Positions 1 to 54,571 of a DNA stretch of 54,571 nt are shown here, one piece after another. The notes beneath the pieces were generated by a model. That model did not search any database. It worked only from the letters and a program-made list of their open reading frames with translations, and was not told the origin of the DNA. Position numbers and translations under genes: made by a program. Positions within the stretch are counted from its first letter, which is position 1. Each line of letters starts with the position of its first letter. This DNA is from an uncultured bacterium (GTDB lineage: Bacteria > Patescibacteriota > Microgenomatia > UBA1400 > PJMF01): contig CAIMNJ010000017.1 of NCBI GenBank assembly GCA_903842795.1, positions 1 through 54,571 on the forward strand. The letters are read 5' to 3'.

Positions 1-355
1 ATTTATTTTCATTTATTTTATTGACTATTTTCTTAAAATCTTTTTCTAGAATTTCTTTATTTTCTAAAAAGTTTTTTTTAAGAATAATAACAACATCTCT
101 TTTAAGAGATAGAGATAAATTATTTTCTAAAATTTCATTCTCTACAAAAGAGTAGAGTAATCTACGATATTCATTTCTTTTGGAAGCTGTATTTAAGGTT
201 GCTTTTGGAGTCAAACAAGACAACCTTAAATAAATACTATTTATTCTAGAATGAACTAAAAAAAACTTAGAATAACTAAAATTAGATTCTCCTTTTTTAA
301 ATATGGAAGAATTCTCCTTTAAAGAAAGATTTAAACGATGTTTTTTAGCTAACAT
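1..355 (-). CDS. rnpA: Ribonuclease P protein component, 3' end runs off the window start
   Basis: Not in the ORF track because there is no stop in the window. ATG at 353-355, open to nt 1 (118 codons): MLAKKHRLNLSLKENSSIFKKGESNF...TLNTASKRNEYRRLLYSFVEN... The protein is basic, and RN-x3-RR resembles the RnpA RNR motif. It starts 10 nt downstream of rpmH, the near-universal rpmH-rnpA pair. Confidence 0.6.
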   Translation of the reverse strand, partial: MLAKKHRLNLSLKENSSIFKKGESNFSYSKFFLVHSRINSIYLRLSCLTPKATLNTASKRNEYRRLLYSFVENEILENNLSLSLKRDVVIILKKNFLENKEILEKDFKKIVNKINENK

Positions 356-365
356 TTAATTAAAT

Positions 366-512
366 TTACCAGTGTTTGGTAACAGCTAATCTTTTACGAC
401 CTTTAGCACGACGTCTTTTTAAGACTATTTGTCCCATAGAGGTTTGCATTCTTTTTAAAAAGCCATGCATTCTCATTCTCTTTTTTTTCTTTGGATTCCA
501 AGTTCTTTTCAT
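366..512 (-). CDS. rpmH: 50S ribosomal protein L34
   Basis: Hand-translated 48-aa ORF below the track cutoff: [48 protein letters not shown]. It matches the L34 pattern (MKRT.QP...KR.R.HGFR.RM.T..G..VL.RRR.KGRK.L). ATG at 510-512, TAA at 366-368. Confidence 0.92.
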
Positions 513-521
513 AAGGTAGAG

Positions 522-530
522 ATTATATCA
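522..530 (-). promoter_or_regulatory. Extended -10 element (TGATATAAT) 9 nt upstream of the rpmH ATG
   Basis: Minus strand reads TGATATAAT-ctctacctt-ATG. There is no SD-like motif in between, which implies a leaderless or nearly leaderless transcript. Confidence 0.4.
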
Positions 531-551
531 TATAAAATATCTATTTAAAGG

Positions 552-1661
552 CTAAGTATTAACTCTAAATGGCATAGCTATATAAAAATAATCTTTTATT
601 TTTTTATCTTTAAATATTGCGGGTTTCAAACTTTCATTCATTCCAAATTCTAGAGATTCTGGTTTTACCGCATTAATAAAATCAATTAAATAATTAACAT
701 TAAAAGCAATTTCTCCATCTAATTCTGTTTTATTGGAAATAATTATTTCACCCGAATATTCACCAAAAGATGGAGACGAAGAATTTATTAACATTTTATC
801 TTTTTCAATCTTAAGTTTAACAATATTAGATGCATCTCTTGAGAAAATAGCAGCTCTTTTCAATTGAATAAGGAACTCTTCACTATCAAATTCTATGTTT
901 AAAGAGAAATTTGGAGGGATTATTCTTTCATAAGGAGGATAATCTCCTTCAATTAAGCGAACATACATTTCTATATTAGAAAATTTAAATAATAATTGTT
1001 TTAATTCATCAGAAACTAATAAATTAATTTCATTAACCTCAATTTGTTTCGCTATTCTATACAACTCATTTAAGGCTTTTGCTGGAACTAAAATCGTCTT
1101 TTCCTGACTAGAACTGATATTGTTTAACATTAAACTACTTAAACGAAAACCATCTGTAGCAACAACTTCTAAACCATTTTGTTTAAATTTAAGCAAGATG
1201 GCAGTTAGTACAGGTCTACTTTGATCTGCACTAGAACAAAAAGTCACTAAACTCTGAATTTTTTCCAGATCTAATAAGTTAAAATTGAGAGAATCTCCAT
1301 CAACAATTGGAAAAGTTGGGAATTCATCACTCTTTTGACAAGACAGTTTACTAATTGTTCTTCCCTGAATAATCTCTAGAGAACTATCTTTTAGTTCTAA
1401 AGTTATTTTTCCTGATTCTAATGAATTAATCAAGCTTTTAAATAGTTCGCCATTAACGATTAACTCACCATCTTCTTCTGCCTCTACCACCAATTCTGTT
1501 TTAATTCCTAGAAATAAATCAGTAGCAGATAAAGTTAATTTATTTTCTTTAACATTCAATAAAACTGACGACAAAACTGGAGATTGTGGCTTATTAGGAA
1601 TTACTTTTTGAAGGTAATTGAGAGAATTTTTTAGGTTTTCTTGTAAAACGTTTAGTTTCAT
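552..1661 (-). CDS. dnaN: DNA polymerase III beta sliding clamp
   Basis: 369 aa. N-terminus MKLNVLQENLKNSLNYLQKVIPNK..PVLSSVLLNVKENKLTLSATDL is typical of DnaN. The length fits three clamp domains. It sits immediately downstream of dnaA. Confidence 0.92.
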   Translation of the reverse strand: MKLNVLQENLKNSLNYLQKVIPNKPQSPVLSSVLLNVKENKLTLSATDLFLGIKTELVVEAEEDGELIVNGELFKSLINSLESGKITLELKDSSLEIIQGRTISKLSCQKSDEFPTFPIVDGDSLNFNLLDLEKIQSLVTFCSSADQSRPVLTAILLKFKQNGLEVVATDGFRLSSLMLNNISSSQEKTILVPAKALNELYRIAKQIEVNEINLLVSDELKQLLFKFSNIEMYVRLIEGDYPPYERIIPPNFSLNIEFDSEEFLIQLKRAAIFSRDASNIVKLKIEKDKMLINSSSPSFGEYSGEIIISNKTELDGEIAFNVNYLIDFINAVKPESLEFGMNESLKPAIFKDKKIKDYFYIAMPFRVNT

Positions 1662-1968
1662 ATTTTCTTTTATTTAATTATATATTTTTAGTAGTTGTAG
1701 TAGTAGGGGTTGTGAATAAGTTTATATTTCGAAATTTTTAATCTGGTTACGCTTAATAAAAACAATGTTTAAAAACTCTCTTTTTTTGTTTAAAAAAATG
1801 TTTAAGTCTGTGAATTTATGTTAATTATTTTTAATACTTTTCAACAGTCCTATAAACTTTTTAAATTTTTGTTAACAATGTTTTAACTTTTTATTCACCG
1901 ACTTATTCACAATTGTTGATAAGTTATATTTTTAAAGCTATAAAAACTTATTTATATTGATAAATCAA
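1662..1968. other. Candidate oriC module in the dnaA-dnaN spacer: DnaA boxes plus AT-rich repeats
   Basis: 307-bp very AT-rich spacer. DnaA-box-like 9-mers (consensus TTATCCACA) are at 1711-1719 (rc TTATTCACA), 1809-1817 (rc AAATTCACA), 1891-1899 (TTATTCACC), 1903-1911 (TTATTCACA) and 1914-1922 (rc TTATCAACA). There are three AATGTTT(T)AA repeats at 1764-1772, 1797-1805 and 1877-1886. Confidence 0.5.
1677..1682 (-). promoter_or_regulatory. -10 hexamer TATAAT 15 nt upstream of the dnaN ATG
   Basis: Minus strand reads TATAAT-N15-ATG inside the dnaA-dnaN spacer. Confidence 0.3.
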
Positions 1969-3546
1969 TTAATTTGAAATAGCTATTAATGACATTTTCA
2001 TTGCAGAAACATCTTGTTGAACACTCTGATTTAGAATTAGATCTTGTTCAACTTTCTTTACAGCATGAATAACACTACTATGATCTCTACCAGAAAACCA
2101 TTGTCCTATTTCTTCTAGAGGAATTTGCAACTCATTCCTCAATAAATACATTGCAATATGCCTAGCCTTTACCAGTTCTTTACTTCTTCTTTTACCTCTG
2201 ACTGCACTTTGTTTCATTCTAAAGTGATTGGCCACAGTTTTTATAATATCTTGAGGTTTAGCTTTAATTATTTTTTGCTGATTCTGTTTTACTTCATTTT
2301 GTAAAATTTTATCAATTAAAATTGAATCTAGTGCTAAATTTTGTAATTCTACTGCAGATCTGATCTTCTTTATAATTCCTTCAATTCTACGAGCGCTGTC
2401 GACTTGAGAAGCAATCCTTTGAGCAAGATCAATAGGAATATCTAATTTATTAGCTTGAGCTTTAAGTAATAGGATCGCTGTTCTTAATTCGAAGGTTGGT
2501 TGTTGAATGTCTATCATTAATCCAGCTTCAAAACGAGAACGTAGTCGATCTTCTAATAAACTAATTTCTTGAGGTGGGCGATCAGAAGTTAAGATGATTT
2601 GTGAGTTAATCGAGGTTAAAGCGTTAAATGTATGAAAAAATTCTTCTTGAACTGAATTTTTACCGGCAATAAATTGAATATCATCTAGAAGTAATAAATT
2701 TGTTTTTCGATACTTATTTTTTAACTGTAGTGTGTTGTGACTTTTAATTGCTCTAACTATTTCATTAGTAAATTGCTCTCCAGAAGCATAAATGATTTCT
2801 GCATCAGGATTGTTCTTTAAAACATGGTGAGCAACAGCGTGAATTAGATGAGTTTTACCGACACCAACTCCACCATATAAAAATAATGGGTTATAACTGG
2901 TTCCAAGATTATTAGCGACAGCAGTTGCTGCTGCGTGAGCCATTTCATTACTAGAAGAGACCGCAAAACTGTCAAAAGTGTAATCTGGACGAAGACCAAT
3001 TTGAGAAACACGAACTTTTAGTCTGTCGAAAATATTATTATTTATATTTGCTTGAGAAAAAAGCTCTTCAACAGTAGGGGATTGCTTGTTGGCGCTATTG
3101 TCACCAAAACTTTTATTAATTAGTAAATTATTTTTAAAATCACTGTAATTATTTCTATTAATTTCTTCGTAGCCTGCATTATTATTAGGATTACTGTTTG
3201 ATTCTGGTTGTTTTTTTTCTACAACTTTAAAACTATCAATATTATTTCTATTATTTTGTCTGAGGTCAGTTACTATAAATTCTATTTCTAGGGTTTTGTT
3301 GATGTATTTTTCTAAAGCAATTTTAATTTGAGAATAAAGATTAGACTTAAGATTGGTTACGTGAAAAGCAGTCATGCAAGCAATTGTAGCAATCGCTTTT
3401 TGATCATTTTCAATTCTGATAGAGGTGAGTGGACTAGGAACTATCCAGGTGTTAAAAAACGCTGGACTCAAGCTGGCTTCCAGGTCTGTTTTGGCCATTT
3501 GCCAAATTTGTTTAACTGTTTCTGAATCATAAACCTGCTCTGACAT
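1969..3546 (-). CDS. dnaA: Chromosomal replication initiator protein DnaA
   Basis: 525 aa. Walker A is GGVGVGKTHL and Walker B is LLLDDIQF. The C-terminal DNA-binding signature is RHIAMYLLRNE...SLEEIGQWFSGRDHSSVIHAVKKV-like. An Asn-rich linker of about 100 aa separates domain I from the AAA+ core. Confidence 0.95.
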   Translation of the reverse strand: MSEQVYDSETVKQIWQMAKTDLEASLSPAFFNTWIVPSPLTSIRIENDQKAIATIACMTAFHVTNLKSNLYSQIKIALEKYINKTLEIEFIVTDLRQNNRNNIDSFKVVEKKQPESNSNPNNNAGYEEINRNNYSDFKNNLLINKSFGDNSANKQSPTVEELFSQANINNNIFDRLKVRVSQIGLRPDYTFDSFAVSSSNEMAHAAATAVANNLGTSYNPLFLYGGVGVGKTHLIHAVAHHVLKNNPDAEIIYASGEQFTNEIVRAIKSHNTLQLKNKYRKTNLLLLDDIQFIAGKNSVQEEFFHTFNALTSINSQIILTSDRPPQEISLLEDRLRSRFEAGLMIDIQQPTFELRTAILLLKAQANKLDIPIDLAQRIASQVDSARRIEGIIKKIRSAVELQNLALDSILIDKILQNEVKQNQQKIIKAKPQDIIKTVANHFRMKQSAVRGKRRSKELVKARHIAMYLLRNELQIPLEEIGQWFSGRDHSSVIHAVKKVEQDLILNQSVQQDVSAMKMSLIAISN

Positions 3547-3613
3547 TGTTTTTGTCTTTCTCCGATAAAAAAAAGAAATAGGGTGGGGCAGTAAACAAAC
3601 GATCTAGCGCTTA

Positions 3614-3643
3614 CTTATACACAAAGTTTTCCACAATTAGCAA
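3614..3643 (-). promoter_or_regulatory. Putative dnaA promoter overlapped by two DnaA boxes
   Basis: Minus strand reads TTGCTA (3638-3643), an 18-nt spacer, then TATAAG (3614-3619). DnaA boxes TTATACACA (3615-3623, plus strand) and TTTTCCACA (3627-3635, plus strand) overlap the -10 and the spacer. A GGAGA motif lies about 13 nt before the ATG. Confidence 0.35.
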
Positions 3644-3661
3644 GAGGCAGTTTATTCGATA

Positions 3662-5878
3662 TTATTTTGGAGGCTTGTAGTCATTAATACTATAAATACC
3701 GTGCTGATCTGGTTTTACCTCTTTTTTATCAGAGTCATCAAAGATAGTTTTAATTTTATAATCTTGTTTAGGCTTTTCGCTTTTCTGATTGATTTGATCT
3801 CTTTGGTCAAGTTCCTTATCGGCGTTGAATTCAAGATTTTTATCTTCTAAAGCTTTTTCAGCATATCTGTCAGCATCTTTTAGAGGATCTTCTTTTAGTT
3901 CTATTTCTGGATTTTGCCAGCTTGGAGCGACTTTTTTTTCATCATTGTTGTTGCTTTTATAGTCAGAACTGTTAATTAAACGCTGTTTTCTTAATTCTCT
4001 ACTTTTTTTATAGCTTTCAAAACTTTCAGACCTAGGATTGGATCCAGAATTCATAGCTTTAACGGTTTCTTTTTCGTCTTTTTTACGAAGCATTTCTTCA
4101 GGATTGGTTGTAATAACCGCATGTTCATCTGGAGAAGCAATAACTTTGAGAGCAACATGGTTTTGTCCAGCAAAGAAAATTCCTTCGCCCACATCAGAAG
4201 AGACTAATAGCTGACGTTCACCCTCAGATAAATAAAAAGTTTGAGTTAGAATTGGCACAGAAGCAGTTGATTGCTTCATTAAAAATTGAATAGAAGCATT
4301 AGACACAATAGCTTTGCCATAGTCATTATGTAAAAAGTCTTCCACATCCTGGGTAATAGTAGTAATACCCAAATAGTATTTACGAGCTCTTTTAACCATG
4401 GAATAAACAAAGGCAGCACTATCTGGATGCATCATAAAATACCAGGCTTCATCAATTACTAAAATACGGCGTTTAAGGTTCTTTTTTACTCTAGTCCAAA
4501 TAAAATCAAGAATTACATACATTGCGATCGGACGGAGAGATTCTTCCATTTCTTTGACTGAAAAAACCGTAAACTGAGATTGAATATTAATATTTGAAGC
4601 TTGATCAAAAATACCTCGGAAAGAGCCAGTAATAAATTTTTCCAAACGAGCAGCAATATCATCACTTTCGTCTTGTTCCATACCGATTAAAGCTTTGTAC
4701 AAATCTTCCATGAGTGGAGGAGTGTTCTTTTGAGTGGCAGGATCAGGAGTGATGCCCTTCGCCTTGTATGCGGCAATAATTGATCGGTCAAGCAGAGCTT
4801 CTTGTTGAGGAGTCATCTCACCCAACATAACTTTAAGTAAGCCGTGAATAGATAAAATTTTCTGTCCAAGCTCGTTTTCACCTTCTTCATAAACATTGGA
4901 AAGGTCGAAAGGATTAATTTTGGCCTTAGAGCCAAAAGTAAAATTAATATATTCTCCACCAACCATCTTACAAAGCTCCTCATATTCGTGCTCTGGATCG
5001 AGAACAATGACCTCAGCATCAAACATGAGTTGTCGTAAAATTTCCAATTTAACAGTGTAGGATTTACCAGCACCTGATTTGGCGAAAATCACCATGTTGG
5101 CGTTTTCCATCTTAAAGCGATCAAAAATTACTAAAGAATCATTGTGTTCATTTATTCCGTAAACAATACCGGTTTCCATGGTTAGTTCAGAAGATGTGAA
5201 TGGAAAAGTGGTTGCTAGGGAAGTAGTATCCATATTTCTCGTTACAGAAAGACGATCTACACCCATTGGCAAGGTGGTTTTAAAACCTTCATCCATTTGT
5301 AGAGCTGATTTTTTAGAAACAATCATTAAAGCGCCTAAAGTGCTTTGAATGCTTTTGGTGATTTTATCCAAAATTTCTTTACTATCAGCGCGAACAGTAA
5401 CATAAAGCCCAAATTGGAAAAATCTTTCTGAACCAGCAGCAAGCTGTTCACGCATAGCACGCGCATCGCTTAGCTTGATCTCAGTATTAATATTGCTGAT
5501 TTTTCCAGATCTAATGTCAGAAGTAATTTCCGCCTCCATTTCAGTGATTTTTCTCTTTAAATTATCCAAGATATCGCCGGTATCTGAAGGAAAAACAAAC
5601 ATAGAAATATTTGCCTGCTGAGGATAATTAATCAATGGAGATAGCCAGTTTGCTGGAACTGCTCTTGGATAGCCGGCCACGAACAATGTACGAGTGTAAG
5701 TTGAGTTGATTTTTTGATAAGTAAAGTCAACCTCAATGGCTTCTGGGGCAATAATATCTTGAATTGTAACTAAGCCACGAGAAAACTCACTCAATTTTTC
5801 TTGAGTGTATTTTTCGACATCAATTTTATTTTGATCTGCCGAAGTCACTGCTGGTTTTTTACCAAATAGATTAAACAT
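3662..5878 (-). CDS. virB4: VirB4/TrsE-family type IV secretion ATPase with a long charged C-terminal tail
   Basis: 738 aa. Walker A is AKSGAGKSYTVK and Walker B is RILVIDEAWYFM. The downstream motif TTITQDVEDF is typical of the VirB4/TraC/CagE family. The last roughly 130 aa are K/E/D/N-rich low complexity. Confidence 0.85.
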   Translation of the reverse strand: MFNLFGKKPAVTSADQNKIDVEKYTQEKLSEFSRGLVTIQDIIAPEAIEVDFTYQKINSTYTRTLFVAGYPRAVPANWLSPLINYPQQANISMFVFPSDTGDILDNLKRKITEMEAEITSDIRSGKISNINTEIKLSDARAMREQLAAGSERFFQFGLYVTVRADSKEILDKITKSIQSTLGALMIVSKKSALQMDEGFKTTLPMGVDRLSVTRNMDTTSLATTFPFTSSELTMETGIVYGINEHNDSLVIFDRFKMENANMVIFAKSGAGKSYTVKLEILRQLMFDAEVIVLDPEHEYEELCKMVGGEYINFTFGSKAKINPFDLSNVYEEGENELGQKILSIHGLLKVMLGEMTPQQEALLDRSIIAAYKAKGITPDPATQKNTPPLMEDLYKALIGMEQDESDDIAARLEKFITGSFRGIFDQASNINIQSQFTVFSVKEMEESLRPIAMYVILDFIWTRVKKNLKRRILVIDEAWYFMMHPDSAAFVYSMVKRARKYYLGITTITQDVEDFLHNDYGKAIVSNASIQFLMKQSTASVPILTQTFYLSEGERQLLVSSDVGEGIFFAGQNHVALKVIASPDEHAVITTNPEEMLRKKDEKETVKAMNSGSNPRSESFESYKKSRELRKQRLINSSDYKSNNNDEKKVAPSWQNPEIELKEDPLKDADRYAEKALEDKNLEFNADKELDQRDQINQKSEKPKQDYKIKTIFDDSDKKEVKPDQHGIYSINDYKPPK

Positions 5879-5883
5879 TTTTA

Positions 5884-7287
5884 TTAACTATCATTTTGAC
5901 TGTTAAATTTGTTTTGTAGTGGTGTTATTTCTTCAGCAAAATCACTTACTGGTTCGTTTTGACCAGCGCTTATGTTTGGTTGTGAATCTGCTTGAGAGTT
6001 GTTTTGTTCTGCAGCATCGTAAGAAACGCTTTCCTCAACAAAGTTTTGTGTAAAATCTGAATTAGAGTCGCTTTGTGGTTTATTGGAGGCAATTAGGTCG
6101 GCATTTAAATTTAAGTCTAATTCTGCTGGTTGATCTTGTTTTTCCTCAACCTTTTGTTCTTCTGGAAACACATTATTTGGAGCTGGTATTTCTGCAGTCG
6201 TATTAGCACTTAAATCAGGCATAGAGTTGATAGCTGTATTAAGATCAGGGCTAATAGTAGAACTAGAAACAGGATTGGAAGGTAATTCTGAGGCATTGGT
6301 TAAATTTTGTTGAGCTGGCTCAACTGATTGCAAAACTTGAGTTTGTTGCTCCACTAAAACTGGTTCGCTTGCTGGAGTTGGAGGAGTAATTTGTGTCTCT
6401 GGAGTCATTGATGGGGTAGTAGCTGTGACTGGAATCTGAGATTGAGGCTGAGCTTCTGGTTGAACTACAGGTTCGGCTTGAATTACTGGGTTTGTTTGCG
6501 CTGCAGCTGGCACTGATTGATTGGCTTGAGCGGCGGTTGGGGCAGGGTTGCCACTAATGATTTCTTCCGCGGTGGGATTGTTTGTTGTTGGTTGCATAAG
6601 TTTTCCTCCAAAACTCGCTCTCACTAGAGGAGTAGTATAATTTTCGCTGCTGCTGATTTCTTGTCCTTCAGCTGCTTCAGGATTGTAATTAATATAAAAA
6701 TTTTGAATGATTTCTTGTGTAGCTAGTTGTCTTGCATAAAGACCAAGACGATTGAATTGAGAGGTAAGATGATCTTTGCGCGGCTCTAATAAATTAGTTG
6801 CTTTTTCAAGTAATATGCTTTTTTCTACCATTGAGATATCAAAACTTGTTTTCCCAGGAAGAACGCTTGAAGGGGTGATTAAGCCCATTTCTCCAGGAGT
6901 GGCTGGAACAACAATATAAAAACGTTTTTGTAAAACATTTCTTTCTTTAATTAAGGCAGCTACAAAATCTCTATATTTTTTAATTAAATTTGCTTTTCTA
7001 TCAGAGCTGGCTTTAGCAATTTGCTCATCAAGAAGTCTTAAATATTTAGTAGCATCTTTTGTTTGAGACTGAATATTTATTTGAATTGGGTAATTTAAAG
7101 AGTTTAATAATGATCCATAGGTAAAAATAACAGCGTCTTGTTCTTGCTCAGCCAATAAACTGAAATTCATTGTACCGATTTGAAGAATTATGGCTGCTGT
7201 GCCATCCTTCAATAAAACCATGTCGTTGACAATGTCATAGACATCAAGAAATTCTTGAGTAGTAGAACTAATCACTTTATCGCTCAT
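5884..7287 (-). CDS. T4SS-associated protein: N-terminal half resembles an ATPase-less VirB4 N-domain, C-terminal half is P/Q/T/S-rich and disordered
   Basis: 467 aa, 5 nt upstream of virB4. The N-terminus FLDVYDIVNDMVLLKDGTAAIILQIGTMNFSLLAEQEQDAVIFTYGSLLNSLNYPIQINIQS follows the pattern seen at the N-termini of Gram-positive VirB4-like proteins. No Walker motifs are present. Confidence 0.35.
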   Translation of the reverse strand: MSDKVISSTTQEFLDVYDIVNDMVLLKDGTAAIILQIGTMNFSLLAEQEQDAVIFTYGSLLNSLNYPIQINIQSQTKDATKYLRLLDEQIAKASSDRKANLIKKYRDFVAALIKERNVLQKRFYIVVPATPGEMGLITPSSVLPGKTSFDISMVEKSILLEKATNLLEPRKDHLTSQFNRLGLYARQLATQEIIQNFYINYNPEAAEGQEISSSENYTTPLVRASFGGKLMQPTTNNPTAEEIISGNPAPTAAQANQSVPAAAQTNPVIQAEPVVQPEAQPQSQIPVTATTPSMTPETQITPPTPASEPVLVEQQTQVLQSVEPAQQNLTNASELPSNPVSSSTISPDLNTAINSMPDLSANTTAEIPAPNNVFPEEQKVEEKQDQPAELDLNLNADLIASNKPQSDSNSDFTQNFVEESVSYDAAEQNNSQADSQPNISAGQNEPVSDFAEEITPLQNKFNSQNDS

Positions 7288-7311
7288 GAGCCTTAATTAG
7301 TTTACTAAATT

Positions 7312-8172
7312 TTATGGCTTGATTACAAGGGGATTGAGAATTTCACCAATTAATTTAATCTGGTGAGTTGAATATTTCTCGCCGTTTTTTTCTACTTCCA
7401 CAAAATAATCTCCATTTTCTAAGGTTTTACTGGAAATAAAATTGCCATACTTATCTGTTTTCATGATTCTTAAGCTTTGGTTGTTTTGATCTTTTATTTC
7501 TACTATAGCTTGGTCAATAGCAGTGCCATTATCATCAACAACTAATCCATATATTTGGTTTGGTAGATGTTCGCTACTAGCAACAAAAGTTTGGATTTGT
7601 GGAGATTTAAGTTTTCTAACTCTGGTTTTAAGGCTTGGTTTTTCTTGTTTTTTCTCTTCAATTTCTATATCTTCTTTAGCAACTTGAACTTTATCGAAGT
7701 CATTTAAAATATCATTAATTTTATTATTTTCAGCAAGATCATAGTCATCAAGTTGTTCATCTACAGGAATACTTTTAATGTATTCAGATATTCTTTGTCT
7801 TTTTGCTGGATTTAGGTTGACATTTGGTGCAAAAAAGTCTTGTTGAACGCTGGTGATTTTATAATTAAAAAAATCTGGAACTTTATTTGCTTTGCGCCAA
7901 AAAAACTTAGTAGGGCGATAGATGTTTTTAAAAAATGTCTTAATCCAATGATCCATTGGTCTTTCTTCAATCGGAACAAAGGCAATTAATGCTCCAAATC
8001 CAACAGATAAAAGGATAAGTGGCCATTTAACAATTCCAATTAGATTGGTTTTGTAAATTACAAAAGCAAGTACAACTCCAACAGCCAAAATAGCAAATTG
8101 TTTAAGAGTCATTTGACCAATGAGATGAAATTTGTAGTTGGTGATATCTTGTGGAATTGGATGTTGTTTCAT
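7312..8172 (-). CDS. PrgI/VirB3-like membrane protein fused to a carboxypeptidase-regulatory-like beta-sandwich
   Basis: 286 aa. The N-terminus PIPQDITNYKFHLIGQMTLKQFAILAVGVVLAFVIY plus a second TM helix matches the PrgI-family layout. The C-terminus IYGLVVDDNGTAIDQAIVEIKDQNN...KTDKYGNFIS..LENGDYFVEVEK looks like a CarboxypepD_reg-type domain. Confidence 0.5.
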   Translation of the reverse strand: MKQHPIPQDITNYKFHLIGQMTLKQFAILAVGVVLAFVIYKTNLIGIVKWPLILLSVGFGALIAFVPIEERPMDHWIKTFFKNIYRPTKFFWRKANKVPDFFNYKITSVQQDFFAPNVNLNPAKRQRISEYIKSIPVDEQLDDYDLAENNKINDILNDFDKVQVAKEDIEIEEKKQEKPSLKTRVRKLKSPQIQTFVASSEHLPNQIYGLVVDDNGTAIDQAIVEIKDQNNQSLRIMKTDKYGNFISSKTLENGDYFVEVEKNGEKYSTHQIKLIGEILNPLVIKP

Positions 8173-8195
8173 CGCTACTCCATTTTAGCAGGTTT

Positions 8196-9212
8196 TTATT
8201 TCTCTTTAGCAGTTTCAACTGCAGGAGTAATAATAATGGCTTCAATATTTAATCCAGCAGTATTGGTCAACTTGGCATTAAATTTATAAAAAGGATAAAC
8301 AATTTTGAGTTGTTCATCAAAACGATAATCAATGCTGGCTGAATATAGATCAGCTTCTTTGATCCAGTTAAGATCAATAGATGGCGTAACTTTGCTTTTT
8401 GCATCAATAATTGAAGCTTCACCATTTTTGATTTTTTTAATTGCTTGATCAATAGAGATAGAGGGTAATTCCTTTAAAATGGAAAATTCTTGAAAAAAAT
8501 CTCTAAAAACCGCTCTTTGCATGGTATACATGTTGTCAACTCGGCAAAAGAACGGATAGTCTTTTTTATTTTCATAAAAAACTTGATATCCATCTAATTC
8601 GTAAGTGAGTGGTATTTGTAAAAAAGTAGCATCTTTTTTGGCAACAAGAATCTGTTCCAAGTTGCTATTTAAATAAAGAATATCGTTTTTTTGCGGTAAT
8701 AGTTTGGCTGAAATGTTATATTTTTTATAAAAATTAAGACAAACATTAATCGCCTCATCTACAATAATTTTTAGTTCACTATTGCCATTTTGGTTAGCTG
8801 CTTCGGTAAATAAATAATTATGCTCATAGTCATTTTTGGCCAAAGCATTTTTTTCACCAACCCAATAGTTGGGGATTTTTTCATTAACACTAAGTTGATA
8901 ATCGTTAATTAATCTATTTGCTAATTCTTCTGCTAAGCCAGCATTGTTTTGTGCCTGATAAATATTAAATTTCTCTGGAATAATTATTTTTTCTCCAGAA
9001 TAAGAAACTTTTTTAAAAGTAGTCTGAGTATCGTTGTAATTATTGAAAGTGAAATTATTAGCGACGATTTTTTCTTTAATTGGGGTCAGAATACTAAAAA
9101 TAATGCTAACAATTAATAAAATAAGACAAACAACAATGACTAAAAAAATAAATTTTTTGTTCTTTGCTTTATGATCTTTTTCATTTATTGTTTGGGCTGT
9201 TGGGTTTGGCAT
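8196..9212 (-). CDS. Bitopic membrane protein of unknown function, possible VirB8/TcpC-like slot
   Basis: 338 aa. It has a short basic N-terminus, one TM helix (FIFLVIVVCLILLIVSIIFSIL) and an extracytoplasmic domain of about 290 aa. Only topology and position in the locus support the call. Confidence 0.25.
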   Translation of the reverse strand: MPNPTAQTINEKDHKAKNKKFIFLVIVVCLILLIVSIIFSILTPIKEKIVANNFTFNNYNDTQTTFKKVSYSGEKIIIPEKFNIYQAQNNAGLAEELANRLINDYQLSVNEKIPNYWVGEKNALAKNDYEHNYLFTEAANQNGNSELKIIVDEAINVCLNFYKKYNISAKLLPQKNDILYLNSNLEQILVAKKDATFLQIPLTYELDGYQVFYENKKDYPFFCRVDNMYTMQRAVFRDFFQEFSILKELPSISIDQAIKKIKNGEASIIDAKSKVTPSIDLNWIKEADLYSASIDYRFDEQLKIVYPFYKFNAKLTNTAGLNIEAIIITPAVETAKEK

Positions 9213-9217
9213 ATTTT

Positions 9218-12200
9218 TTATTGATCATAACAACTTGTAACATGATCTCCGACTTGTGGTGGATAATGTCCTTCGTCTGTAGGCGGCATTAATTGTTCAA
9301 TAGTTGAGCTGGCTGGTCTTGAGCCCCACCATCCACCTCCTGCATCAATGACAGTTCCAAAGTGAGAGTGAACATCGCCTATACCTCTATTACTCATAAA
9401 TCCAATCATAAAACCAGCTTCCACCTGCATGCATGATCCTGGCGTACTGAGACTGGGGTTTGGCTCTTGGAAGTGAGCGAAGTCTTCATACAGGGTTTGC
9501 CCGCCATTTTGAAATTCTAAAATATAGCGGCAGCCATATTGATCATCATCACATCTTACAAAGCAAAGATTGCCATCAAAATTAGCGTAAACGGGGGGAC
9601 CATAAATAGCCGCTCCAGAGCAACTATCGCAACCAATATCATAACTGTCGCCATAACCACCAGCATTTGGAGGACTGTGGCTATAATCACCAAATGGTAG
9701 TTGCCAGATGGTTCCAGTGCTTGGCCAGCACCCAGCGCCAGCACTACAATCTCCAAGACAGACTCTAGCTGCCGTGATCACATTGTCAGTACCGGACATG
9801 TAGGAATTTTGATAATAAAAATTTACTTCAATAGTGTTAAGAATTGCTAAATGATTGTATTCAGGGCCTAAATTTTCCAATTTGTATGTAAAAGTTAAAC
9901 TGCTGCCAGCAGGAATAACAATAACTCCGTCAGCTGTATTTGGTGTGGGTGTTGTTGTGGGATCTGTTGGAGTTTCAATTCCAATTGTTGGAACAGGAGA
10001 AGTATCTAGCGGAATAGTGCTAAAACCACCTTGTTCACTGAGAATATTTTTAAAATAGTCAAATTCCAAAACCCTTTCTTCTTCTATATTTGGCATGCTT
10101 TGTCCAGCGTCTTCCCAGCCCTTTTCGCTTTGATTAAATTTGATAGTATCTTTTATGTCTGTGATTTGAATAGAAAAATCTTCTTTTGGTTTGATGGTGA
10201 CAGTGTATTCAATTGTGACTGGAAAAGATGGATTCTCACATTTTGCACCATCATTCTCTGGATTGGCGCAGCCATCAGTGATAACAGCAGTCTTGTCAAT
10301 TTCAGCATATTTGGATGTTTTTTCTACGCTATTAATAATTTCAGCTTCATTTTTTGGAAAGTCAGTTAAAAAAGCTGAATTAAGACTGGTTTGATAAATA
10401 AACATAAAAACTGTGCTGGCTCCAGCTGTCACCACAACAGCTTGACCGGCGGTAACCATAGCAGAAGATGAAAATTGACTCATTAAAGTTTTGGCACCTT
10501 GAGGCATTTGTGAACCAAATCCTTGACCTTGAATTCCAGTTTGGCCGTATATACCTGCGTTGCCACCACCTCCGCCACCAAAACCAATTCCTTGGCTTAT
10601 TCTGCCAGCAGCATTGTTGGCTCCAGAAAAAAAGTTTTTTATTCCAGTCCAACCATTTCTCAATAAAATTGCTGCAGGTGCTAAAAGCAAAAGAAGCGGA
10701 AGCATTGAGCCTAAGGCTGCTAAAACAGCTAAGCCGACCAGCCATGGCCAATTTTTTTTGAGAAATTCAAGAATTTTCTCCAAGCCCATCTCAATGAGTT
10801 TGTCTTTGATTTGTTTAATTATTGGCGCCGCCGCCTCGGCGGCGCGCAAGGCTTCACCCCAACCGCCAGCAGCATCAAGAGCAAGATATAAACCTTGATC
10901 AAGTGCTTCAACAGCTAGTTTTTTGCCTTTTCTACCAATTGCACTATCAAGAAAGCTAGTACCATGATATCCAGCTAGTGGGTCGCCTCTAAAAGACTCT
11001 TGAACGTAGCCACTTCCATCCTGACGAAATGCTCCAGGCCCAAATTCTTCTGCAGCTTGGATCATATAAAAATCCATCGGATTTATTTTTGGAACGATTT
11101 GGGTTTGGAAAATCTGAATGTTGTATTCAGTGAATTCCACTCCTGGCATGTAGATGTCAAAATAAACTTTGAGAGTTTTTTGTTGCTCTTCTTTATTGAG
11201 CTTGGCAACTTTTTCTTCTAGGAATTTTTCAATTAGCTCTTTTTGTTGAGCTTCAAATTGCTCAGCCTCTATACTATCGAGGGTTTTTTCTCCGTCTTCT
11301 ACTTGACCTGCGAGTTCTTCTGCAACTGCTTTACCTCCATAAGTGTAGTTGAGAGTGCCAAGATTGCGGAGTTGAGCGCGTTTTTTTGGATCTTTTTTAA
11401 TTTCGGCTAGGATTTTTTGTGCTTCTTCAGGGGTATATTTTTCTTGGATAAATTCTTCACGAATTTCTCTGGCCCAAATGGCTCTTTTTCTTTTCCAATA
11501 AAAAATAATTAGGTTGGCTAATTCTTCTTTATGCGCATTAAAGTCGGCTTGATCTAGACTTTTGCCAAAGATATTAACAAACCTGTTATAGTCAAAGTTT
11601 TTAGCATTGGGTATTAAATACTCTGGTGGGAGGCCTTGCTGAATAAAAACTTCGATTATTGGGCGAATGTTGTCCGCGGCTAGTCTAAGTTTAACATTGT
11701 CTTGGTCGCCAACGATTCCTCTTAATTTTTCTATTAAAACTTGTTCTAGTCTTGTTTCGTCGCCAACAATATTTAATTCTGATTCGATAATTTTGGCAAA
11801 GTCTGGAGTTTGTCCTTTTTGGTCGAGGATTTCTTGAGCTTTTTTAGTATTGAGGGCGTTTTCTTTTTCAGCTTTAATTTTTTCACTTAGTTGTTTGTCT
11901 TTTAAAATTTCTTGCTCATTTTTTTTGATGGTTTTTTCACCACCTTTAGCAATGTCTCGTACTGCATCGTTGAGTAATTTAAGACCATGGACATCCATTA
12001 ATAAGCCAAGAGCAGCTTGGCTACTAAAAATAATTCTCTGTGATTGCTCTTTGATTAAACTATCTAGCGAGAATTGGCCGCTCAAGAGTAAACCTTCCAC
12101 TTGCAAGAAGGCGCGATCCATTAGTTGTCTACGCACTTCTAATGGTAGTTGGTCAAAAGTTACTTGCGTTCCTGGTGGAAGACCTAACTTGGCTAATGAC

Positions 12201-13039
12201 TCAGCGTTGAAATATTTGCCAAGAGCCTGGTTGATTGTGATAATAGAGAGTGATTGAATGTAAAGCTTGGAATTTGGATCTAGTTCAGCAACTTTGATGG
12301 GTTTTTTTTCAGTTTGTTCTTTGTTTTGACGATCTGGTTGTTGTTTTTCCTTTTGGTTTTTTTCTTGATCTGGTTGCTTGTTTTTTCTGTCAGGTAAAAT
12401 TCCAGCCAAACTAAAACCTCCACCACCTCCACCACCAGCTACAACAGCTTCTTCTTTTTTTTCTTCTATTTTGATTTCTGCTACTCCCAAACTGGGGCGT
12501 AAAATTTCATGAATTTTTTTGATGCGTTCAACAATTCTTCTTGAATAATCTATATACTCAATTCTTTGTAAATCTTCGACAGAAATTTTATTGCTAGCAG
12601 GATTAACTCCAACCAAAACAAAAGTATTTTCAAGCTTATCAAGCTCTTGTCTTTGAATGGAGTTTAGCGAAATTTTATTGGTTGTTAGTGAAGTGCGAAT
12701 TTGTTCGACAAAATTAACCAAATCAGAAAGAAAAAGATATGGAACTTTTCCTCTTGGTGGAGCTATGCCGCTTAGAATATCCTCAGCGGTGCTGAGGTCG
12801 AACTCGCCACCATAACTAAAACCTTCAACTGCGAATTCGCCTTTGACTTTTTTATCGCCAGCAGCTTCAGAGTAAAAATTGGTAATCCAATAAGCACTCT
12901 TGACGAGAATTTCGTTGATTTGAGCAGCGTTTAAACTGTCTATGCCGGCCAGTTTTTTTAGCTCAATACGGGTTTTCTGATTGATTTCTCCATCTGCCAT
13001 TTGGTTTTTATTATATCTTTTCACCATTCTTTTCACCAT
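9218..13039 (-). CDS. Giant T4SS-locus membrane protein with a C-terminal Cys-rich M23/LytM-like peptidase domain
   Basis: 1273 aa. About 730 aa are predicted cytoplasmic, coiled-coil-rich and of unknown family. This is followed by a TM helix (WPWLVGLAVLAALGSMLPLLLLLAPAAILL), a Gly-rich loop and a second hydrophobic segment. The extracellular end has an M23-like pattern (YSHSPP..GYGDSYDIG ... TLYEDFAHFQ ... GDVHSHFG). A 12-bp tandem duplication at the 5' end gives MVKRMVKR, so the true start may be the second ATG at 13025-13027. Confidence 0.5.
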   Translation of the reverse strand: MVKRMVKRYNKNQMADGEINQKTRIELKKLAGIDSLNAAQINEILVKSAYWITNFYSEAAGDKKVKGEFAVEGFSYGGEFDLSTAEDILSGIAPPRGKVPYLFLSDLVNFVEQIRTSLTTNKISLNSIQRQELDKLENTFVLVGVNPASNKISVEDLQRIEYIDYSRRIVERIKKIHEILRPSLGVAEIKIEEKKEEAVVAGGGGGGGFSLAGILPDRKNKQPDQEKNQKEKQQPDRQNKEQTEKKPIKVAELDPNSKLYIQSLSIITINQALGKYFNAESLAKLGLPPGTQVTFDQLPLEVRRQLMDRAFLQVEGLLLSGQFSLDSLIKEQSQRIIFSSQAALGLLMDVHGLKLLNDAVRDIAKGGEKTIKKNEQEILKDKQLSEKIKAEKENALNTKKAQEILDQKGQTPDFAKIIESELNIVGDETRLEQVLIEKLRGIVGDQDNVKLRLAADNIRPIIEVFIQQGLPPEYLIPNAKNFDYNRFVNIFGKSLDQADFNAHKEELANLIIFYWKRKRAIWAREIREEFIQEKYTPEEAQKILAEIKKDPKKRAQLRNLGTLNYTYGGKAVAEELAGQVEDGEKTLDSIEAEQFEAQQKELIEKFLEEKVAKLNKEEQQKTLKVYFDIYMPGVEFTEYNIQIFQTQIVPKINPMDFYMIQAAEEFGPGAFRQDGSGYVQESFRGDPLAGYHGTSFLDSAIGRKGKKLAVEALDQGLYLALDAAGGWGEALRAAEAAAPIIKQIKDKLIEMGLEKILEFLKKNWPWLVGLAVLAALGSMLPLLLLLAPAAILLRNGWTGIKNFFSGANNAAGRISQGIGFGGGGGGNAGIYGQTGIQGQGFGSQMPQGAKTLMSQFSSSAMVTAGQAVVVTAGASTVFMFIYQTSLNSAFLTDFPKNEAEIINSVEKTSKYAEIDKTAVITDGCANPENDGAKCENPSFPVTIEYTVTIKPKEDFSIQITDIKDTIKFNQSEKGWEDAGQSMPNIEEERVLEFDYFKNILSEQGGFSTIPLDTSPVPTIGIETPTDPTTTPTPNTADGVIVIPAGSSLTFTYKLENLGPEYNHLAILNTIEVNFYYQNSYMSGTDNVITAARVCLGDCSAGAGCWPSTGTIWQLPFGDYSHSPPNAGGYGDSYDIGCDSCSGAAIYGPPVYANFDGNLCFVRCDDDQYGCRYILEFQNGGQTLYEDFAHFQEPNPSLSTPGSCMQVEAGFMIGFMSNRGIGDVHSHFGTVIDAGGGWWGSRPASSTIEQLMPPTDEGHYPPQVGDHVTSCYDQ

Positions 13040-13060
13040 TGGCCTTTAAATAGTAAGAAA

Positions 13061-13069
13061 TGATATAAT
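13061..13069 (+). promoter_or_regulatory. Extended -10 element TGATATAAT, 19 nt upstream of the 13089 ATG
   Basis: Perfect TGnTATAAT in the 49-bp divergent spacer. It is the same 9-mer as upstream of rpmH. Confidence 0.45.
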
Positions 13070-13088
13070 ATCCGCATCTAGTTAGACT

Positions 13089-16000
13089 ATGATTTTGCCT
13101 GATGATATAGCTCCACCACAACCAGAGGCACAAGGCTTTGAAACAGCTGATACTTGGATTGCAAAGAAAGAGGCTGAAATTGAAGAGTTAATTATTGAGA
13201 TAGAAACCGAGCTGGAGTTAAGTGGCATTAATAAAGGTGATCCTCATAATAAAGATTCTTTTATCCATGAAACATTTAATGCCGGCCTTAAGTCTATTTT
13301 AGTTGAGCTGGCTAAAAGATTGAAAACAGATGCTCTCGGTAAAGCCAAGTATGAAGCTTTTAAAACAAAGCTTTTAGCAGAGAATGAAACTGGAATTCGT
13401 TTTAAGTTTTTTAAAGAATGGGGAGTAAAAATTGATAAAAACGAAGAGCTTATAAATGTATCTAAAATGACTTTGGCTGATCTTGCTGATTATGTTTGTA
13501 CTAAAGAACTTCCTTTTTATAATGGTACTCATGATCAATGGTCTGATGATAATGATCGTAAAGTAGTTGATGCATTGATTCAAAGACTTTGGAAAGATAA
13601 GGACAAGGTTTCTGGAACAAGTAGTGATCCAGTTGTGTTTGGTAGTCGTAAAGAACAAGAAAAAAAGAATGGTAACCCAGTTTTTAACCCTGACGGTTCT
13701 CCAAAGATGATAGATGTGCCAATTTATGAGATGCGTAAAGTGAGGGTTACTAAACCTGATGGCAGTGAAGAAGTCGTCGAAGTGCCTCGTTATTTTTCAG
13801 ATTTAGATGTGCGCGAATCTGTTACAGATTTGCAAATTTTGGCTTTGTTCGGAGAATTGAATGAAAAGGGTAAGGAAAGAAAAGATGATGGTGTGGCAGA
13901 AGGTCGTATCACTGAGCTTGAAGCAGTTATGGCCAAATTGCAAATTTCTAAGGAAAGACTCAATTTGACTACTTTTGCTCATCCACGCTATGGCAGAATT
14001 TTGTATGAGGTGATGCGCAGAATGAAGGACCAACCGGCTTTAAAAGAAGGAAAAGTTTATAAGCCAATTAGATTGGAAAAGGGTGATGCTAGTGCAGTTA
14101 TTGGTAGAGATGTTGTAAATGATAGAGTAGTTTTGAGAAATGGAAAAAAAGTAATTTTAATTGGTGATCGCAAAGATTCTGATTTTCAAGACCTACTTCC
14201 GGGAGATCAGCTTTTACTTGATTATGATGATACAGTTAATGGAGTTATTCCAGATATAACTGAAGATCGTTTAATAAAAAGACATGGTGAAATAATTGTT
14301 TTATACGGCAGTCGTTTAAAGGTGTCTCTTAATCCAGCTAATGGAGAAGAATGTGGTTTTGAAATCATAGAGCAAACACCGCATTTAGAGAAGGGAGATC
14401 AGCCTTATTCTGGTCCAATTCCAAAAAAGATTAATGATAGAGTAGTAAAGCGCAATGGAATGGACAAGTTACTTGTTGGTAGTAGAGCTACTAAACTGAT
14501 CAGTGAAAATGGTGCTGAAATTGGAGCAAGACTTTATGATGGAGATGCTGCTATTTCTGGAGATATTCCTCTATATGAATATGATCATCGTTTTACTTAC
14601 GAAACCTTAGCCAGTGATACTGGTAAAGATGCTTTGAAAAAATATGTTATAAAACTTTTAGAAGACTTGGAAACTCAAAGAACCGGTGGAAAAGTTTCTT
14701 TCGAGCAACTCCAAGGAATAGATCTTCCAGATCCAAATACTGAACTTGGCGAAAAAGACTTAAAAAGATTGCACATGTACGCTCGTTATCTTTTCTTTAG
14801 TTTTCCATTCTTAACTAATATTTTGGCTGTTAGACAGGAAAGAACTCAAGCTCCTGCTCATGGTTTTAATAATAAAGATATTCCATATGTTTGGATTTTT
14901 GATATGCCAGGATTTATTGTTCATAAATCTCAGCGCTATGCTAACTCTGATACAGCTTATTATTACATGCTTAAGTTCTTTAAAGAGTTTGAGCAAGGAG
15001 CTTATGGTGCAGAGGGTCAAGCTGGTAGATTAAATAGAGCTAGAGATTTGGTAATTAAATACGATAAAGTCTATAGCGATGGAGAAGAAAACGTTGGTGT
15101 GATTCCGGAAATGCCGTATGGGTCATCTGTTTTCCATACAGCTCTTAGTATGGTTGCAATGTCAGTTGATGAGAGAGCTTTACTCGAAGGTTATGCTGAA
15201 CTTTACAACGGTAAAGATTATAAAATAAAACCAGGGAAACTTTCTGACGAGGAGAAAGCTTTAGGTTGGACCAATGATTCGTTGTTGTTATCTTTAGATG
15301 GAAAAGCTAAGAGAATAAACACCCAAACCCAAAAACCTCCGATGTTTTATAACTTTGCCAATCTTTTTACCTCTATTAGAGCCTGGGATGCTTTTACCAC
15401 TAGAGTTATGCAGGAGTTGCCAGATAAGCTAAGCATTGTTGATGTGGCAGAAGGCAAGGGTAAAGAAAAATCTTTAATCGGAAAAGTTTATGGTGATAAT
15501 ATTGGCCAGGCTAAGATGAGTAGTGTTAAGACTCCGGAAAAAGCCAGAATTCCAGAATTAAGGGAATATAATCATCTTACGTTGGCAGCCAATGCTCTTT
15601 GGGACTTTGTTAAAAGAATTTTTATTGAATATGAAGCAACAAGTATTGATGCCAGAATCGAGCTTTATGAACAGTTGGAAAAAGGTTTTAAACATACGGC
15701 TGAGGTCGGAGGTTTGTCTAGTGGAGATGCTGCCTATGTTCTTTCTTGGGTACTCGATAAGATGTCTAAGCCAGATGAAAGCGGTAGACTTTATGGAAAA
15801 GGACGTAATGGTTTTAAAGGCATGAATCCTTGTCTTGGTCCACAAGAAGCTACTGTTACAGGAACAAGAGGTAAAGAAGTTTTTGAATACGTTGAGGCAC
15901 TTTGGAATTACAAGCATTGTGATGCTGATGGCAATGTACCTGAACAAAAAAAGTTTCCTTTCAAGCTTATTCCCGGAATCAAAGTACTTGGCCATTTAAC

Positions 16001-16166
16001 TTGGAATGTAAAATTGATTAGCCAAGTATTTGACCCAGATCCAGATATTAAAACTTACGAAGCTATGCTATATGGAAAGAAATATGATAGTAAATCTGGG
16101 AAAATGGTTGCCGCTCATTTACCAGCTCCATTTGAGAGAATCGATGTCGACAAACACGATGACTAA
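13089..16166 (+). CDS. Large cytoplasmic protein of unknown function
   Basis: 1025 aa with no signal peptide, TM helix, Walker motif or HxH motif. It contains a three-fold internal motif: NDRVVLRNGKKVILIGDR, EDRLIKRHGEIIVLYGSR and NDRVVKRNGMDKLLVGSR. It is the only plus-strand gene between 1 and 18041 and is embedded in the T4SS-like locus. Confidence 0.7.
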   Translation: MILPDDIAPPQPEAQGFETADTWIAKKEAEIEELIIEIETELELSGINKGDPHNKDSFIHETFNAGLKSILVELAKRLKTDALGKAKYEAFKTKLLAENETGIRFKFFKEWGVKIDKNEELINVSKMTLADLADYVCTKELPFYNGTHDQWSDDNDRKVVDALIQRLWKDKDKVSGTSSDPVVFGSRKEQEKKNGNPVFNPDGSPKMIDVPIYEMRKVRVTKPDGSEEVVEVPRYFSDLDVRESVTDLQILALFGELNEKGKERKDDGVAEGRITELEAVMAKLQISKERLNLTTFAHPRYGRILYEVMRRMKDQPALKEGKVYKPIRLEKGDASAVIGRDVVNDRVVLRNGKKVILIGDRKDSDFQDLLPGDQLLLDYDDTVNGVIPDITEDRLIKRHGEIIVLYGSRLKVSLNPANGEECGFEIIEQTPHLEKGDQPYSGPIPKKINDRVVKRNGMDKLLVGSRATKLISENGAEIGARLYDGDAAISGDIPLYEYDHRFTYETLASDTGKDALKKYVIKLLEDLETQRTGGKVSFEQLQGIDLPDPNTELGEKDLKRLHMYARYLFFSFPFLTNILAVRQERTQAPAHGFNNKDIPYVWIFDMPGFIVHKSQRYANSDTAYYYMLKFFKEFEQGAYGAEGQAGRLNRARDLVIKYDKVYSDGEENVGVIPEMPYGSSVFHTALSMVAMSVDERALLEGYAELYNGKDYKIKPGKLSDEEKALGWTNDSLLLSLDGKAKRINTQTQKPPMFYNFANLFTSIRAWDAFTTRVMQELPDKLSIVDVAEGKGKEKSLIGKVYGDNIGQAKMSSVKTPEKARIPELREYNHLTLAANALWDFVKRIFIEYEATSIDARIELYEQLEKGFKHTAEVGGLSSGDAAYVLSWVLDKMSKPDESGRLYGKGRNGFKGMNPCLGPQEATVTGTRGKEVFEYVEALWNYKHCDADGNVPEQKKFPFKLIPGIKVLGHLTWNVKLISQVFDPDPDIKTYEAMLYGKKYDSKSGKMVAAHLPAPFERIDVDKHDD

Positions 16167-16253
16167 AGATCTGTGCTCATCTCTTCATTAATTTGCAAAA
16201 AAGTTCTAAAAGAGTAGAAATGTAGAAATATTGAAAAATTTAATTTTTAAAAA

Positions 16254-17933
16254 TTATTTTTTCTTATTAAAATAATCTCTCATCATCTTAGTTAAATCTT
16301 CAGGATCAAAAGCTCTACCTTCAACTAAACGGTCAAGTTGTACTCTAATGGCTTGTCCACGGTCAAAACCCTTCTTGGCCCCACCCATACCTTCAGGCAA
16401 GTCTTGATGAGAACCAGTCACACCACCAAAGTTTACGGCGGGAATTCCAGCTTCTGGATCACCTTTTCTCTGATATCCAGTCCAAGCATGTTTTAGTACA
16501 TCCATGCCGCTGGCACCGCTACCATAATCTCTCTTATAGTTGATTCCTGATTTAATTCCACCATAAGCGCCTTCAGCAACACTAGTAATCAGTGGAGCAG
16601 TGATTGTGCCTTCTTTCATTCTCTTAAATGCACTACCTGCCAATTGTCCAGCAATGCCGTCTTCAACACCCATGGCTTTTTTGACTTGCTGCATGATTTC
16701 TGGGATGACCAATAAAACACCAATACCAAGAATAACTGGCACGATTGAGCCTTGTCCTTGGCCAACCAAGAATGGTGGCATAAAACCTCCGCCAAAAGCA
16801 GCATCAAGAGTTTGGCCTGTGCCTTGAAGACTGCGAATTGGAGCAGTGAGCATGCGTTGTACCAAAATACAAAGTAAAACTACTGGCCAAAGGATGAGAT
16901 TACCAGTTAGATCTTTGATCCATTTACCAAAAACATTTTTGCCTGGAAAGGCACCCATCATCAAAATAATAGGGGAGAAAATAATTTGAATAAGGACAGC
17001 AACATAGGCTTTGACTAGTTCAAAGAAAACTTTGAAACTAGCAAAAAGAATAGCGATACCAATAATTACGGTACCCAGTAAACTTGACATCCAAGCAATA
17101 GCTTCGCCAACCAAACCAATGTTGAGTGCATCCTCCATGAATTGCTCGATGGCGTTTTGGGTGGTTCCGGTAGTACCCTTAAACATTAAACCAACCAAAC
17201 CAAAGATATTGTGAGTAACAATTTGTGGACCCTCGGTGAAAAATCCGGCCAACATGTACATCATTACGTACATCAAATCGATCATAAAACCAGCGATAGC
17301 ATAAGAAAAAGTAACGGCCAGCATGGCAATAATGATATTGGGAATAGCTTGTTGAGCAGTGATGGCTGCCTGATCAACTTTGGTTCTGAACATAATCATG
17401 AAACCAATTACCAAGAAAGCGACTACGAAAAACAAATAAGCTAAGTTTCGAAAAGCCTTCCAAGTTTCAAGGATTGGATCAAGAGCAGAAAAGCCAAGAC
17501 CTTGAGCCTGGGCTTCTGGAATAATTTTGGCTGATTTCATAACGTCTGCCACGTAGGTGCGAGCACTGGCTGGAGGAGTGTACATGGCTACGATGCCGCT
17601 ATTTATGTCTCCAAGAACACCATAGCCAATTTTTTTCTCCAATTCTTTCATGGTACTTTGAGGAATACTGCCGTCTTTGGGAATGGCAGCCATACCAACC
17701 GAGTGAAGATTGATGTTGCTAAGCGTATTAGAAAGACTTTCAGCGTCAAATTTCTCTTTATCAGCATTTTTGCTAGAAAAAGATTTAACATTCTTTTCTG
17801 TAGAATCATTGGTAAAAATATTTTGTAAATAATCAATAATTCCAGCAGCTCTAGTTGGTTTGGCAGATGCAAAGAAGCATGAAAAGACAAAAAACAAAAT
17901 CAAAAGCAAGCGAGAGGTTTTTTGCTGCAACAT
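16254..17933 (-). CDS. VirB6/TrbL-like polytopic membrane protein
   Basis: 559 aa. It has a signal peptide (LLLILFFVFSCFFASAKPTRA), at least 6 TM helices in the central part, and a Gly-rich cytoplasmic tail. The call rests on topology and locus context. Confidence 0.5.
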   Translation of the reverse strand: MLQQKTSRLLLILFFVFSCFFASAKPTRAAGIIDYLQNIFTNDSTEKNVKSFSSKNADKEKFDAESLSNTLSNINLHSVGMAAIPKDGSIPQSTMKELEKKIGYGVLGDINSGIVAMYTPPASARTYVADVMKSAKIIPEAQAQGLGFSALDPILETWKAFRNLAYLFFVVAFLVIGFMIMFRTKVDQAAITAQQAIPNIIIAMLAVTFSYAIAGFMIDLMYVMMYMLAGFFTEGPQIVTHNIFGLVGLMFKGTTGTTQNAIEQFMEDALNIGLVGEAIAWMSSLLGTVIIGIAILFASFKVFFELVKAYVAVLIQIIFSPIILMMGAFPGKNVFGKWIKDLTGNLILWPVVLLCILVQRMLTAPIRSLQGTGQTLDAAFGGGFMPPFLVGQGQGSIVPVILGIGVLLVIPEIMQQVKKAMGVEDGIAGQLAGSAFKRMKEGTITAPLITSVAEGAYGGIKSGINYKRDYGSGASGMDVLKHAWTGYQRKGDPEAGIPAVNFGGVTGSHQDLPEGMGGAKKGFDRGQAIRVQLDRLVEGRAFDPEDLTKMMRDYFNKKK

Positions 17934-17939
17934 ATAACA

Positions 17940-17945
17940 AGTATA
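17940..17945 (-). promoter_or_regulatory. -10-like TATACT 6 nt upstream of the VirB6-like ATG
   Basis: Minus strand reads TATACT-tgttat-ATG, with no SD. Confidence 0.3.
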
Positions 17946-18004
17946 TTTTAAATTAAGTAGAGGAAAACTGCAAAAGATAAATCAAATTTATTTACTCAGA
18001 TCTA

Positions 18005-18033
18005 TTGACATGTTTCATAAAAACATTTAAAAC
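18005..18033 (+). promoter_or_regulatory. Sigma70-like promoter (TTGACA-17-TAAAAC) 8 nt upstream of the 18042 ATG
   Basis: TTGACA is at 18005-18010 and TAAAAC at 18028-18033. The spacer contains the inverted repeat ATGTTT-cataa-AAACAT (18010-18026). Confidence 0.4.
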
Positions 18034-18041
18034 TATCATAA

Positions 18042-18833
18042 ATGATCGATCAAGCACAAACTGATAGATTTAAAGAAATTTTAGCGCTTAGCAAAAATAC
18101 TTTAGTTATTTTTCCAGAAACCAAAAATCTTGACTTATTTCTGGCCAGTTATGGTTTTTTTCTTTTTTTATCTTCAAAAATGGGAGTTAGATTGCTAAGT
18201 CCCAAGTTTAAACATAAAATTCCGACCGAAATTGCAAATTTAGTGGACATGCAAAAAATTGAGAAAGAACTTGGCAAAGAAAATTTACTCATCAGTTTTC
18301 CATATAAGGAAGACCAGGTGGAAAATGTTTCTTATTATATTGGTGAACAAGACAAGCGCTTTTATCTAACCATCAAGCCAAAAAAAGGCTCTCAACCATT
18401 ACAAAGCTCAAGCGTGGAGTTTTCTTATGCGGGCACAGAAGTGGATTTGTTAATTTTATGTGGAGTAGAGAATTTGGAAAATTTATCACAATTATATTTT
18501 GCTTATGAGAATTTATATAAAGGTACCGACAACCATTTGGTAACGATCAATGACTTCATTCCTGATTTTGGTAGTCTAAATTTAGACATTTCAGCGACGA
18601 GCTCTTATTGCGAGGCTGTTTTTAGTTTGCTCAAAAATTTATATGAAGACAGTGAGGATTTATTTACTAAAAGCAATATTCCAACAATTTTACTCTATGG
18701 AATAGAAAACAAGACCAAAGCGTTGCAATCTTCTAAAGTCAGCGCTAATACCTTTTTGGCAGTAGCGGAGCTAATGAGTCTTGGGGCAGAACGTTTGTTT
18801 AAATTGCAAAATAATAAAGCAAGTAATGGCTAA
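18042..18833 (+). CDS. Degenerate DHH-family (NrnA-like) protein, catalytic motifs apparently lost
   Basis: 263 aa. It is collinear by eye with the NrnA DHH domain: DLLILCGVENLENL vs VIVCDTAN, HLVTINDF at the DHH position, SSYCEAVFSLLK vs SSVSEMIYELY. The DHH histidines and the N-terminal DxD are absent, and there is no DHHA1 domain. Confidence 0.35.
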   Translation: MIDQAQTDRFKEILALSKNTLVIFPETKNLDLFLASYGFFLFLSSKMGVRLLSPKFKHKIPTEIANLVDMQKIEKELGKENLLISFPYKEDQVENVSYYIGEQDKRFYLTIKPKKGSQPLQSSSVEFSYAGTEVDLLILCGVENLENLSQLYFAYENLYKGTDNHLVTINDFIPDFGSLNLDISATSSYCEAVFSLLKNLYEDSEDLFTKSNIPTILLYGIENKTKALQSSKVSANTFLAVAELMSLGAERLFKLQNNKASNG

Positions 18834-21778
18834 GGTGCAGCCATTCCTGAACCTGATTCGTTGAGTAGAATAGCAGTTGTAACTGACCCAGGTCTTTCGT
18901 ATTTTACGTATTTGCTGCCATCGCTTAGGTTTTGGCATAGGCTAGAACTGGCAAAACAATGTTCTTTGACTTGTTGCAAATGAGCTTGAATTTTTTCTTC
19001 AGACCAAGCATCTGGAGAGTTGCTTTGAGCCATAAAATCTCTAATGTGTTGAGCAATTTGTTCCAATTCGTAGTCAGTGCCTTCGGTTTGACAGCTAAAT
19101 TCAGCGAAATCCATGCAATAAATTAAATCCATGTCTGAGTGTCTATCGTCGATCCAAGCAACTGGATGAGGGTGATCTTCTGCTGGAAATTGTGCTTCGC
19201 ATTTGCCGCCTTCGCGCCATCTTGTTGCTCTAGGATTATTGTCCATGTCGCTACTACAATTCATATTTCCAGGGCCATTGTAGTTACCAATAGCTTCAAC
19301 CAAATCTTCATATTGGATGTTGTTTTTATCAAAATTTCCTGGCCAATCATCTTTAATTAAGTGTTCCATGGCAGCTTTTGCGTCTTCTTTGAGACTAGTG
19401 CTAAGTGGTGCGCCACTAAAAACAGAGCCATTAGGATCGAGTCCAGCTTCAGTCCAGTGAATTCCAGCCACCACCTCACAAGGAATGCCTGTTTCTTGTT
19501 CTGCATATTCATAGGCTTCAATTAGTTCAGGAGTAATTCTTGGAGCAATGTCAGAGTTGAACATATTTTTGGCAAATTCAGGAATTTGACTTGCTGGAGG
19601 CAGGCCTTTAATGTTCTTAAAAGCTTCACCATTACAAAAAGACTGATTGGCAGCACCTTTTGGATCTCCTTTGCAGCGGCCAAGGAACATATCTTCAACT
19701 CTTTGGCAGGAGAGAATGTAATCATATGTTTGATTGTATGTGTTACGTAGCTTTTGCTGGATTTTACGCACCATAAAACCAAGTCCAAAATCTGGAAGCA
19801 ATAAATTACCCTTACTAGAAGATTCCATTCTGCTAGTGATATCGCTAAAGCCAAATCCGAAAGCATAGTGAGAACATTTCATGATTGTTGTCCAGACTCC
19901 ATTTTTAAAAATTTCTTCTGGCAGACATTCATCTATTGGATGGATTTCTTGTGAAGCGCCGATGCCCAAATCAGCACCTTTGATGGTGTAATATTTTGGA
20001 ATGGCACCCATCTTACTGGTGCCGTCATCGTTGGTCATATCTTCGATAATATTTGTTCTGACTAAATTGAAAAAATCCTCTTCACTCCAAAAAATACTTA
20101 GAGCCTTATTGGTATCTTTAATATTTTCACCTACTGGCAAAACAAGATAAGCATTAACAATCATTGGTGGATCTAGTGGTGGTCGATCTTCATCTACGAC
20201 CAGCTCCCATTCGAATGGGGTAATGTGTTTATCTTTCAGCTGATCAACTAATTGTTTGTTGGGTGAACTTCTGTAACTATATTGCTTCATTTCTTTTGAA
20301 GCGGGAGTGAACAGATCTCCAGCAGCTTCCCAGTTTAGGTCTTCTTGATTAAAAACAAGCTCAATACCACTTGCGGTGGCTTGTCTTTCATTGATCGCAA
20401 AACTGGACATATCAATCTGTTCACCGGTTTCGCTAGTGGTGTTTTCAATCACTCTGAGAGTGTCGTTTTTGCATTTTAGAGAAGCGCCATTAATGATACT
20501 GATAAGACTTTTTTCCAAAGGCTTGCCACATTTTGGATAGGGACAATGAATAACTGGATCTGGCTGAGTTTGTGCTAATTCGTAAAGCAACTCTCTTCTG
20601 TCAGCTTGATCTTTCAGGTCTTTGTCATTTTGTTCTTTTGGCTGAATGACCATTCTGGTAAGTTCTAGAGTGTCAATGTTGCCAGCAATTCTTGATTTGT
20701 TGGTGCCAAAATCTGGGATTTTAAAAGCGATAAAGATTGGGGCATGAACTTGAGCGTCTATTTGTGGATCTTCTTGTAGGAAATAAAACTTATCGCCATC
20801 ATCATCTTTCCCCGGATCTTGAGTGGGCACTAATACTAAGAAAGCAATACGATAAAGCGTATCCAAATCAATTGGAATGCGACCGATAGCTTCTCTGGTT
20901 TTAGCTATTTTGTCAGGACTTACCGTTGGTGGCTTATAGTCAATTGTTTGGGTATTGCTGTCACCACCAGTAAGATCAAAACAGACTTGTTGATAGAGTT
21001 TTTCACCTTCCAATTCTGGTCTGATTTCTTTCACCCAATCAAGTAAATCGGTAATTTTGAAGTCAACATCAACAATGTGCTGATCTGAAGTAATGTTGGC
21101 AGCTTCACCATCAGTGACTATTTTGCTGCCACCGTCTTGGTCAACGGCAATTTTAAAATTATATTTTTTATTAATAGTGCAGTCATCGGTAACTTCATCA
21201 CAAATAAGTTTGGAAGCCAAAATATTTTGAGTTTTGGCTAGACATTGTTGATAAGAAGATAAGACTCTTTTGCCAACGCCAGCAGCATTAAGCATGTAAC
21301 TGTTTTGAGCTGTTTGATAATTAGCGCCAAACATTCCTTCCAGAGAACTATTTTTTTGGGTGCTATTTTTGTCTTCCATGCCTCGATACATAGGAATGCG
21401 AGCCTTACTCATATCGACCAAATATGGATCAACACCATCAAAAATAGTTGGATTAAGGCCGTGATAAAAGCTTTCTTCTGGTGGAACATCTCCGCTAAAA
21501 AACTTATTGATGTCTCCAAGCAATTTTTTATCAATTGTCCACTGCATGGCAGCACAGTGAGCTTCATAGCCCTGATCTTTGACCATGGCCTTCAAAATTT
21601 CTTCAGTACTGTAACTAGTACCGTTTGGCAAAAACATTGGCATGAGTGTAAATGCACTTGTTGATTCTGCTGATTGAGCGGGGGAGTCTTCGGCTAAAAC
21701 CAAACTTGGAAAAAGCAAGGCGGAACAAACCATCAAAAACAAAACCAAAACCGCTTTTTTTGAAAATCGATTTAACAC
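18830..21778 (-). CDS. Large secreted protein with a C-terminal SLT/lysozyme-like domain (VirB1-type role)
   Basis: 982 aa with a signal peptide (VLVLFLMVCSALLFPSLVLA). Near the C-terminus, GIPCEVVAGIHWTEAGLDPNG and EAIGNYNGPGN resemble the SLT motifs (E-S/A-G-x-N/D-P and AYNAGPG). It is Cys-rich. The start codon is GTG. Confidence 0.5.
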   Translation of the reverse strand: MLNRFSKKAVLVLFLMVCSALLFPSLVLAEDSPAQSAESTSAFTLMPMFLPNGTSYSTEEILKAMVKDQGYEAHCAAMQWTIDKKLLGDINKFFSGDVPPEESFYHGLNPTIFDGVDPYLVDMSKARIPMYRGMEDKNSTQKNSSLEGMFGANYQTAQNSYMLNAAGVGKRVLSSYQQCLAKTQNILASKLICDEVTDDCTINKKYNFKIAVDQDGGSKIVTDGEAANITSDQHIVDVDFKITDLLDWVKEIRPELEGEKLYQQVCFDLTGGDSNTQTIDYKPPTVSPDKIAKTREAIGRIPIDLDTLYRIAFLVLVPTQDPGKDDDGDKFYFLQEDPQIDAQVHAPIFIAFKIPDFGTNKSRIAGNIDTLELTRMVIQPKEQNDKDLKDQADRRELLYELAQTQPDPVIHCPYPKCGKPLEKSLISIINGASLKCKNDTLRVIENTTSETGEQIDMSSFAINERQATASGIELVFNQEDLNWEAAGDLFTPASKEMKQYSYRSSPNKQLVDQLKDKHITPFEWELVVDEDRPPLDPPMIVNAYLVLPVGENIKDTNKALSIFWSEEDFFNLVRTNIIEDMTNDDGTSKMGAIPKYYTIKGADLGIGASQEIHPIDECLPEEIFKNGVWTTIMKCSHYAFGFGFSDITSRMESSSKGNLLLPDFGLGFMVRKIQQKLRNTYNQTYDYILSCQRVEDMFLGRCKGDPKGAANQSFCNGEAFKNIKGLPPASQIPEFAKNMFNSDIAPRITPELIEAYEYAEQETGIPCEVVAGIHWTEAGLDPNGSVFSGAPLSTSLKEDAKAAMEHLIKDDWPGNFDKNNIQYEDLVEAIGNYNGPGNMNCSSDMDNNPRATRWREGGKCEAQFPAEDHPHPVAWIDDRHSDMDLIYCMDFAEFSCQTEGTDYELEQIAQHIRDFMAQSNSPDAWSEEKIQAHLQQVKEHCFASSSLCQNLSDGSKYVKYERPGSVTTAILLNESGSGMAAP

Positions 21779-21784
21779 GACTTG

Positions 21785-21790
21785 ATTATA
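21785..21790 (-). promoter_or_regulatory. -10 hexamer TATAAT 6 nt upstream of the GTG start of the 982-aa gene
   Basis: Minus strand reads TATAAT-caagtc-GTG, inside the 27-bp gap after the pilin-like gene. Confidence 0.3.
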
Positions 21791-21805
21791 CTAATAATAG
21801 GGGTT

Positions 21806-22447
21806 CTAGGAAAGAATGCGAATTCCAAAAATCAACTCTAGTAGTTGAGCAATCCAATAGGCCGCAAAAAGCAAGATAAAACCCATAATAGCAGCGGTAA
21901 TTCTTTGCTTTCCCTCATCAAGTGATTTGGAATTATTTGCTCCAGCGAGCATTTGAAAGCCTCCGAGCAATAAAACCATAAACAAAATAATACCGGCGAT
22001 TGGAAATACAAAACTGCCTAAAGCTTTAGAAATAATTCCTCCAGGAGTAGTTAGGTCAGCATCACCACCACCAACGGAAATAGGATTAAGATTGCCTAGA
22101 GTTTGTTCACTAACGGTGGTATTTCCAAAGATACAATCTTTTGCTCCAGCAGCATAGGTTTCTCCACAGAAAGCAGTGGTTTCGCTTGGGTTGGCGGTTA
22201 AGCATGAATCCCAAGAATCACCTTGTTGTACCCAGCCGCAACAAATCCCTCGGTTAGTCCAAATGATATCCCATTGCTCATATGATTCCCACTGTGCACC
22301 TGGACAATTGCAGATTGCGCCATCTGGAACAGTTGCGCTACCATTAGTTTCGCCACAGCCATATTCGGTTGCTTTAGCAATTCCAGCAAAAAGAAAAATA
22401 AAAACTATTTGTAGAAATATGGTTCTAATAATTTTTTTCATGATCAT
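21806..22447 (-). CDS. T4SS pilin-like protein (VirB2/TrbC-type C-terminal hairpin) with a Cys-rich N-terminal ectodomain
   Basis: 213 aa with a signal peptide. The C-terminus FPIAGIILFMVLLLGGFQMLAGANNSKSLDEGKQRITAAIMGFILLFAAYWIAQLL has two TM helices and a basic loop, the layout of T4SS pilins common in CPR genomes. The mature N-terminal part has 9 Cys. Confidence 0.65.
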   Translation of the reverse strand: MIMKKIIRTIFLQIVFIFLFAGIAKATEYGCGETNGSATVPDGAICNCPGAQWESYEQWDIIWTNRGICCGWVQQGDSWDSCLTANPSETTAFCGETYAAGAKDCIFGNTTVSEQTLGNLNPISVGGGDADLTTPGGIISKALGSFVFPIAGIILFMVLLLGGFQMLAGANNSKSLDEGKQRITAAIMGFILLFAAYWIAQLLELIFGIRILS

Positions 22448-23310
22448 TCTCCAAATCCTGGGATGTGCAGAATCGATACACCAATAAATTGTAAAATAGT
22501 AACTGAAAAAATAACAAACAAAAGTCCAATAATTGCAGAAGTGATGTTTTCCTTAGCCTCCTTGGTTTTATTTGGATCACCTTGAGATACAGATAACATA
22601 AAAGCGCCAACTAAAATCATAATTAAAACAACACCACCTCCAAGTGCCAAACCAATGGTGATTACAACTTTGATGATTTCATCTGGTTTGCTAGGAATAC
22701 AACCAATTGCTGTCCAGATGCCATTGCCATTGAAACAAGTGGCGCAAGCTTCATATTGAGGAGTGCCAGTTTTGATTTGAGCACAAAGCTCGTAGTTGGA
22801 GGTGCTGTCTAAATTTTCATTGCATTCTTCTGCAGCACATTGAGCCTGCACCATAGTGGAGCTGGCGACAACAACAGTATTATTCTCACCGCCATTTTGG
22901 CCATCATAGTCATTAGAAAGGTGGACAATAAATTCGTAAGAACAGCCGCCCTTAATTTCACTTCCTGGAATGGTTAGGTTTGCTGAGCCATTAGTAACAA
23001 CTGCTTCAGTGTAGCCAATTTCTGGCCAGTCGCTGCAACCACTGCTACCATTAATTCTGACTTTAACATTGGCGCCATCTGGAAAAGGTAGTCCATTATT
23101 GTATGCGAGACCAGATAAATTGACGGTAGCATCAGTTCCAGCTTCTACACAACCATTAAAAAAACTACAGCTTTTGCCGTCTCTAGTTTGATAAACTTGG
23201 GAAGTTTCTATAATTGGCGCTGGGTCGCCAGCAAAAACCTTTTCTTTACTCAAAGAAACTGCAATGCATAAGAACAAAAAACCAAGAGCAATTTTTCTCA
23301 TCTTTTTCAC
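22444..23310 (-). CDS. T4SS pilin-like protein (VirB2/TrbC-type C-terminal hairpin) with a roughly 190-aa Cys-rich ectodomain
   Basis: 288 aa with a signal peptide. The C-terminus VVITIGLALGGGVVLIMILVGAFMLSVSQGDPNKTKEAKENITSAIIGLLFVIFSVTILQFIG supports the pilin call. It overlaps the next gene by 4 nt (ATGA). The track start is GTG. The ATG at 23299-23301, preceded by AAGGGTG, is a likely alternative start. Confidence 0.7.
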   Translation of the reverse strand: MKKMRKIALGFLFLCIAVSLSKEKVFAGDPAPIIETSQVYQTRDGKSCSFFNGCVEAGTDATVNLSGLAYNNGLPFPDGANVKVRINGSSGCSDWPEIGYTEAVVTNGSANLTIPGSEIKGGCSYEFIVHLSNDYDGQNGGENNTVVVASSTMVQAQCAAEECNENLDSTSNYELCAQIKTGTPQYEACATCFNGNGIWTAIGCIPSKPDEIIKVVITIGLALGGGVVLIMILVGAFMLSVSQGDPNKTKEAKENITSAIIGLLFVIFSVTILQFIGVSILHIPGFGE

Positions 23311-23336
23311 CCTTATATTTTAGCTTATTTCTTTAG

Positions 23337-23342
23337 TAGAAT
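23337..23342 (+). promoter_or_regulatory. -10-like TAGAAT 6 nt upstream of the SpoIID-like ATG
   Basis: Reads TAGAAT-gaagac-ATG in the 38-bp divergent spacer. Confidence 0.3.
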
Positions 23343-23348
23343 GAAGAC

Positions 23349-25079
23349 ATGTTTTTCTCCCGCAGATTTATGTTTTTTTTGTTGATTTTTACCGCTGTTT
23401 TTACTGGTTTTATTTTATTTAAGCCTGGAATATTTAGTGTTAGAGCAGATGAGATCAGCGACTTACAGACCCAAATCGATGAATTAGCCAAACTAAAGGC
23501 TATGTCAGAAAGTGCCACCACTCCTCTGGAAAAAGAAGTTAAAAATTTGGAAGCACGTATAAATTCTGCTAGAGCGGGCATTGAAAAAGCCAAAAAACAA
23601 GCCGCTGATTTAGCCATCAGTATTGAGAATAGGGAAAAAGATCTGGTTTATCATTATCAAATTTTTGCGAACAGAGTGGCGCAATCATATAAAAGAGAGC
23701 GCACTTTTAACCCACTAAGCCTTTTTCTCTCTAGCCAAACTGCTAGTCAACTCACTAAAGATTTGGCTTATCAAGAATCGGCTAGAGCACAAGATGATCG
23801 TTTAATTCGTTCTCTTTCGGAAGAAATTAGTAACCTAAGTGCTGACAAGAAAAAACTTGAATCGGATCAGGTTCGTTTAGCTGCCTTATCTAAGCAATTA
23901 GATGTGCAAGCAGATTTCTTTAAAGGAGAAATTGCTAAAGCTAAAAGCTATCAAAAAGAACTTAGTGGTAAAATTGCCGATCTTTCTGCCAAGCAACAGG
24001 CGATTTTAGCTGCTCGTAGCGGTAGCTTTGTTACTAGCGCTGGCAGCGTGCCAATAGGATCAGACTATGAAGGGTCAATTGCTGGATTTAGAGAAAAAGC
24101 TCCAGCTAATTCTTTTGCTGTTTTTGCTTTTGGTGCTTACACTCATCGTAAGGGTATGAGCCAATATGGCGCCAAAGCCCGTGCCTCTGCTGGTCAGAAC
24201 TACAAGCAAATTCTTAGTGCTTACTATGGTAAAGAACCAGTCTCTAAGGATACGGGCGGAGATATCTCTGTAAGTGGAGTGGGGAGTATTTCTTTGGAAG
24301 ACAAATATTTATATGGTATTGCAGAAATGCCATCAGACTGGCCAGAAGAAGCATTGAGAGCTCAAGCAGTGGCGGCCCGTACTTTTGCTTATCGCTATAA
24401 GGTTGATAACAAGACAATTTGCACCACTGAAGCTTGTCAAGTTTATAGTAGTAGTAAGGCTGCCAATCCTCCAGAAGCATGGAAGAAGGCAGTCAACGAT
24501 ACTCGTGGAATGATTTTGGAAGATGTGGTGACTTTTTACTCTTCTACCGCGGGAGGGTACCTTAGTACTTATGGGTGGGATACAACCGATCATAATGGTG
24601 GTGGAGATTGGACGAGTCGAGCTTATGAGAGCTTGGCTAATTCTCCATGGTTTTATAAGGCTTGGTATCGTAATGGTTATCGCAACGACGCTTCTTCTTG
24701 TGGTCGTTATCCATGGCTTTCACAAGAAGAGATGTCTGATATTCTCAATGCTTGGTTGGTGCGTAAAGATCCGCGCGGAGCTGATACCTCTAGAATTTTA
24801 CCGGTTACCATTGGTGAATGTGGTGTGGGTGGTCAATCTGGTAATCCATACAGTATGTCTGAACTACGTAATTTTGTAGATAATCCTGTTGTTTCAATTA
24901 GTTCGGTGCAAACAAAACATAATGATAGTGGCTATACATCAGAAGTAACTTTTTTAACCAATCGCGGCACTATTAGTATGTCTGGAGCTGAATTTAAAGA
25001 GACTTTTAACACTCGCGCACCAGGTTATATTTCTATTCCACAAAGTGGTTTTGCCTTTTTTAATATTGAGAAAAAATAA
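23349..25079 (+). CDS. SpoIID/LytB-domain protein with an N-terminal coiled coil
   Basis: 576 aa with an N-terminal anchor and a coiled coil of about 200 aa. The SpoIID signature is YLYGIAEMPSDWPEEALRAQAVAARTFAYRY. Confidence 0.8.
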   Translation: MFFSRRFMFFLLIFTAVFTGFILFKPGIFSVRADEISDLQTQIDELAKLKAMSESATTPLEKEVKNLEARINSARAGIEKAKKQAADLAISIENREKDLVYHYQIFANRVAQSYKRERTFNPLSLFLSSQTASQLTKDLAYQESARAQDDRLIRSLSEEISNLSADKKKLESDQVRLAALSKQLDVQADFFKGEIAKAKSYQKELSGKIADLSAKQQAILAARSGSFVTSAGSVPIGSDYEGSIAGFREKAPANSFAVFAFGAYTHRKGMSQYGAKARASAGQNYKQILSAYYGKEPVSKDTGGDISVSGVGSISLEDKYLYGIAEMPSDWPEEALRAQAVAARTFAYRYKVDNKTICTTEACQVYSSSKAANPPEAWKKAVNDTRGMILEDVVTFYSSTAGGYLSTYGWDTTDHNGGGDWTSRAYESLANSPWFYKAWYRNGYRNDASSCGRYPWLSQEEMSDILNAWLVRKDPRGADTSRILPVTIGECGVGGQSGNPYSMSELRNFVDNPVVSISSVQTKHNDSGYTSEVTFLTNRGTISMSGAEFKETFNTRAPGYISIPQSGFAFFNIEKK

Positions 25080-25103
25080 CTTTTTCAAAAGCTGTTGTTG
25101 AAC

Positions 25104-26912
25104 TTAAATTCCTTGTAAGAATTTTGCTGCCCAAGGTCTGTAATTGCTTTTGTAAACATCTTTACGAACAATCTGATTGTCCTTGTCGTAAATAATATTG
25201 GTAAATTCAGATTTAATGCCAGCCGCTGACCAGTCAATCTGCTTGAGTTGCCCAGGTTTCAAACTGGGGTCAGGAATATAAATTGTCGGTAAAGCAGGAG
25301 TTTGACCCCATTTTTTGTAATCAACAATTTCCGTGTGTCTGCCGTCACTGGTGCCGTAGATTTTACAGAACATATATAAGTCTTTACTGTTGGTTTGACA
25401 GTTAATCAAGATGTGGCTGTCGGTATCATTAACAAAACGCAAATCTATGTCATCTTCAAAAACGGTAGCATCAAACCCAGGCTCATTACCAATTTCATAA
25501 TAAGAAACACGGTAGGCATGAGGTAAACGACGAGTAATTTCTAGACCAGCATTAAGTAAAGAGCGAAAAAGCGTGCTGCTAACCTGACAAACACCTCCGC
25601 CTGGAGCTAATTTTGTTTGACCACCTTCAATAATATAAGCGCTTTTATATCCGGTTTTATCAGAAACTTCTCCAATTACGTCGTTGAAGGAAAATTCTTC
25701 TCCTGGTTTGACTATGTGATTGGTAATACGACTAGCTGCTAAGGCAACATTGCTAATACGATTGGGGATAGAGTGATAATACCAACTTTCCCCAAAACCA
25801 ATCACTTCTTTAATACCTAAATTGTTGGTTTTTTCTAGGGTTTTTTGGGCTTGAGAGCTTTGCATAGGCAGAGCAAAAACATCAAAGCCTTCTTTGTCAT
25901 TTTCAATTTGGTTTAGAAAATCCTCAATAATTTTTTTAGTTGCTACTTCATCGACTTCTAAGCCATTTTCATCTGGCACAAACTCTTCAACTTTTAGGCT
26001 ATTTTGGTCATAAATAAAAGCTGCATCTTTACTTGGTCGATCAATTCCTTGCTTTAATTTTTCAATGAAAGAAACAATTGTTTCTTGATCAAAGTCTTTT
26101 GGTAATAAAAGGAAGTTAATTAGTTGGTCGTCTTCTATTTCTATTTTTTGATACTCATATTTGAGGGTTAGTTTTTTATCGATAAATTTTTTTACTCTAT
26201 TTTCACTTGTTTCAAGCTGGCCATCTTCAAGAGAGGAAATGGAGTGTTTGACAATTGCTTCAATTTCTAAATCTTTGCCACTTAAGTCTCTTAAGTTTTT
26301 ACTTAAAAATTGTTGGTGCAGTGTTTGCCATGTTTCATCAACCAATAGTTCATTGCTGGTTTTTCCTTTATTAATGTTGATGTTTTTTCCAACTATATTT
26401 ACACTTGGTTTTTCTCCAACAAAATCGACGCTTTTTTTAAGATTTTCAACCTCTGTAACGATTTTTTCTTTGTTATAACTTAATCCAACGTAATTCCTAT
26501 TAGCATAGAAATTACTAAAAATTAGCCTTTTTATTTCTTTGATTCCAGTAATCGAATGATCACTTTCAAAACTTTTTTCCAAAGTTTCGTTTAAATTGTT
26601 GTTTATTTCCAGGTCTTTTAATTTCGTTTCAATTTTTTTGTCTTGATAAAACAAAACTAGAGAATCTGTTGAAAAATCTATTTTTCCTTTAAGTGACTTT
26701 TGTAGTTTTTCTTTGGCTTCAGTTTTCTTTAATCCAGACAAATTAACATCATCAATATACGTATTTGGATAAAAACGATCTTGATAATATTGAAAATAAA
26801 CAAAAATAAGCCACAAGCTGATGATTAATAATGAAAGACCAAGAGAAAGTGGGTAGAGATTCTTGTTCTTTTGTTCCAAGCTGCGCTTGATTGATGAATG
26901 AATTTTATCCAT
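25104..26912 (-). CDS. VanW-family protein
   Basis: 602 aa with an N-terminal TM helix. The VanW signature is GGGVCQVSSTLFRSLLNAGLEITRRLPHAYRVSYY...GFDATVF. Confidence 0.8.
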   Translation of the reverse strand: MDKIHSSIKRSLEQKNKNLYPLSLGLSLLIISLWLIFVYFQYYQDRFYPNTYIDDVNLSGLKKTEAKEKLQKSLKGKIDFSTDSLVLFYQDKKIETKLKDLEINNNLNETLEKSFESDHSITGIKEIKRLIFSNFYANRNYVGLSYNKEKIVTEVENLKKSVDFVGEKPSVNIVGKNININKGKTSNELLVDETWQTLHQQFLSKNLRDLSGKDLEIEAIVKHSISSLEDGQLETSENRVKKFIDKKLTLKYEYQKIEIEDDQLINFLLLPKDFDQETIVSFIEKLKQGIDRPSKDAAFIYDQNSLKVEEFVPDENGLEVDEVATKKIIEDFLNQIENDKEGFDVFALPMQSSQAQKTLEKTNNLGIKEVIGFGESWYYHSIPNRISNVALAASRITNHIVKPGEEFSFNDVIGEVSDKTGYKSAYIIEGGQTKLAPGGGVCQVSSTLFRSLLNAGLEITRRLPHAYRVSYYEIGNEPGFDATVFEDDIDLRFVNDTDSHILINCQTNSKDLYMFCKIYGTSDGRHTEIVDYKKWGQTPALPTIYIPDPSLKPGQLKQIDWSAAGIKSEFTNIIYDKDNQIVRKDVYKSNYRPWAAKFLQGI

Positions 26913-26922
26913 AATAGCAATG

Positions 26923-26944
26923 AACTACATTGTACTTTGTAGTT
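26923..26944. promoter_or_regulatory. Perfect 7-bp inverted repeat (AACTACA-N8-TGTAGTT) in a 39-bp divergent spacer
   Basis: Read directly from the sequence. It is the only structured element between the VanW-like and solute-binding-protein starts. Confidence 0.3.
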
Positions 26945-26951
26945 TGTTGAT

Positions 26952-28913
26952 ATGCCAAGCCAGAACTTACCAAAACCAAATTTACCTGGTCAAAAACCAC
27001 AAGATAATTCTTCTCAAAGTAATGTAGCTGTTCCTCCAAGTGCAGCTCCAAACCAATCTGGGCCACAATCTGTTTTTGAGCAAAAACCAATGCAAATTCG
27101 TCAAACTCAAGTGGTTCCAGGTGGACTCTCAAGAGAAAACCCTGGTGGAACTCCACCAAATATGACTGTGGCGGCGCCAAAATCTTCTTTGGAAGATAGT
27201 TTAAAAAAACCAGAGCCACCAAAACAACAACCACTCCCTAGTAGACCAAGCGGACCTTTAGGTCAGGTGACTCTAAGCAATGATAAACCATCTGCTCCTG
27301 TCGCTACTGTTCCAACTCAGGTCAAAGATGGTGTTTCATCAACTCCAGAAACTCCAGATAAACCACAGGTAACGGCACCGGCGCAATCTCCAGCGCCTGT
27401 GCCATCAGCTCAAGCCACGTCTCCAGTTACAAATTCAATTGCAGCAGCTCCGGCTTCAACATCTTCAACTGCAGCTCCGGTATCAGCTCCACAAAAATCT
27501 GAAAAGGGAGGGGGAATTTTAGCAAAAATTAAGTCTTTACCCAAGCCAGTGATGATCGGCGCAGCACTCTTAGTTGCGTTTTTGATTACTAGTTTACTTT
27601 TTAGTTTATTTAAGCCAAAAACTTCAACTAGTTCTAGTTCTAAAACTACCACGAAGTCATCTAGCACAAATAAATCAGCCAGCAATTCAGCCAATGTTAG
27701 TGGTGACAGTACTGCTCCAGCAACAACAATTACTTATTGGGGGCTATGGGAAGATAGTCAGATTTTAAAAGAAGTGATCGCTGATTTTGAAAGTAAAAAT
27801 CCAACAATCAAAATAGATTATCGTAAACAATCGCATAGAGATTATAGAGAAAGATTGCAGCAGGCCATCGCTTCTGGTAATGGTCCAGATATTTTTCGCT
27901 ATCATGTGGCTTGGGTGCCAATGTTGAGTGCCGACCTATCTGCAATGCCATCTTCGATTATGACTGTGGCCGAATACAAGCAAATTTTTTATCCAACTGC
28001 TTACAACAACTTACAGGTTGGCGGAAATATTGTTGGTATACCACTCATGTATGATGGTTTAGCTCTTTTTTATAACAAAGAAATGTTGAAGACTGCCAAT
28101 ATTGATGTGCCCACAACTTGGGCGGAATTGCGTACTGCAGCCAACAAACTGACTGTTCCAGCTAATGTTTCAGAGAGACAGGCTGGCAATATTACTCGTG
28201 CTGGATTGGCAATTGGCAATGCTGGTAATGTCGATCATTTTTCTGATATTTTAGCTTTACTTATTATTCAAAACGGCGGAAATCCAGCTGAGGCTGGCAG
28301 TCAATATGTTAAGGATGCTATTACTTTCTACACTAACTTTATCAAGCAGGATAAAATTTGGTCTGATCGTTTAGCAAATTCCACCACAGCTTTTGCCAGA
28401 GGTGATGTAGCAATGATTTTTGCTCCTTCATGGAGAGCTCACGATATTAAGAATCTCAATCCCAATTTAGATTTCGCTGTAGCCAGAGTGCCACAGCTTG
28501 ATACTCAAAAGCCAGCAGCTTGGGCAACTTTTTGGGCAGAAGGCGTAAGCGCTAAGAGTAAGAGTCGTGATGCAGCTTGGAGCTTTTTGAAATATTTATC
28601 CACTCCAGAAGTTTTGCGTAAATTTTATAACGATGCCAGCCAATATCGGGCTTTTGGTGAGATTTATCCACGCACTGACATGGCTGCTGAATTGCAAGGC
28701 AATCCTTTAGTTGCTTCATATGTAGCTGATGCTCCGTTAGCTAAATCTTGGTATATGTCTAGTTTTACTCACGACAATGGTTTAAATGATCAAATCATTA
28801 AGTATTATGAGGATGCCGTTAATGCAGTCTTATCAAGTACAAACGTTGAAAAAGCTTTAGAAACTACCGTCACTGGAGTAAATAGTGTTTTAGCTAAGTA
28901 TAGCTCTAAGTAA
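26952..28913 (+). CDS. Extracellular solute-binding protein (sugar-type ABC SBP) with a roughly 250-aa P/S/T-rich N-terminal region and a membrane anchor
   Basis: 653 aa with a TM helix (VMIGAALLVAFLITSLLFSLF). The SBP-like body starts at ITYWGLWEDSQILKEVIADFESKNPTIKIDY. No permease or ATPase gene is adjacent. Confidence 0.65.
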   Translation: MPSQNLPKPNLPGQKPQDNSSQSNVAVPPSAAPNQSGPQSVFEQKPMQIRQTQVVPGGLSRENPGGTPPNMTVAAPKSSLEDSLKKPEPPKQQPLPSRPSGPLGQVTLSNDKPSAPVATVPTQVKDGVSSTPETPDKPQVTAPAQSPAPVPSAQATSPVTNSIAAAPASTSSTAAPVSAPQKSEKGGGILAKIKSLPKPVMIGAALLVAFLITSLLFSLFKPKTSTSSSSKTTTKSSSTNKSASNSANVSGDSTAPATTITYWGLWEDSQILKEVIADFESKNPTIKIDYRKQSHRDYRERLQQAIASGNGPDIFRYHVAWVPMLSADLSAMPSSIMTVAEYKQIFYPTAYNNLQVGGNIVGIPLMYDGLALFYNKEMLKTANIDVPTTWAELRTAANKLTVPANVSERQAGNITRAGLAIGNAGNVDHFSDILALLIIQNGGNPAEAGSQYVKDAITFYTNFIKQDKIWSDRLANSTTAFARGDVAMIFAPSWRAHDIKNLNPNLDFAVARVPQLDTQKPAAWATFWAEGVSAKSKSRDAAWSFLKYLSTPEVLRKFYNDASQYRAFGEIYPRTDMAAELQGNPLVASYVADAPLAKSWYMSSFTHDNGLNDQIIKYYEDAVNAVLSSTNVEKALETTVTGVNSVLAKYSSK

Positions 28914-28930
28914 AGCAAGTTTCCAAAAAA

Positions 28931-29917
28931 CTAAATTAATTGGAGTAGGTTTTCGGCTAATTTCTTTTTGTGGTGACGAATTAAGCTTCTTGGGGTTGAA
29001 TCATTTTCTTCTGCTTTAATCATGGTGGTTAAGATGAGATCACCTCTAATGATTTTTGTTTCTTGCGTGTCTTGTAAATCATCAACAACTGGAAAATCAT
29101 TTGCTTTTTCGTAAAGCTTGAGGATTTCTGTAGGTATTTGACTATTATTGATCAAAACAAAATCTGCTTTTCTTTGACAGTATTTTTCAATTTCCAAGAG
29201 ATGATCATTGGCCGTCATTTTGTTGGTCTGTGAGTAATGAGTCATCAAATTTCCAATGTAAGCAAATTTTCCACCTCTTTTTTTATTGTCATTAAGTGCT
29301 TGTTCAAAACCTCTAACAAGAGTGTTGGGCAAAAGACTCCCATAAAGATCTCCTGGGCCAAAAACAACCAGGTCTGCTTCAGTAATTGCTTGAGCAGCTT
29401 TTTCATAAATAAAAGCCTCTTTATCTAGGGAAATACTCTGTATTTTTTTGCCCCCATTTGCAGCGTCATCTAGATTTTTTTCTCCCACAGCACTGGTCCC
29501 ATCTGAGTAGTGAATGACCAAATTAACGATATCATTGCTAATTGGCAAGACTTGGCCGCCAATACGAAAAATCTTTGATGCAACTTCGACTGCCTTGCTG
29601 GCGGAGCCAGTTAAATTTTCAAGTGAAGTGAGAATAAGATTTCCAAGATTGTGTCCTTGTAGGCTTGAATTTTTATCAAAACGATAGAGTAAAAGCTGGC
29701 GAATTTCTTTTTCATTTTCACCAGTTGCTAAAGCAGCAATACATTGACGCAAATCGCCGACTGGTAAAAATCCAAACTCATCTCTAAGGCGACCGGTAGA
29801 GCCACCGTTGTCAGAAACAACTACCACAGCGCTCAAATCAATGTCTTTATAGTTCTTTAAACCAGACAAGGCAACCGCACTACCTGTTCCACCTCCAATG
29901 ACAACTATTTTTTTCAT
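28931..29917 (-). CDS. yvcK: YvcK/CofD-family protein (gluconeogenesis factor / cell-shape associated)
   Basis: 328 aa. Motifs are KIVVIGGGTGSAVALSGLK and VVSDNGGSTGRLRDEFGFLPVGDLRQC. Confidence 0.8.
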   Translation of the reverse strand: MKKIVVIGGGTGSAVALSGLKNYKDIDLSAVVVVSDNGGSTGRLRDEFGFLPVGDLRQCIAALATGENEKEIRQLLLYRFDKNSSLQGHNLGNLILTSLENLTGSASKAVEVASKIFRIGGQVLPISNDIVNLVIHYSDGTSAVGEKNLDDAANGGKKIQSISLDKEAFIYEKAAQAITEADLVVFGPGDLYGSLLPNTLVRGFEQALNDNKKRGGKFAYIGNLMTHYSQTNKMTANDHLLEIEKYCQRKADFVLINNSQIPTEILKLYEKANDFPVVDDLQDTQETKIIRGDLILTTMIKAEENDSTPRSLIRHHKKKLAENLLQLI

Positions 29918-29924
29918 GAGGCTA

Positions 29925-29930
29925 ATTGTA
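29925..29930 (-). promoter_or_regulatory. -10-like TACAAT 7 nt upstream of the yvcK ATG
   Basis: Minus strand reads TACAAT-tagcctc-ATG. Confidence 0.3.
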
Positions 29931-29945
29931 CTTCAAAGTCGCTAC

Positions 29946-30452
29946 ATGTTAAACTTGGATTCTAAGATGACGCTTACAAATCAAGATTTAGATGGTTTTC
30001 TGATCAATAGAATCAAAGCAAAAAAAACTTTAACTTTGGTTACAGGAGTTTTTGATTTACTTCATGAAGAACATCATCTTTTTTTATCCAAAGCAAAAGA
30101 AATTGGTGACTTATTGATAGTTGGTATTGAATCAGATGTTCGTGTAAGACAAATGAAGGGTCAACAAAGACCTATTAACAATCAGGAGATTCGTCTAAAA
30201 AATCTAGACAAATGGGGAATAGCTGATTTCATTTTTATTCTACCGGAACAGTTTTCTAAGCCAGATGATCATCGTCAGTTGATTTCTAAGATTAGGCCAA
30301 ATTTTATGGCAGTTTCGTCGCATACAAAATTCATGCGCGAGAAGGAAATGATTTTATCTGAATTTACTGCTAAGCTAGTAGTAGTGCACGATTTTAATCC
30401 TGAATTTTCCTCTAGCAAATTAATACAAAACCTAAAAAAGAAAGGACTGTGA
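29946..30452 (+). CDS. Cytidylyltransferase-like nucleotidyltransferase (HxGH-class fold)
   Basis: LVTGVFDLLHEEHHLFLSKAKEIGDLLIVGIESD matches the G.FD..H.GH...L..A...g..LiVg..sD pattern, but with HEEH in place of HxGH. The track start at 29898 overlaps yvcK divergently. The ATG at 29946 (or 29967) is more plausible. The stop is TGA. Confidence 0.55.
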   Translation: MLNLDSKMTLTNQDLDGFLINRIKAKKTLTLVTGVFDLLHEEHHLFLSKAKEIGDLLIVGIESDVRVRQMKGQQRPINNQEIRLKNLDKWGIADFIFILPEQFSKPDDHRQLISKIRPNFMAVSSHTKFMREKEMILSEFTAKLVVVHDFNPEFSSSKLIQNLKKKGL

Positions 30453-30465
30453 TTTTTATCACTCA

Positions 30466-30813
30466 ATGAATATGAAAAAAGCTCTCATTATGTTTTTGGT
30501 AATGGTCGCATTGGTTGGTGGAGGTCTATATTTTTTTGTGCAAAATGCCAAGAAAAATGCCAGCCAAGCACCAGCTGCTCAGGTTAAGACTAATTCTAAA
30601 ACTACCAATCCTAGTGCCACAGAAAAATCTGGAACTACTACCAAAACAGGCAAAATTGGTTCTAGTGGCGGTGTTTTTACTTTGCAAGAAGCTGGACAAA
30701 CTCCCAAAGAAATTGATAGTTACGTAGTTGATTTATCCAAATATGTTGGTAAAACTGTAACTGTCACAGGGCAATACAGTGGCGACACTCTTTTCGTTGG
30801 CGCTGTTAAATAA
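30466..30813 (+). CDS. Small membrane-anchored protein of unknown function
   Basis: 115 aa with an N-terminal TM helix (ALIMFLVMVALVGGGLYFF), a T/S-rich linker and a short beta-rich C-terminal domain. Confidence 0.5.
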   Translation: MNMKKALIMFLVMVALVGGGLYFFVQNAKKNASQAPAAQVKTNSKTTNPSATEKSGTTTKTGKIGSSGGVFTLQEAGQTPKEIDSYVVDLSKYVGKTVTVTGQYSGDTLFVGAVK

Positions 30814-30818
30814 AAATC

Positions 30819-32243
30819 ATGGTCAAAAATAAATCTCATTTTCGCTGCCAAAACTGTGCAGCTAGTTTTCCGAAGTGGATGGGGCAATGTACTGAATGTG
30901 GTAGCTGGAATACTTTGGTGGAGGAAATTTTAGAAACAGCTGATGTCAGTAGACGTTCGCAGATCAAAAATACTTTAAGCGATGATGAAATTGCCAAAAA
31001 ACGCGTAGTTTTTTCTCAAGTGGAGCGCGTCAGTGGCTCAAAACAACGTTTTTCTACTAGTGTTGGTGAATTAGATCGTGTTTTGGGTGGTGGATTGGTG
31101 GCAGGAATGGTTGTTCTTTTGGGCGGCGAGCCGGGAATTGGTAAATCTACTTTATTAACCCAAATGATTCTGCAAATTTTGCGTTTGCGTAAAGATGCTC
31201 CAAAGAAAATAAAAAAACTTAAAATTTTTTATGTAGCTGGTGAAGAGAGTCCTGGTCAAATTTCTTTGCGCATTGATCGCTTTTTGGATAAAACCGAGAA
31301 TGCCTCTTCTAGGGAAGATATCGGAGATAGTTTAATTTTTATTACAACTACTGATGTTGATGAGCTTAATGTTTTAATTAAAAAAGAAAAGCCTGATTTG
31401 TTAATTGTTGATAGCATTCAATCTTTGTCGACTAGTTTTTTAACAGGAGCAAGTGGCAGTGTGGGTCAAATTCGGGAAGTGGCTGATCGCATCATTAATG
31501 TCGTGAAAGCTTTGGGTATTCCTACTTTTCTCATTGGCCATATCACTAAAGATGGGGTGATTGCTGGACCAAAAGTTTTTGAACACATGGTTGATACAGT
31601 TTTGCTATTAGAGGGCGAAAGATCAGACCAATTACGTATGTTAAGATCTTTAAAAAATCGCTTTGGTGCTACTGATGAAGTGGGTCTTTTTCAAAGTGAA
31701 GATTATGGCTTGAGAGAAATTGATAATCCAAGCGAATTGTTTTTGGAAAATACCAATCAGTTAGTAACTGGAGCTGCGACTGTTTGTTTGATGGAAGGAA
31801 CAAGACCGCTACTGGCAGAAGTGCAAGCACTTGTGGTGAAATCGCAATTAGCCATGCCACGCAGAGTTGGTAGAGGAGTAGATTTGGCAAGAATTCAAGT
31901 TTTATCGGCGGTTTTGCAGAAGCATGCTGGTCTACCATTGGCTTTCTACGATGTTTTTCTTAGCGTAGCAGGTGGTTTTCGCATTAAAGAAGCCAGTGTA
32001 GATCTTGGTTTAGCGATTTCCATAGCAAGCTCATTATCGGGTAAAAAAATACCTCAAAGTACTGTTTTTATCGGTGAAATAGGTTTGCTTGGAGAGATTA
32101 GAAAAACTCCATATTTTGAAAGAAGGGCAAAAGAAGCCCGAAGATTGGGATTTGAAAAAATCATTTCCCGCGAAACACACTCCAACATTAGAGAACTACT
32201 TAAAGACCTCAGACTTTTGACCAAGTCTGTTGAAAACGATTAA
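30819..32243 (+). CDS. radA: DNA repair protein RadA/Sms
   Basis: 474 aa. It has a zinc finger (CQNC...CTECGSW), Walker A (GGEPGIGKSTLL), the KNRFG motif (LKNRFGATDEVGLF) and a Lon-like C-terminal domain. Confidence 0.92.
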   Translation: MVKNKSHFRCQNCAASFPKWMGQCTECGSWNTLVEEILETADVSRRSQIKNTLSDDEIAKKRVVFSQVERVSGSKQRFSTSVGELDRVLGGGLVAGMVVLLGGEPGIGKSTLLTQMILQILRLRKDAPKKIKKLKIFYVAGEESPGQISLRIDRFLDKTENASSREDIGDSLIFITTTDVDELNVLIKKEKPDLLIVDSIQSLSTSFLTGASGSVGQIREVADRIINVVKALGIPTFLIGHITKDGVIAGPKVFEHMVDTVLLLEGERSDQLRMLRSLKNRFGATDEVGLFQSEDYGLREIDNPSELFLENTNQLVTGAATVCLMEGTRPLLAEVQALVVKSQLAMPRRVGRGVDLARIQVLSAVLQKHAGLPLAFYDVFLSVAGGFRIKEASVDLGLAISIASSLSGKKIPQSTVFIGEIGLLGEIRKTPYFERRAKEARRLGFEKIISRETHSNIRELLKDLRLLTKSVEND

Positions 32244-32246
32244 TAA

Positions 32247-34391
32247 TTAGAGATTTCTTTTTTTTGCGTAGCGTTCGCGACTATTGCGAATAACTTTCTC
32301 ACGGTTTTGATTGCTACTTTTGGCAAGTGCTAAGGTGTAAGCAGGGAATGGACGACTCAAAACATTATCAATGGAAATTTTATTAATGATTTGATGCTTG
32401 TCCAAATTGACTAGGTCATCTTGACTGTAGAGGTTGCCGTATTCAGATTGAAAATAAGTGGCATCGCCAGCACCCATCACGAAACTAATAATGTTGCCAC
32501 AGTTGCCAAAAATGGCATTACGCACCTCTTCTGGAATCTGGTCTATATATTGGTTGGCAAGGGTAAGGTTGAGGCGATATTTGCGTGCTTCCGAGAGAAT
32601 TTTGATAAAGGCATCGGTGGCAAAATTCTGAAACTCATCAACATACAAATAGAAATCACGGCGTTTATCTTCTTCGATATTAACTCTGCCCATGGCAGCT
32701 AACTGGATTTTGGTGATCATCATAGCCCCAAGCAGAGTGGCATTATCTTCACCGAGTCTGCCTTGCGAGAGATTGACAAGCAAAATTTTGCCTTGATCCA
32801 TTAACTCCTCAATACTAAAGGAAGATTGATTAGTGTTTACGACATTACGAACTATCGGAGAAGAAACAAATTGGCCAACTTTGTTTAAGATGGAGGCAAT
32901 TGATTCCTGGCGTTGGCGATCTTGCATCTTGTTATATTCATTAATCCAGAAGCTTTTTAGAATTGGATCGTCGAGATTTTCGACTATTTTGTCACGGAAT
33001 TTATTGTTGGTTAAAAGTTCCAAGACGTCAGATAGTTTGGCTTCTTTACTTTTGAGCAAAGTAAGCAAACAATTGCGCAGAATATATTCAAGTCGAGGAC
33101 CCCAAGAGTAGCTATAAAGCTTTTGAAAAACTGAAATAATACCAGAGGCAATCAATTCACGGTGGACTACGTTTTCGCCTTCAAAAAGATTAATTTGAAC
33201 CGTTCTTTCTTGATCTGAAGGGTCAAAATAAACAACGTCGTTAATGCGGTGTTTTGGAATAAAATCTAATAAAGTTTCAACCAGGTCACCATGAGGATCA
33301 ATCACGCAAAGACCTTCATTATGCTTAAGGTCATTGATGACCATATTGGCCAGTAGAGTGGATTTACCAGTGCCTGTTTTTCCAATGACATAAACATGAC
33401 GACGGCGATCATTGCGAAGTAATCCGTACTTGGTGTTTCTGTTCTTATAAACTGTTTCGGCGATTACATTAACATCTTTCTTGATTTCTTCTGGAGTGTT
33501 TTGACTAATGATTGGCAATCTTTCTGGAGCTTCACCCAGAATTTTTTTACCCCAGGAAATATTGTGGATATTGCTGAGTTTTTTGCTTGGCAAGTGAAAA
33601 AGAGTTGCCGTTTCTTCCAGACTCAGGCTGAGAAGAGGGGAAGCTCTAAAGCTTCTTTTACTCATTTTCTTGAGGAAATTATTTTTGAAGATATATCTAT
33701 TACCAAGTTTTAAGGCATTACTCTCACTTTGACTAATGGCCTGATAGGCAGCAGCAATGTTTTCCATTAATAGTTTGCTTTTTTTGTGATCATCGGTGGA
33801 TACAGCAATTTTGAAGGCAGCATTAATGGCTCTCTTGTCCATTTTCTGTTCAATTAATGCTTTTTGAGGGTGTCCTTCTAGCTTTTCTTTAGAAAGTTGT
33901 TGTTTTTGTGGCCAATACTCATTTTCATTATCAAGAACCATTTGGATGAGAATGGTGTCTTCTCCTTCATTTTTGGAAAGGGTAGACATTAGGGTAGAAA
34001 GAGGGTCAATTTCTTTAAACTCTTGATAAGTTTTGAGTGGTAGATAGCTGTGATTCTTTAATTTAAGGCTAGCTAATCGTAAGGATTTCTTGGATGTAAA
34101 GAAAAAATCTACAGGATCAAAAGATAGTTCAGAGATGACTGCCTCTGGATAGCTGGCATGGATTGCCCCCTTGAAATATTCAAAAATACGTAATGGCACG
34201 TGAGCCAAGAAGTGAATGGCTTGTTCGCGCACCATAATTTCAAAACTCAGACTTTCATTTTGTCCAAGTAGTTTATTGAAAATATTGTTTTTGAGCTTTG
34301 GCAGAGTAGAAAAAAGTTGGACGGCTGTTTCTTCTGTCTCTTCACTATCTTTGCTGGTTCTGATCTCAAGTAAAATATGATTTTTTAACAC
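32247..34391 (-). CDS. TraD/VirD4-like (FtsK/HerA-superfamily) coupling-protein-type ATPase without TM helices
   Basis: 714 aa. Walker A is VIGKTGTGKSTLL and Walker B is FYLYVDEFQNF. The C-terminal part, ARKYRLNLTLANQYIDQIPEEVRNAIFGNCGNIISF, is typical of TraD/TraG/VirD4. The N-terminal roughly 330 aa are soluble and of unknown family. The start codon is GTG. Confidence 0.6.
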   Translation of the reverse strand: MLKNHILLEIRTSKDSEETEETAVQLFSTLPKLKNNIFNKLLGQNESLSFEIMVREQAIHFLAHVPLRIFEYFKGAIHASYPEAVISELSFDPVDFFFTSKKSLRLASLKLKNHSYLPLKTYQEFKEIDPLSTLMSTLSKNEGEDTILIQMVLDNENEYWPQKQQLSKEKLEGHPQKALIEQKMDKRAINAAFKIAVSTDDHKKSKLLMENIAAAYQAISQSESNALKLGNRYIFKNNFLKKMSKRSFRASPLLSLSLEETATLFHLPSKKLSNIHNISWGKKILGEAPERLPIISQNTPEEIKKDVNVIAETVYKNRNTKYGLLRNDRRRHVYVIGKTGTGKSTLLANMVINDLKHNEGLCVIDPHGDLVETLLDFIPKHRINDVVYFDPSDQERTVQINLFEGENVVHRELIASGIISVFQKLYSYSWGPRLEYILRNCLLTLLKSKEAKLSDVLELLTNNKFRDKIVENLDDPILKSFWINEYNKMQDRQRQESIASILNKVGQFVSSPIVRNVVNTNQSSFSIEELMDQGKILLVNLSQGRLGEDNATLLGAMMITKIQLAAMGRVNIEEDKRRDFYLYVDEFQNFATDAFIKILSEARKYRLNLTLANQYIDQIPEEVRNAIFGNCGNIISFVMGAGDATYFQSEYGNLYSQDDLVNLDKHQIINKISIDNVLSRPFPAYTLALAKSSNQNREKVIRNSRERYAKKRNL

Positions 34392-34397
34392 TTGTTT

Positions 34398-34406
34398 AGT
34401 ATAGCA
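34398..34406 (-). promoter_or_regulatory. Extended -10-like TGCTATACT 6 nt upstream of the GTG start of the coupling-protein-like gene
   Basis: Minus strand reads TGCTATACT-aaacaa-GTG. Confidence 0.3.
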
Positions 34407-34453
34407 AATTGCAGAAAAGATAACATCCTCTCGGCTTAATGGGAGTTATTCGT

Positions 34454-34493
34454 TTCTCCACAAAAACATTTATAAGTGTTATTGTGTGGAAAA
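34454..34493. promoter_or_regulatory. 40-bp imperfect palindrome flanked by inverted DnaA-box-like 9-mers
   Basis: TTCTCCACA (34454-34462) and TGTGGAAAA (34485-34493, rc TTTTCCACA, identical to the box at 3627-3635) flank AACATTTATAAGTGTT. Confidence 0.3.
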
Positions 34494-34527
34494 CTTGTTG
34501 GTTTACTTCAATAAATTGCACTAATAT

Positions 34528-34600
34528 AAAAATATAGGTCTTTTGTTAAAAATGTCTAATAAAATTATAGGATACAATTGATGATTGAAAAAATTATAGA
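34528..34600 (+). repeat. Three iteron-like direct repeats AAAA(T)TATAG(G/A)
   Basis: AAAAATATAGG is at 34528-34538, AAAATTATAGG at 34561-34571 and AAAATTATAGA at 34590-34600. Spacing is 33 and 29 bp, in an AT-rich stretch. Confidence 0.3.
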
Positions 34601-34706
34601 ACAGACTATAATAACCAATAGTTCTTTAAAGTGATTAATTTTCTTTAAGGGGAGACAAAATTTTCAGCTATTTCTCAGGAAAGAGTGGCAAAATTTTAAA
34701 CGAACC

Positions 34707-34771
34707 ATAAAAAAATCCATCCCGTTTAAGTCTTGTTCTTAAGGCAGTCAAGAACCTAAACAAGATGGATT
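34707..34771 (-). terminator. Intrinsic-terminator-like extended hairpin followed by a U-run on the minus strand
   Basis: Plus-strand AATCCATC (34714-34721) pairs with GATGGATT (34764-34771). Inner stems are GTTTA/TAAAC and GTTCTT/AAGAAC, with a 9-nt loop. On the minus strand the hairpin is followed by TTTTTTTAT. No minus-strand ORF lies upstream of it. Confidence 0.4.
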
Positions 34772-34980
34772 GTAGCGAACATTATTACCGCTGATGAATC
34801 ACGAATAACAATGTAGCTTGTTGTGGTTATCTTTCACAGATAACTTATTGTTTATAGGTTATCATCCACTTCCCGAATAGTAAATTATATTTAAATATTT
34901 CTATCTAGATCAAATTAGATAAGAATCTTCTGTGGAAGCTCGGTAGTTGGGCAGGCAACCGAGCTCCCGCTGAGGATTTT
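34707..34980 (-). ncRNA. Candidate structured ncRNA of about 270 nt, family not recognised
   Basis: Its 5' end has an 11-bp hairpin (34934-34968, continuous only on the minus strand because an A-C mismatch becomes G-U). Internal hairpins lie at about 34898-34926 and at 34826-34844 (GTTATCT-ttcac-AGATAAC). Its 3' end is the terminator at 34707-34771. A weak promoter-like TTTAGC-17-TAGACT lies just upstream on the minus strand. No ORF longer than 17 codons is present. Confidence 0.2.
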
Positions 34981-35004
34981 TAAGTCTAAATACTCTGGAG
35001 AATG

Positions 35005-35013
35005 TGCTAAACT
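35005..35013 (+). promoter_or_regulatory. Extended -10-like TGCTAAACT 7 nt upstream of the MGMT-like ATG
   Basis: Reads TGCTAAACT-agaaaga-ATG, with no SD. Confidence 0.3.
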
Positions 35014-35020
35014 AGAAAGA

Positions 35021-35323
35021 ATGACCCTCAAAGAACGTGTTTACGAGGAAGCTAAAAAAATTCCCAAAGGCAAAGTTGCAACTTATGGACAAATAGCCAG
35101 ATTGGCTGGCAATCCAAAAGCAGCAAGAGCTGTAGGCGGTTTTATGCGCAGCAATCCTTTTGCTCCAATTGTTCCTTGTCATAGAGTAGTGGCAGCAGAT
35201 GGATCTCTAAATGGATTTTTCGGTCTTAAAAAATTGCCTCAAAAAAAACAAATGTTAATAGAAGAAGGAGTTTCTTTTATTGGTGAAAAGGTTGATCTAA
35301 AAAAGTCTTTATGGCAAATTTAG
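35021..35323 (+). CDS. ogt: MGMT-family methylated-DNA-protein-cysteine methyltransferase, DNA-binding/active-site domain only
   Basis: 100 aa. GKVATYGQIARLAGNPKAARAVGGFMRSNPFAPIVPCHRVV contains the PCHR active-site motif. Confidence 0.8.
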   Translation: MTLKERVYEEAKKIPKGKVATYGQIARLAGNPKAARAVGGFMRSNPFAPIVPCHRVVAADGSLNGFFGLKKLPQKKQMLIEEGVSFIGEKVDLKKSLWQI

Positions 35324-35350
35324 AGGGGGATTGCCTTTTTTTGTTTTTTT
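35313..35350 (+). terminator. Weak terminator-like element after the MGMT-like gene
   Basis: A 5-bp stem GGCAA/TTGCC with a 13-nt loop is followed by TTTTTTTGTTTTTTT. The stem is short, so this is tentative. Confidence 0.25.
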
Positions 35351-35469
35351 GACATAATGGATTAGTATTCTGCTTTCCCAAAATGTCTTTTTCAATCCAC
35401 TCAAATTAATATAAATATGATTTACAGTAAAACAGTAATTTTTCATAATAGAAAGGTTCGATAATTTTT

Positions 35470-36798
35470 ATGCCAGTTAAAAAAACTAGCGTTACAGAAC
35501 AAGAAAAGGTTGTTGAGGTTGTTCCACCACCATCTTTGGAGCAGGCTCCAGTGGCTGTAGAGCAGGTCGTTGCAACAGATAAGTCAGATATTCGCCAAGA
35601 ATCTCATAGTACTGGTTTTAATCCCAGAATTATTAGACATAAGGTAAACCGCAGTTATCAGGAAGAAGAAGGTCCATCTGAATTAATCGAAGGCGTGTTG
35701 GACATGTCCAGAGAAGGTCATGGTGTTTTACGCGTAGGCTTTTCTGAATCAGAGCGCGATGCTTATATTTCTACTTCACAGATTCGTCGTCTCCAGCTTC
35801 GTCCTGGCGATGTAATAACCGGTCCAGCCAGAAAACCAAAAGACAACGAACGCTTTTGGGGTTTACTCAAGATAGATAAGGTTAATGGCGTTTCTGTTGA
35901 GGAATTTGCCAAGAAAGAGCGTGTCAAATTTAAAGCTCTGACTCCAGTCTATCCAGATAGTCAGATCAAATTAGAAACTGGCAAGGAGCCATTGTCTTTA
36001 CGCATTATTGACATGATTGCCCCAATCGGCAAAGGTCAACGTAGTTTAATCGTTTCTCCTCCAAAAGCTGGTAAAACAACCTTACTAAAAGATATCGCCA
36101 CTGGTGTGGCAGCCAACAATCCAGACATTCATTTGATGGCTGTTTTGGTTGGTGAGAGACCAGAAGAGGTGACTGACATTCGTCGTCACATCGATCATTT
36201 GACCAAAGGCAAAGGAGAAGTGGCTGCTAGTAACTTTGATGAGCCAGCTACGGATCAGTGCCGTGTTGCCGAATTAGCTTTGGAAAGAGCCAAAAGATTG
36301 GTGGAAGCAGGTAAAGATGTAGTGATTTTGCTTGATTCAATCACTCGCTTGGCCAGAGCTTACAACTTAGCAATGCCAACTTCTGGCCGTACTTTGTCTG
36401 GAGGTTTTGATCCAGCAGCTCTTTTCCCACCAAAGAAATTTTTTGGTGCAGCTAGAAATTTTGAAGTCCAAGGTTCTTTGACAATTGTTGGTACCGCTTT
36501 AGTTGATACTGGTTCAAGAATGGACGATCTTGTTTATGAGGAATTTAAAGGTACTGGCAACCAAGAGATTCATTTGGATAGAGGTTTAGCTGAAAGACGC
36601 ATTCATCCTTCAATTGATGTACAAAAATCTGGAACTCGTCGCGATGATTTATTGATTAATCCTATTACATACCAGGCTATTATTACTTTGCATCGTATGC
36701 TTGATATGCTAAATAAAGATGAGCGTACCATCACCTTGATTGAAAAACTCAAGAGAAGTGATAGTAATAAAGAGTTTTTGGCCTCACTTAAGGGTTAA
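35470..36798 (+). CDS. rho: Transcription termination factor Rho
   Basis: 442 aa. It has a CSD-like RNA-binding region (GVLDMSREGHGVLR...RFWGLLKIDKVNG), Walker A (SPPKAGKTTLL) and a RecA-type core (LLDSITRLARAYN). Confidence 0.93.
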   Translation: MPVKKTSVTEQEKVVEVVPPPSLEQAPVAVEQVVATDKSDIRQESHSTGFNPRIIRHKVNRSYQEEEGPSELIEGVLDMSREGHGVLRVGFSESERDAYISTSQIRRLQLRPGDVITGPARKPKDNERFWGLLKIDKVNGVSVEEFAKKERVKFKALTPVYPDSQIKLETGKEPLSLRIIDMIAPIGKGQRSLIVSPPKAGKTTLLKDIATGVAANNPDIHLMAVLVGERPEEVTDIRRHIDHLTKGKGEVAASNFDEPATDQCRVAELALERAKRLVEAGKDVVILLDSITRLARAYNLAMPTSGRTLSGGFDPAALFPPKKFFGAARNFEVQGSLTIVGTALVDTGSRMDDLVYEEFKGTGNQEIHLDRGLAERRIHPSIDVQKSGTRRDDLLINPITYQAIITLHRMLDMLNKDERTITLIEKLKRSDSNKEFLASLKG

Positions 36799-36818
36799 AA
36801 AGAAAGAAGAAAGGCGGA

Positions 36819-37985
36819 GTGCTTTTGTTTGAGAGGAGAATCAGCTACAGTCGTCACAATGGTAAGTTTTTAAGTAAACTTGCCTTGTTGTTTACTGATC
36901 TAAGAGCTTTTGGTCTTTTTGTTAGAACATATTTCAAATACAGAATATATAGTGTTTTTGCTTGGTTTGAAAACTTTAAAGATAAGTTGGTTGACATGCT
37001 TTATATGCAAAGAGGCAAATACACTAAGCCCTTTTTGCATTTTGGCACCATCGGACTAACTTTTTTGATGGTAACTTTTGGTCCAAGGCTTTTAAGTAAA
37101 AATGATGATAATAATCAGCAAAAAGTTTTGGCTAGTCCAATTCTTTCCACTGCTACTGCGGCTGCTCCAGACTTCTACACTTCTCAGGCTGAAGAAGTTC
37201 GTCAATATAGAGGTGGAGAAATTATTACCCATGTAGTTTCTGATGGAGAAACCATTTCTAGCATTGCGGAACGTTATGGTTTGAAGCAAAGTACTATTTT
37301 GTGGGAAAACAATTTAACTGATAAATCAAAAATTAAACCTGGTCAAGAATTAAATATTTTGCCGGTAGATGGAGTTCGTCACAAAGTGGTTCGTGGAGAA
37401 ACAATTTATTCCATTGGTAAAAAATATGGTCTAGATGGTTCTCAAGTGCAGATGATTGTTGACTATCCTTTCAATGAATTTTTAAATGATGAAACTTTTG
37501 AATTGGTGGTGGGGCAATATTTAATGGTTCCAGAAGGTGAAAAGGCTGAAGTGAAGTTGCCAAGTGGGGCTGGTAAAGCCAAATACGGATCTTTGACTCC
37601 AGATGCTGGTACAGTTTCTGCACTAGGATCATTTATTTGGCCGGCTTCAGGAACAATTACTCAGGGTTTTAGTTTCTTTCACAAGGCTTTTGATATTGCC
37701 AACCGTGCTGCTGGACCAATTTTGGCAGCTGATGCTGGAATGGTCAAAGTTGCTGGTTGGCCAGATAATTCTGGCTATGGTAACAGAGTAATGATTGATC
37801 ATGGAAATGGTTATATTACTCTATATGGACACATGTCTGTGATTCAGGTTGTAGCTGGCCAGAGAGTCAAGAGAGGTGATGTAATTGGACAGATGGGTAA
37901 TACTGGTCGCAGCACTGGTACTCATTTGCATTTTGAAATTAGACAAGGTGGAGCTTTGCTGAATCCAGCAAATTTCTTGAAATAA
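36819..37985 (+). CDS. LysM-domain M23 family peptidase
   Basis: 388 aa. It has two LysM-like repeats (HVVSDGETISSIAERYGL, HKVVRGETIYSIGKKYGL) and an M23 signature (GHMSVIQVVAGQRVKRGDVIGQMGNTGRSTGTHLHFEIR). The track start is GTG and the true start is uncertain. Confidence 0.85.
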   Translation: MLLFERRISYSRHNGKFLSKLALLFTDLRAFGLFVRTYFKYRIYSVFAWFENFKDKLVDMLYMQRGKYTKPFLHFGTIGLTFLMVTFGPRLLSKNDDNNQQKVLASPILSTATAAAPDFYTSQAEEVRQYRGGEIITHVVSDGETISSIAERYGLKQSTILWENNLTDKSKIKPGQELNILPVDGVRHKVVRGETIYSIGKKYGLDGSQVQMIVDYPFNEFLNDETFELVVGQYLMVPEGEKAEVKLPSGAGKAKYGSLTPDAGTVSALGSFIWPASGTITQGFSFFHKAFDIANRAAGPILAADAGMVKVAGWPDNSGYGNRVMIDHGNGYITLYGHMSVIQVVAGQRVKRGDVIGQMGNTGRSTGTHLHFEIRQGGALLNPANFLK

Positions 37986-37997
37986 AGAAAGATTAAT

Positions 37998-39161
37998 ATG
38001 ATTGACTTAGTTAAATTAACTCTAGCAGCTGGTGATGGTGGCAATGGCAAAGTTTCATTTCGCAGAGAAAAATTTGTGGCCAAAGGTGGTCCTGACGGCG
38101 GTGATGGTGGTGATGGAGGGTCAATTATCATTCGCAGCAAGGCAGGACTAACTACTTTACGTGATTATGCTGGTGTTAAACTGGTCAAAGCTGATAATGG
38201 CGGTCATGGTGGTCGTCGCAAGATGTTTGGAGAGAAGGGTGCTGATAAATTTTTGGAAGTACCTGTGGGGACAGTTATTTATTTGCTCGCAGAAAATAAG
38301 ATTGCTGCAAAAAAAAGAAACAATACTTTATTGGGAGAGGAAGCCTTACATGGAGGCAAATATTATTTGGAAACCGAAAATCAAGGCATTCCATTTCGTG
38401 ACCCAGATGATCAGCTTAAGCCTCTTGAAGATAAATTAGAGCTTTTTGTTTTTCAAGAACCAGATCAAGAATTTATTGTTTGTGAAGGTGGTCATGGTGG
38501 TCGTGGAAGTGTGCATTTTAAATCTTCTGTGAAAACTACACCTCTGGAAGCAGAATATGGTGTTCCTGGAGAGCAAAAATTAATTCAAATAGAGCTCAAG
38601 CTTTTAGCTGATTTGGGCTTGGTTGGTTTTCCAAATGCTGGTAAAAGCACTTTCCTATCTAAGGTTACTAAAGCCAATCCAAAAATTGCTAACTATCCAT
38701 TCACCACAATCGAACCAAATCTTGGCATCATGTATCTTGGCTCCGGTCAAGGCAAAGACGAACTCGTAATAGCTGATATTCCAGGATTGATTGAGGGAGC
38801 TAGCGAGGGTAAAGGTCTTGGTTTAGACTTTTTACGCCACATTGAAAACTGCAAGAGCTTAATGTTTATTCTTTTTTTGGATGAAGAAGTTATCTTTGAT
38901 GAAAGTCTGAGTGATCAAAAAAGAGCCGAACTACTATGGCAACAATACGAGCAACTGCGTAAAGAATTAAGTGATTATGATCAAAAAATGCTTCAAAAAA
39001 CCTCAATTGTGACATTAAACAAGATAGATTTATATACTAATGAACAGATAGATGTCTTTAGATCTTATTTTATAGACAAAGATGTTAATTTGATATTTTT
39101 TAGCACATTTACCAATAACGGGCTAGAAGATGTCAAAAAGGCGATTGCCAAAACACTTTAG
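37998..39161 (+). CDS. obg: GTPase Obg/CgtA
   Basis: 387 aa. It has the glycine-rich Obg fold (AGDGGNGKVSFRREKFVAKGGPDGGDGGDGG) and G motifs (GFPNAGKSTFLS, DIPGLIEGA, LNKID). An insertion of about 45 aa sits inside the Obg fold. Confidence 0.92.
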   Translation: MIDLVKLTLAAGDGGNGKVSFRREKFVAKGGPDGGDGGDGGSIIIRSKAGLTTLRDYAGVKLVKADNGGHGGRRKMFGEKGADKFLEVPVGTVIYLLAENKIAAKKRNNTLLGEEALHGGKYYLETENQGIPFRDPDDQLKPLEDKLELFVFQEPDQEFIVCEGGHGGRGSVHFKSSVKTTPLEAEYGVPGEQKLIQIELKLLADLGLVGFPNAGKSTFLSKVTKANPKIANYPFTTIEPNLGIMYLGSGQGKDELVIADIPGLIEGASEGKGLGLDFLRHIENCKSLMFILFLDEEVIFDESLSDQKRAELLWQQYEQLRKELSDYDQKMLQKTSIVTLNKIDLYTNEQIDVFRSYFIDKDVNLIFFSTFTNNGLEDVKKAIAKTL

Positions 39162-39189
39162 TTCTACAAAAGCTAGGACAAGCTACAAA

Positions 39190-41229
39190 TTAATTGCCAA
39201 CTAGGTTTTGATCAGAAGTGAGCGCTCCATCTTGAATAACGTTTTCTGTGGCTTGTTTGTCTAATAGATTAGATAGCCCAGAACTTTGTGAGGCACTATT
39301 ATTGATTGTTTGATTTATTGGAGCTGCAGTTGGTGCAATTTCTTTTTTTGCTTTGTTGCTCTCAATTTGAGAGGAAAGCATATTTAATTCTTTTTCTACA
39401 GCTTTGTATTCTTCAGTGTCTTTAGCCAATAAATTTAAACTGTTGATCAGAGAACTCTTTGCTTCAGTTGTTTGGCCATTGGCAATTAAAGCCTTGGATA
39501 AATAGTAGTGAGCAATAAATAAGTCTGGTTTTCTCTCTATCGCTTGATTGAAGAAAGTAATGGCCTCGGAATATTTATTGGTATTCAAGAAAAGCTGGCC
39601 AAGCACAATTCTTAACTCGGGGTCACTTGGGCTATAGGTAGCTGCACGAGCGAGGGAGTTGAAAGCCTCTTGTTGAGCTTGCGCGGTTGTGCCTAGCAGT
39701 TGCATGTAAATTTGAGCCAAAACCGACCAGTTTTGGTAGTTTTGAGGATCAAGGACAGTGGCAGCCTTAGCTTCTCTAATGGCTTGATTTACCAATTGTA
39801 GAACTTGCTCTTGCTCAGCTGGAGTAATGTTGGTTTTATTGGACAAAGCAATGGCAATTTGCAAGTTGGTTAGAGAGTAGCTTCTTCTGATGAAGTCAAT
39901 CTGTGGAGCCAAAATTTTGGCATTTTTTTGGTAATCATAAGCTTTGGCGATTTCATTTTTAGTGACACTAACATTGCTCTTGTAAAGCAAATTGTAGGCA
40001 ATGAATGTTTTGGCGCTAATAAAAACTGCCAAGCCAGTCACGACTGCAATGAGCACATTGCTGGTTAAGAAGACATAGTTTCTTATTTTGGCTAATTTAC
40101 CTCTGTTTAATAAATCAGAAAGACGATGAACGCTAAAATTCACAATTTGAAATTGACTGTTGTAGGCAGTGATGAAAAAAGCGAGTGCTAATGCAAGTAG
40201 GCCAAGCATTGGCAAATTAACTGGAGCTAAAAATTGCCAGGCAAGAGTAGATAAAATAAAAACCTTGAGAAAGATTTCTTGATCGTCGCTTTTTCTTACA
40301 GTAACAAAAGCTTTCCATAAAAAGATCAGATAAACCAAGAAAGAAATTAATCCAGTGCTAACAATAATGGTTAATGGCAAGTTGAAGGCAGAATCAAAAG
40401 TAAATTTCCAATAATTAAAACCATTAACCCAAATTGGCTTGAGGATGTTGTAGGCGTTGCCATAAGAGTCTGGACCGTAACCAAACAAGGCATTTTTGGT
40501 AAAAGTTAAACTGTCAGAAGCAATGCTGGCACTGCTTTTGAGTGAAAGACTTTGGAATCTTGCTTCACCTTTTGGCAAAATTGACCAAATGTTGATTCCT
40601 AGAGCAATAGCAATCAGAACGGTGGTTATTTTATTAAAAAGAGAATCTTTCCAAGATTTTTGATCAAAAACATTACTCAATAGAACCACTGACAAGAACT
40701 GAATCGTTACAAAAGCTGCTCCGGTCAAGGAAAAACCCATCGTATTTGGCAGGTCTAAAACACTTAGTTTATTGATGATTGGACCAATGCCTAGACCAAA
40801 AAGTTGAAAGATAGACAAGACACTCAAGATGATTGCGGCAATATTGGATGACAAAACAAAATATTTGCTAAATTTTTCTTTCAACAATGATGGTGCCAGC
40901 AATATTGTTATTACAAAACTAAGGTAAGCACCACCCATTCCCAAGAATTGTTTGCTGGAGTATTGATGACTAACCAAGCTAGAAATTATTGTCAGGCCAG
41001 CAAATCCAATCAAGGGAAGAGTGAGAGGATTTTTTACAAATTCCCAGCTTTTTTTCTGCAAACTTTGAGCAATGAAGGCAAAAATACTAACAAATGCCAA
41101 TAAAAAGAACAGCAACAATTTACTGTTGATTAAGGGATTGAAAACATATGGGAAGAAAAAAGTTGGTAAAAGAAACACCATTGAAACAAGGAACCAAGTA
41201 AAAAAAGTGTTTAATTTATTTTCTTTCAT
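39190..41229 (-). CDS. O-antigen ligase/Wzy_C-like polytopic membrane protein with C-terminal TPR repeats
   Basis: About 12 TM helices, then the loop motif ALFGYGPDSYGNAY typical of O-antigen ligase-like proteins, then TPR-like repeats (YYLSKALIANGQTTEAKSSL etc.). I place the start at the ATG at 41227-41229 (MKENKLNTFF...). The track's longer version, up to 41376, overlaps the pilin gene. Confidence 0.5.
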   Translation of the reverse strand: MKENKLNTFFTWFLVSMVFLLPTFFFPYVFNPLINSKLLLFFLLAFVSIFAFIAQSLQKKSWEFVKNPLTLPLIGFAGLTIISSLVSHQYSSKQFLGMGGAYLSFVITILLAPSLLKEKFSKYFVLSSNIAAIILSVLSIFQLFGLGIGPIINKLSVLDLPNTMGFSLTGAAFVTIQFLSVVLLSNVFDQKSWKDSLFNKITTVLIAIALGINIWSILPKGEARFQSLSLKSSASIASDSLTFTKNALFGYGPDSYGNAYNILKPIWVNGFNYWKFTFDSAFNLPLTIIVSTGLISFLVYLIFLWKAFVTVRKSDDQEIFLKVFILSTLAWQFLAPVNLPMLGLLALALAFFITAYNSQFQIVNFSVHRLSDLLNRGKLAKIRNYVFLTSNVLIAVVTGLAVFISAKTFIAYNLLYKSNVSVTKNEIAKAYDYQKNAKILAPQIDFIRRSYSLTNLQIAIALSNKTNITPAEQEQVLQLVNQAIREAKAATVLDPQNYQNWSVLAQIYMQLLGTTAQAQQEAFNSLARAATYSPSDPELRIVLGQLFLNTNKYSEAITFFNQAIERKPDLFIAHYYLSKALIANGQTTEAKSSLINSLNLLAKDTEEYKAVEKELNMLSSQIESNKAKKEIAPTAAPINQTINNSASQSSGLSNLLDKQATENVIQDGALTSDQNLVGN

Positions 41230-41257
41230 CTTAATGTTAAGATTAAATGATAACAAG

Positions 41258-41968
41258 ATGAAAGTGAAGCAGCAAAAAGGTCTAACCTTAATAGAAATTT
41301 TGATTGTGGTGGCACTTTTGATGCTTATCTTGTTGGCTCTTTTTAGAGTTTTTAATGTCGATATAAATCGAACCAAAGATGCTCAGAGAAAAAGTGATTT
41401 ACGCGATATTAAATTGGCTTTTGAGGATTATTACAACGATCATCAGGAATACCCAGAGGAAGCTGCTTTGGCAGATTGTAGTGGTAATTCTTTAATGCCT
41501 TATTTAAGCAAAGTTCCTTGTGATCCTGTAACTGGAGAACCATACCTATACATTCCTTTTCCAGGGAATGGCGACAATAGTCAAGGTTATAGAGTTCTGA
41601 GCAGACTGGATGATACTTCCGATCCGATAGTTGCACAGCTCGGTTGTCAGATGGGTTGTGGTATTCCAGAAAGCAATCCTCAGTTTCAAAATAGCTTCAA
41701 CTATGTTTATGGAATAGCTGAGGGTGTACCATTGGTATTGGAAGGAGCAGTTTTTCCCACCAATACTCCTATTCCCACCAGCACTCCCACTCCTGTTCCA
41801 ACTGCCACAGATTCTTATTGTGACACTCACATTTGTTTTTGTTGTGCTAATTCTGCTTACACCACTCAACAAGACTGCAATGTTTGGGTGCCAGGTAATA
41901 ACTGTGATATGGGTCCATTTACTACTGCTACCCAATGTTATAACGAGACACCTTGTCAGAAACAATAA
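41258..41968 (+). CDS. Type IV pilin-like protein (prepilin N-terminal methylation motif) with a T/P linker and a Cys-rich C-terminus
   Basis: MKVKQQKG/LTLIEILIVVALLMLILLALF is a class III signal with E at +5. I place the start at 41258, not the track's 41072. The C-terminus has PTNTPIPTSTPTPVPTA, then 10 Cys in about 50 aa. Confidence 0.75.
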   Translation: MKVKQQKGLTLIEILIVVALLMLILLALFRVFNVDINRTKDAQRKSDLRDIKLAFEDYYNDHQEYPEEAALADCSGNSLMPYLSKVPCDPVTGEPYLYIPFPGNGDNSQGYRVLSRLDDTSDPIVAQLGCQMGCGIPESNPQFQNSFNYVYGIAEGVPLVLEGAVFPTNTPIPTSTPTPVPTATDSYCDTHICFCCANSAYTTQQDCNVWVPGNNCDMGPFTTATQCYNETPCQKQ

Positions 41969-41970
41969 TT

Positions 41971-42528
41971 ATGAAAGCAACCAAAAATCAAAAAGCTTTT
42001 ACTTTGCTTGAACTGCTTGTGGTTATGGCAATTATGGCTCTTCTGGTTGGATTGGGATTGCGTACTTTTGGTAGTGTACAACAAAAATCTAGAGATGGTC
42101 GCCGCAAGCAAGACATTCAGAGTATAAGCAAAGCGCTTGAGCTTTATTATAATGACTACAAACATTATCCTTATGCTTCAGCAGGAAAAATTCTTGGTTG
42201 TGGTGAAAATGCAGCTGAGGAATGTGAATGGGGTGATGTTTGGCAAAACACCACCAACCAAACTCTATATATGGCAAAGATGCCGCTAGATCCTGGTGGT
42301 AGCCAGTATTTTTATTTGGCTGATGCTCAGGGACAAACTTTTCGTCTTTTTGCTTATTTAGAGAACTTGGAAGATGATGCTGTTGTCAAAAATGTTGATG
42401 GTGAGCCGGCTTATTATAGCGGTACTTCTTGTCGCATTATTGATTATGTTTTAACAGCCAACACTTGTAATTATATTGTAATGAGTTCCAACACCACGAC
42501 TGCTCCAAATGTGGTGGATAGCTGGTAA
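41971..42528 (+). CDS. Type IV pilin-like protein
   Basis: MKATKNQKA/FTLLELLVVMAIMALLVGL. The start is placed at 41971, 2 nt after the previous stop. Confidence 0.75.
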   Translation: MKATKNQKAFTLLELLVVMAIMALLVGLGLRTFGSVQQKSRDGRRKQDIQSISKALELYYNDYKHYPYASAGKILGCGENAAEECEWGDVWQNTTNQTLYMAKMPLDPGGSQYFYLADAQGQTFRLFAYLENLEDDAVVKNVDGEPAYYSGTSCRIIDYVLTANTCNYIVMSSNTTTAPNVVDSW

Positions 42529-42532
42529 AAAT

Positions 42533-42994
42533 ATGAAAAGAAATGCTTTTACTTTAATAGAACTATTGGTAGTAATTTCCGTTTTAGGTGTTTTAGTGGC
42601 AGTTTTATTACCAAACTTAATTGGAGTTCGTGCTCGTGCTAGAGACAGTGCTCGTAAGAACGATTTACGCCAACTCAAGGCAGCGATAAGAATGTATTAT
42701 AACGATTTCCAATCATATCCTCCTGACGATGACAACGGCAACATTGTTGCCTGTGGAGTGGATGGCTCGCTGACTTGCCCAAATGAAGATGATGGTTTTG
42801 CTCTTGGCAGTAATGTATATATGAAAGAAATGATTCCAAACAACGAATTTGATTATGTGCAAATGTCTGGAGGTGAAGATTTCTTGCTTTCTACAGTTTT
42901 GGAAAATGCTTCTGACTCAGACATCACCGCCAGCGTAGAACACTGCAATGTACCGGCACCAGTGGCTTCAACTTATTATATTTGTGCTGATTAG
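42533..42994 (+). CDS. Type IV pilin-like protein
   Basis: MKRNA/FTLIELLVVISVLGVLVAVLLPN. The start is placed at 42533, 4 nt after the previous stop. Confidence 0.75.
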   Translation: MKRNAFTLIELLVVISVLGVLVAVLLPNLIGVRARARDSARKNDLRQLKAAIRMYYNDFQSYPPDDDNGNIVACGVDGSLTCPNEDDGFALGSNVYMKEMIPNNEFDYVQMSGGEDFLLSTVLENASDSDITASVEHCNVPAPVASTYYICAD

Positions 42995-42998
42995 CCAA

Positions 42999-45900
42999 TT
43001 AATTGAAGTTTATTCCAGCTGCATTTATTCCACCGAGATTAAAAAGTCCTAATCCCAGATTCAAGTTGCTAGCTTCGCACCAAGAAGAGTAGAAAGGCCC
43101 AATAAAATATGGGGCAATACGATATTTGTAGGTGTGGCCATTGTTAACAGTGTTATCAATTATGCTGGTTGTGTTGGCTGGTAGATTGGTTTGAAAAGTC
43201 ACCCATGATCCACCGTCAACACTGCGTTGAACTTCATAGAAATTTTCATTTGTGGCATTGTCTGTCCAGACAATAGCAAGTTGAGTGTCTCTAATACTTT
43301 CACGGATAAAACAAGAACTAGCAGCCAATGGAGCAGACAAAGTAACAAAACTACGTGGAGTGTCTTGGGTGGCGCTCCAACTATTGCTACCTCCAGGATC
43401 AATGGCGTAACTTCTCCAGTAGTAGGTAGTATTTGGCAGTAGGTCGCTTTGTAGTGTGTAAGAAGATCGACTCTCGCTTGTGTAGGCAGTATTGCTTTGA
43501 GCATTTTGATTACTCCAACCAGTTTGTGAACTTGTTTGATCAAAAGTTTGGCATCCGGTAGTCATGCCAACATTAGTGCAAAGCTCAATTTTGTAGCGTA
43601 AATAATCTCCATCGATATCTTTGGCAGTAGTCATCAATGTTGGCCTAAAATAAGTATTTGTATTGCCATTGAGTGGTAAATCTAGGGTTGGAGCATTTGG
43701 AATATTGTTCATGGAAAAGTTTGCTGAAGCTGACCATGGACTAATTAAGTCAAAAATGTCCCAAAATCTAATACGCCAATAATATGTGCCACCATCAAAT
43801 GGAAGAGTGGTTCCTGCATAGCTAAAATCTTGAGAACGCATACCACTTGAAGATGCAGTCATGCTTTGTTTTCCAGAATCCCACATTACCACTCCAGAAA
43901 AATCAGAAGCATTATTTACTTCGATTTCATAGTAAATTGAGTCGTCACCATTACTGTCGCTGTGAATGGCTGAAAATTCTGGAGTTTGATCAATTATTGC
44001 AGTTGGATTGGTTAGCCCTTCAGTCAAAAGTGAAGTTGGTGCATCTGGATAGGTAGAAGTGGTGAAAGAGTACGGAGATCCCTGCGTGGCTGACCAAATG
44101 TTAGTTCCAGCAGGATCAATGGCATAGCTTCTCCAATAATAAGTTGTATTAACTGCCAAATTTGATTGCAAAGTATATGTTGCTTGTGAACCGCTTGCAT
44201 AAGCAGTATTGCTTTGAGCATTTTGATTACTCCAACCAGTTTGTGAACTTGTTTGATCAAAAGTTTGGCATCCGGTAGTCATGCCAACATTAGTGCAAAG
44301 CTCAATTTTGTAGCGTAAATAATCTCCATCTGTGTCGGTCGTGCTGGTTACAAATCCAAAAGTTAAATTGCGGTCAAGAGCTCCGTTGCTTGGGGAAACT
44401 AAAGTTGGCGTAGTAGGAATAGCGTTGGCAACGTAATCTAAGGTAACATTGCTTAATGTAGGCGATACAAACTCATTGCTAGAGTTAAAAATAGCTCGAT
44501 ATTGAAAATATCTGTTGCTAGTGCTGCTGGTTATTGTTGATCCAGCTGGATTAGTGAGATAATCTCCAGCGCTTTTAATGTCGTCTAGCCAAATGGTACG
44601 ACCTTCATTTCCGTTAGTGATTCTCAGACTAAGGTTGGTGCTAGTGTTTAGATGAGAATCTAATGGTTCAGTGATATTCCAGTATTCCTTTTGCCATTTA
44701 AAAACATTGGCGAGCGGAGTAAATCCAACATTTGAAAAGGTAGAACCACTATCCCAGGATGAAACTGTTACAGCACCAGTGCTTGAATTAATAGAGCTAA
44801 CATTTCCCTGAGCAACATACTCAACACCGTCATAGTTTTCTTTTACAATAATTTTATCTCCAACATATAAATTACTACCTTTATTACTTCCTCCAAAGCC
44901 ACGGCTATCTATAGTAAATGAAGTGTCGTTTATATCATCTATTATGTCGCTAGATTCTAAGATTGCAGCAAAATCTATAGTGACAGAATGGCTGCGAAGA
45001 CCGCTTTCATAAGCCTGGCGAATTTCGTCGGCGGTACGAGCAATATTACTAATGCGAACTTCATCAATTATCCCACTGAAGTATTCTGAAGCCCCAGCAA
45101 ATCTTCCCAAGACTAAATCAGTTGAAGTGTTGGGACTACCATAAGCTGAATTGTTAGCTGCCACAAGTTGCCCATTAACGTAAATTTTTAACCCGCTACT
45201 ATCTCCAGTGGCAGTCACATAATACCATTTATTTATTGAAACAATATTTGCTGTTGTTCTTAAGCTGTTTGTGGCACCACGATCCAGAAGTTGCAATGAT
45301 CCATCAGTTGTAACGCGGAAACGATATCCAGAATTATCTCCTTTATTAATGAAATTGCCATTTTGTAGTGCAGTTGGATAAATCCATGCTTCTAGTGTAA
45401 TGTTCGCAGGATCAAGAGAGTCGTTCTCTGGAATTGTAATGTAATCACTAGTTCCGTTTAGTTTTCTTGCTTTGCCAATTTTTCCTTGCACAAAAGTAGT
45501 GCCAGTTGGTGTGCCATGATTACTACTGCTTCCGCTGTTTCTAATGTATGCATTGTTTCCAGTTTGTTCATCCATGTGCCACAATCCAGCAGTATTAGAA
45601 TCTGGTTGGTAATTTGCGAAGGCTGATTCGCCGATAGTTGTAGTCAAATATGTCCCTGGTTTGTCAGCAGCAATTGAGAAGGGGATTGTGGTTTTTCCGG
45701 AAAGATCGGTGCTGTTAATAGTTTCATTAATGTATTGATCTCGACCCATGCGGTATGATTCTGCAATTTCGTCAGCGGTACGAGCAACATTACTAATGCG
45801 AACTTCATCAATGGAGCCAGTAAAGTATTCTGTTGATCCATACGTTGCCTTGCCGATTTGTAGGGTAGGGCTGCTAGGATTGGCACAATATCCGTAAGTA

Positions 45901-54571: not shown

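Follow-up and report, generated by a model that had tools for sequence, protein, structure and literature searches.

Chromosomal type IV secretion systems of Patescibacteria

The type IV secretion systems (T4SSs) of Patescibacteria have been surveyed (Quinonero-Coronel 2025, PMC12102498) and reviewed (PMC12857230). VirB4 was present in 2,417 of 3,035 assemblies, mostly as one clade nested in MPF-FATA. The published picture comprises a monoderm-type VirB4 with TrsD, PrgI and arrays of VirB2 pilins as neighbours, frequent proximity to dnaA/dnaN and near absence of relaxases, and the survey arrives at a non-conjugative machine phylum-wide. TrsD beside virB4 was the commonest accessory component (PMC12102498). 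In the cultured Saccharibacterium Southlakia epibionticum a homologous T4SS is essential for epibiotic growth (Wang 2023, PMC10633639). The genes of that system (SEML1_0006-0019) come right after dnaA/dnaN/recF, and Tn-seq showed almost every one to be essential, SEML1_0012 excepted (PMC10633639).

The locus described here belongs to this chromosomal type, published between 2023 and 2025; the find is real, not new. It lies in a window of 54.5 kb, by which we mean the whole stretch of DNA analysed, and probably comes from a freshwater bacterium of a Pacebacteria-like (Microgenomates) lineage.

The locus was compared with that of S. epibionticum ML1 by gene table. Both are chromosomal and lie beside dnaA/dnaN, both encode PrgI and a VirB4 with a TrsD-like protein next to it, and both clusters are devoid of a relaxase and of an internal coupling protein (T4CP) (PMC10633639). 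By description, SEML1_0007, a large protein with a terminal LAS-type peptidase, has its counterpart in our 1273-aa protein; SEML1_0006 is a lysozyme-type hydrolase, and ML1 also has a VirB6-like polytopic protein and VirB2-type pilins, as here (PMC10633639). In ML1, however, the hydrolases are on the other side of virB4, the pilins are six and short (103-185 aa) instead of two and long (213 and 288 aa), VirB6 is an extended form of 1088 aa (559 aa here), and an NTF2-like protein, SEML1_0012, contrasts with a YycH-like protein here. The opposite-strand variable slot and the 263-aa gene have no equivalent in the ML1 table (PMC10633639).

The T4SSs of the survey, those of Microgenomatia especially, match the locus in their MPF-FATA-type VirB4, TrsD, PrgI, VirB2 arrays and dnaA/dnaN neighbours, and in both recognisable VirB6, VirB8 and VirB1 are scarce and the relaxase is absent. 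Only 148 of 5,713 T4CP homologs lay within 20 genes of virB4, and the locus here has one. A fusion of M23 to a 760-aa cytoplasmic part, a YycH-like protein and a variable slot are not described in the survey (PMC12102498).

Among the conjugative MPF-FATA systems of Firmicutes (C. difficile CTn-type CD1110 family; pCF10 Prg/Pcf; pGO1 Trs) the likeness lies in a VirB4 that passes the CD1110 cutoff and in PrgI and TrsD equivalents. VirB7, VirB9 and VirB10 are missing from both, and searches of the locus proteins against Pfam and NCBIfam gave no matches to them. PrgK-type VirB1 proteins are wall hydrolases joining M23-type and lysozyme-type activities, possibly as here. In contrast to the Firmicutes systems, the locus lacks a relaxase and a PrgB-type surface adhesin, and its cluster does not include a membrane-anchored T4CP; it has VirB2-type pilins and is chromosomally fixed, not mobile. 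The mycoplasma ICE trio Mbov_0395, Mbov_0396 and Mbov_0397 (NF045849, NF045889, NF045975) is mirrored by a pilin-like hairpin, a polytopic protein and VirB4, with the N-terminus of the mycoplasma VirB4 corresponding to the separate TrsD-like protein. All three models match under their curated cutoffs (27.5 vs 40, 19.7 vs 70 and 270 vs 590), which points to common ancestry at most and does not make the proteins members of these families. Those elements are mobile ICEs, whereas the locus here is resident.

Gene organization and synteny

The features are collected in Table 1. An ORF check of the window returned exactly the boundaries that the sequence-only reading had given for the locus (3662-23310), including the 115 bp between VirB4 and dnaA. 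Intergenic gaps range from -4 to 108 bp. The same reading had the locus co-oriented with dnaA; this holds for most genes, but the 1025-aa and 263-aa genes are on the opposite strand. Five of the 21 DnaA-box-like 9-mers of the window fall within the two spacers flanking dnaA.

Table 1. Features of the locus and of its surroundings in the window
Feature	Position	Strand	Evidence or remark
dnaN	552-1661		follows dnaA; three DNA_pol3_beta domains (Pfam)
dnaA	1969..3546	-	Pfam Bac_DnaA and Bac_DnaA_C; same strand as VirB4, 115 bp downstream
VirB4-type ATPase, 738 aa, CD1110/MPF-FATA type	3662..5878	-	NCBIfam and Pfam profiles
TrsD/TraD-like protein, 467 aa	5884..7287	-	NCBIfam TrsD, E 6e-6
PrgI/VirB3-like membrane protein, 286 aa	7312..8172	-	Pfam PrgI
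Bitopic protein, 338 aa, YycH-like	8196..9212	-	AlphaFold2 and Foldseek
Bitopic protein, 1273 aa, C-terminal M23 (LAS) metallopeptidase	9218..13039	-	PF01551 in homologs; family profile
Cytoplasmic protein, 1025 aa	13089..16166	+	hypervariable opposite-strand slot
Polytopic membrane protein, 559 aa, VirB6-like candidate	16254..17933	-	topology; NCBIfam Mbov_0396
Conserved cytoplasmic protein, 263 aa	18042..18833	+	opposite strand; 4-bp overlap with end of 982-aa gene
Secreted two-module protein, 982 aa	18830..21778	-	signal peptide
VirB2-type pilin, 213 aa	21806..22447	-	Pfam T4SS_pilin, 28.4 bits (cutoff 26.6)
VirB2-type pilin, 288 aa	22444..23310	-	Pfam T4SS_pilin, 31.2 bits (cutoff 26.6)
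Soluble VirD4/T4CP-like ATPase, 714 aa	32247..34391	-	Pfam TrwB_AAD_bind, TraG-D_C, DUF87
Three N_methyl pseudopilin genes	41072-42994		profile match

The GC content of the locus (0.35-0.40) is the same as in the rest of the window, without a compositional break. A profile scan of the larger ORFs (most ORFs of at least 100 aa in the 54.5 kb) revealed neither a relaxase nor an integrase, and no att-like flanking repeats were found around the locus, as had been claimed beforehand.

Conservation in relatives had been proposed as a check. The order dnaN-dnaA-VirB4-TrsD-PrgI-338-1273-[slot]-VirB6-like-263-982-pilins, with its linkage to dnaA, is found again in as many as nine further species-level genomes of a Pacebacteria-like lineage (L001-L004, L007, L008, L012, L021, L025); in seven of them a single contig carries the order completely or almost completely. 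These relatives are labelled Candidatus Pacebacteria, Parcubacteria or Patescibacteria group. This conservation across as many as nine further species marks the locus as a resident system of the chromosome, not as an ICE.

Translocon components and pilins

VirB4 scored 392.6 bits against NCBIfam conju_CD1110 (cutoff 325), which bears out its earlier identification as a VirB4 ATPase. It also matched NCBIfam VirB4_plasma (270 bits) and, in Pfam, P-loop_TraG (87.6 bits), AAA_10 and CagE_TrbE_VirB. The Walker A and Walker B residues are invariant across orthologs, and the C-terminal ~140 aa of the protein form a charged tail. Identity among relatives is 84-95%, and conservation equals that of DnaA.

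The 467-aa protein had been regarded as unassignable. From its profile matches it can be assigned as TrsD/TraD-like: besides TrsD, VirB4_plasma matched positions 102-234 (E 1.4e-6), both under curated cutoffs. Conservation covers its first ~230 aa, which are similar to the N-terminal region of VirB4, although a profile-profile comparison with the window's own VirB4 gave no significant match. In the ortholog alignment the N-terminal half is invariant, and the P/Q/S/T-rich tail is variable in length and unalignable. The next protein (286 aa) proved PrgI/VirB3-like as read before, with a Pfam PrgI match of 37.3 bits (E 4.2e-9; cutoff 27), a predicted transmembrane hairpin at residues 17-70 and a C-terminal beta-sandwich of the CarboxypepD_reg type (E 7.7e-7, under cutoff).

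For the 559-aa protein topology prediction gave a signal peptide and at least five transmembrane segments, in keeping with the polytopic part of the earlier VirB6-like call; the TrbL/VirB6 families of Pfam did not match it. The membrane core is near-invariant in eight orthologs, three of which match the ICE membrane protein model Mbov_0396 (NCBIfam), as does the protein itself (E 4.7e-4). A VirB6-like identity is thus weakly supported.

Two VirB2/TrbC-like pilin hairpins had been noticed, and both proteins exceed the Pfam cutoff. Each has a signal peptide, an ectodomain (Cys-rich and ~110 aa in the 213-aa pilin, ~190 aa in the 288-aa pilin) and a C-terminal transmembrane hairpin, to which their 29% identity is confined. 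The longer one also matched the NCBIfam Mbov_0395 pilin-like model under cutoff (E 1.8e-6).

A YycH-like protein and putative cell wall hydrolases

The 338-aa protein, for which no family had been recognised, was modelled with AlphaFold2 from 44 sequences (pLDDT 87, pTM 0.77). In the model, three alpha+beta extracytoplasmic domains are arranged in tandem behind an N-terminal transmembrane helix. In Foldseek searches of the PDB the best match was YycH (9a5d_B, E 2.5e-5; 2fgt, E 2e-4) at probability 1.0, yet with TM-scores of 0.26-0.32, and none of the top 50 matches was VirB8, TraM, TcpC or PrgL. This confident model thus suggests a resemblance to YycH, not to VirB8. We found 45 homologs, none of them with a Pfam domain; the 44 below 99% identity span 44-62%. 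The gene occupies the position where a VirB8-type assembly factor is expected.

The 1273-aa protein consists of a conserved cytoplasmic part of ~760 aa, one transmembrane segment (764-794) and an extracellular part ending in M23. Pfam M23 did not match the sequence itself. Many of the 33 full-length homologs carry precomputed PF01551, the family profile matches solved M23 peptidases (E 1.2e-4), and H1121, D1131/D1134 and H1224/H1226 are invariant, so that the M23-like ending reported earlier stands. Judged from these residues the predicted catalytic site is intact and the domain looks active, and the protein is likely a functional stand-in for VirB1. Its cytoplasmic part had been left without a family, and so it stays: the model of the N-terminal region (pLDDT 67.6) found no fold match (best E 2.7).

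The 982-aa protein is built of an N-terminal module (~20-710) and a C-terminal Cys-rich domain (~710-895). An exhaustive phmmer search yielded 312 cluster representatives, in which the two modules also occur apart; one relative has the C-terminal domain beside CHAP, another has it beside a T4SS pilin. Its SLT-like C-terminus had been called before. Searches with sequence and profiles in Pfam, NCBIfam, PHROGs and PDB sequences gave no match, and hhalign against five E. coli SLT domains reached P 0.002 at a probability of 13%. An invariant Glu and a YNGxGN motif do align with the SLT catalytic Glu and AYNxG motif, and the domain may be lysozyme/SLT-like.

A hypervariable slot

A single observation is new: within a locus that is otherwise orthologous, the 1025-aa gene occupies a hypervariable slot on the opposite strand. 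Orthologs were found at 46-53% identity in two species and at 23-25% in two more, and in five species the slot is filled by unrelated proteins. The suggestion that the unassigned proteins may be lineage-specific core parts fails for this one, which is not a conserved core part. As read before, it has no family (Pfam, NCBIfam, PHROGs and PDB gave no match), and topology prediction found neither a transmembrane segment nor a signal peptide. The 263-aa protein is conserved (55-75% identity in nine relatives, always in the same position); it matched no family, NrnA (DHH) being non-significant at E 0.92.

Function of the locus and alternative explanations

We favour, at a probability of roughly 0.85, a resident origin-adjacent T4SS of Patescibacteria (CPR) that would derive from conjugation machinery of the monoderm MPF-FATA type, operate without a relaxase and serve epibiotic host interaction. 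Synteny, the scan for mobility genes and repeats, uniform GC and the literature agree with the sequence-only reading of a chromosomal, non-mobilising machine and not a conjugative element. Against this explanation, the proposed function rests on homology with S. epibionticum, which belongs to another class of the phylum and differs in gene order, the VirB6 and lysozyme/SLT-like calls are without a significant profile match, the structure search found no VirB8 fold, and a soluble T4CP-like ATPase 9 kb away, next to radA, may speak for a DNA-related role.

The locus might instead be mainly a pilus-assembly or adhesion machine without a substrate, its product being VirB2-type pilins that attach to the host by large ectodomains. 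In both pilins a Cys-rich ectodomain of 110-190 aa precedes the hairpin, and the two share only 29% identity; such divergent arrays are typical of the phylum (PMC12102498) and essential in S. epibionticum (PMC10633639), and no coupling protein lies inside the locus. However, type IV pili for adhesion are already encoded in these genomes, with three pseudopilin genes in the window, and two putative dedicated wall hydrolases, together with the conserved cytoplasmic domain of 760 aa, point to a task beyond assembling a filament. We consider this explanation unlikely.

The list of parts drawn up earlier had overlooked a VirD4-like ATPase of 714 aa. It matched TrwB_AAD_bind (44.5 bits, cutoff 20.5), TraG-D_C (25.2 bits, cutoff 22) and DUF87, has Walker A at residue 337 and a precomputed DUF8128 at the N-terminus, and contains no transmembrane segment. 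Its gene abuts radA, 9 kb from the locus and 18 genes from virB4, and its membership in the T4SS is uncertain. VirB4 and this ATPase, with RadA processing DNA, could form a DNA import or export machine like archaeal Ced, H. pylori ComB or the gonococcal DNA-release T4SS. The TrwB DNA-binding domain next to radA, within 20 genes of virB4, fits such a role, as do the co-localisation of ABY1-class T4SS loci with comF, recG and radA (PMC12102498), the absence of nucleotide synthesis in these organisms (PMC10633639) and weak matches of VirB4 to the CedB and CedD models. The CedB and CedD matches, however, score far under cutoffs and come from the ATPase fold that the proteins have in common. For S. 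epibionticum the T4SS is essential but the T4CP homolog is not, and loss of ComEC-dependent competence leaves viability unaffected (PMC12102498; PMC12857230). A DNA machine appears quite improbable.

Hardly tenable is an ICE, or an ICE remnant, inserted beside dnaA by chance: the VirB4 family is named for a Clostridioides ICE ATPase (CD1110) and the protein resembles mycoplasma ICE VirB4, the Mbov_0395 and Mbov_0396 models give weak matches to the pilin and the polytopic protein, and a T4CP-like ATPase is present, but the latter is soluble and among housekeeping genes, the scanned ORFs and flanks held no relaxase, integrase or repeats, composition is uniform, and the position and order shared with as many as nine further species, VirB4 being conserved like DnaA, largely refute it.

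In a resident T4SS for epibiotic interaction, VirB4, TrsD, PrgI and the polytopic 559-aa protein would form the membrane translocon, and the YycH-like protein would stand in for VirB8 as an extracytoplasmic scaffold. Local opening of the cell wall would fall to the M23 domain and to the C-terminal domain of the 982-aa protein, and the pilins would polymerise into a filament or conduit on the cell surface. If the analogy with S. epibionticum holds, the machine would serve host-cell interaction through contact or the transfer of protein or other macromolecules, and not the self-transfer of DNA.

Organization of the locus and its surroundings

The locus at 3662-23310 is mainly a run of minus-strand genes that begins with two tandem pilin genes, ends with virB4 and is followed by dnaA and dnaN; plus-strand genes for the 1025-aa and the 263-aa proteins interrupt it. 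The large ORFs were found at coordinates identical to those proposed from the sequence alone, and the linkage to dnaA was likewise recovered, with dnaA lying 115 bp from VirB4 on the same minus strand. The spacers within the locus measure -4 to 108 bp. GC content of the locus is 0.35-0.40, no different from the remaining window, and neither Rfam nor ARAGORN returned a match over the window.

Features of the window, with the order in which the genes of the minus-strand run are transcribed
Feature	Position	Strand	Remarks
Pilin, 288 aa	22444-23310	-	1st in transcription order
Pilin, 213 aa	21806-22447	-	2nd
982-aa protein	18830-21778	-	3rd
263-aa protein	18042-18833	+	interrupts the run; 4-bp overlap with the stop of the 982-aa gene
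559-aa polytopic protein	16254-17933	-	4th
1025-aa protein	13089-16166	+	interrupts the run
1273-aa protein	9218-13039	-	5th
338-aa protein	8196-9212	-	6th
PrgI-like protein, 286 aa	7312-8172	-	7th
467-aa protein (TrsD/TraD-like)	5884-7287	-	8th
VirB4, 738 aa	3662-5878	-	9th
VirB4-dnaA spacer	3547-3661		2 DnaA-box-like 9-mers
dnaA	1969-3546	-	after VirB4
dnaA-dnaN spacer	1662-1968		307 bp, very AT-rich; 3 DnaA-box-like 9-mers
dnaN	552-1661	-	after dnaA
SpoIID-domain protein (576 aa) and VanW/PG_binding_4 protein (602 aa)	23349-26912		wall-related, at the pilin end of the locus
radA and 714-aa ATPase genes	30819-34391		convergent, 3 bp apart
714-aa VirD4/T4CP-like ATPase	32247-34391
728-aa TPR protein	39190-41376		convergent with the first N_methyl gene, which overlaps its start
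Three consecutive N_methyl genes	41072-42994	+	one with T2SSG
2816-aa protein	42999-54560	-	coordinates take in the 1029-aa ORF directly upstream; GC of the region 0.44-0.48

DnaA-box-like 9-mers are concentrated around dnaA, as 5 of the window's 21 matches sit in the two short spacers flanking this gene. Their placement would be consistent with an origin-proximal locus, with the dnaA-dnaN spacer as a possible site of oriC. GC skew was unusable for placing the origin because it tracks gene strand. A SpoIID gene adjoins the pilins in the related locus L003 as well.

Components matching known T4SS families

VirB4 was the most clearly assigned component. It matches the NCBIfam model conju_CD1110 with 392.6 bits (cutoff 325), which indicates MPF-FATA affinity, and also the Pfam families P-loop_TraG, AAA_10 and CagE_TrbE_VirB. 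Its Walker A and B residues do not vary among the orthologs, so that the earlier VirB4 call is solid. The PrgI/VirB3-like protein, also named as such in the sequence-only reading, scored above the Pfam PrgI cutoff and has an additional C-terminal CarboxypepD_reg-like domain. Its gene and that of the 467-aa protein both lie directly upstream of virB4.

The 467-aa protein had been left without a family, and this did not hold. The first ~200 residues are similar to NCBIfam TrsD (E 6e-6), a match that is significant and lies under the NCBIfam naming cutoff, and for residues 9-128 the match is to positions 102-234 in a mycoplasma VirB4 model (E 1.4e-6). Judged by these profile matches, the protein is classed as TrsD/TraD-like. 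Beyond the N-terminal region it consists of a P/Q/S/T-rich tail of variable length. Comparison of the TrsD-like family with the window's VirB4 family by hhalign revealed no significant similarity, and a profile search of PDB sequences with the 467-aa family gave no usable match.

Both pilins exceed the PF18895 cutoff, in line with the two VirB2/TrbC-like hairpins expected earlier. In each, a signal peptide precedes a Cys-rich ectodomain of 110-190 aa, and the C-terminus forms a transmembrane hairpin; the two are 29% identical in the hairpin region only. For VirB2-type pilins they are unusually long (213 and 288 aa, 21806-23310). VirB4, the 559-aa polytopic protein and the 288-aa pilin match the adjacent mycoplasma ICE families Mbov_0397, Mbov_0396 and Mbov_0395, all below the cutoffs. 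These profile matches hint that the pilin-like hairpin goes back to a monoderm ancestor and did not come from diderm systems.

The 559-aa protein has five or more transmembrane segments behind a signal peptide, and its membrane core is near-invariant. This topology fits the earlier VirB6-like call, but neither the protein nor its seven orthologs matched the TrbL/VirB6 models of Pfam. The sole match of the family was to Mbov_0396, a mycoplasma ICE membrane-protein model (E ~5e-4, three of eight orthologs), and a profile search of PDB sequences gave no usable match. Such weak support agrees with the published poor recognisability of VirB6 in Microgenomatia (PMC12102498).

An M23 domain, a putative SLT-like domain and proteins without annotated relatives

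The own sequence of the 1273-aa protein matched nothing in Pfam (E up to 10), NCBIfam or PHROGs. Evidence for the M23 domain proposed at its C-terminus came from the family. A 21-sequence profile matched 20 solved M23 peptidases (best E 1.2e-4), PF01551 is precomputed in many of the 33 full-length homologs, and one homolog, from a Patescibacteria group bacterium, is named M23 family metallopeptidase. H1121, D1131/D1134, H1224 and H1226, corresponding to the zinc ligands of the M23 H..D and HxH motifs, are invariant. The M23 call holds. A single strong transmembrane segment at 764-794 implies ~760 cytoplasmic residues and an external M23 part. This cytoplasmic part is strongly conserved, and its model reached a moderate pLDDT of 67.6, with an alpha/beta domain (17-185), a disordered linker (187-247) and a helical remainder. 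Foldseek found no fold match for the N-terminal model (best E 2.7), so that this part still fits no family, as first described.

An exhaustive phmmer search with the 982-aa protein yielded 312 cluster representatives. Its modules at ~20-710 and ~710-895 are also found apart from each other; the C-terminal module is joined to CHAP in one small protein and to a T4SS pilin in another, a distant relative (P0142). Ten small proteins with this module showed no lysozyme-type Pfam domain. An SLT-like domain had been assigned to the C-terminus on the basis of motifs. Searches of Pfam (E up to 10), NCBIfam and PHROGs did not support it, and PDB sequences were not matched with single sequences or with 8- or 24-sequence profiles. 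We compared the 24-sequence module profile by hhalign with a reference alignment of E. coli Slt70, EmtA, MltC, MltD and MltF. The similarity was weak (P 0.002, probability 13%), but both motifs were in register: GIHxxE had its invariant Glu at the position of the catalytic Glu, and YNGxGN aligned with AYNxG. With motifs in register but no database profile match, the SLT-like call is plausible but unproven.

The 338-aa protein occupies the place expected for VirB8. All of its 45 homologs lack annotation, in agreement with the earlier view that it could not be assigned to a family. The AlphaFold2 model (44 sequences) was confident, with pLDDT 87 and pTM 0.77, and shows an N-terminal transmembrane helix followed by three tandem alpha+beta domains. 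This is the bitopic topology of VirB8/NTF2-like assembly factors (VirB8, TraM, TcpC, PrgL). Foldseek of the whole model against the PDB, however, placed YycH at the top (E 2.5e-5 and 2e-4, probability 1.0, with low TM-scores of 0.26-0.32) and returned no VirB8-family structure among the top 50. A VirB8-fold protein was therefore rejected at the whole-model level, and the confident model resembles YycH. The protein is thus predicted to share topology and position with VirB8 without its fold at that level. A profile search of PDB sequences with the 338-aa family gave no usable match.

The 263-aa cytoplasmic protein is conserved and keeps its opposite-strand position in all relatives. It matched nothing in Pfam (E up to 10), NCBIfam or PHROGs, and the best hit of its family profile among PDB sequences was NrnA/DHH-like and non-significant (E 0.92).

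Conservation among relatives and the question of mobility

When one genome per GTDB species was scanned for the 1273-aa family, 14 loci were retrieved, and a metagenome scan added two further species with the locus. From dnaN to the pilins, gene order and orientation are the same in nine long-contig loci (L001-L004, L007, L008, L012, L021 and L025), within the extent of each; in L002 virB4 was recovered as its N-terminal half only, and L021 stops inside the 982-aa gene. Close relatives, up to nine other species, therefore keep the locus with its dnaA linkage intact, as the sequence-only reading would have it. Identities to the window proteins are 84-95% for VirB4, 79-87% for DnaA, 62-79% for the VirB6-like protein, 62-71% for PrgI, 55-75% for the 263-aa, 52-69% for the 982-aa, 41-65% for the 1273-aa and 41-62% for the 338-aa protein.

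The relatives are labelled Candidatus Pacebacteria (UBA1364, UBA6188, UBA6180), Parcubacteria group or Patescibacteria group; other labels are TM6, for the complete 853-kb genome CP011212, and 'uncultured Pseudomonadales' for several. L001, L003, L004 and L007 are among those labelled 'uncultured Pseudomonadales' or 'candidate division TM6'. Since these four share 79-95% identity with Pacebacteria-labelled genomes in dnaA and the T4SS genes, the labels are probably wrong.

No relaxase or integrase was found by Pfam in the window's larger ORFs (most ORFs of at least 100 aa), and no att repeats were found around the locus, where direct repeats are short and imperfect; both results repeat what had been seen before. 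An ICE was rejected because synteny is conserved across species and the markers of a conjugative element (ICE or plasmid T4SS) were not found, with no relaxase, integrase or excisionase in those larger ORFs and no att repeats around the locus. The same evidence supports the earlier reading of a chromosomal, non-mobilising T4SS-like machine.

A 714-aa VirD4/T4CP-like ATPase, absent from that reading, is encoded 18 genes from virB4 and 9 kb outside the cluster. It matches TrwB_AAD_bind (44.5 bits) and TraG-D_C (25.2 bits), both above the cutoffs, also carries DUF8128 and DUF87, and has a Walker A motif at residue 337. The protein is soluble, with no transmembrane segment. Of the 5,713 T4CP homologs counted in Patescibacteria, only 148 are encoded within 20 genes of virB4 (PMC12102498). 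In S. epibionticum the T4CP homolog is non-essential. The neighbouring radA encodes AAA_25, zinc ribbon and ChlI domains.

At the far end of the window, the 2816-aa protein contains four Laminin_G_3 domains, glycine-rich domains and an Ig-like domain. Directly upstream on the same strand lies a Gly/Thr-rich ORF of 1029 aa with no family. Both proteins are probably surface adhesins. GC elsewhere in the window is ~0.38. The giant gene is adjoined by the three genes with N_methyl prepilin motifs, which are type IV pilus or pseudopilin genes.

A hypervariable gene position within the conserved locus

The slot between the VirB6-like and the M23 genes is occupied in the window by the 1025-aa gene. 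The gene in this position is on the opposite strand in every case and is hypervariable, with at least four protein types over ten species whose loci are otherwise orthologous.

Protein types in the slot between the VirB6-like and M23 genes
Type	Loci	Protein length	Relation to the window or other slot proteins
1a	window, L001, L007		46-53% identity to the window protein
1b	L008, L012		23-25% identity to the window protein
2	L002, L004	pair of 824-831 aa and 350-355 aa	unrelated to the window protein (BLAST, hhalign)
3	L003	719 aa	unrelated
4	L021, L025	913-926 aa	only ~100 N-terminal residues (31%) common with type 2

Judged by VirB4 and the 982-aa and 1273-aa proteins, L008 belongs with the closest relatives, but its slot protein shows only 25% identity. 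The evolution of the slot therefore does not follow that of its neighbours. Neither a transmembrane segment nor a signal peptide is present in the 1025-aa protein, and searches of Pfam (E up to 10), NCBIfam, PHROGs and PDB sequences, including a profile search, gave no match, which bears out the earlier statement that it could not be assigned to a family. No convincing transmembrane segment or signal peptide was seen in the slot proteins, all of them classed as cytoplasmic, and types 1-3, which the Pfam scan took in, have no significant Pfam domain. The slot could be a fast-turnover cargo position holding lineage-specific cytoplasmic T4SS substrates (effectors) or host-range determinants, a reading that we consider rather improbable. 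Its hypervariability seems not to have been described previously.

Relation to the published Patescibacteria system

The T4SS-like system of the locus is already known. Wang et al. (2023) reported on the Southlakia epibionticum ML1 T4SS (SEML1_0006-0019), a system essential by Tn-seq and encoded directly after dnaA/dnaN/recF (PMC10633639). It is nearest to Gram-positive conjugative systems, yet it has pilins and lacks the coupling protein and relaxase. Their table, drawn up from structures, contains a lysozyme/Cys-protease protein, a large one with a LAS-type peptidase at its end, VirB4, a protein in the TrsD position, PrgI, an NTF2-like protein, VirB6 and six pilins (PMC10633639). Quinonero-Coronel et al. 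(2025) surveyed 3,035 genomes and found VirB4 in 2,417, mostly as one clade within MPF-FATA (PMC12102498). According to this survey, TrsD, PrgI and VirB2 arrays adjoin virB4 across Patescibacteria, with TrsD as the commonest accessory gene, dnaA and dnaN are common virB4 neighbours in Paceibacteria and Microgenomatia, VirB6, VirB8 and VirB1 are hard to recognise, and relaxases are almost absent (PMC12102498). A 2025 review treats the Patescibacteria system as a new T4SS superfamily member (PMC12857230).

The window resembles this clade in its MPF-FATA-type VirB4 with adjacent TrsD-like and PrgI genes, its tandem VirB2-type pilins, the lack of a detected relaxase, its chromosomal location and the nearby dnaA. 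That its VirB4 may fall within the monophyletic Patescibacteria clade is hinted at, indirectly, by the Pacebacteria, Parcubacteria or Patescibacteria labels of relatives whose VirB4 is 84-95% identical. As all elements are published, the dnaA linkage and the unusual pilins among them, the window is one more instance, and the reading from sequence alone, largely confirmed in what it observed and sound in its conclusion, re-derived published results. By analogy, a VirB4-driven machine would span the envelope, equipped with its own wall hydrolases and a VirB2-type filament, and would be used in epibiotic interaction and not in self-transfer. The requirement for epibiotic growth is shown in S. epibionticum ML1 only (PMC10633639).

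No T4SS before that of Patescibacteria had been shown to be essential to its bearer. The window provides a further well-conserved example from a Pacebacteria-like lineage, in agreement with the published picture. Leads past this picture are the M23 hydrolase with a large, conserved cytoplasmic domain in the same protein chain, the YycH-like protein in the expected VirB8 place and the hypervariable, possibly substrate-bearing slot, which leave the classification of the locus unchanged. If the cargo reading of the slot were true, it would offer a first handle on real transport substrates of the Patescibacteria T4SS.

Follow-up and report, generated by a model that had tools for sequence, protein, structure and literature searches.

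Near one end of the window (the whole 54,571-nucleotide stretch analysed here, contig CAIMNJ010000017.1 of an uncultured Patescibacteriota bacterium) lies the gene for a giant protein, at 42999..51449 on the minus strand. As originally predicted, it is a single reading frame of 2816 aa open from an ATG; the gene caller chose an alternative TTG start 22 codons downstream, which yields 2794 aa. A second giant gene precedes it by 21 nt (51471..54569, minus strand); the contig end cuts this gene, leaving its 3' part (1032 aa). The two are indeed related: the upstream product opens with the last part of a glycine-rich module and has a CBM-like/frame domain in common with the 2816-aa protein (E 9e-11). 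On the other side, three overlapping pilin-like genes (41072..42994, plus strand), each with an N_methyl prepilin motif and the middle one additionally with T2SSG, converge on the giant, and the last of them is separated from it, stop to stop, by the predicted 4 nt (42995-42998). Genes of the core chromosome surround the giant (dnaN, dnaA, a T4SS-like cluster, RadA, Rho and Obg); capsid, terminase and tail genes are absent from its surroundings, as are pilus assembly genes from the window. Synteny at this locus extends across species and families. The pilin neighborhood is kept in the nearest relatives, and the full order giant-giant-three pilins-TPR-Obg-M23-Rho in two of the genomes compared (L003 and L004), while in more distant relatives adjacency to the pilins is lost and some display a pilin-like gene just upstream. 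Searches of the rest of the 871-kb genome recovered neither a further glycine-rich module nor the 5' portion that the upstream giant lacks; there is one such locus in this complete small genome.

The protein was cut into pieces and each was scanned separately against Pfam. This recovered four Laminin_G_3 (LamG) domains (PF13385; 88.0, 92.7, 123.4 and 112.3 bits; cut-off 27.6) and three Gly_rich_2 modules (PF21722; 70.8, 67.2 and 30.4 bits; cut-off 24.3), the latter being found at the same three places in a scan of the genome. The order anchor, beta-rich domain, LamG, Gly, LamG, Gly, Gly, LamG, LamG, CBM-like, FN3-like given by the original prediction stands, as do its LamG and glycine-rich assignments, all four and all three segments lying above the Pfam cut-offs. 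The start motifs and G.G(I/R)V(I/V)I ends that it described were located at aa 607-620/851-857, 1105-1118/1377-1384 and 1444-1465/1708-1715. Its description of the modules as strictly alternating fails, since that same order contains Gly-Gly and LamG-LamG neighbors. The Pfam ALK_LTK_GRD profile (PF12810) gave a sub-threshold match to the third glycine-rich module (Gly3) only (18.1 against 24.5 bits, E 0.0028), and the NCBIfam TafC fimbrial protein model (NF052521) reached 106.4 bits against a cut-off of 410, over the LamG regions only. None of the libraries searched gave a catalytic, protease, translocation or toxin domain in the giant.

The N-terminus carries eight K/R and no D/E ahead of the sole hydrophobic segment, of 19 residues (aa 28-46; 51312..51368; Kyte-Doolittle 2.8, with no other segment above 1.6), and because of this charge distribution we read the segment as an N-in signal-anchor; the N_methyl prepilin motif (PF07963) is absent. 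Together with nine near-neighbor cysteine pairs, this lone signal-anchor suggests that the giant is probably a membrane-anchored surface protein, with the remainder of the chain predicted to be exposed. The segment is followed by a beta-rich domain (aa 47-297; 50559..51311) that ends in DPTIVH and is 56-61% identical in same-genus orthologues; the Pfam scan matched it to no family. Then comes LamG1, a contiguous domain (aa 298-505; 49935..50558). At the other end, the chain closes with four FN3/Ig-like repeats, A to D (aa 2344-2796; 43062..44420), in which the Pfam scan found an Ig-like Rha78A_N match, and with a conserved tail, NLGLGLFNLGGINAAGINFN-COOH (43002..43061). A strict pattern search found a tail of this kind in 32 of 120 relatives, and near variants recognized by eye bring the figure to roughly 32-40. 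The FN3-like repeats would lie distal to the heads, an unusual position for a stalk if anchoring is N-terminal only.

Between these two ends, the segments lying between the domains proved to be related to a continuous region of the neighboring protein. A hidden Markov model of the concatenated linkers matches the upstream giant collinearly at aa 66-136, 171-220 and 233-323 (E-values 2e-9, 4e-5 and 7e-16, calculated for a database of one sequence), and that protein carries the corresponding frame uninterrupted (aa 66-323), followed by a fibre-like repeat region. In the 2816-aa protein the frame is distributed over five pieces: 1) A1, with the pattern FTSNVIDL..W..LTW..TGDGET (aa 506-545; 49815..49934), identified with the frame HMM and contiguous in its match to the neighbor; 2) A2, IELQTR..WEEWRP (aa 1053-1085; 48195..48293), likewise found with the frame HMM; 3) C1, VKTEGTGSQKL (aa 1391-1410; 47220..47279), found in the same way and representing the first strand of the CBM-like part; 4) C2, ..DLSGKTTIPFSIAADKPGTYL..IGESAF (aa 1905-1947; 45609..45737), which matches aa 171-220 of the neighbor; 5) the CBM-like part with the last strands of the frame, ..RYFQYRAIF..LSNVTLDY (aa 2151-2343; 44421..44999), which matches its aa 233-323. 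These comparisons indicate that the stretches joining the modules belong to one beta-sandwich frame, the pieces of which would fold together despite their separation along the chain.

A similar interruption is seen within the LamG domains themselves. LamG1 and LamG4 (aa 1950-2150; 45000..45602) are contiguous, whereas the N-terminal strand of LamG3, VGLWHLDETGGNGAYLKNSSS (aa 1412-1436; 47142..47216), lies 282 aa upstream of the LamG3 body (aa 1719-1900; 45750..46295). An HMM built from the contiguous LamG1 and LamG4 matches aa 1412-1435 with its positions 2-25, and its positions 11-218 match aa 1704-1898. Moreover, in the relative P0030 a LamG3-type N-terminal strand runs straight into NHGTP.., that is, with the two halves joined, and in a model of aa 1405-1910 (pLDDT 78) the detached VGLWH forms a strand. 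The intervening region is Gly3 (aa 1437-1718; 46296..47141), which is supported by Pfam, HMM and fold searches, and 66 segments in which a Gly module is followed by a LamG body, from 55 relatives, each align over at least 85% of the Gly3-LamG3 segment. On this evidence LamG3 is split, its first hairpin hosting Gly3, and we infer that the detached strand pairs with the distant body in the folded protein. Gly1 (aa 596-860; 48870..49664) appears likewise to be inserted in the first hairpin of LamG2, as judged only from relatives in which this socket is unoccupied: the empty-socket relative P0005, which reads ..AQWNFNE..GTLSGFDSTASQDADPDSGWTANN.., served as the reference, together with socket lengths, for the predicted LamG2 N-terminal strand(s) (aa 549-592; 49674..49805), separated by Gly1 from the LamG2 body (aa 861-1052; 48294..48869). 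Gly2 (aa 1100-1384; 47298..48152) is not preceded by a LamG strand.

At a threshold of E<=1e-5, sequence searches yielded 622 relatives that share these sets of Pfam domains, and in 21 relatives, among them three species of the same genus, the frame is kept. Across these 21 the scaffold is stable in length (LamG1 204-230 aa, LamG2 170-195 aa, CBM 167-183 aa), while the sockets are bimodal: empty ones measure 33, about 42 or about 200 aa, and filled ones grow in steps of ~250-300 aa. The cassettes occupying the relatives' sockets are glycine-rich, fibrinogen-like, DUF2341-like or beta-helix-like, and their positions differ. In the genome under study the glycine-rich type fills S1 (the LamG2 hairpin), S2 and S3 (the LamG3 hairpin) and S4 is empty; same-genus orthologues have it in S1 alone, in S4 alone, or as two copies behind the CBM. 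In one of these species the S4 module is 69.9% identical to our S1 module, compared with 37-62% for scaffold pieces, a value that is suggestive and not decisive because glycine-rich composition inflates identity between modules in general (background 50-57%).

A tree of 65 modules requires 26 socket changes, counted with socket labels assigned by regular expressions, one of which was wrong: a module from G011 labelled S3 actually sits in S4. With this label corrected, the four-module clade starred in the tree spans three sockets (S0, S1 and two modules from S4) and not four. The eight S2 modules form one starred clade, consistent with a Gly2-type cassette that stays in S2. The tree indicates that modules have moved between sockets. 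A PF21722 profile scan was positive in at least 8 of 41 genomes; this is a lower bound, as two modules of the same-genus G004 were missed by the profile and found by phmmer.

Neither Gly1 nor Gly3 nor a 19-row profile gave a meaningful match in PDB sequence searches. Kinship of these modules to ALK and to phage fibres is visible at the level of the fold only. A Foldseek search with the 506-residue LamG3+Gly3 model retrieved LamG-type jelly-rolls only (AbnA domain 4, PAPP-A and, from clostridial neurotoxin binding regions, the lectin-like subdomain). Because these matches were silent on the glycine-rich part, we made a module-only model of Gly3 (pLDDT 89.7, pTM 0.89). ALK/LTK TG domains, Bxb1 and Pam3 account for every one of its PDB matches at ranks 1-24, and the match that follows has an E-value of 0.42: ALK/LTK were matched at E 8e-6 to 8e-4 with probability 1.0, the Bxb1 tail tip (9d93_Qa) at E 1.7e-4, and the Pam3 fibre (7ypx/7yfw) was also recovered. 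Comparison with the solved ALK, LTK and phage structures gives modest TM-scores (0.28-0.46) and a large rmsd. In BFVD the model matched 190 viral proteins, led by the cyanophage S-RIM12 protein A0A1D7SXD8 (TM 0.79, 40% identity). DSSP assigns most of the model to neither helix nor strand, which is compatible with polyglycine-II helices and is no proof of them. From this model we assign the TNF-like plus glycine-rich (TG) fold to the glycine-rich modules, and it bears out the likeness to phage and viral fibre proteins that had been noted from the sequence. This fold constitutes the ligand-binding part of ALK and LTK, and phages bear it on their fibres and tail tips.

The giant resembles several known systems in part. 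The ALK/LTK TG supradomain (7n00, 7nx1, 7ls0; PF12810) has the same predicted fold, and in both a beta-sandwich begins and ends the module, enclosing long glycine runs; the giant differs in being bacterial, in lacking a kinase, in having three copies of the module, two of them nested in LamG, and in a sequence below the PF12810 cut-off with a TM-score of 0.35-0.46. With the Pam3 fibre, chain Qa of the Bxb1 tail tip and the S-RIM12 protein it shares the module fold and an extracellular, presumably target-binding, role. It further shares with PHROG 2295 a collinear LamG-plus-glycine-rich stretch of ~530 residues (aa 330-861, E 5e-99), and phrog_8510 and phrog_701 (virion structural protein) were matched as well. 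Unlike phage fibres, it is chromosomal, membrane-anchored and syntenic, with no surrounding virion genes and no recognizable trimeric shaft. Giant LamG or concanavalin-like proteins of Patescibacteria (for instance in Microgenomates and Dojkabacteria MAGs, annotated as LamG domain-containing protein) belong to the same family and have the same frame. Modular type IV pilins and TafC-type fimbrial subunits also bring LamG to a surface appendage, and our giant adjoins pilin genes; it differs from them in lacking a prepilin motif and in being roughly ten times larger.

We propose that the 2816-residue protein is probably a host-attachment adhesin of this ultra-small bacterium, and the explanation that we favor, with some reserve, is a membrane-anchored multivalent adhesin with a nested frame and cassettes swapped between sockets. 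The single N-terminal transmembrane segment would hold the protein in the membrane with the remainder outside. Its core would be a beta-sandwich frame, consisting of an unnamed domain and the CBM-like domain, into whose loops binding domains are plugged, namely LamG2 (with Gly1 in its first hairpin), Gly2, LamG3 (with Gly3 in the same hairpin) and LamG4; LamG1 would precede the frame and the four FN3/Ig-like repeats and short conserved tail would follow it. As many as seven heads, lectin-like or fibre-tip-like, may thereby be presented to a partner cell or surface, and specificity could change over evolutionary time as cassettes are moved or swapped between the fixed sockets.

Several other readings have to be weighed against this. 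One, implied by the layout of the original prediction, is a beads-on-a-string adhesin of independent tandem LamG and glycine-rich domains joined by flexible linkers. The modules do follow one another along the chain, each passing its Pfam threshold alone, and Gly2 is free of a preceding LamG strand; but at least two glycine-rich modules appear nested in LamG, the LamG3 strand that stands 282 residues before its body is contiguous with it in P0030, the supposed linkers are conserved fragments of a split frame that match a contiguous 258-residue region of the neighbor, and the socket lengths are bimodal, all of which makes this layout improbable. Closer to the favored explanation, and compatible with it, is a pilus-associated adhesin acting jointly with the minor-pilin-like proteins encoded by the three neighboring genes, for instance by docking through the C-terminal tail. 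The convergent genes with their 4-nt gap, an arrangement repeated in the nearest relatives, the upstream pilin-like genes of more distant ones and the tail conserved in part of the family all speak for it. Nevertheless, the giant has no prepilin motif, the adjacency changes in distant relatives, the window is devoid of pilus assembly genes, and the giant is not co-transcribed with the pilins because they are encoded on opposite strands, so that we regard this association as rather unlikely.

The PHROG matches, the many viral fold matches and the LamG matches in cyanophage structural proteins would fit a prophage or phage-derived virion fibre gene rather than a cellular protein. We rejected a prophage origin on gene context, given the core-gene neighbors and the lack of capsid, terminase or tail genes, and the synteny across species and families, the N-terminal signal-anchor and the occurrence of one such locus in a complete small genome leave a virion fibre gene hardly credible. 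An enzyme or toxin-delivery protein, glucanase-like or polymorphic-toxin-like, is highly improbable too. Laminin_G_3 does belong to the concanavalin-like lectin/glucanase superfamily, and there is a weak PF07953 match (24.6 bits) besides the fold matches to the clostridial neurotoxin lectin-like N-subdomain, but these span the generic jelly-roll only and no domain of catalytic, protease, translocation or toxin type accompanies them. It is also conceivable, if very unlikely, that the protein acts as a decoy or shield against phages, its phage-like receptor-binding modules occupying or masking receptors; modules common to phage fibre proteins and quick turnover between species would agree with this, yet such turnover is equally expected of determinants of host specificity.

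The prevailing view is that Patescibacteria mostly live attached to other microbes; studying them genetically is very hard. The present gene family is a concrete candidate for a determinant of their partner specificity, with a conserved frame, phage-fibre-type heads and sets of heads that differ within one genus, and these differences between species offer a testable handle on specificity. It is also an extreme natural case of domains within domains, in which the frame apparently tolerates loop inserts of 250-300 residues, and may be of interest for protein engineering. All the domain families are already catalogued, and an adhesin role is already assumed for the giant LamG proteins of this group: lectin-like (concanavalin-type) surface proteins of Patescibacteria have been proposed as mediators of attachment (PMC12911398), and domain reshuffling has been suggested for their giant proteins (PMC11809585). 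The advance therefore lies in the architecture and its evolution and not in a new kind of system. We found no description of the nested topology, the fixed sockets or cassette movement between sockets in the searchable literature, and none on PF21722/Gly_rich_2 or nested LamG/glycine-rich architectures. More tentatively, and on less than even confidence, the Patescibacteria giants might as a group constitute a socket-and-cassette system with a conserved, deeply nested frame and at least six fixed loop sockets, in which self-contained TG/glycine-rich, fibrinogen-like, DUF2341-like and beta-helix-like cassettes pass from socket to socket by recombination on a between-species time scale and are drawn from a pool common to the bacteria's phages (PHROG 2295), each move retargeting the grip on the partner cell and perhaps that of the phages.

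With regard to the assembly, collapse across the Gly and LamG modules is unlikely because their DNA is only ~60-65% alike, in short patches. All the assemblies end within the upstream giant, at about 54500-54571. A diversity-generating retroelement target was considered and rejected, as the whole genome has no RVT_1 match and the idea was dropped for want of a reverse transcriptase; the only long repeat holds a perfectly identical 128-nt tract and has no adenine-specific mismatches. DNA repeat comparison within the FN3-like region identified a 139-nt repeat with copy 1 in FN_C (43475..43613) and copy 2, 98% identical to it, in FN_A (44192..44330). The gene recurs on two further public contigs, with identities of 100% and 99.97%, and on the latter it is shorter by exactly 717 nt between these two repeats, copy 2 marking the breakpoint of this putative variant.

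The minus-strand ORF 42999..51449 has a reading frame open over 2816 codons, and we split its product, the giant, into visible pieces that were each scanned singly against Pfam. In line with the original prediction, all four LamG segments matched Laminin_G_3 with 88-123 bits (cut-off 27.6), and the three glycine-rich segments, Gly1 (aa 596-860), Gly2 (aa 1100-1384) and Gly3 (aa 1437-1718), matched Gly_rich_2 (PF21722) with 70.8, 67.2 and 30.4 bits (cut-off 24.3); the motifs quoted for the glycine-rich modules were also found in place. One C-terminal repeat matched an Ig-like family. Every domain family of the giant is already catalogued, and the proposal that its modules are "strictly alternating" is contradicted by the very domain list that accompanied it.

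The arrangement of these domains appears to be one of nesting. We made a LamG HMM from both contiguous LamG domains, N-terminal strand included, and on the giant it matched aa 1412-1435 with model positions 2-25 and aa 1704-1898 with positions 11-218; this split match indicates that LamG3 is interrupted by the 282-residue Gly3. At the same site P0030, a relative of the giant, is uninterrupted (..VGLWHFEETDGTGAYIKDSSINANHGTPTGT..). Relatives with an empty Gly1 site read ..AQWNFNE..GTLSGFDSTASQDADPDSGWTANN.., and at this site of LamG2 in the giant about 266 residues precede SGWTANN. Among the 120 best relatives we recovered 66 segments combining a glycine-rich module with a following LamG body, whether or not the N-terminal strand precedes them; all 66 align to the giant's segment with at least 85% of its length covered. 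A structural model of aa 1405-1910 (pLDDT 78) shows the detached VGLWH piece as a strand, which we infer to pair with the LamG3 body.

An HMM of the concatenated conserved "linkers" of six scaffold proteins defined a frame, which in the giant comprises the pieces A1 (aa 506-545), A2 (aa 1053-1085), C1 (aa 1391-1410) and C2 (aa 1905-1947) and a CBM-like end (aa 2151-2343). Searched against the upstream giant (ORF 51471..54569, minus strand), the frame HMM gave three matches that are collinear and adjoin one another (aa 66-136, 171-220 and 233-323; e-values 2e-9, 4e-5 and 7e-16 in a one-sequence search), so that segments spread over 1,840 residues in the giant lie within 258 contiguous residues in its neighbor. 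The kinship claimed for the two giants was likewise recovered through their common CBM-like region (e-value 9e-11). The simplest reading of these sequences is a beta-sandwich frame with whole domains in its loops: its first part would enclose LamG2, itself with Gly1 inside, and be followed by Gly2, while the CBM-like part would enclose LamG3, with Gly3 inside, and LamG4.

Across 21 frame-sharing relatives the scaffold pieces are nearly constant in length and the insertion sites, or sockets, are either empty or filled: S0 measures 33 aa empty and about 295 aa filled, S1 about 42 and 288-462 aa, S2+S3+LamG3 261 and up to 1464 aa, and S4+LamG4 about 200 and up to 753 aa. Three further species of the genus have orthologues, whose N-terminal domain is 56-61% identical to that of the giant. 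Their glycine-rich modules are confined to S1 or to S4, or else two of them follow the CBM/FN region. S2, which follows the motif ..W..W.P, carries at least four unrelated types of inserted module, or cassette, across relatives (loci L015-L017; proteins P0009, P0011 and P0017): the TG/glycine-rich module, a fibrinogen-C-like domain (in relatives other than the same-genus orthologues), a DUF2341-like cassette (in one of these orthologues), and a small barrel with a beta-helix-like glycine-rich region (the latter in the other two). Between the S4 module of one same-genus species and the S1 module of the giant identity is 69.9%, as against 37-62% for the scaffold pieces and a background of 50-57% between modules. 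A maximum-likelihood tree of 65 glycine-rich modules requires 26 changes of socket, against a minimum of 4 and a mean of 36 on shuffling; the S2 modules form almost one clade, with 8 of 9 behind a branch of 97% support, whereas those of S0, S1, S3 and S4 are intermixed, suggesting that one cassette type is socket-bound and another mobile. The giant's S1 module falls in a well-supported clade of four members from four proteins; these were labelled as four sockets, but the label for genome G011 is wrong, its module being in S4, which would leave three (S0, S1 and S4).

A PDB sequence search with the glycine-rich modules, profile included, recovered no similar sequence. An AlphaFold2 model of Gly3 alone, with 18 homologous modules as input, was confident (pLDDT 89.7, pTM 0.89) and shows a few strands at either end, with neither helix nor strand assigned over long stretches. 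Its top 24 PDB matches are all ALK/LTK ligand-binding (TNF-like plus glycine-rich) domains, the phage Bxb1 tail tip or the Pam3 fibre, with an e-value of 2.5e-3 within this set before a jump to 0.4, and with modest TM-scores of 0.28-0.46. The predicted fold thus matches these solved structures, although at the sequence level the Gly3 match to the ALK_LTK_GRD family is below threshold. Known PPII-bundle domains have been reviewed (bioRxiv 10.1101/2023.11.25.568672). Against predicted viral structures the model gave 190 matches, the best being a cyanophage S-RIM12 protein (TM 0.79, 40% identity), after which come numerous phage proteins of the "glycine-rich domain" and tail-fibre kinds. The module is common, matching 4,480 cluster representatives of 1.84 billion at E<=1e-3. 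Moreover, PHROG 2295, a phage family of unassigned function (profile length 1183), matches aa 330-861 of the giant collinearly (e-value 5e-99) over LamG1, frame piece A1, the LamG2 strand and Gly1; hence a composite unit, beyond single domains, is common to the giant and to proteins classed as viral.

The gene is present on two further, independent public contigs, one 100% and the other 99.97% identical, and the DNA of its glycine-rich modules is alike only in patches, at 60-65% identity, which together argue that the LamG and glycine-rich architecture is reproducible. The sole long repeat of the gene is 139 nt at 98% identity (43475-43613 and 44192-44330, in FN3-like repeats C and A respectively), and this pair is the breakpoint of a shorter form: the 99.97% contig (assembly ERZ18645544) lacks exactly 717 nt (239 aa) between the two copies. 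This means that the number of FN3-like repeats is polymorphic or that one assembly has collapsed them. Although repeats A and C have an overall identity of only about 65-70%, a run of 128 bases with sharp borders is the same in both, and it has the look of recent gene conversion.

The N-terminus has eight K/R and no acidic residues ahead of the sole hydrophobic segment (aa 28-46), and the 18 cysteines fall into nine near-neighbor pairs, a pattern that fits a predicted N-in signal-anchor with an extracellular body. Since LamG domains and TG modules are, to our knowledge, binding domains wherever studied (ALK/LTK ligand binding, phage fibre tips), we read the giant as a probable multivalent adhesin, whose specificity would be set by which cassettes fill which sockets; this reading accounts neither for the distal position of the FN3-like repeats nor for the conserved tail behind the last of them. 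The tail (aa 2797-2816; 43002-43061) has the form ..WC.T..L..G.F.h.Gh.h.Gh.h[NDQ]-COOH, present in 32 of 120 relatives by strict pattern and in roughly 32-40 with near variants by eye; about 25 other relatives have a different one (..GPT.DQ.MRHGKWF..G..Q.FWW..), and either tail may serve for docking or sorting. Lectin-like giants of Patescibacteria have already been seen as attachment factors (PMC12911398), and the giant proteins of these bacteria have been proposed to undergo domain reshuffling (PMC11809585). In the searchable literature we found described neither a fixed-socket frame, nor its uninterrupted copy in a neighboring gene, nor within-genus movement of cassettes between sockets.

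The source genome (871 kb, 18 contigs) is rated complete, the window being one entire contig, and the named relatives come from MAGs of the Microgenomates-group, Dojkabacteria, Gottesmanbacteria, Moranbacteria and other Patescibacteria. A prophage location is ruled out, as the gene context is core chromosome: the window also codes for dnaN, dnaA, a T4SS-like cluster, RadA, a VirD4-like ATPase, Rho, an M23/LysM peptidase and Obg. The order giant-giant-three pilins-TPR-Obg-M23-Rho is repeated in the closest relatives outside the genus, and in more distant genomes the giant pair is still near M23, TPR and Rho.

The upstream giant is truncated at the contig end, and what is left of it opens with the final part of a glycine-rich module. 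Contigs break inside it in three assemblies of this locus, at points no more than about 90 nt apart, and in one of the nearest relative's locus (54500-54571; starts of L001, L002 and L003); a beta-helix-like glycine-rich cassette is thereby cut in its tail (..GGAGGNGKIAISYS). As all these assemblies end there, and the 5' part of the gene was found nowhere in the 871-kb genome, the stretch is suggested to be a repeat or hypervariable and uncrossable for assemblers. The roughly 700 residues 3' of its frame domain (aa ~330-1032; 51471-53500) gave no Pfam match and a single, weak PHROG match (phrog_6185); they contain repeats such as ASISG.L.ANNIQA, like fibre-shaft or coiled segments.

The T4SS-like cluster (3662-23310) adjoins dnaA/dnaN. 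It comprises a TraG/VirB4-type ATPase, a PrgI-like protein and two T4SS-pilin-like genes, and in between lie three large proteins (1273, 1025 and 982 aa) without a match in Pfam. The giant gene converges, as predicted, on the last of three N_methyl pilin genes with 4 nt from stop to stop. The first pilin-like ORF (41072-41968) overlaps the end of the opposite-strand TPR gene (39190-41376) and has its prepilin motif not before residues 66-91; the gene probably begins some 60 codons inside this ORF.
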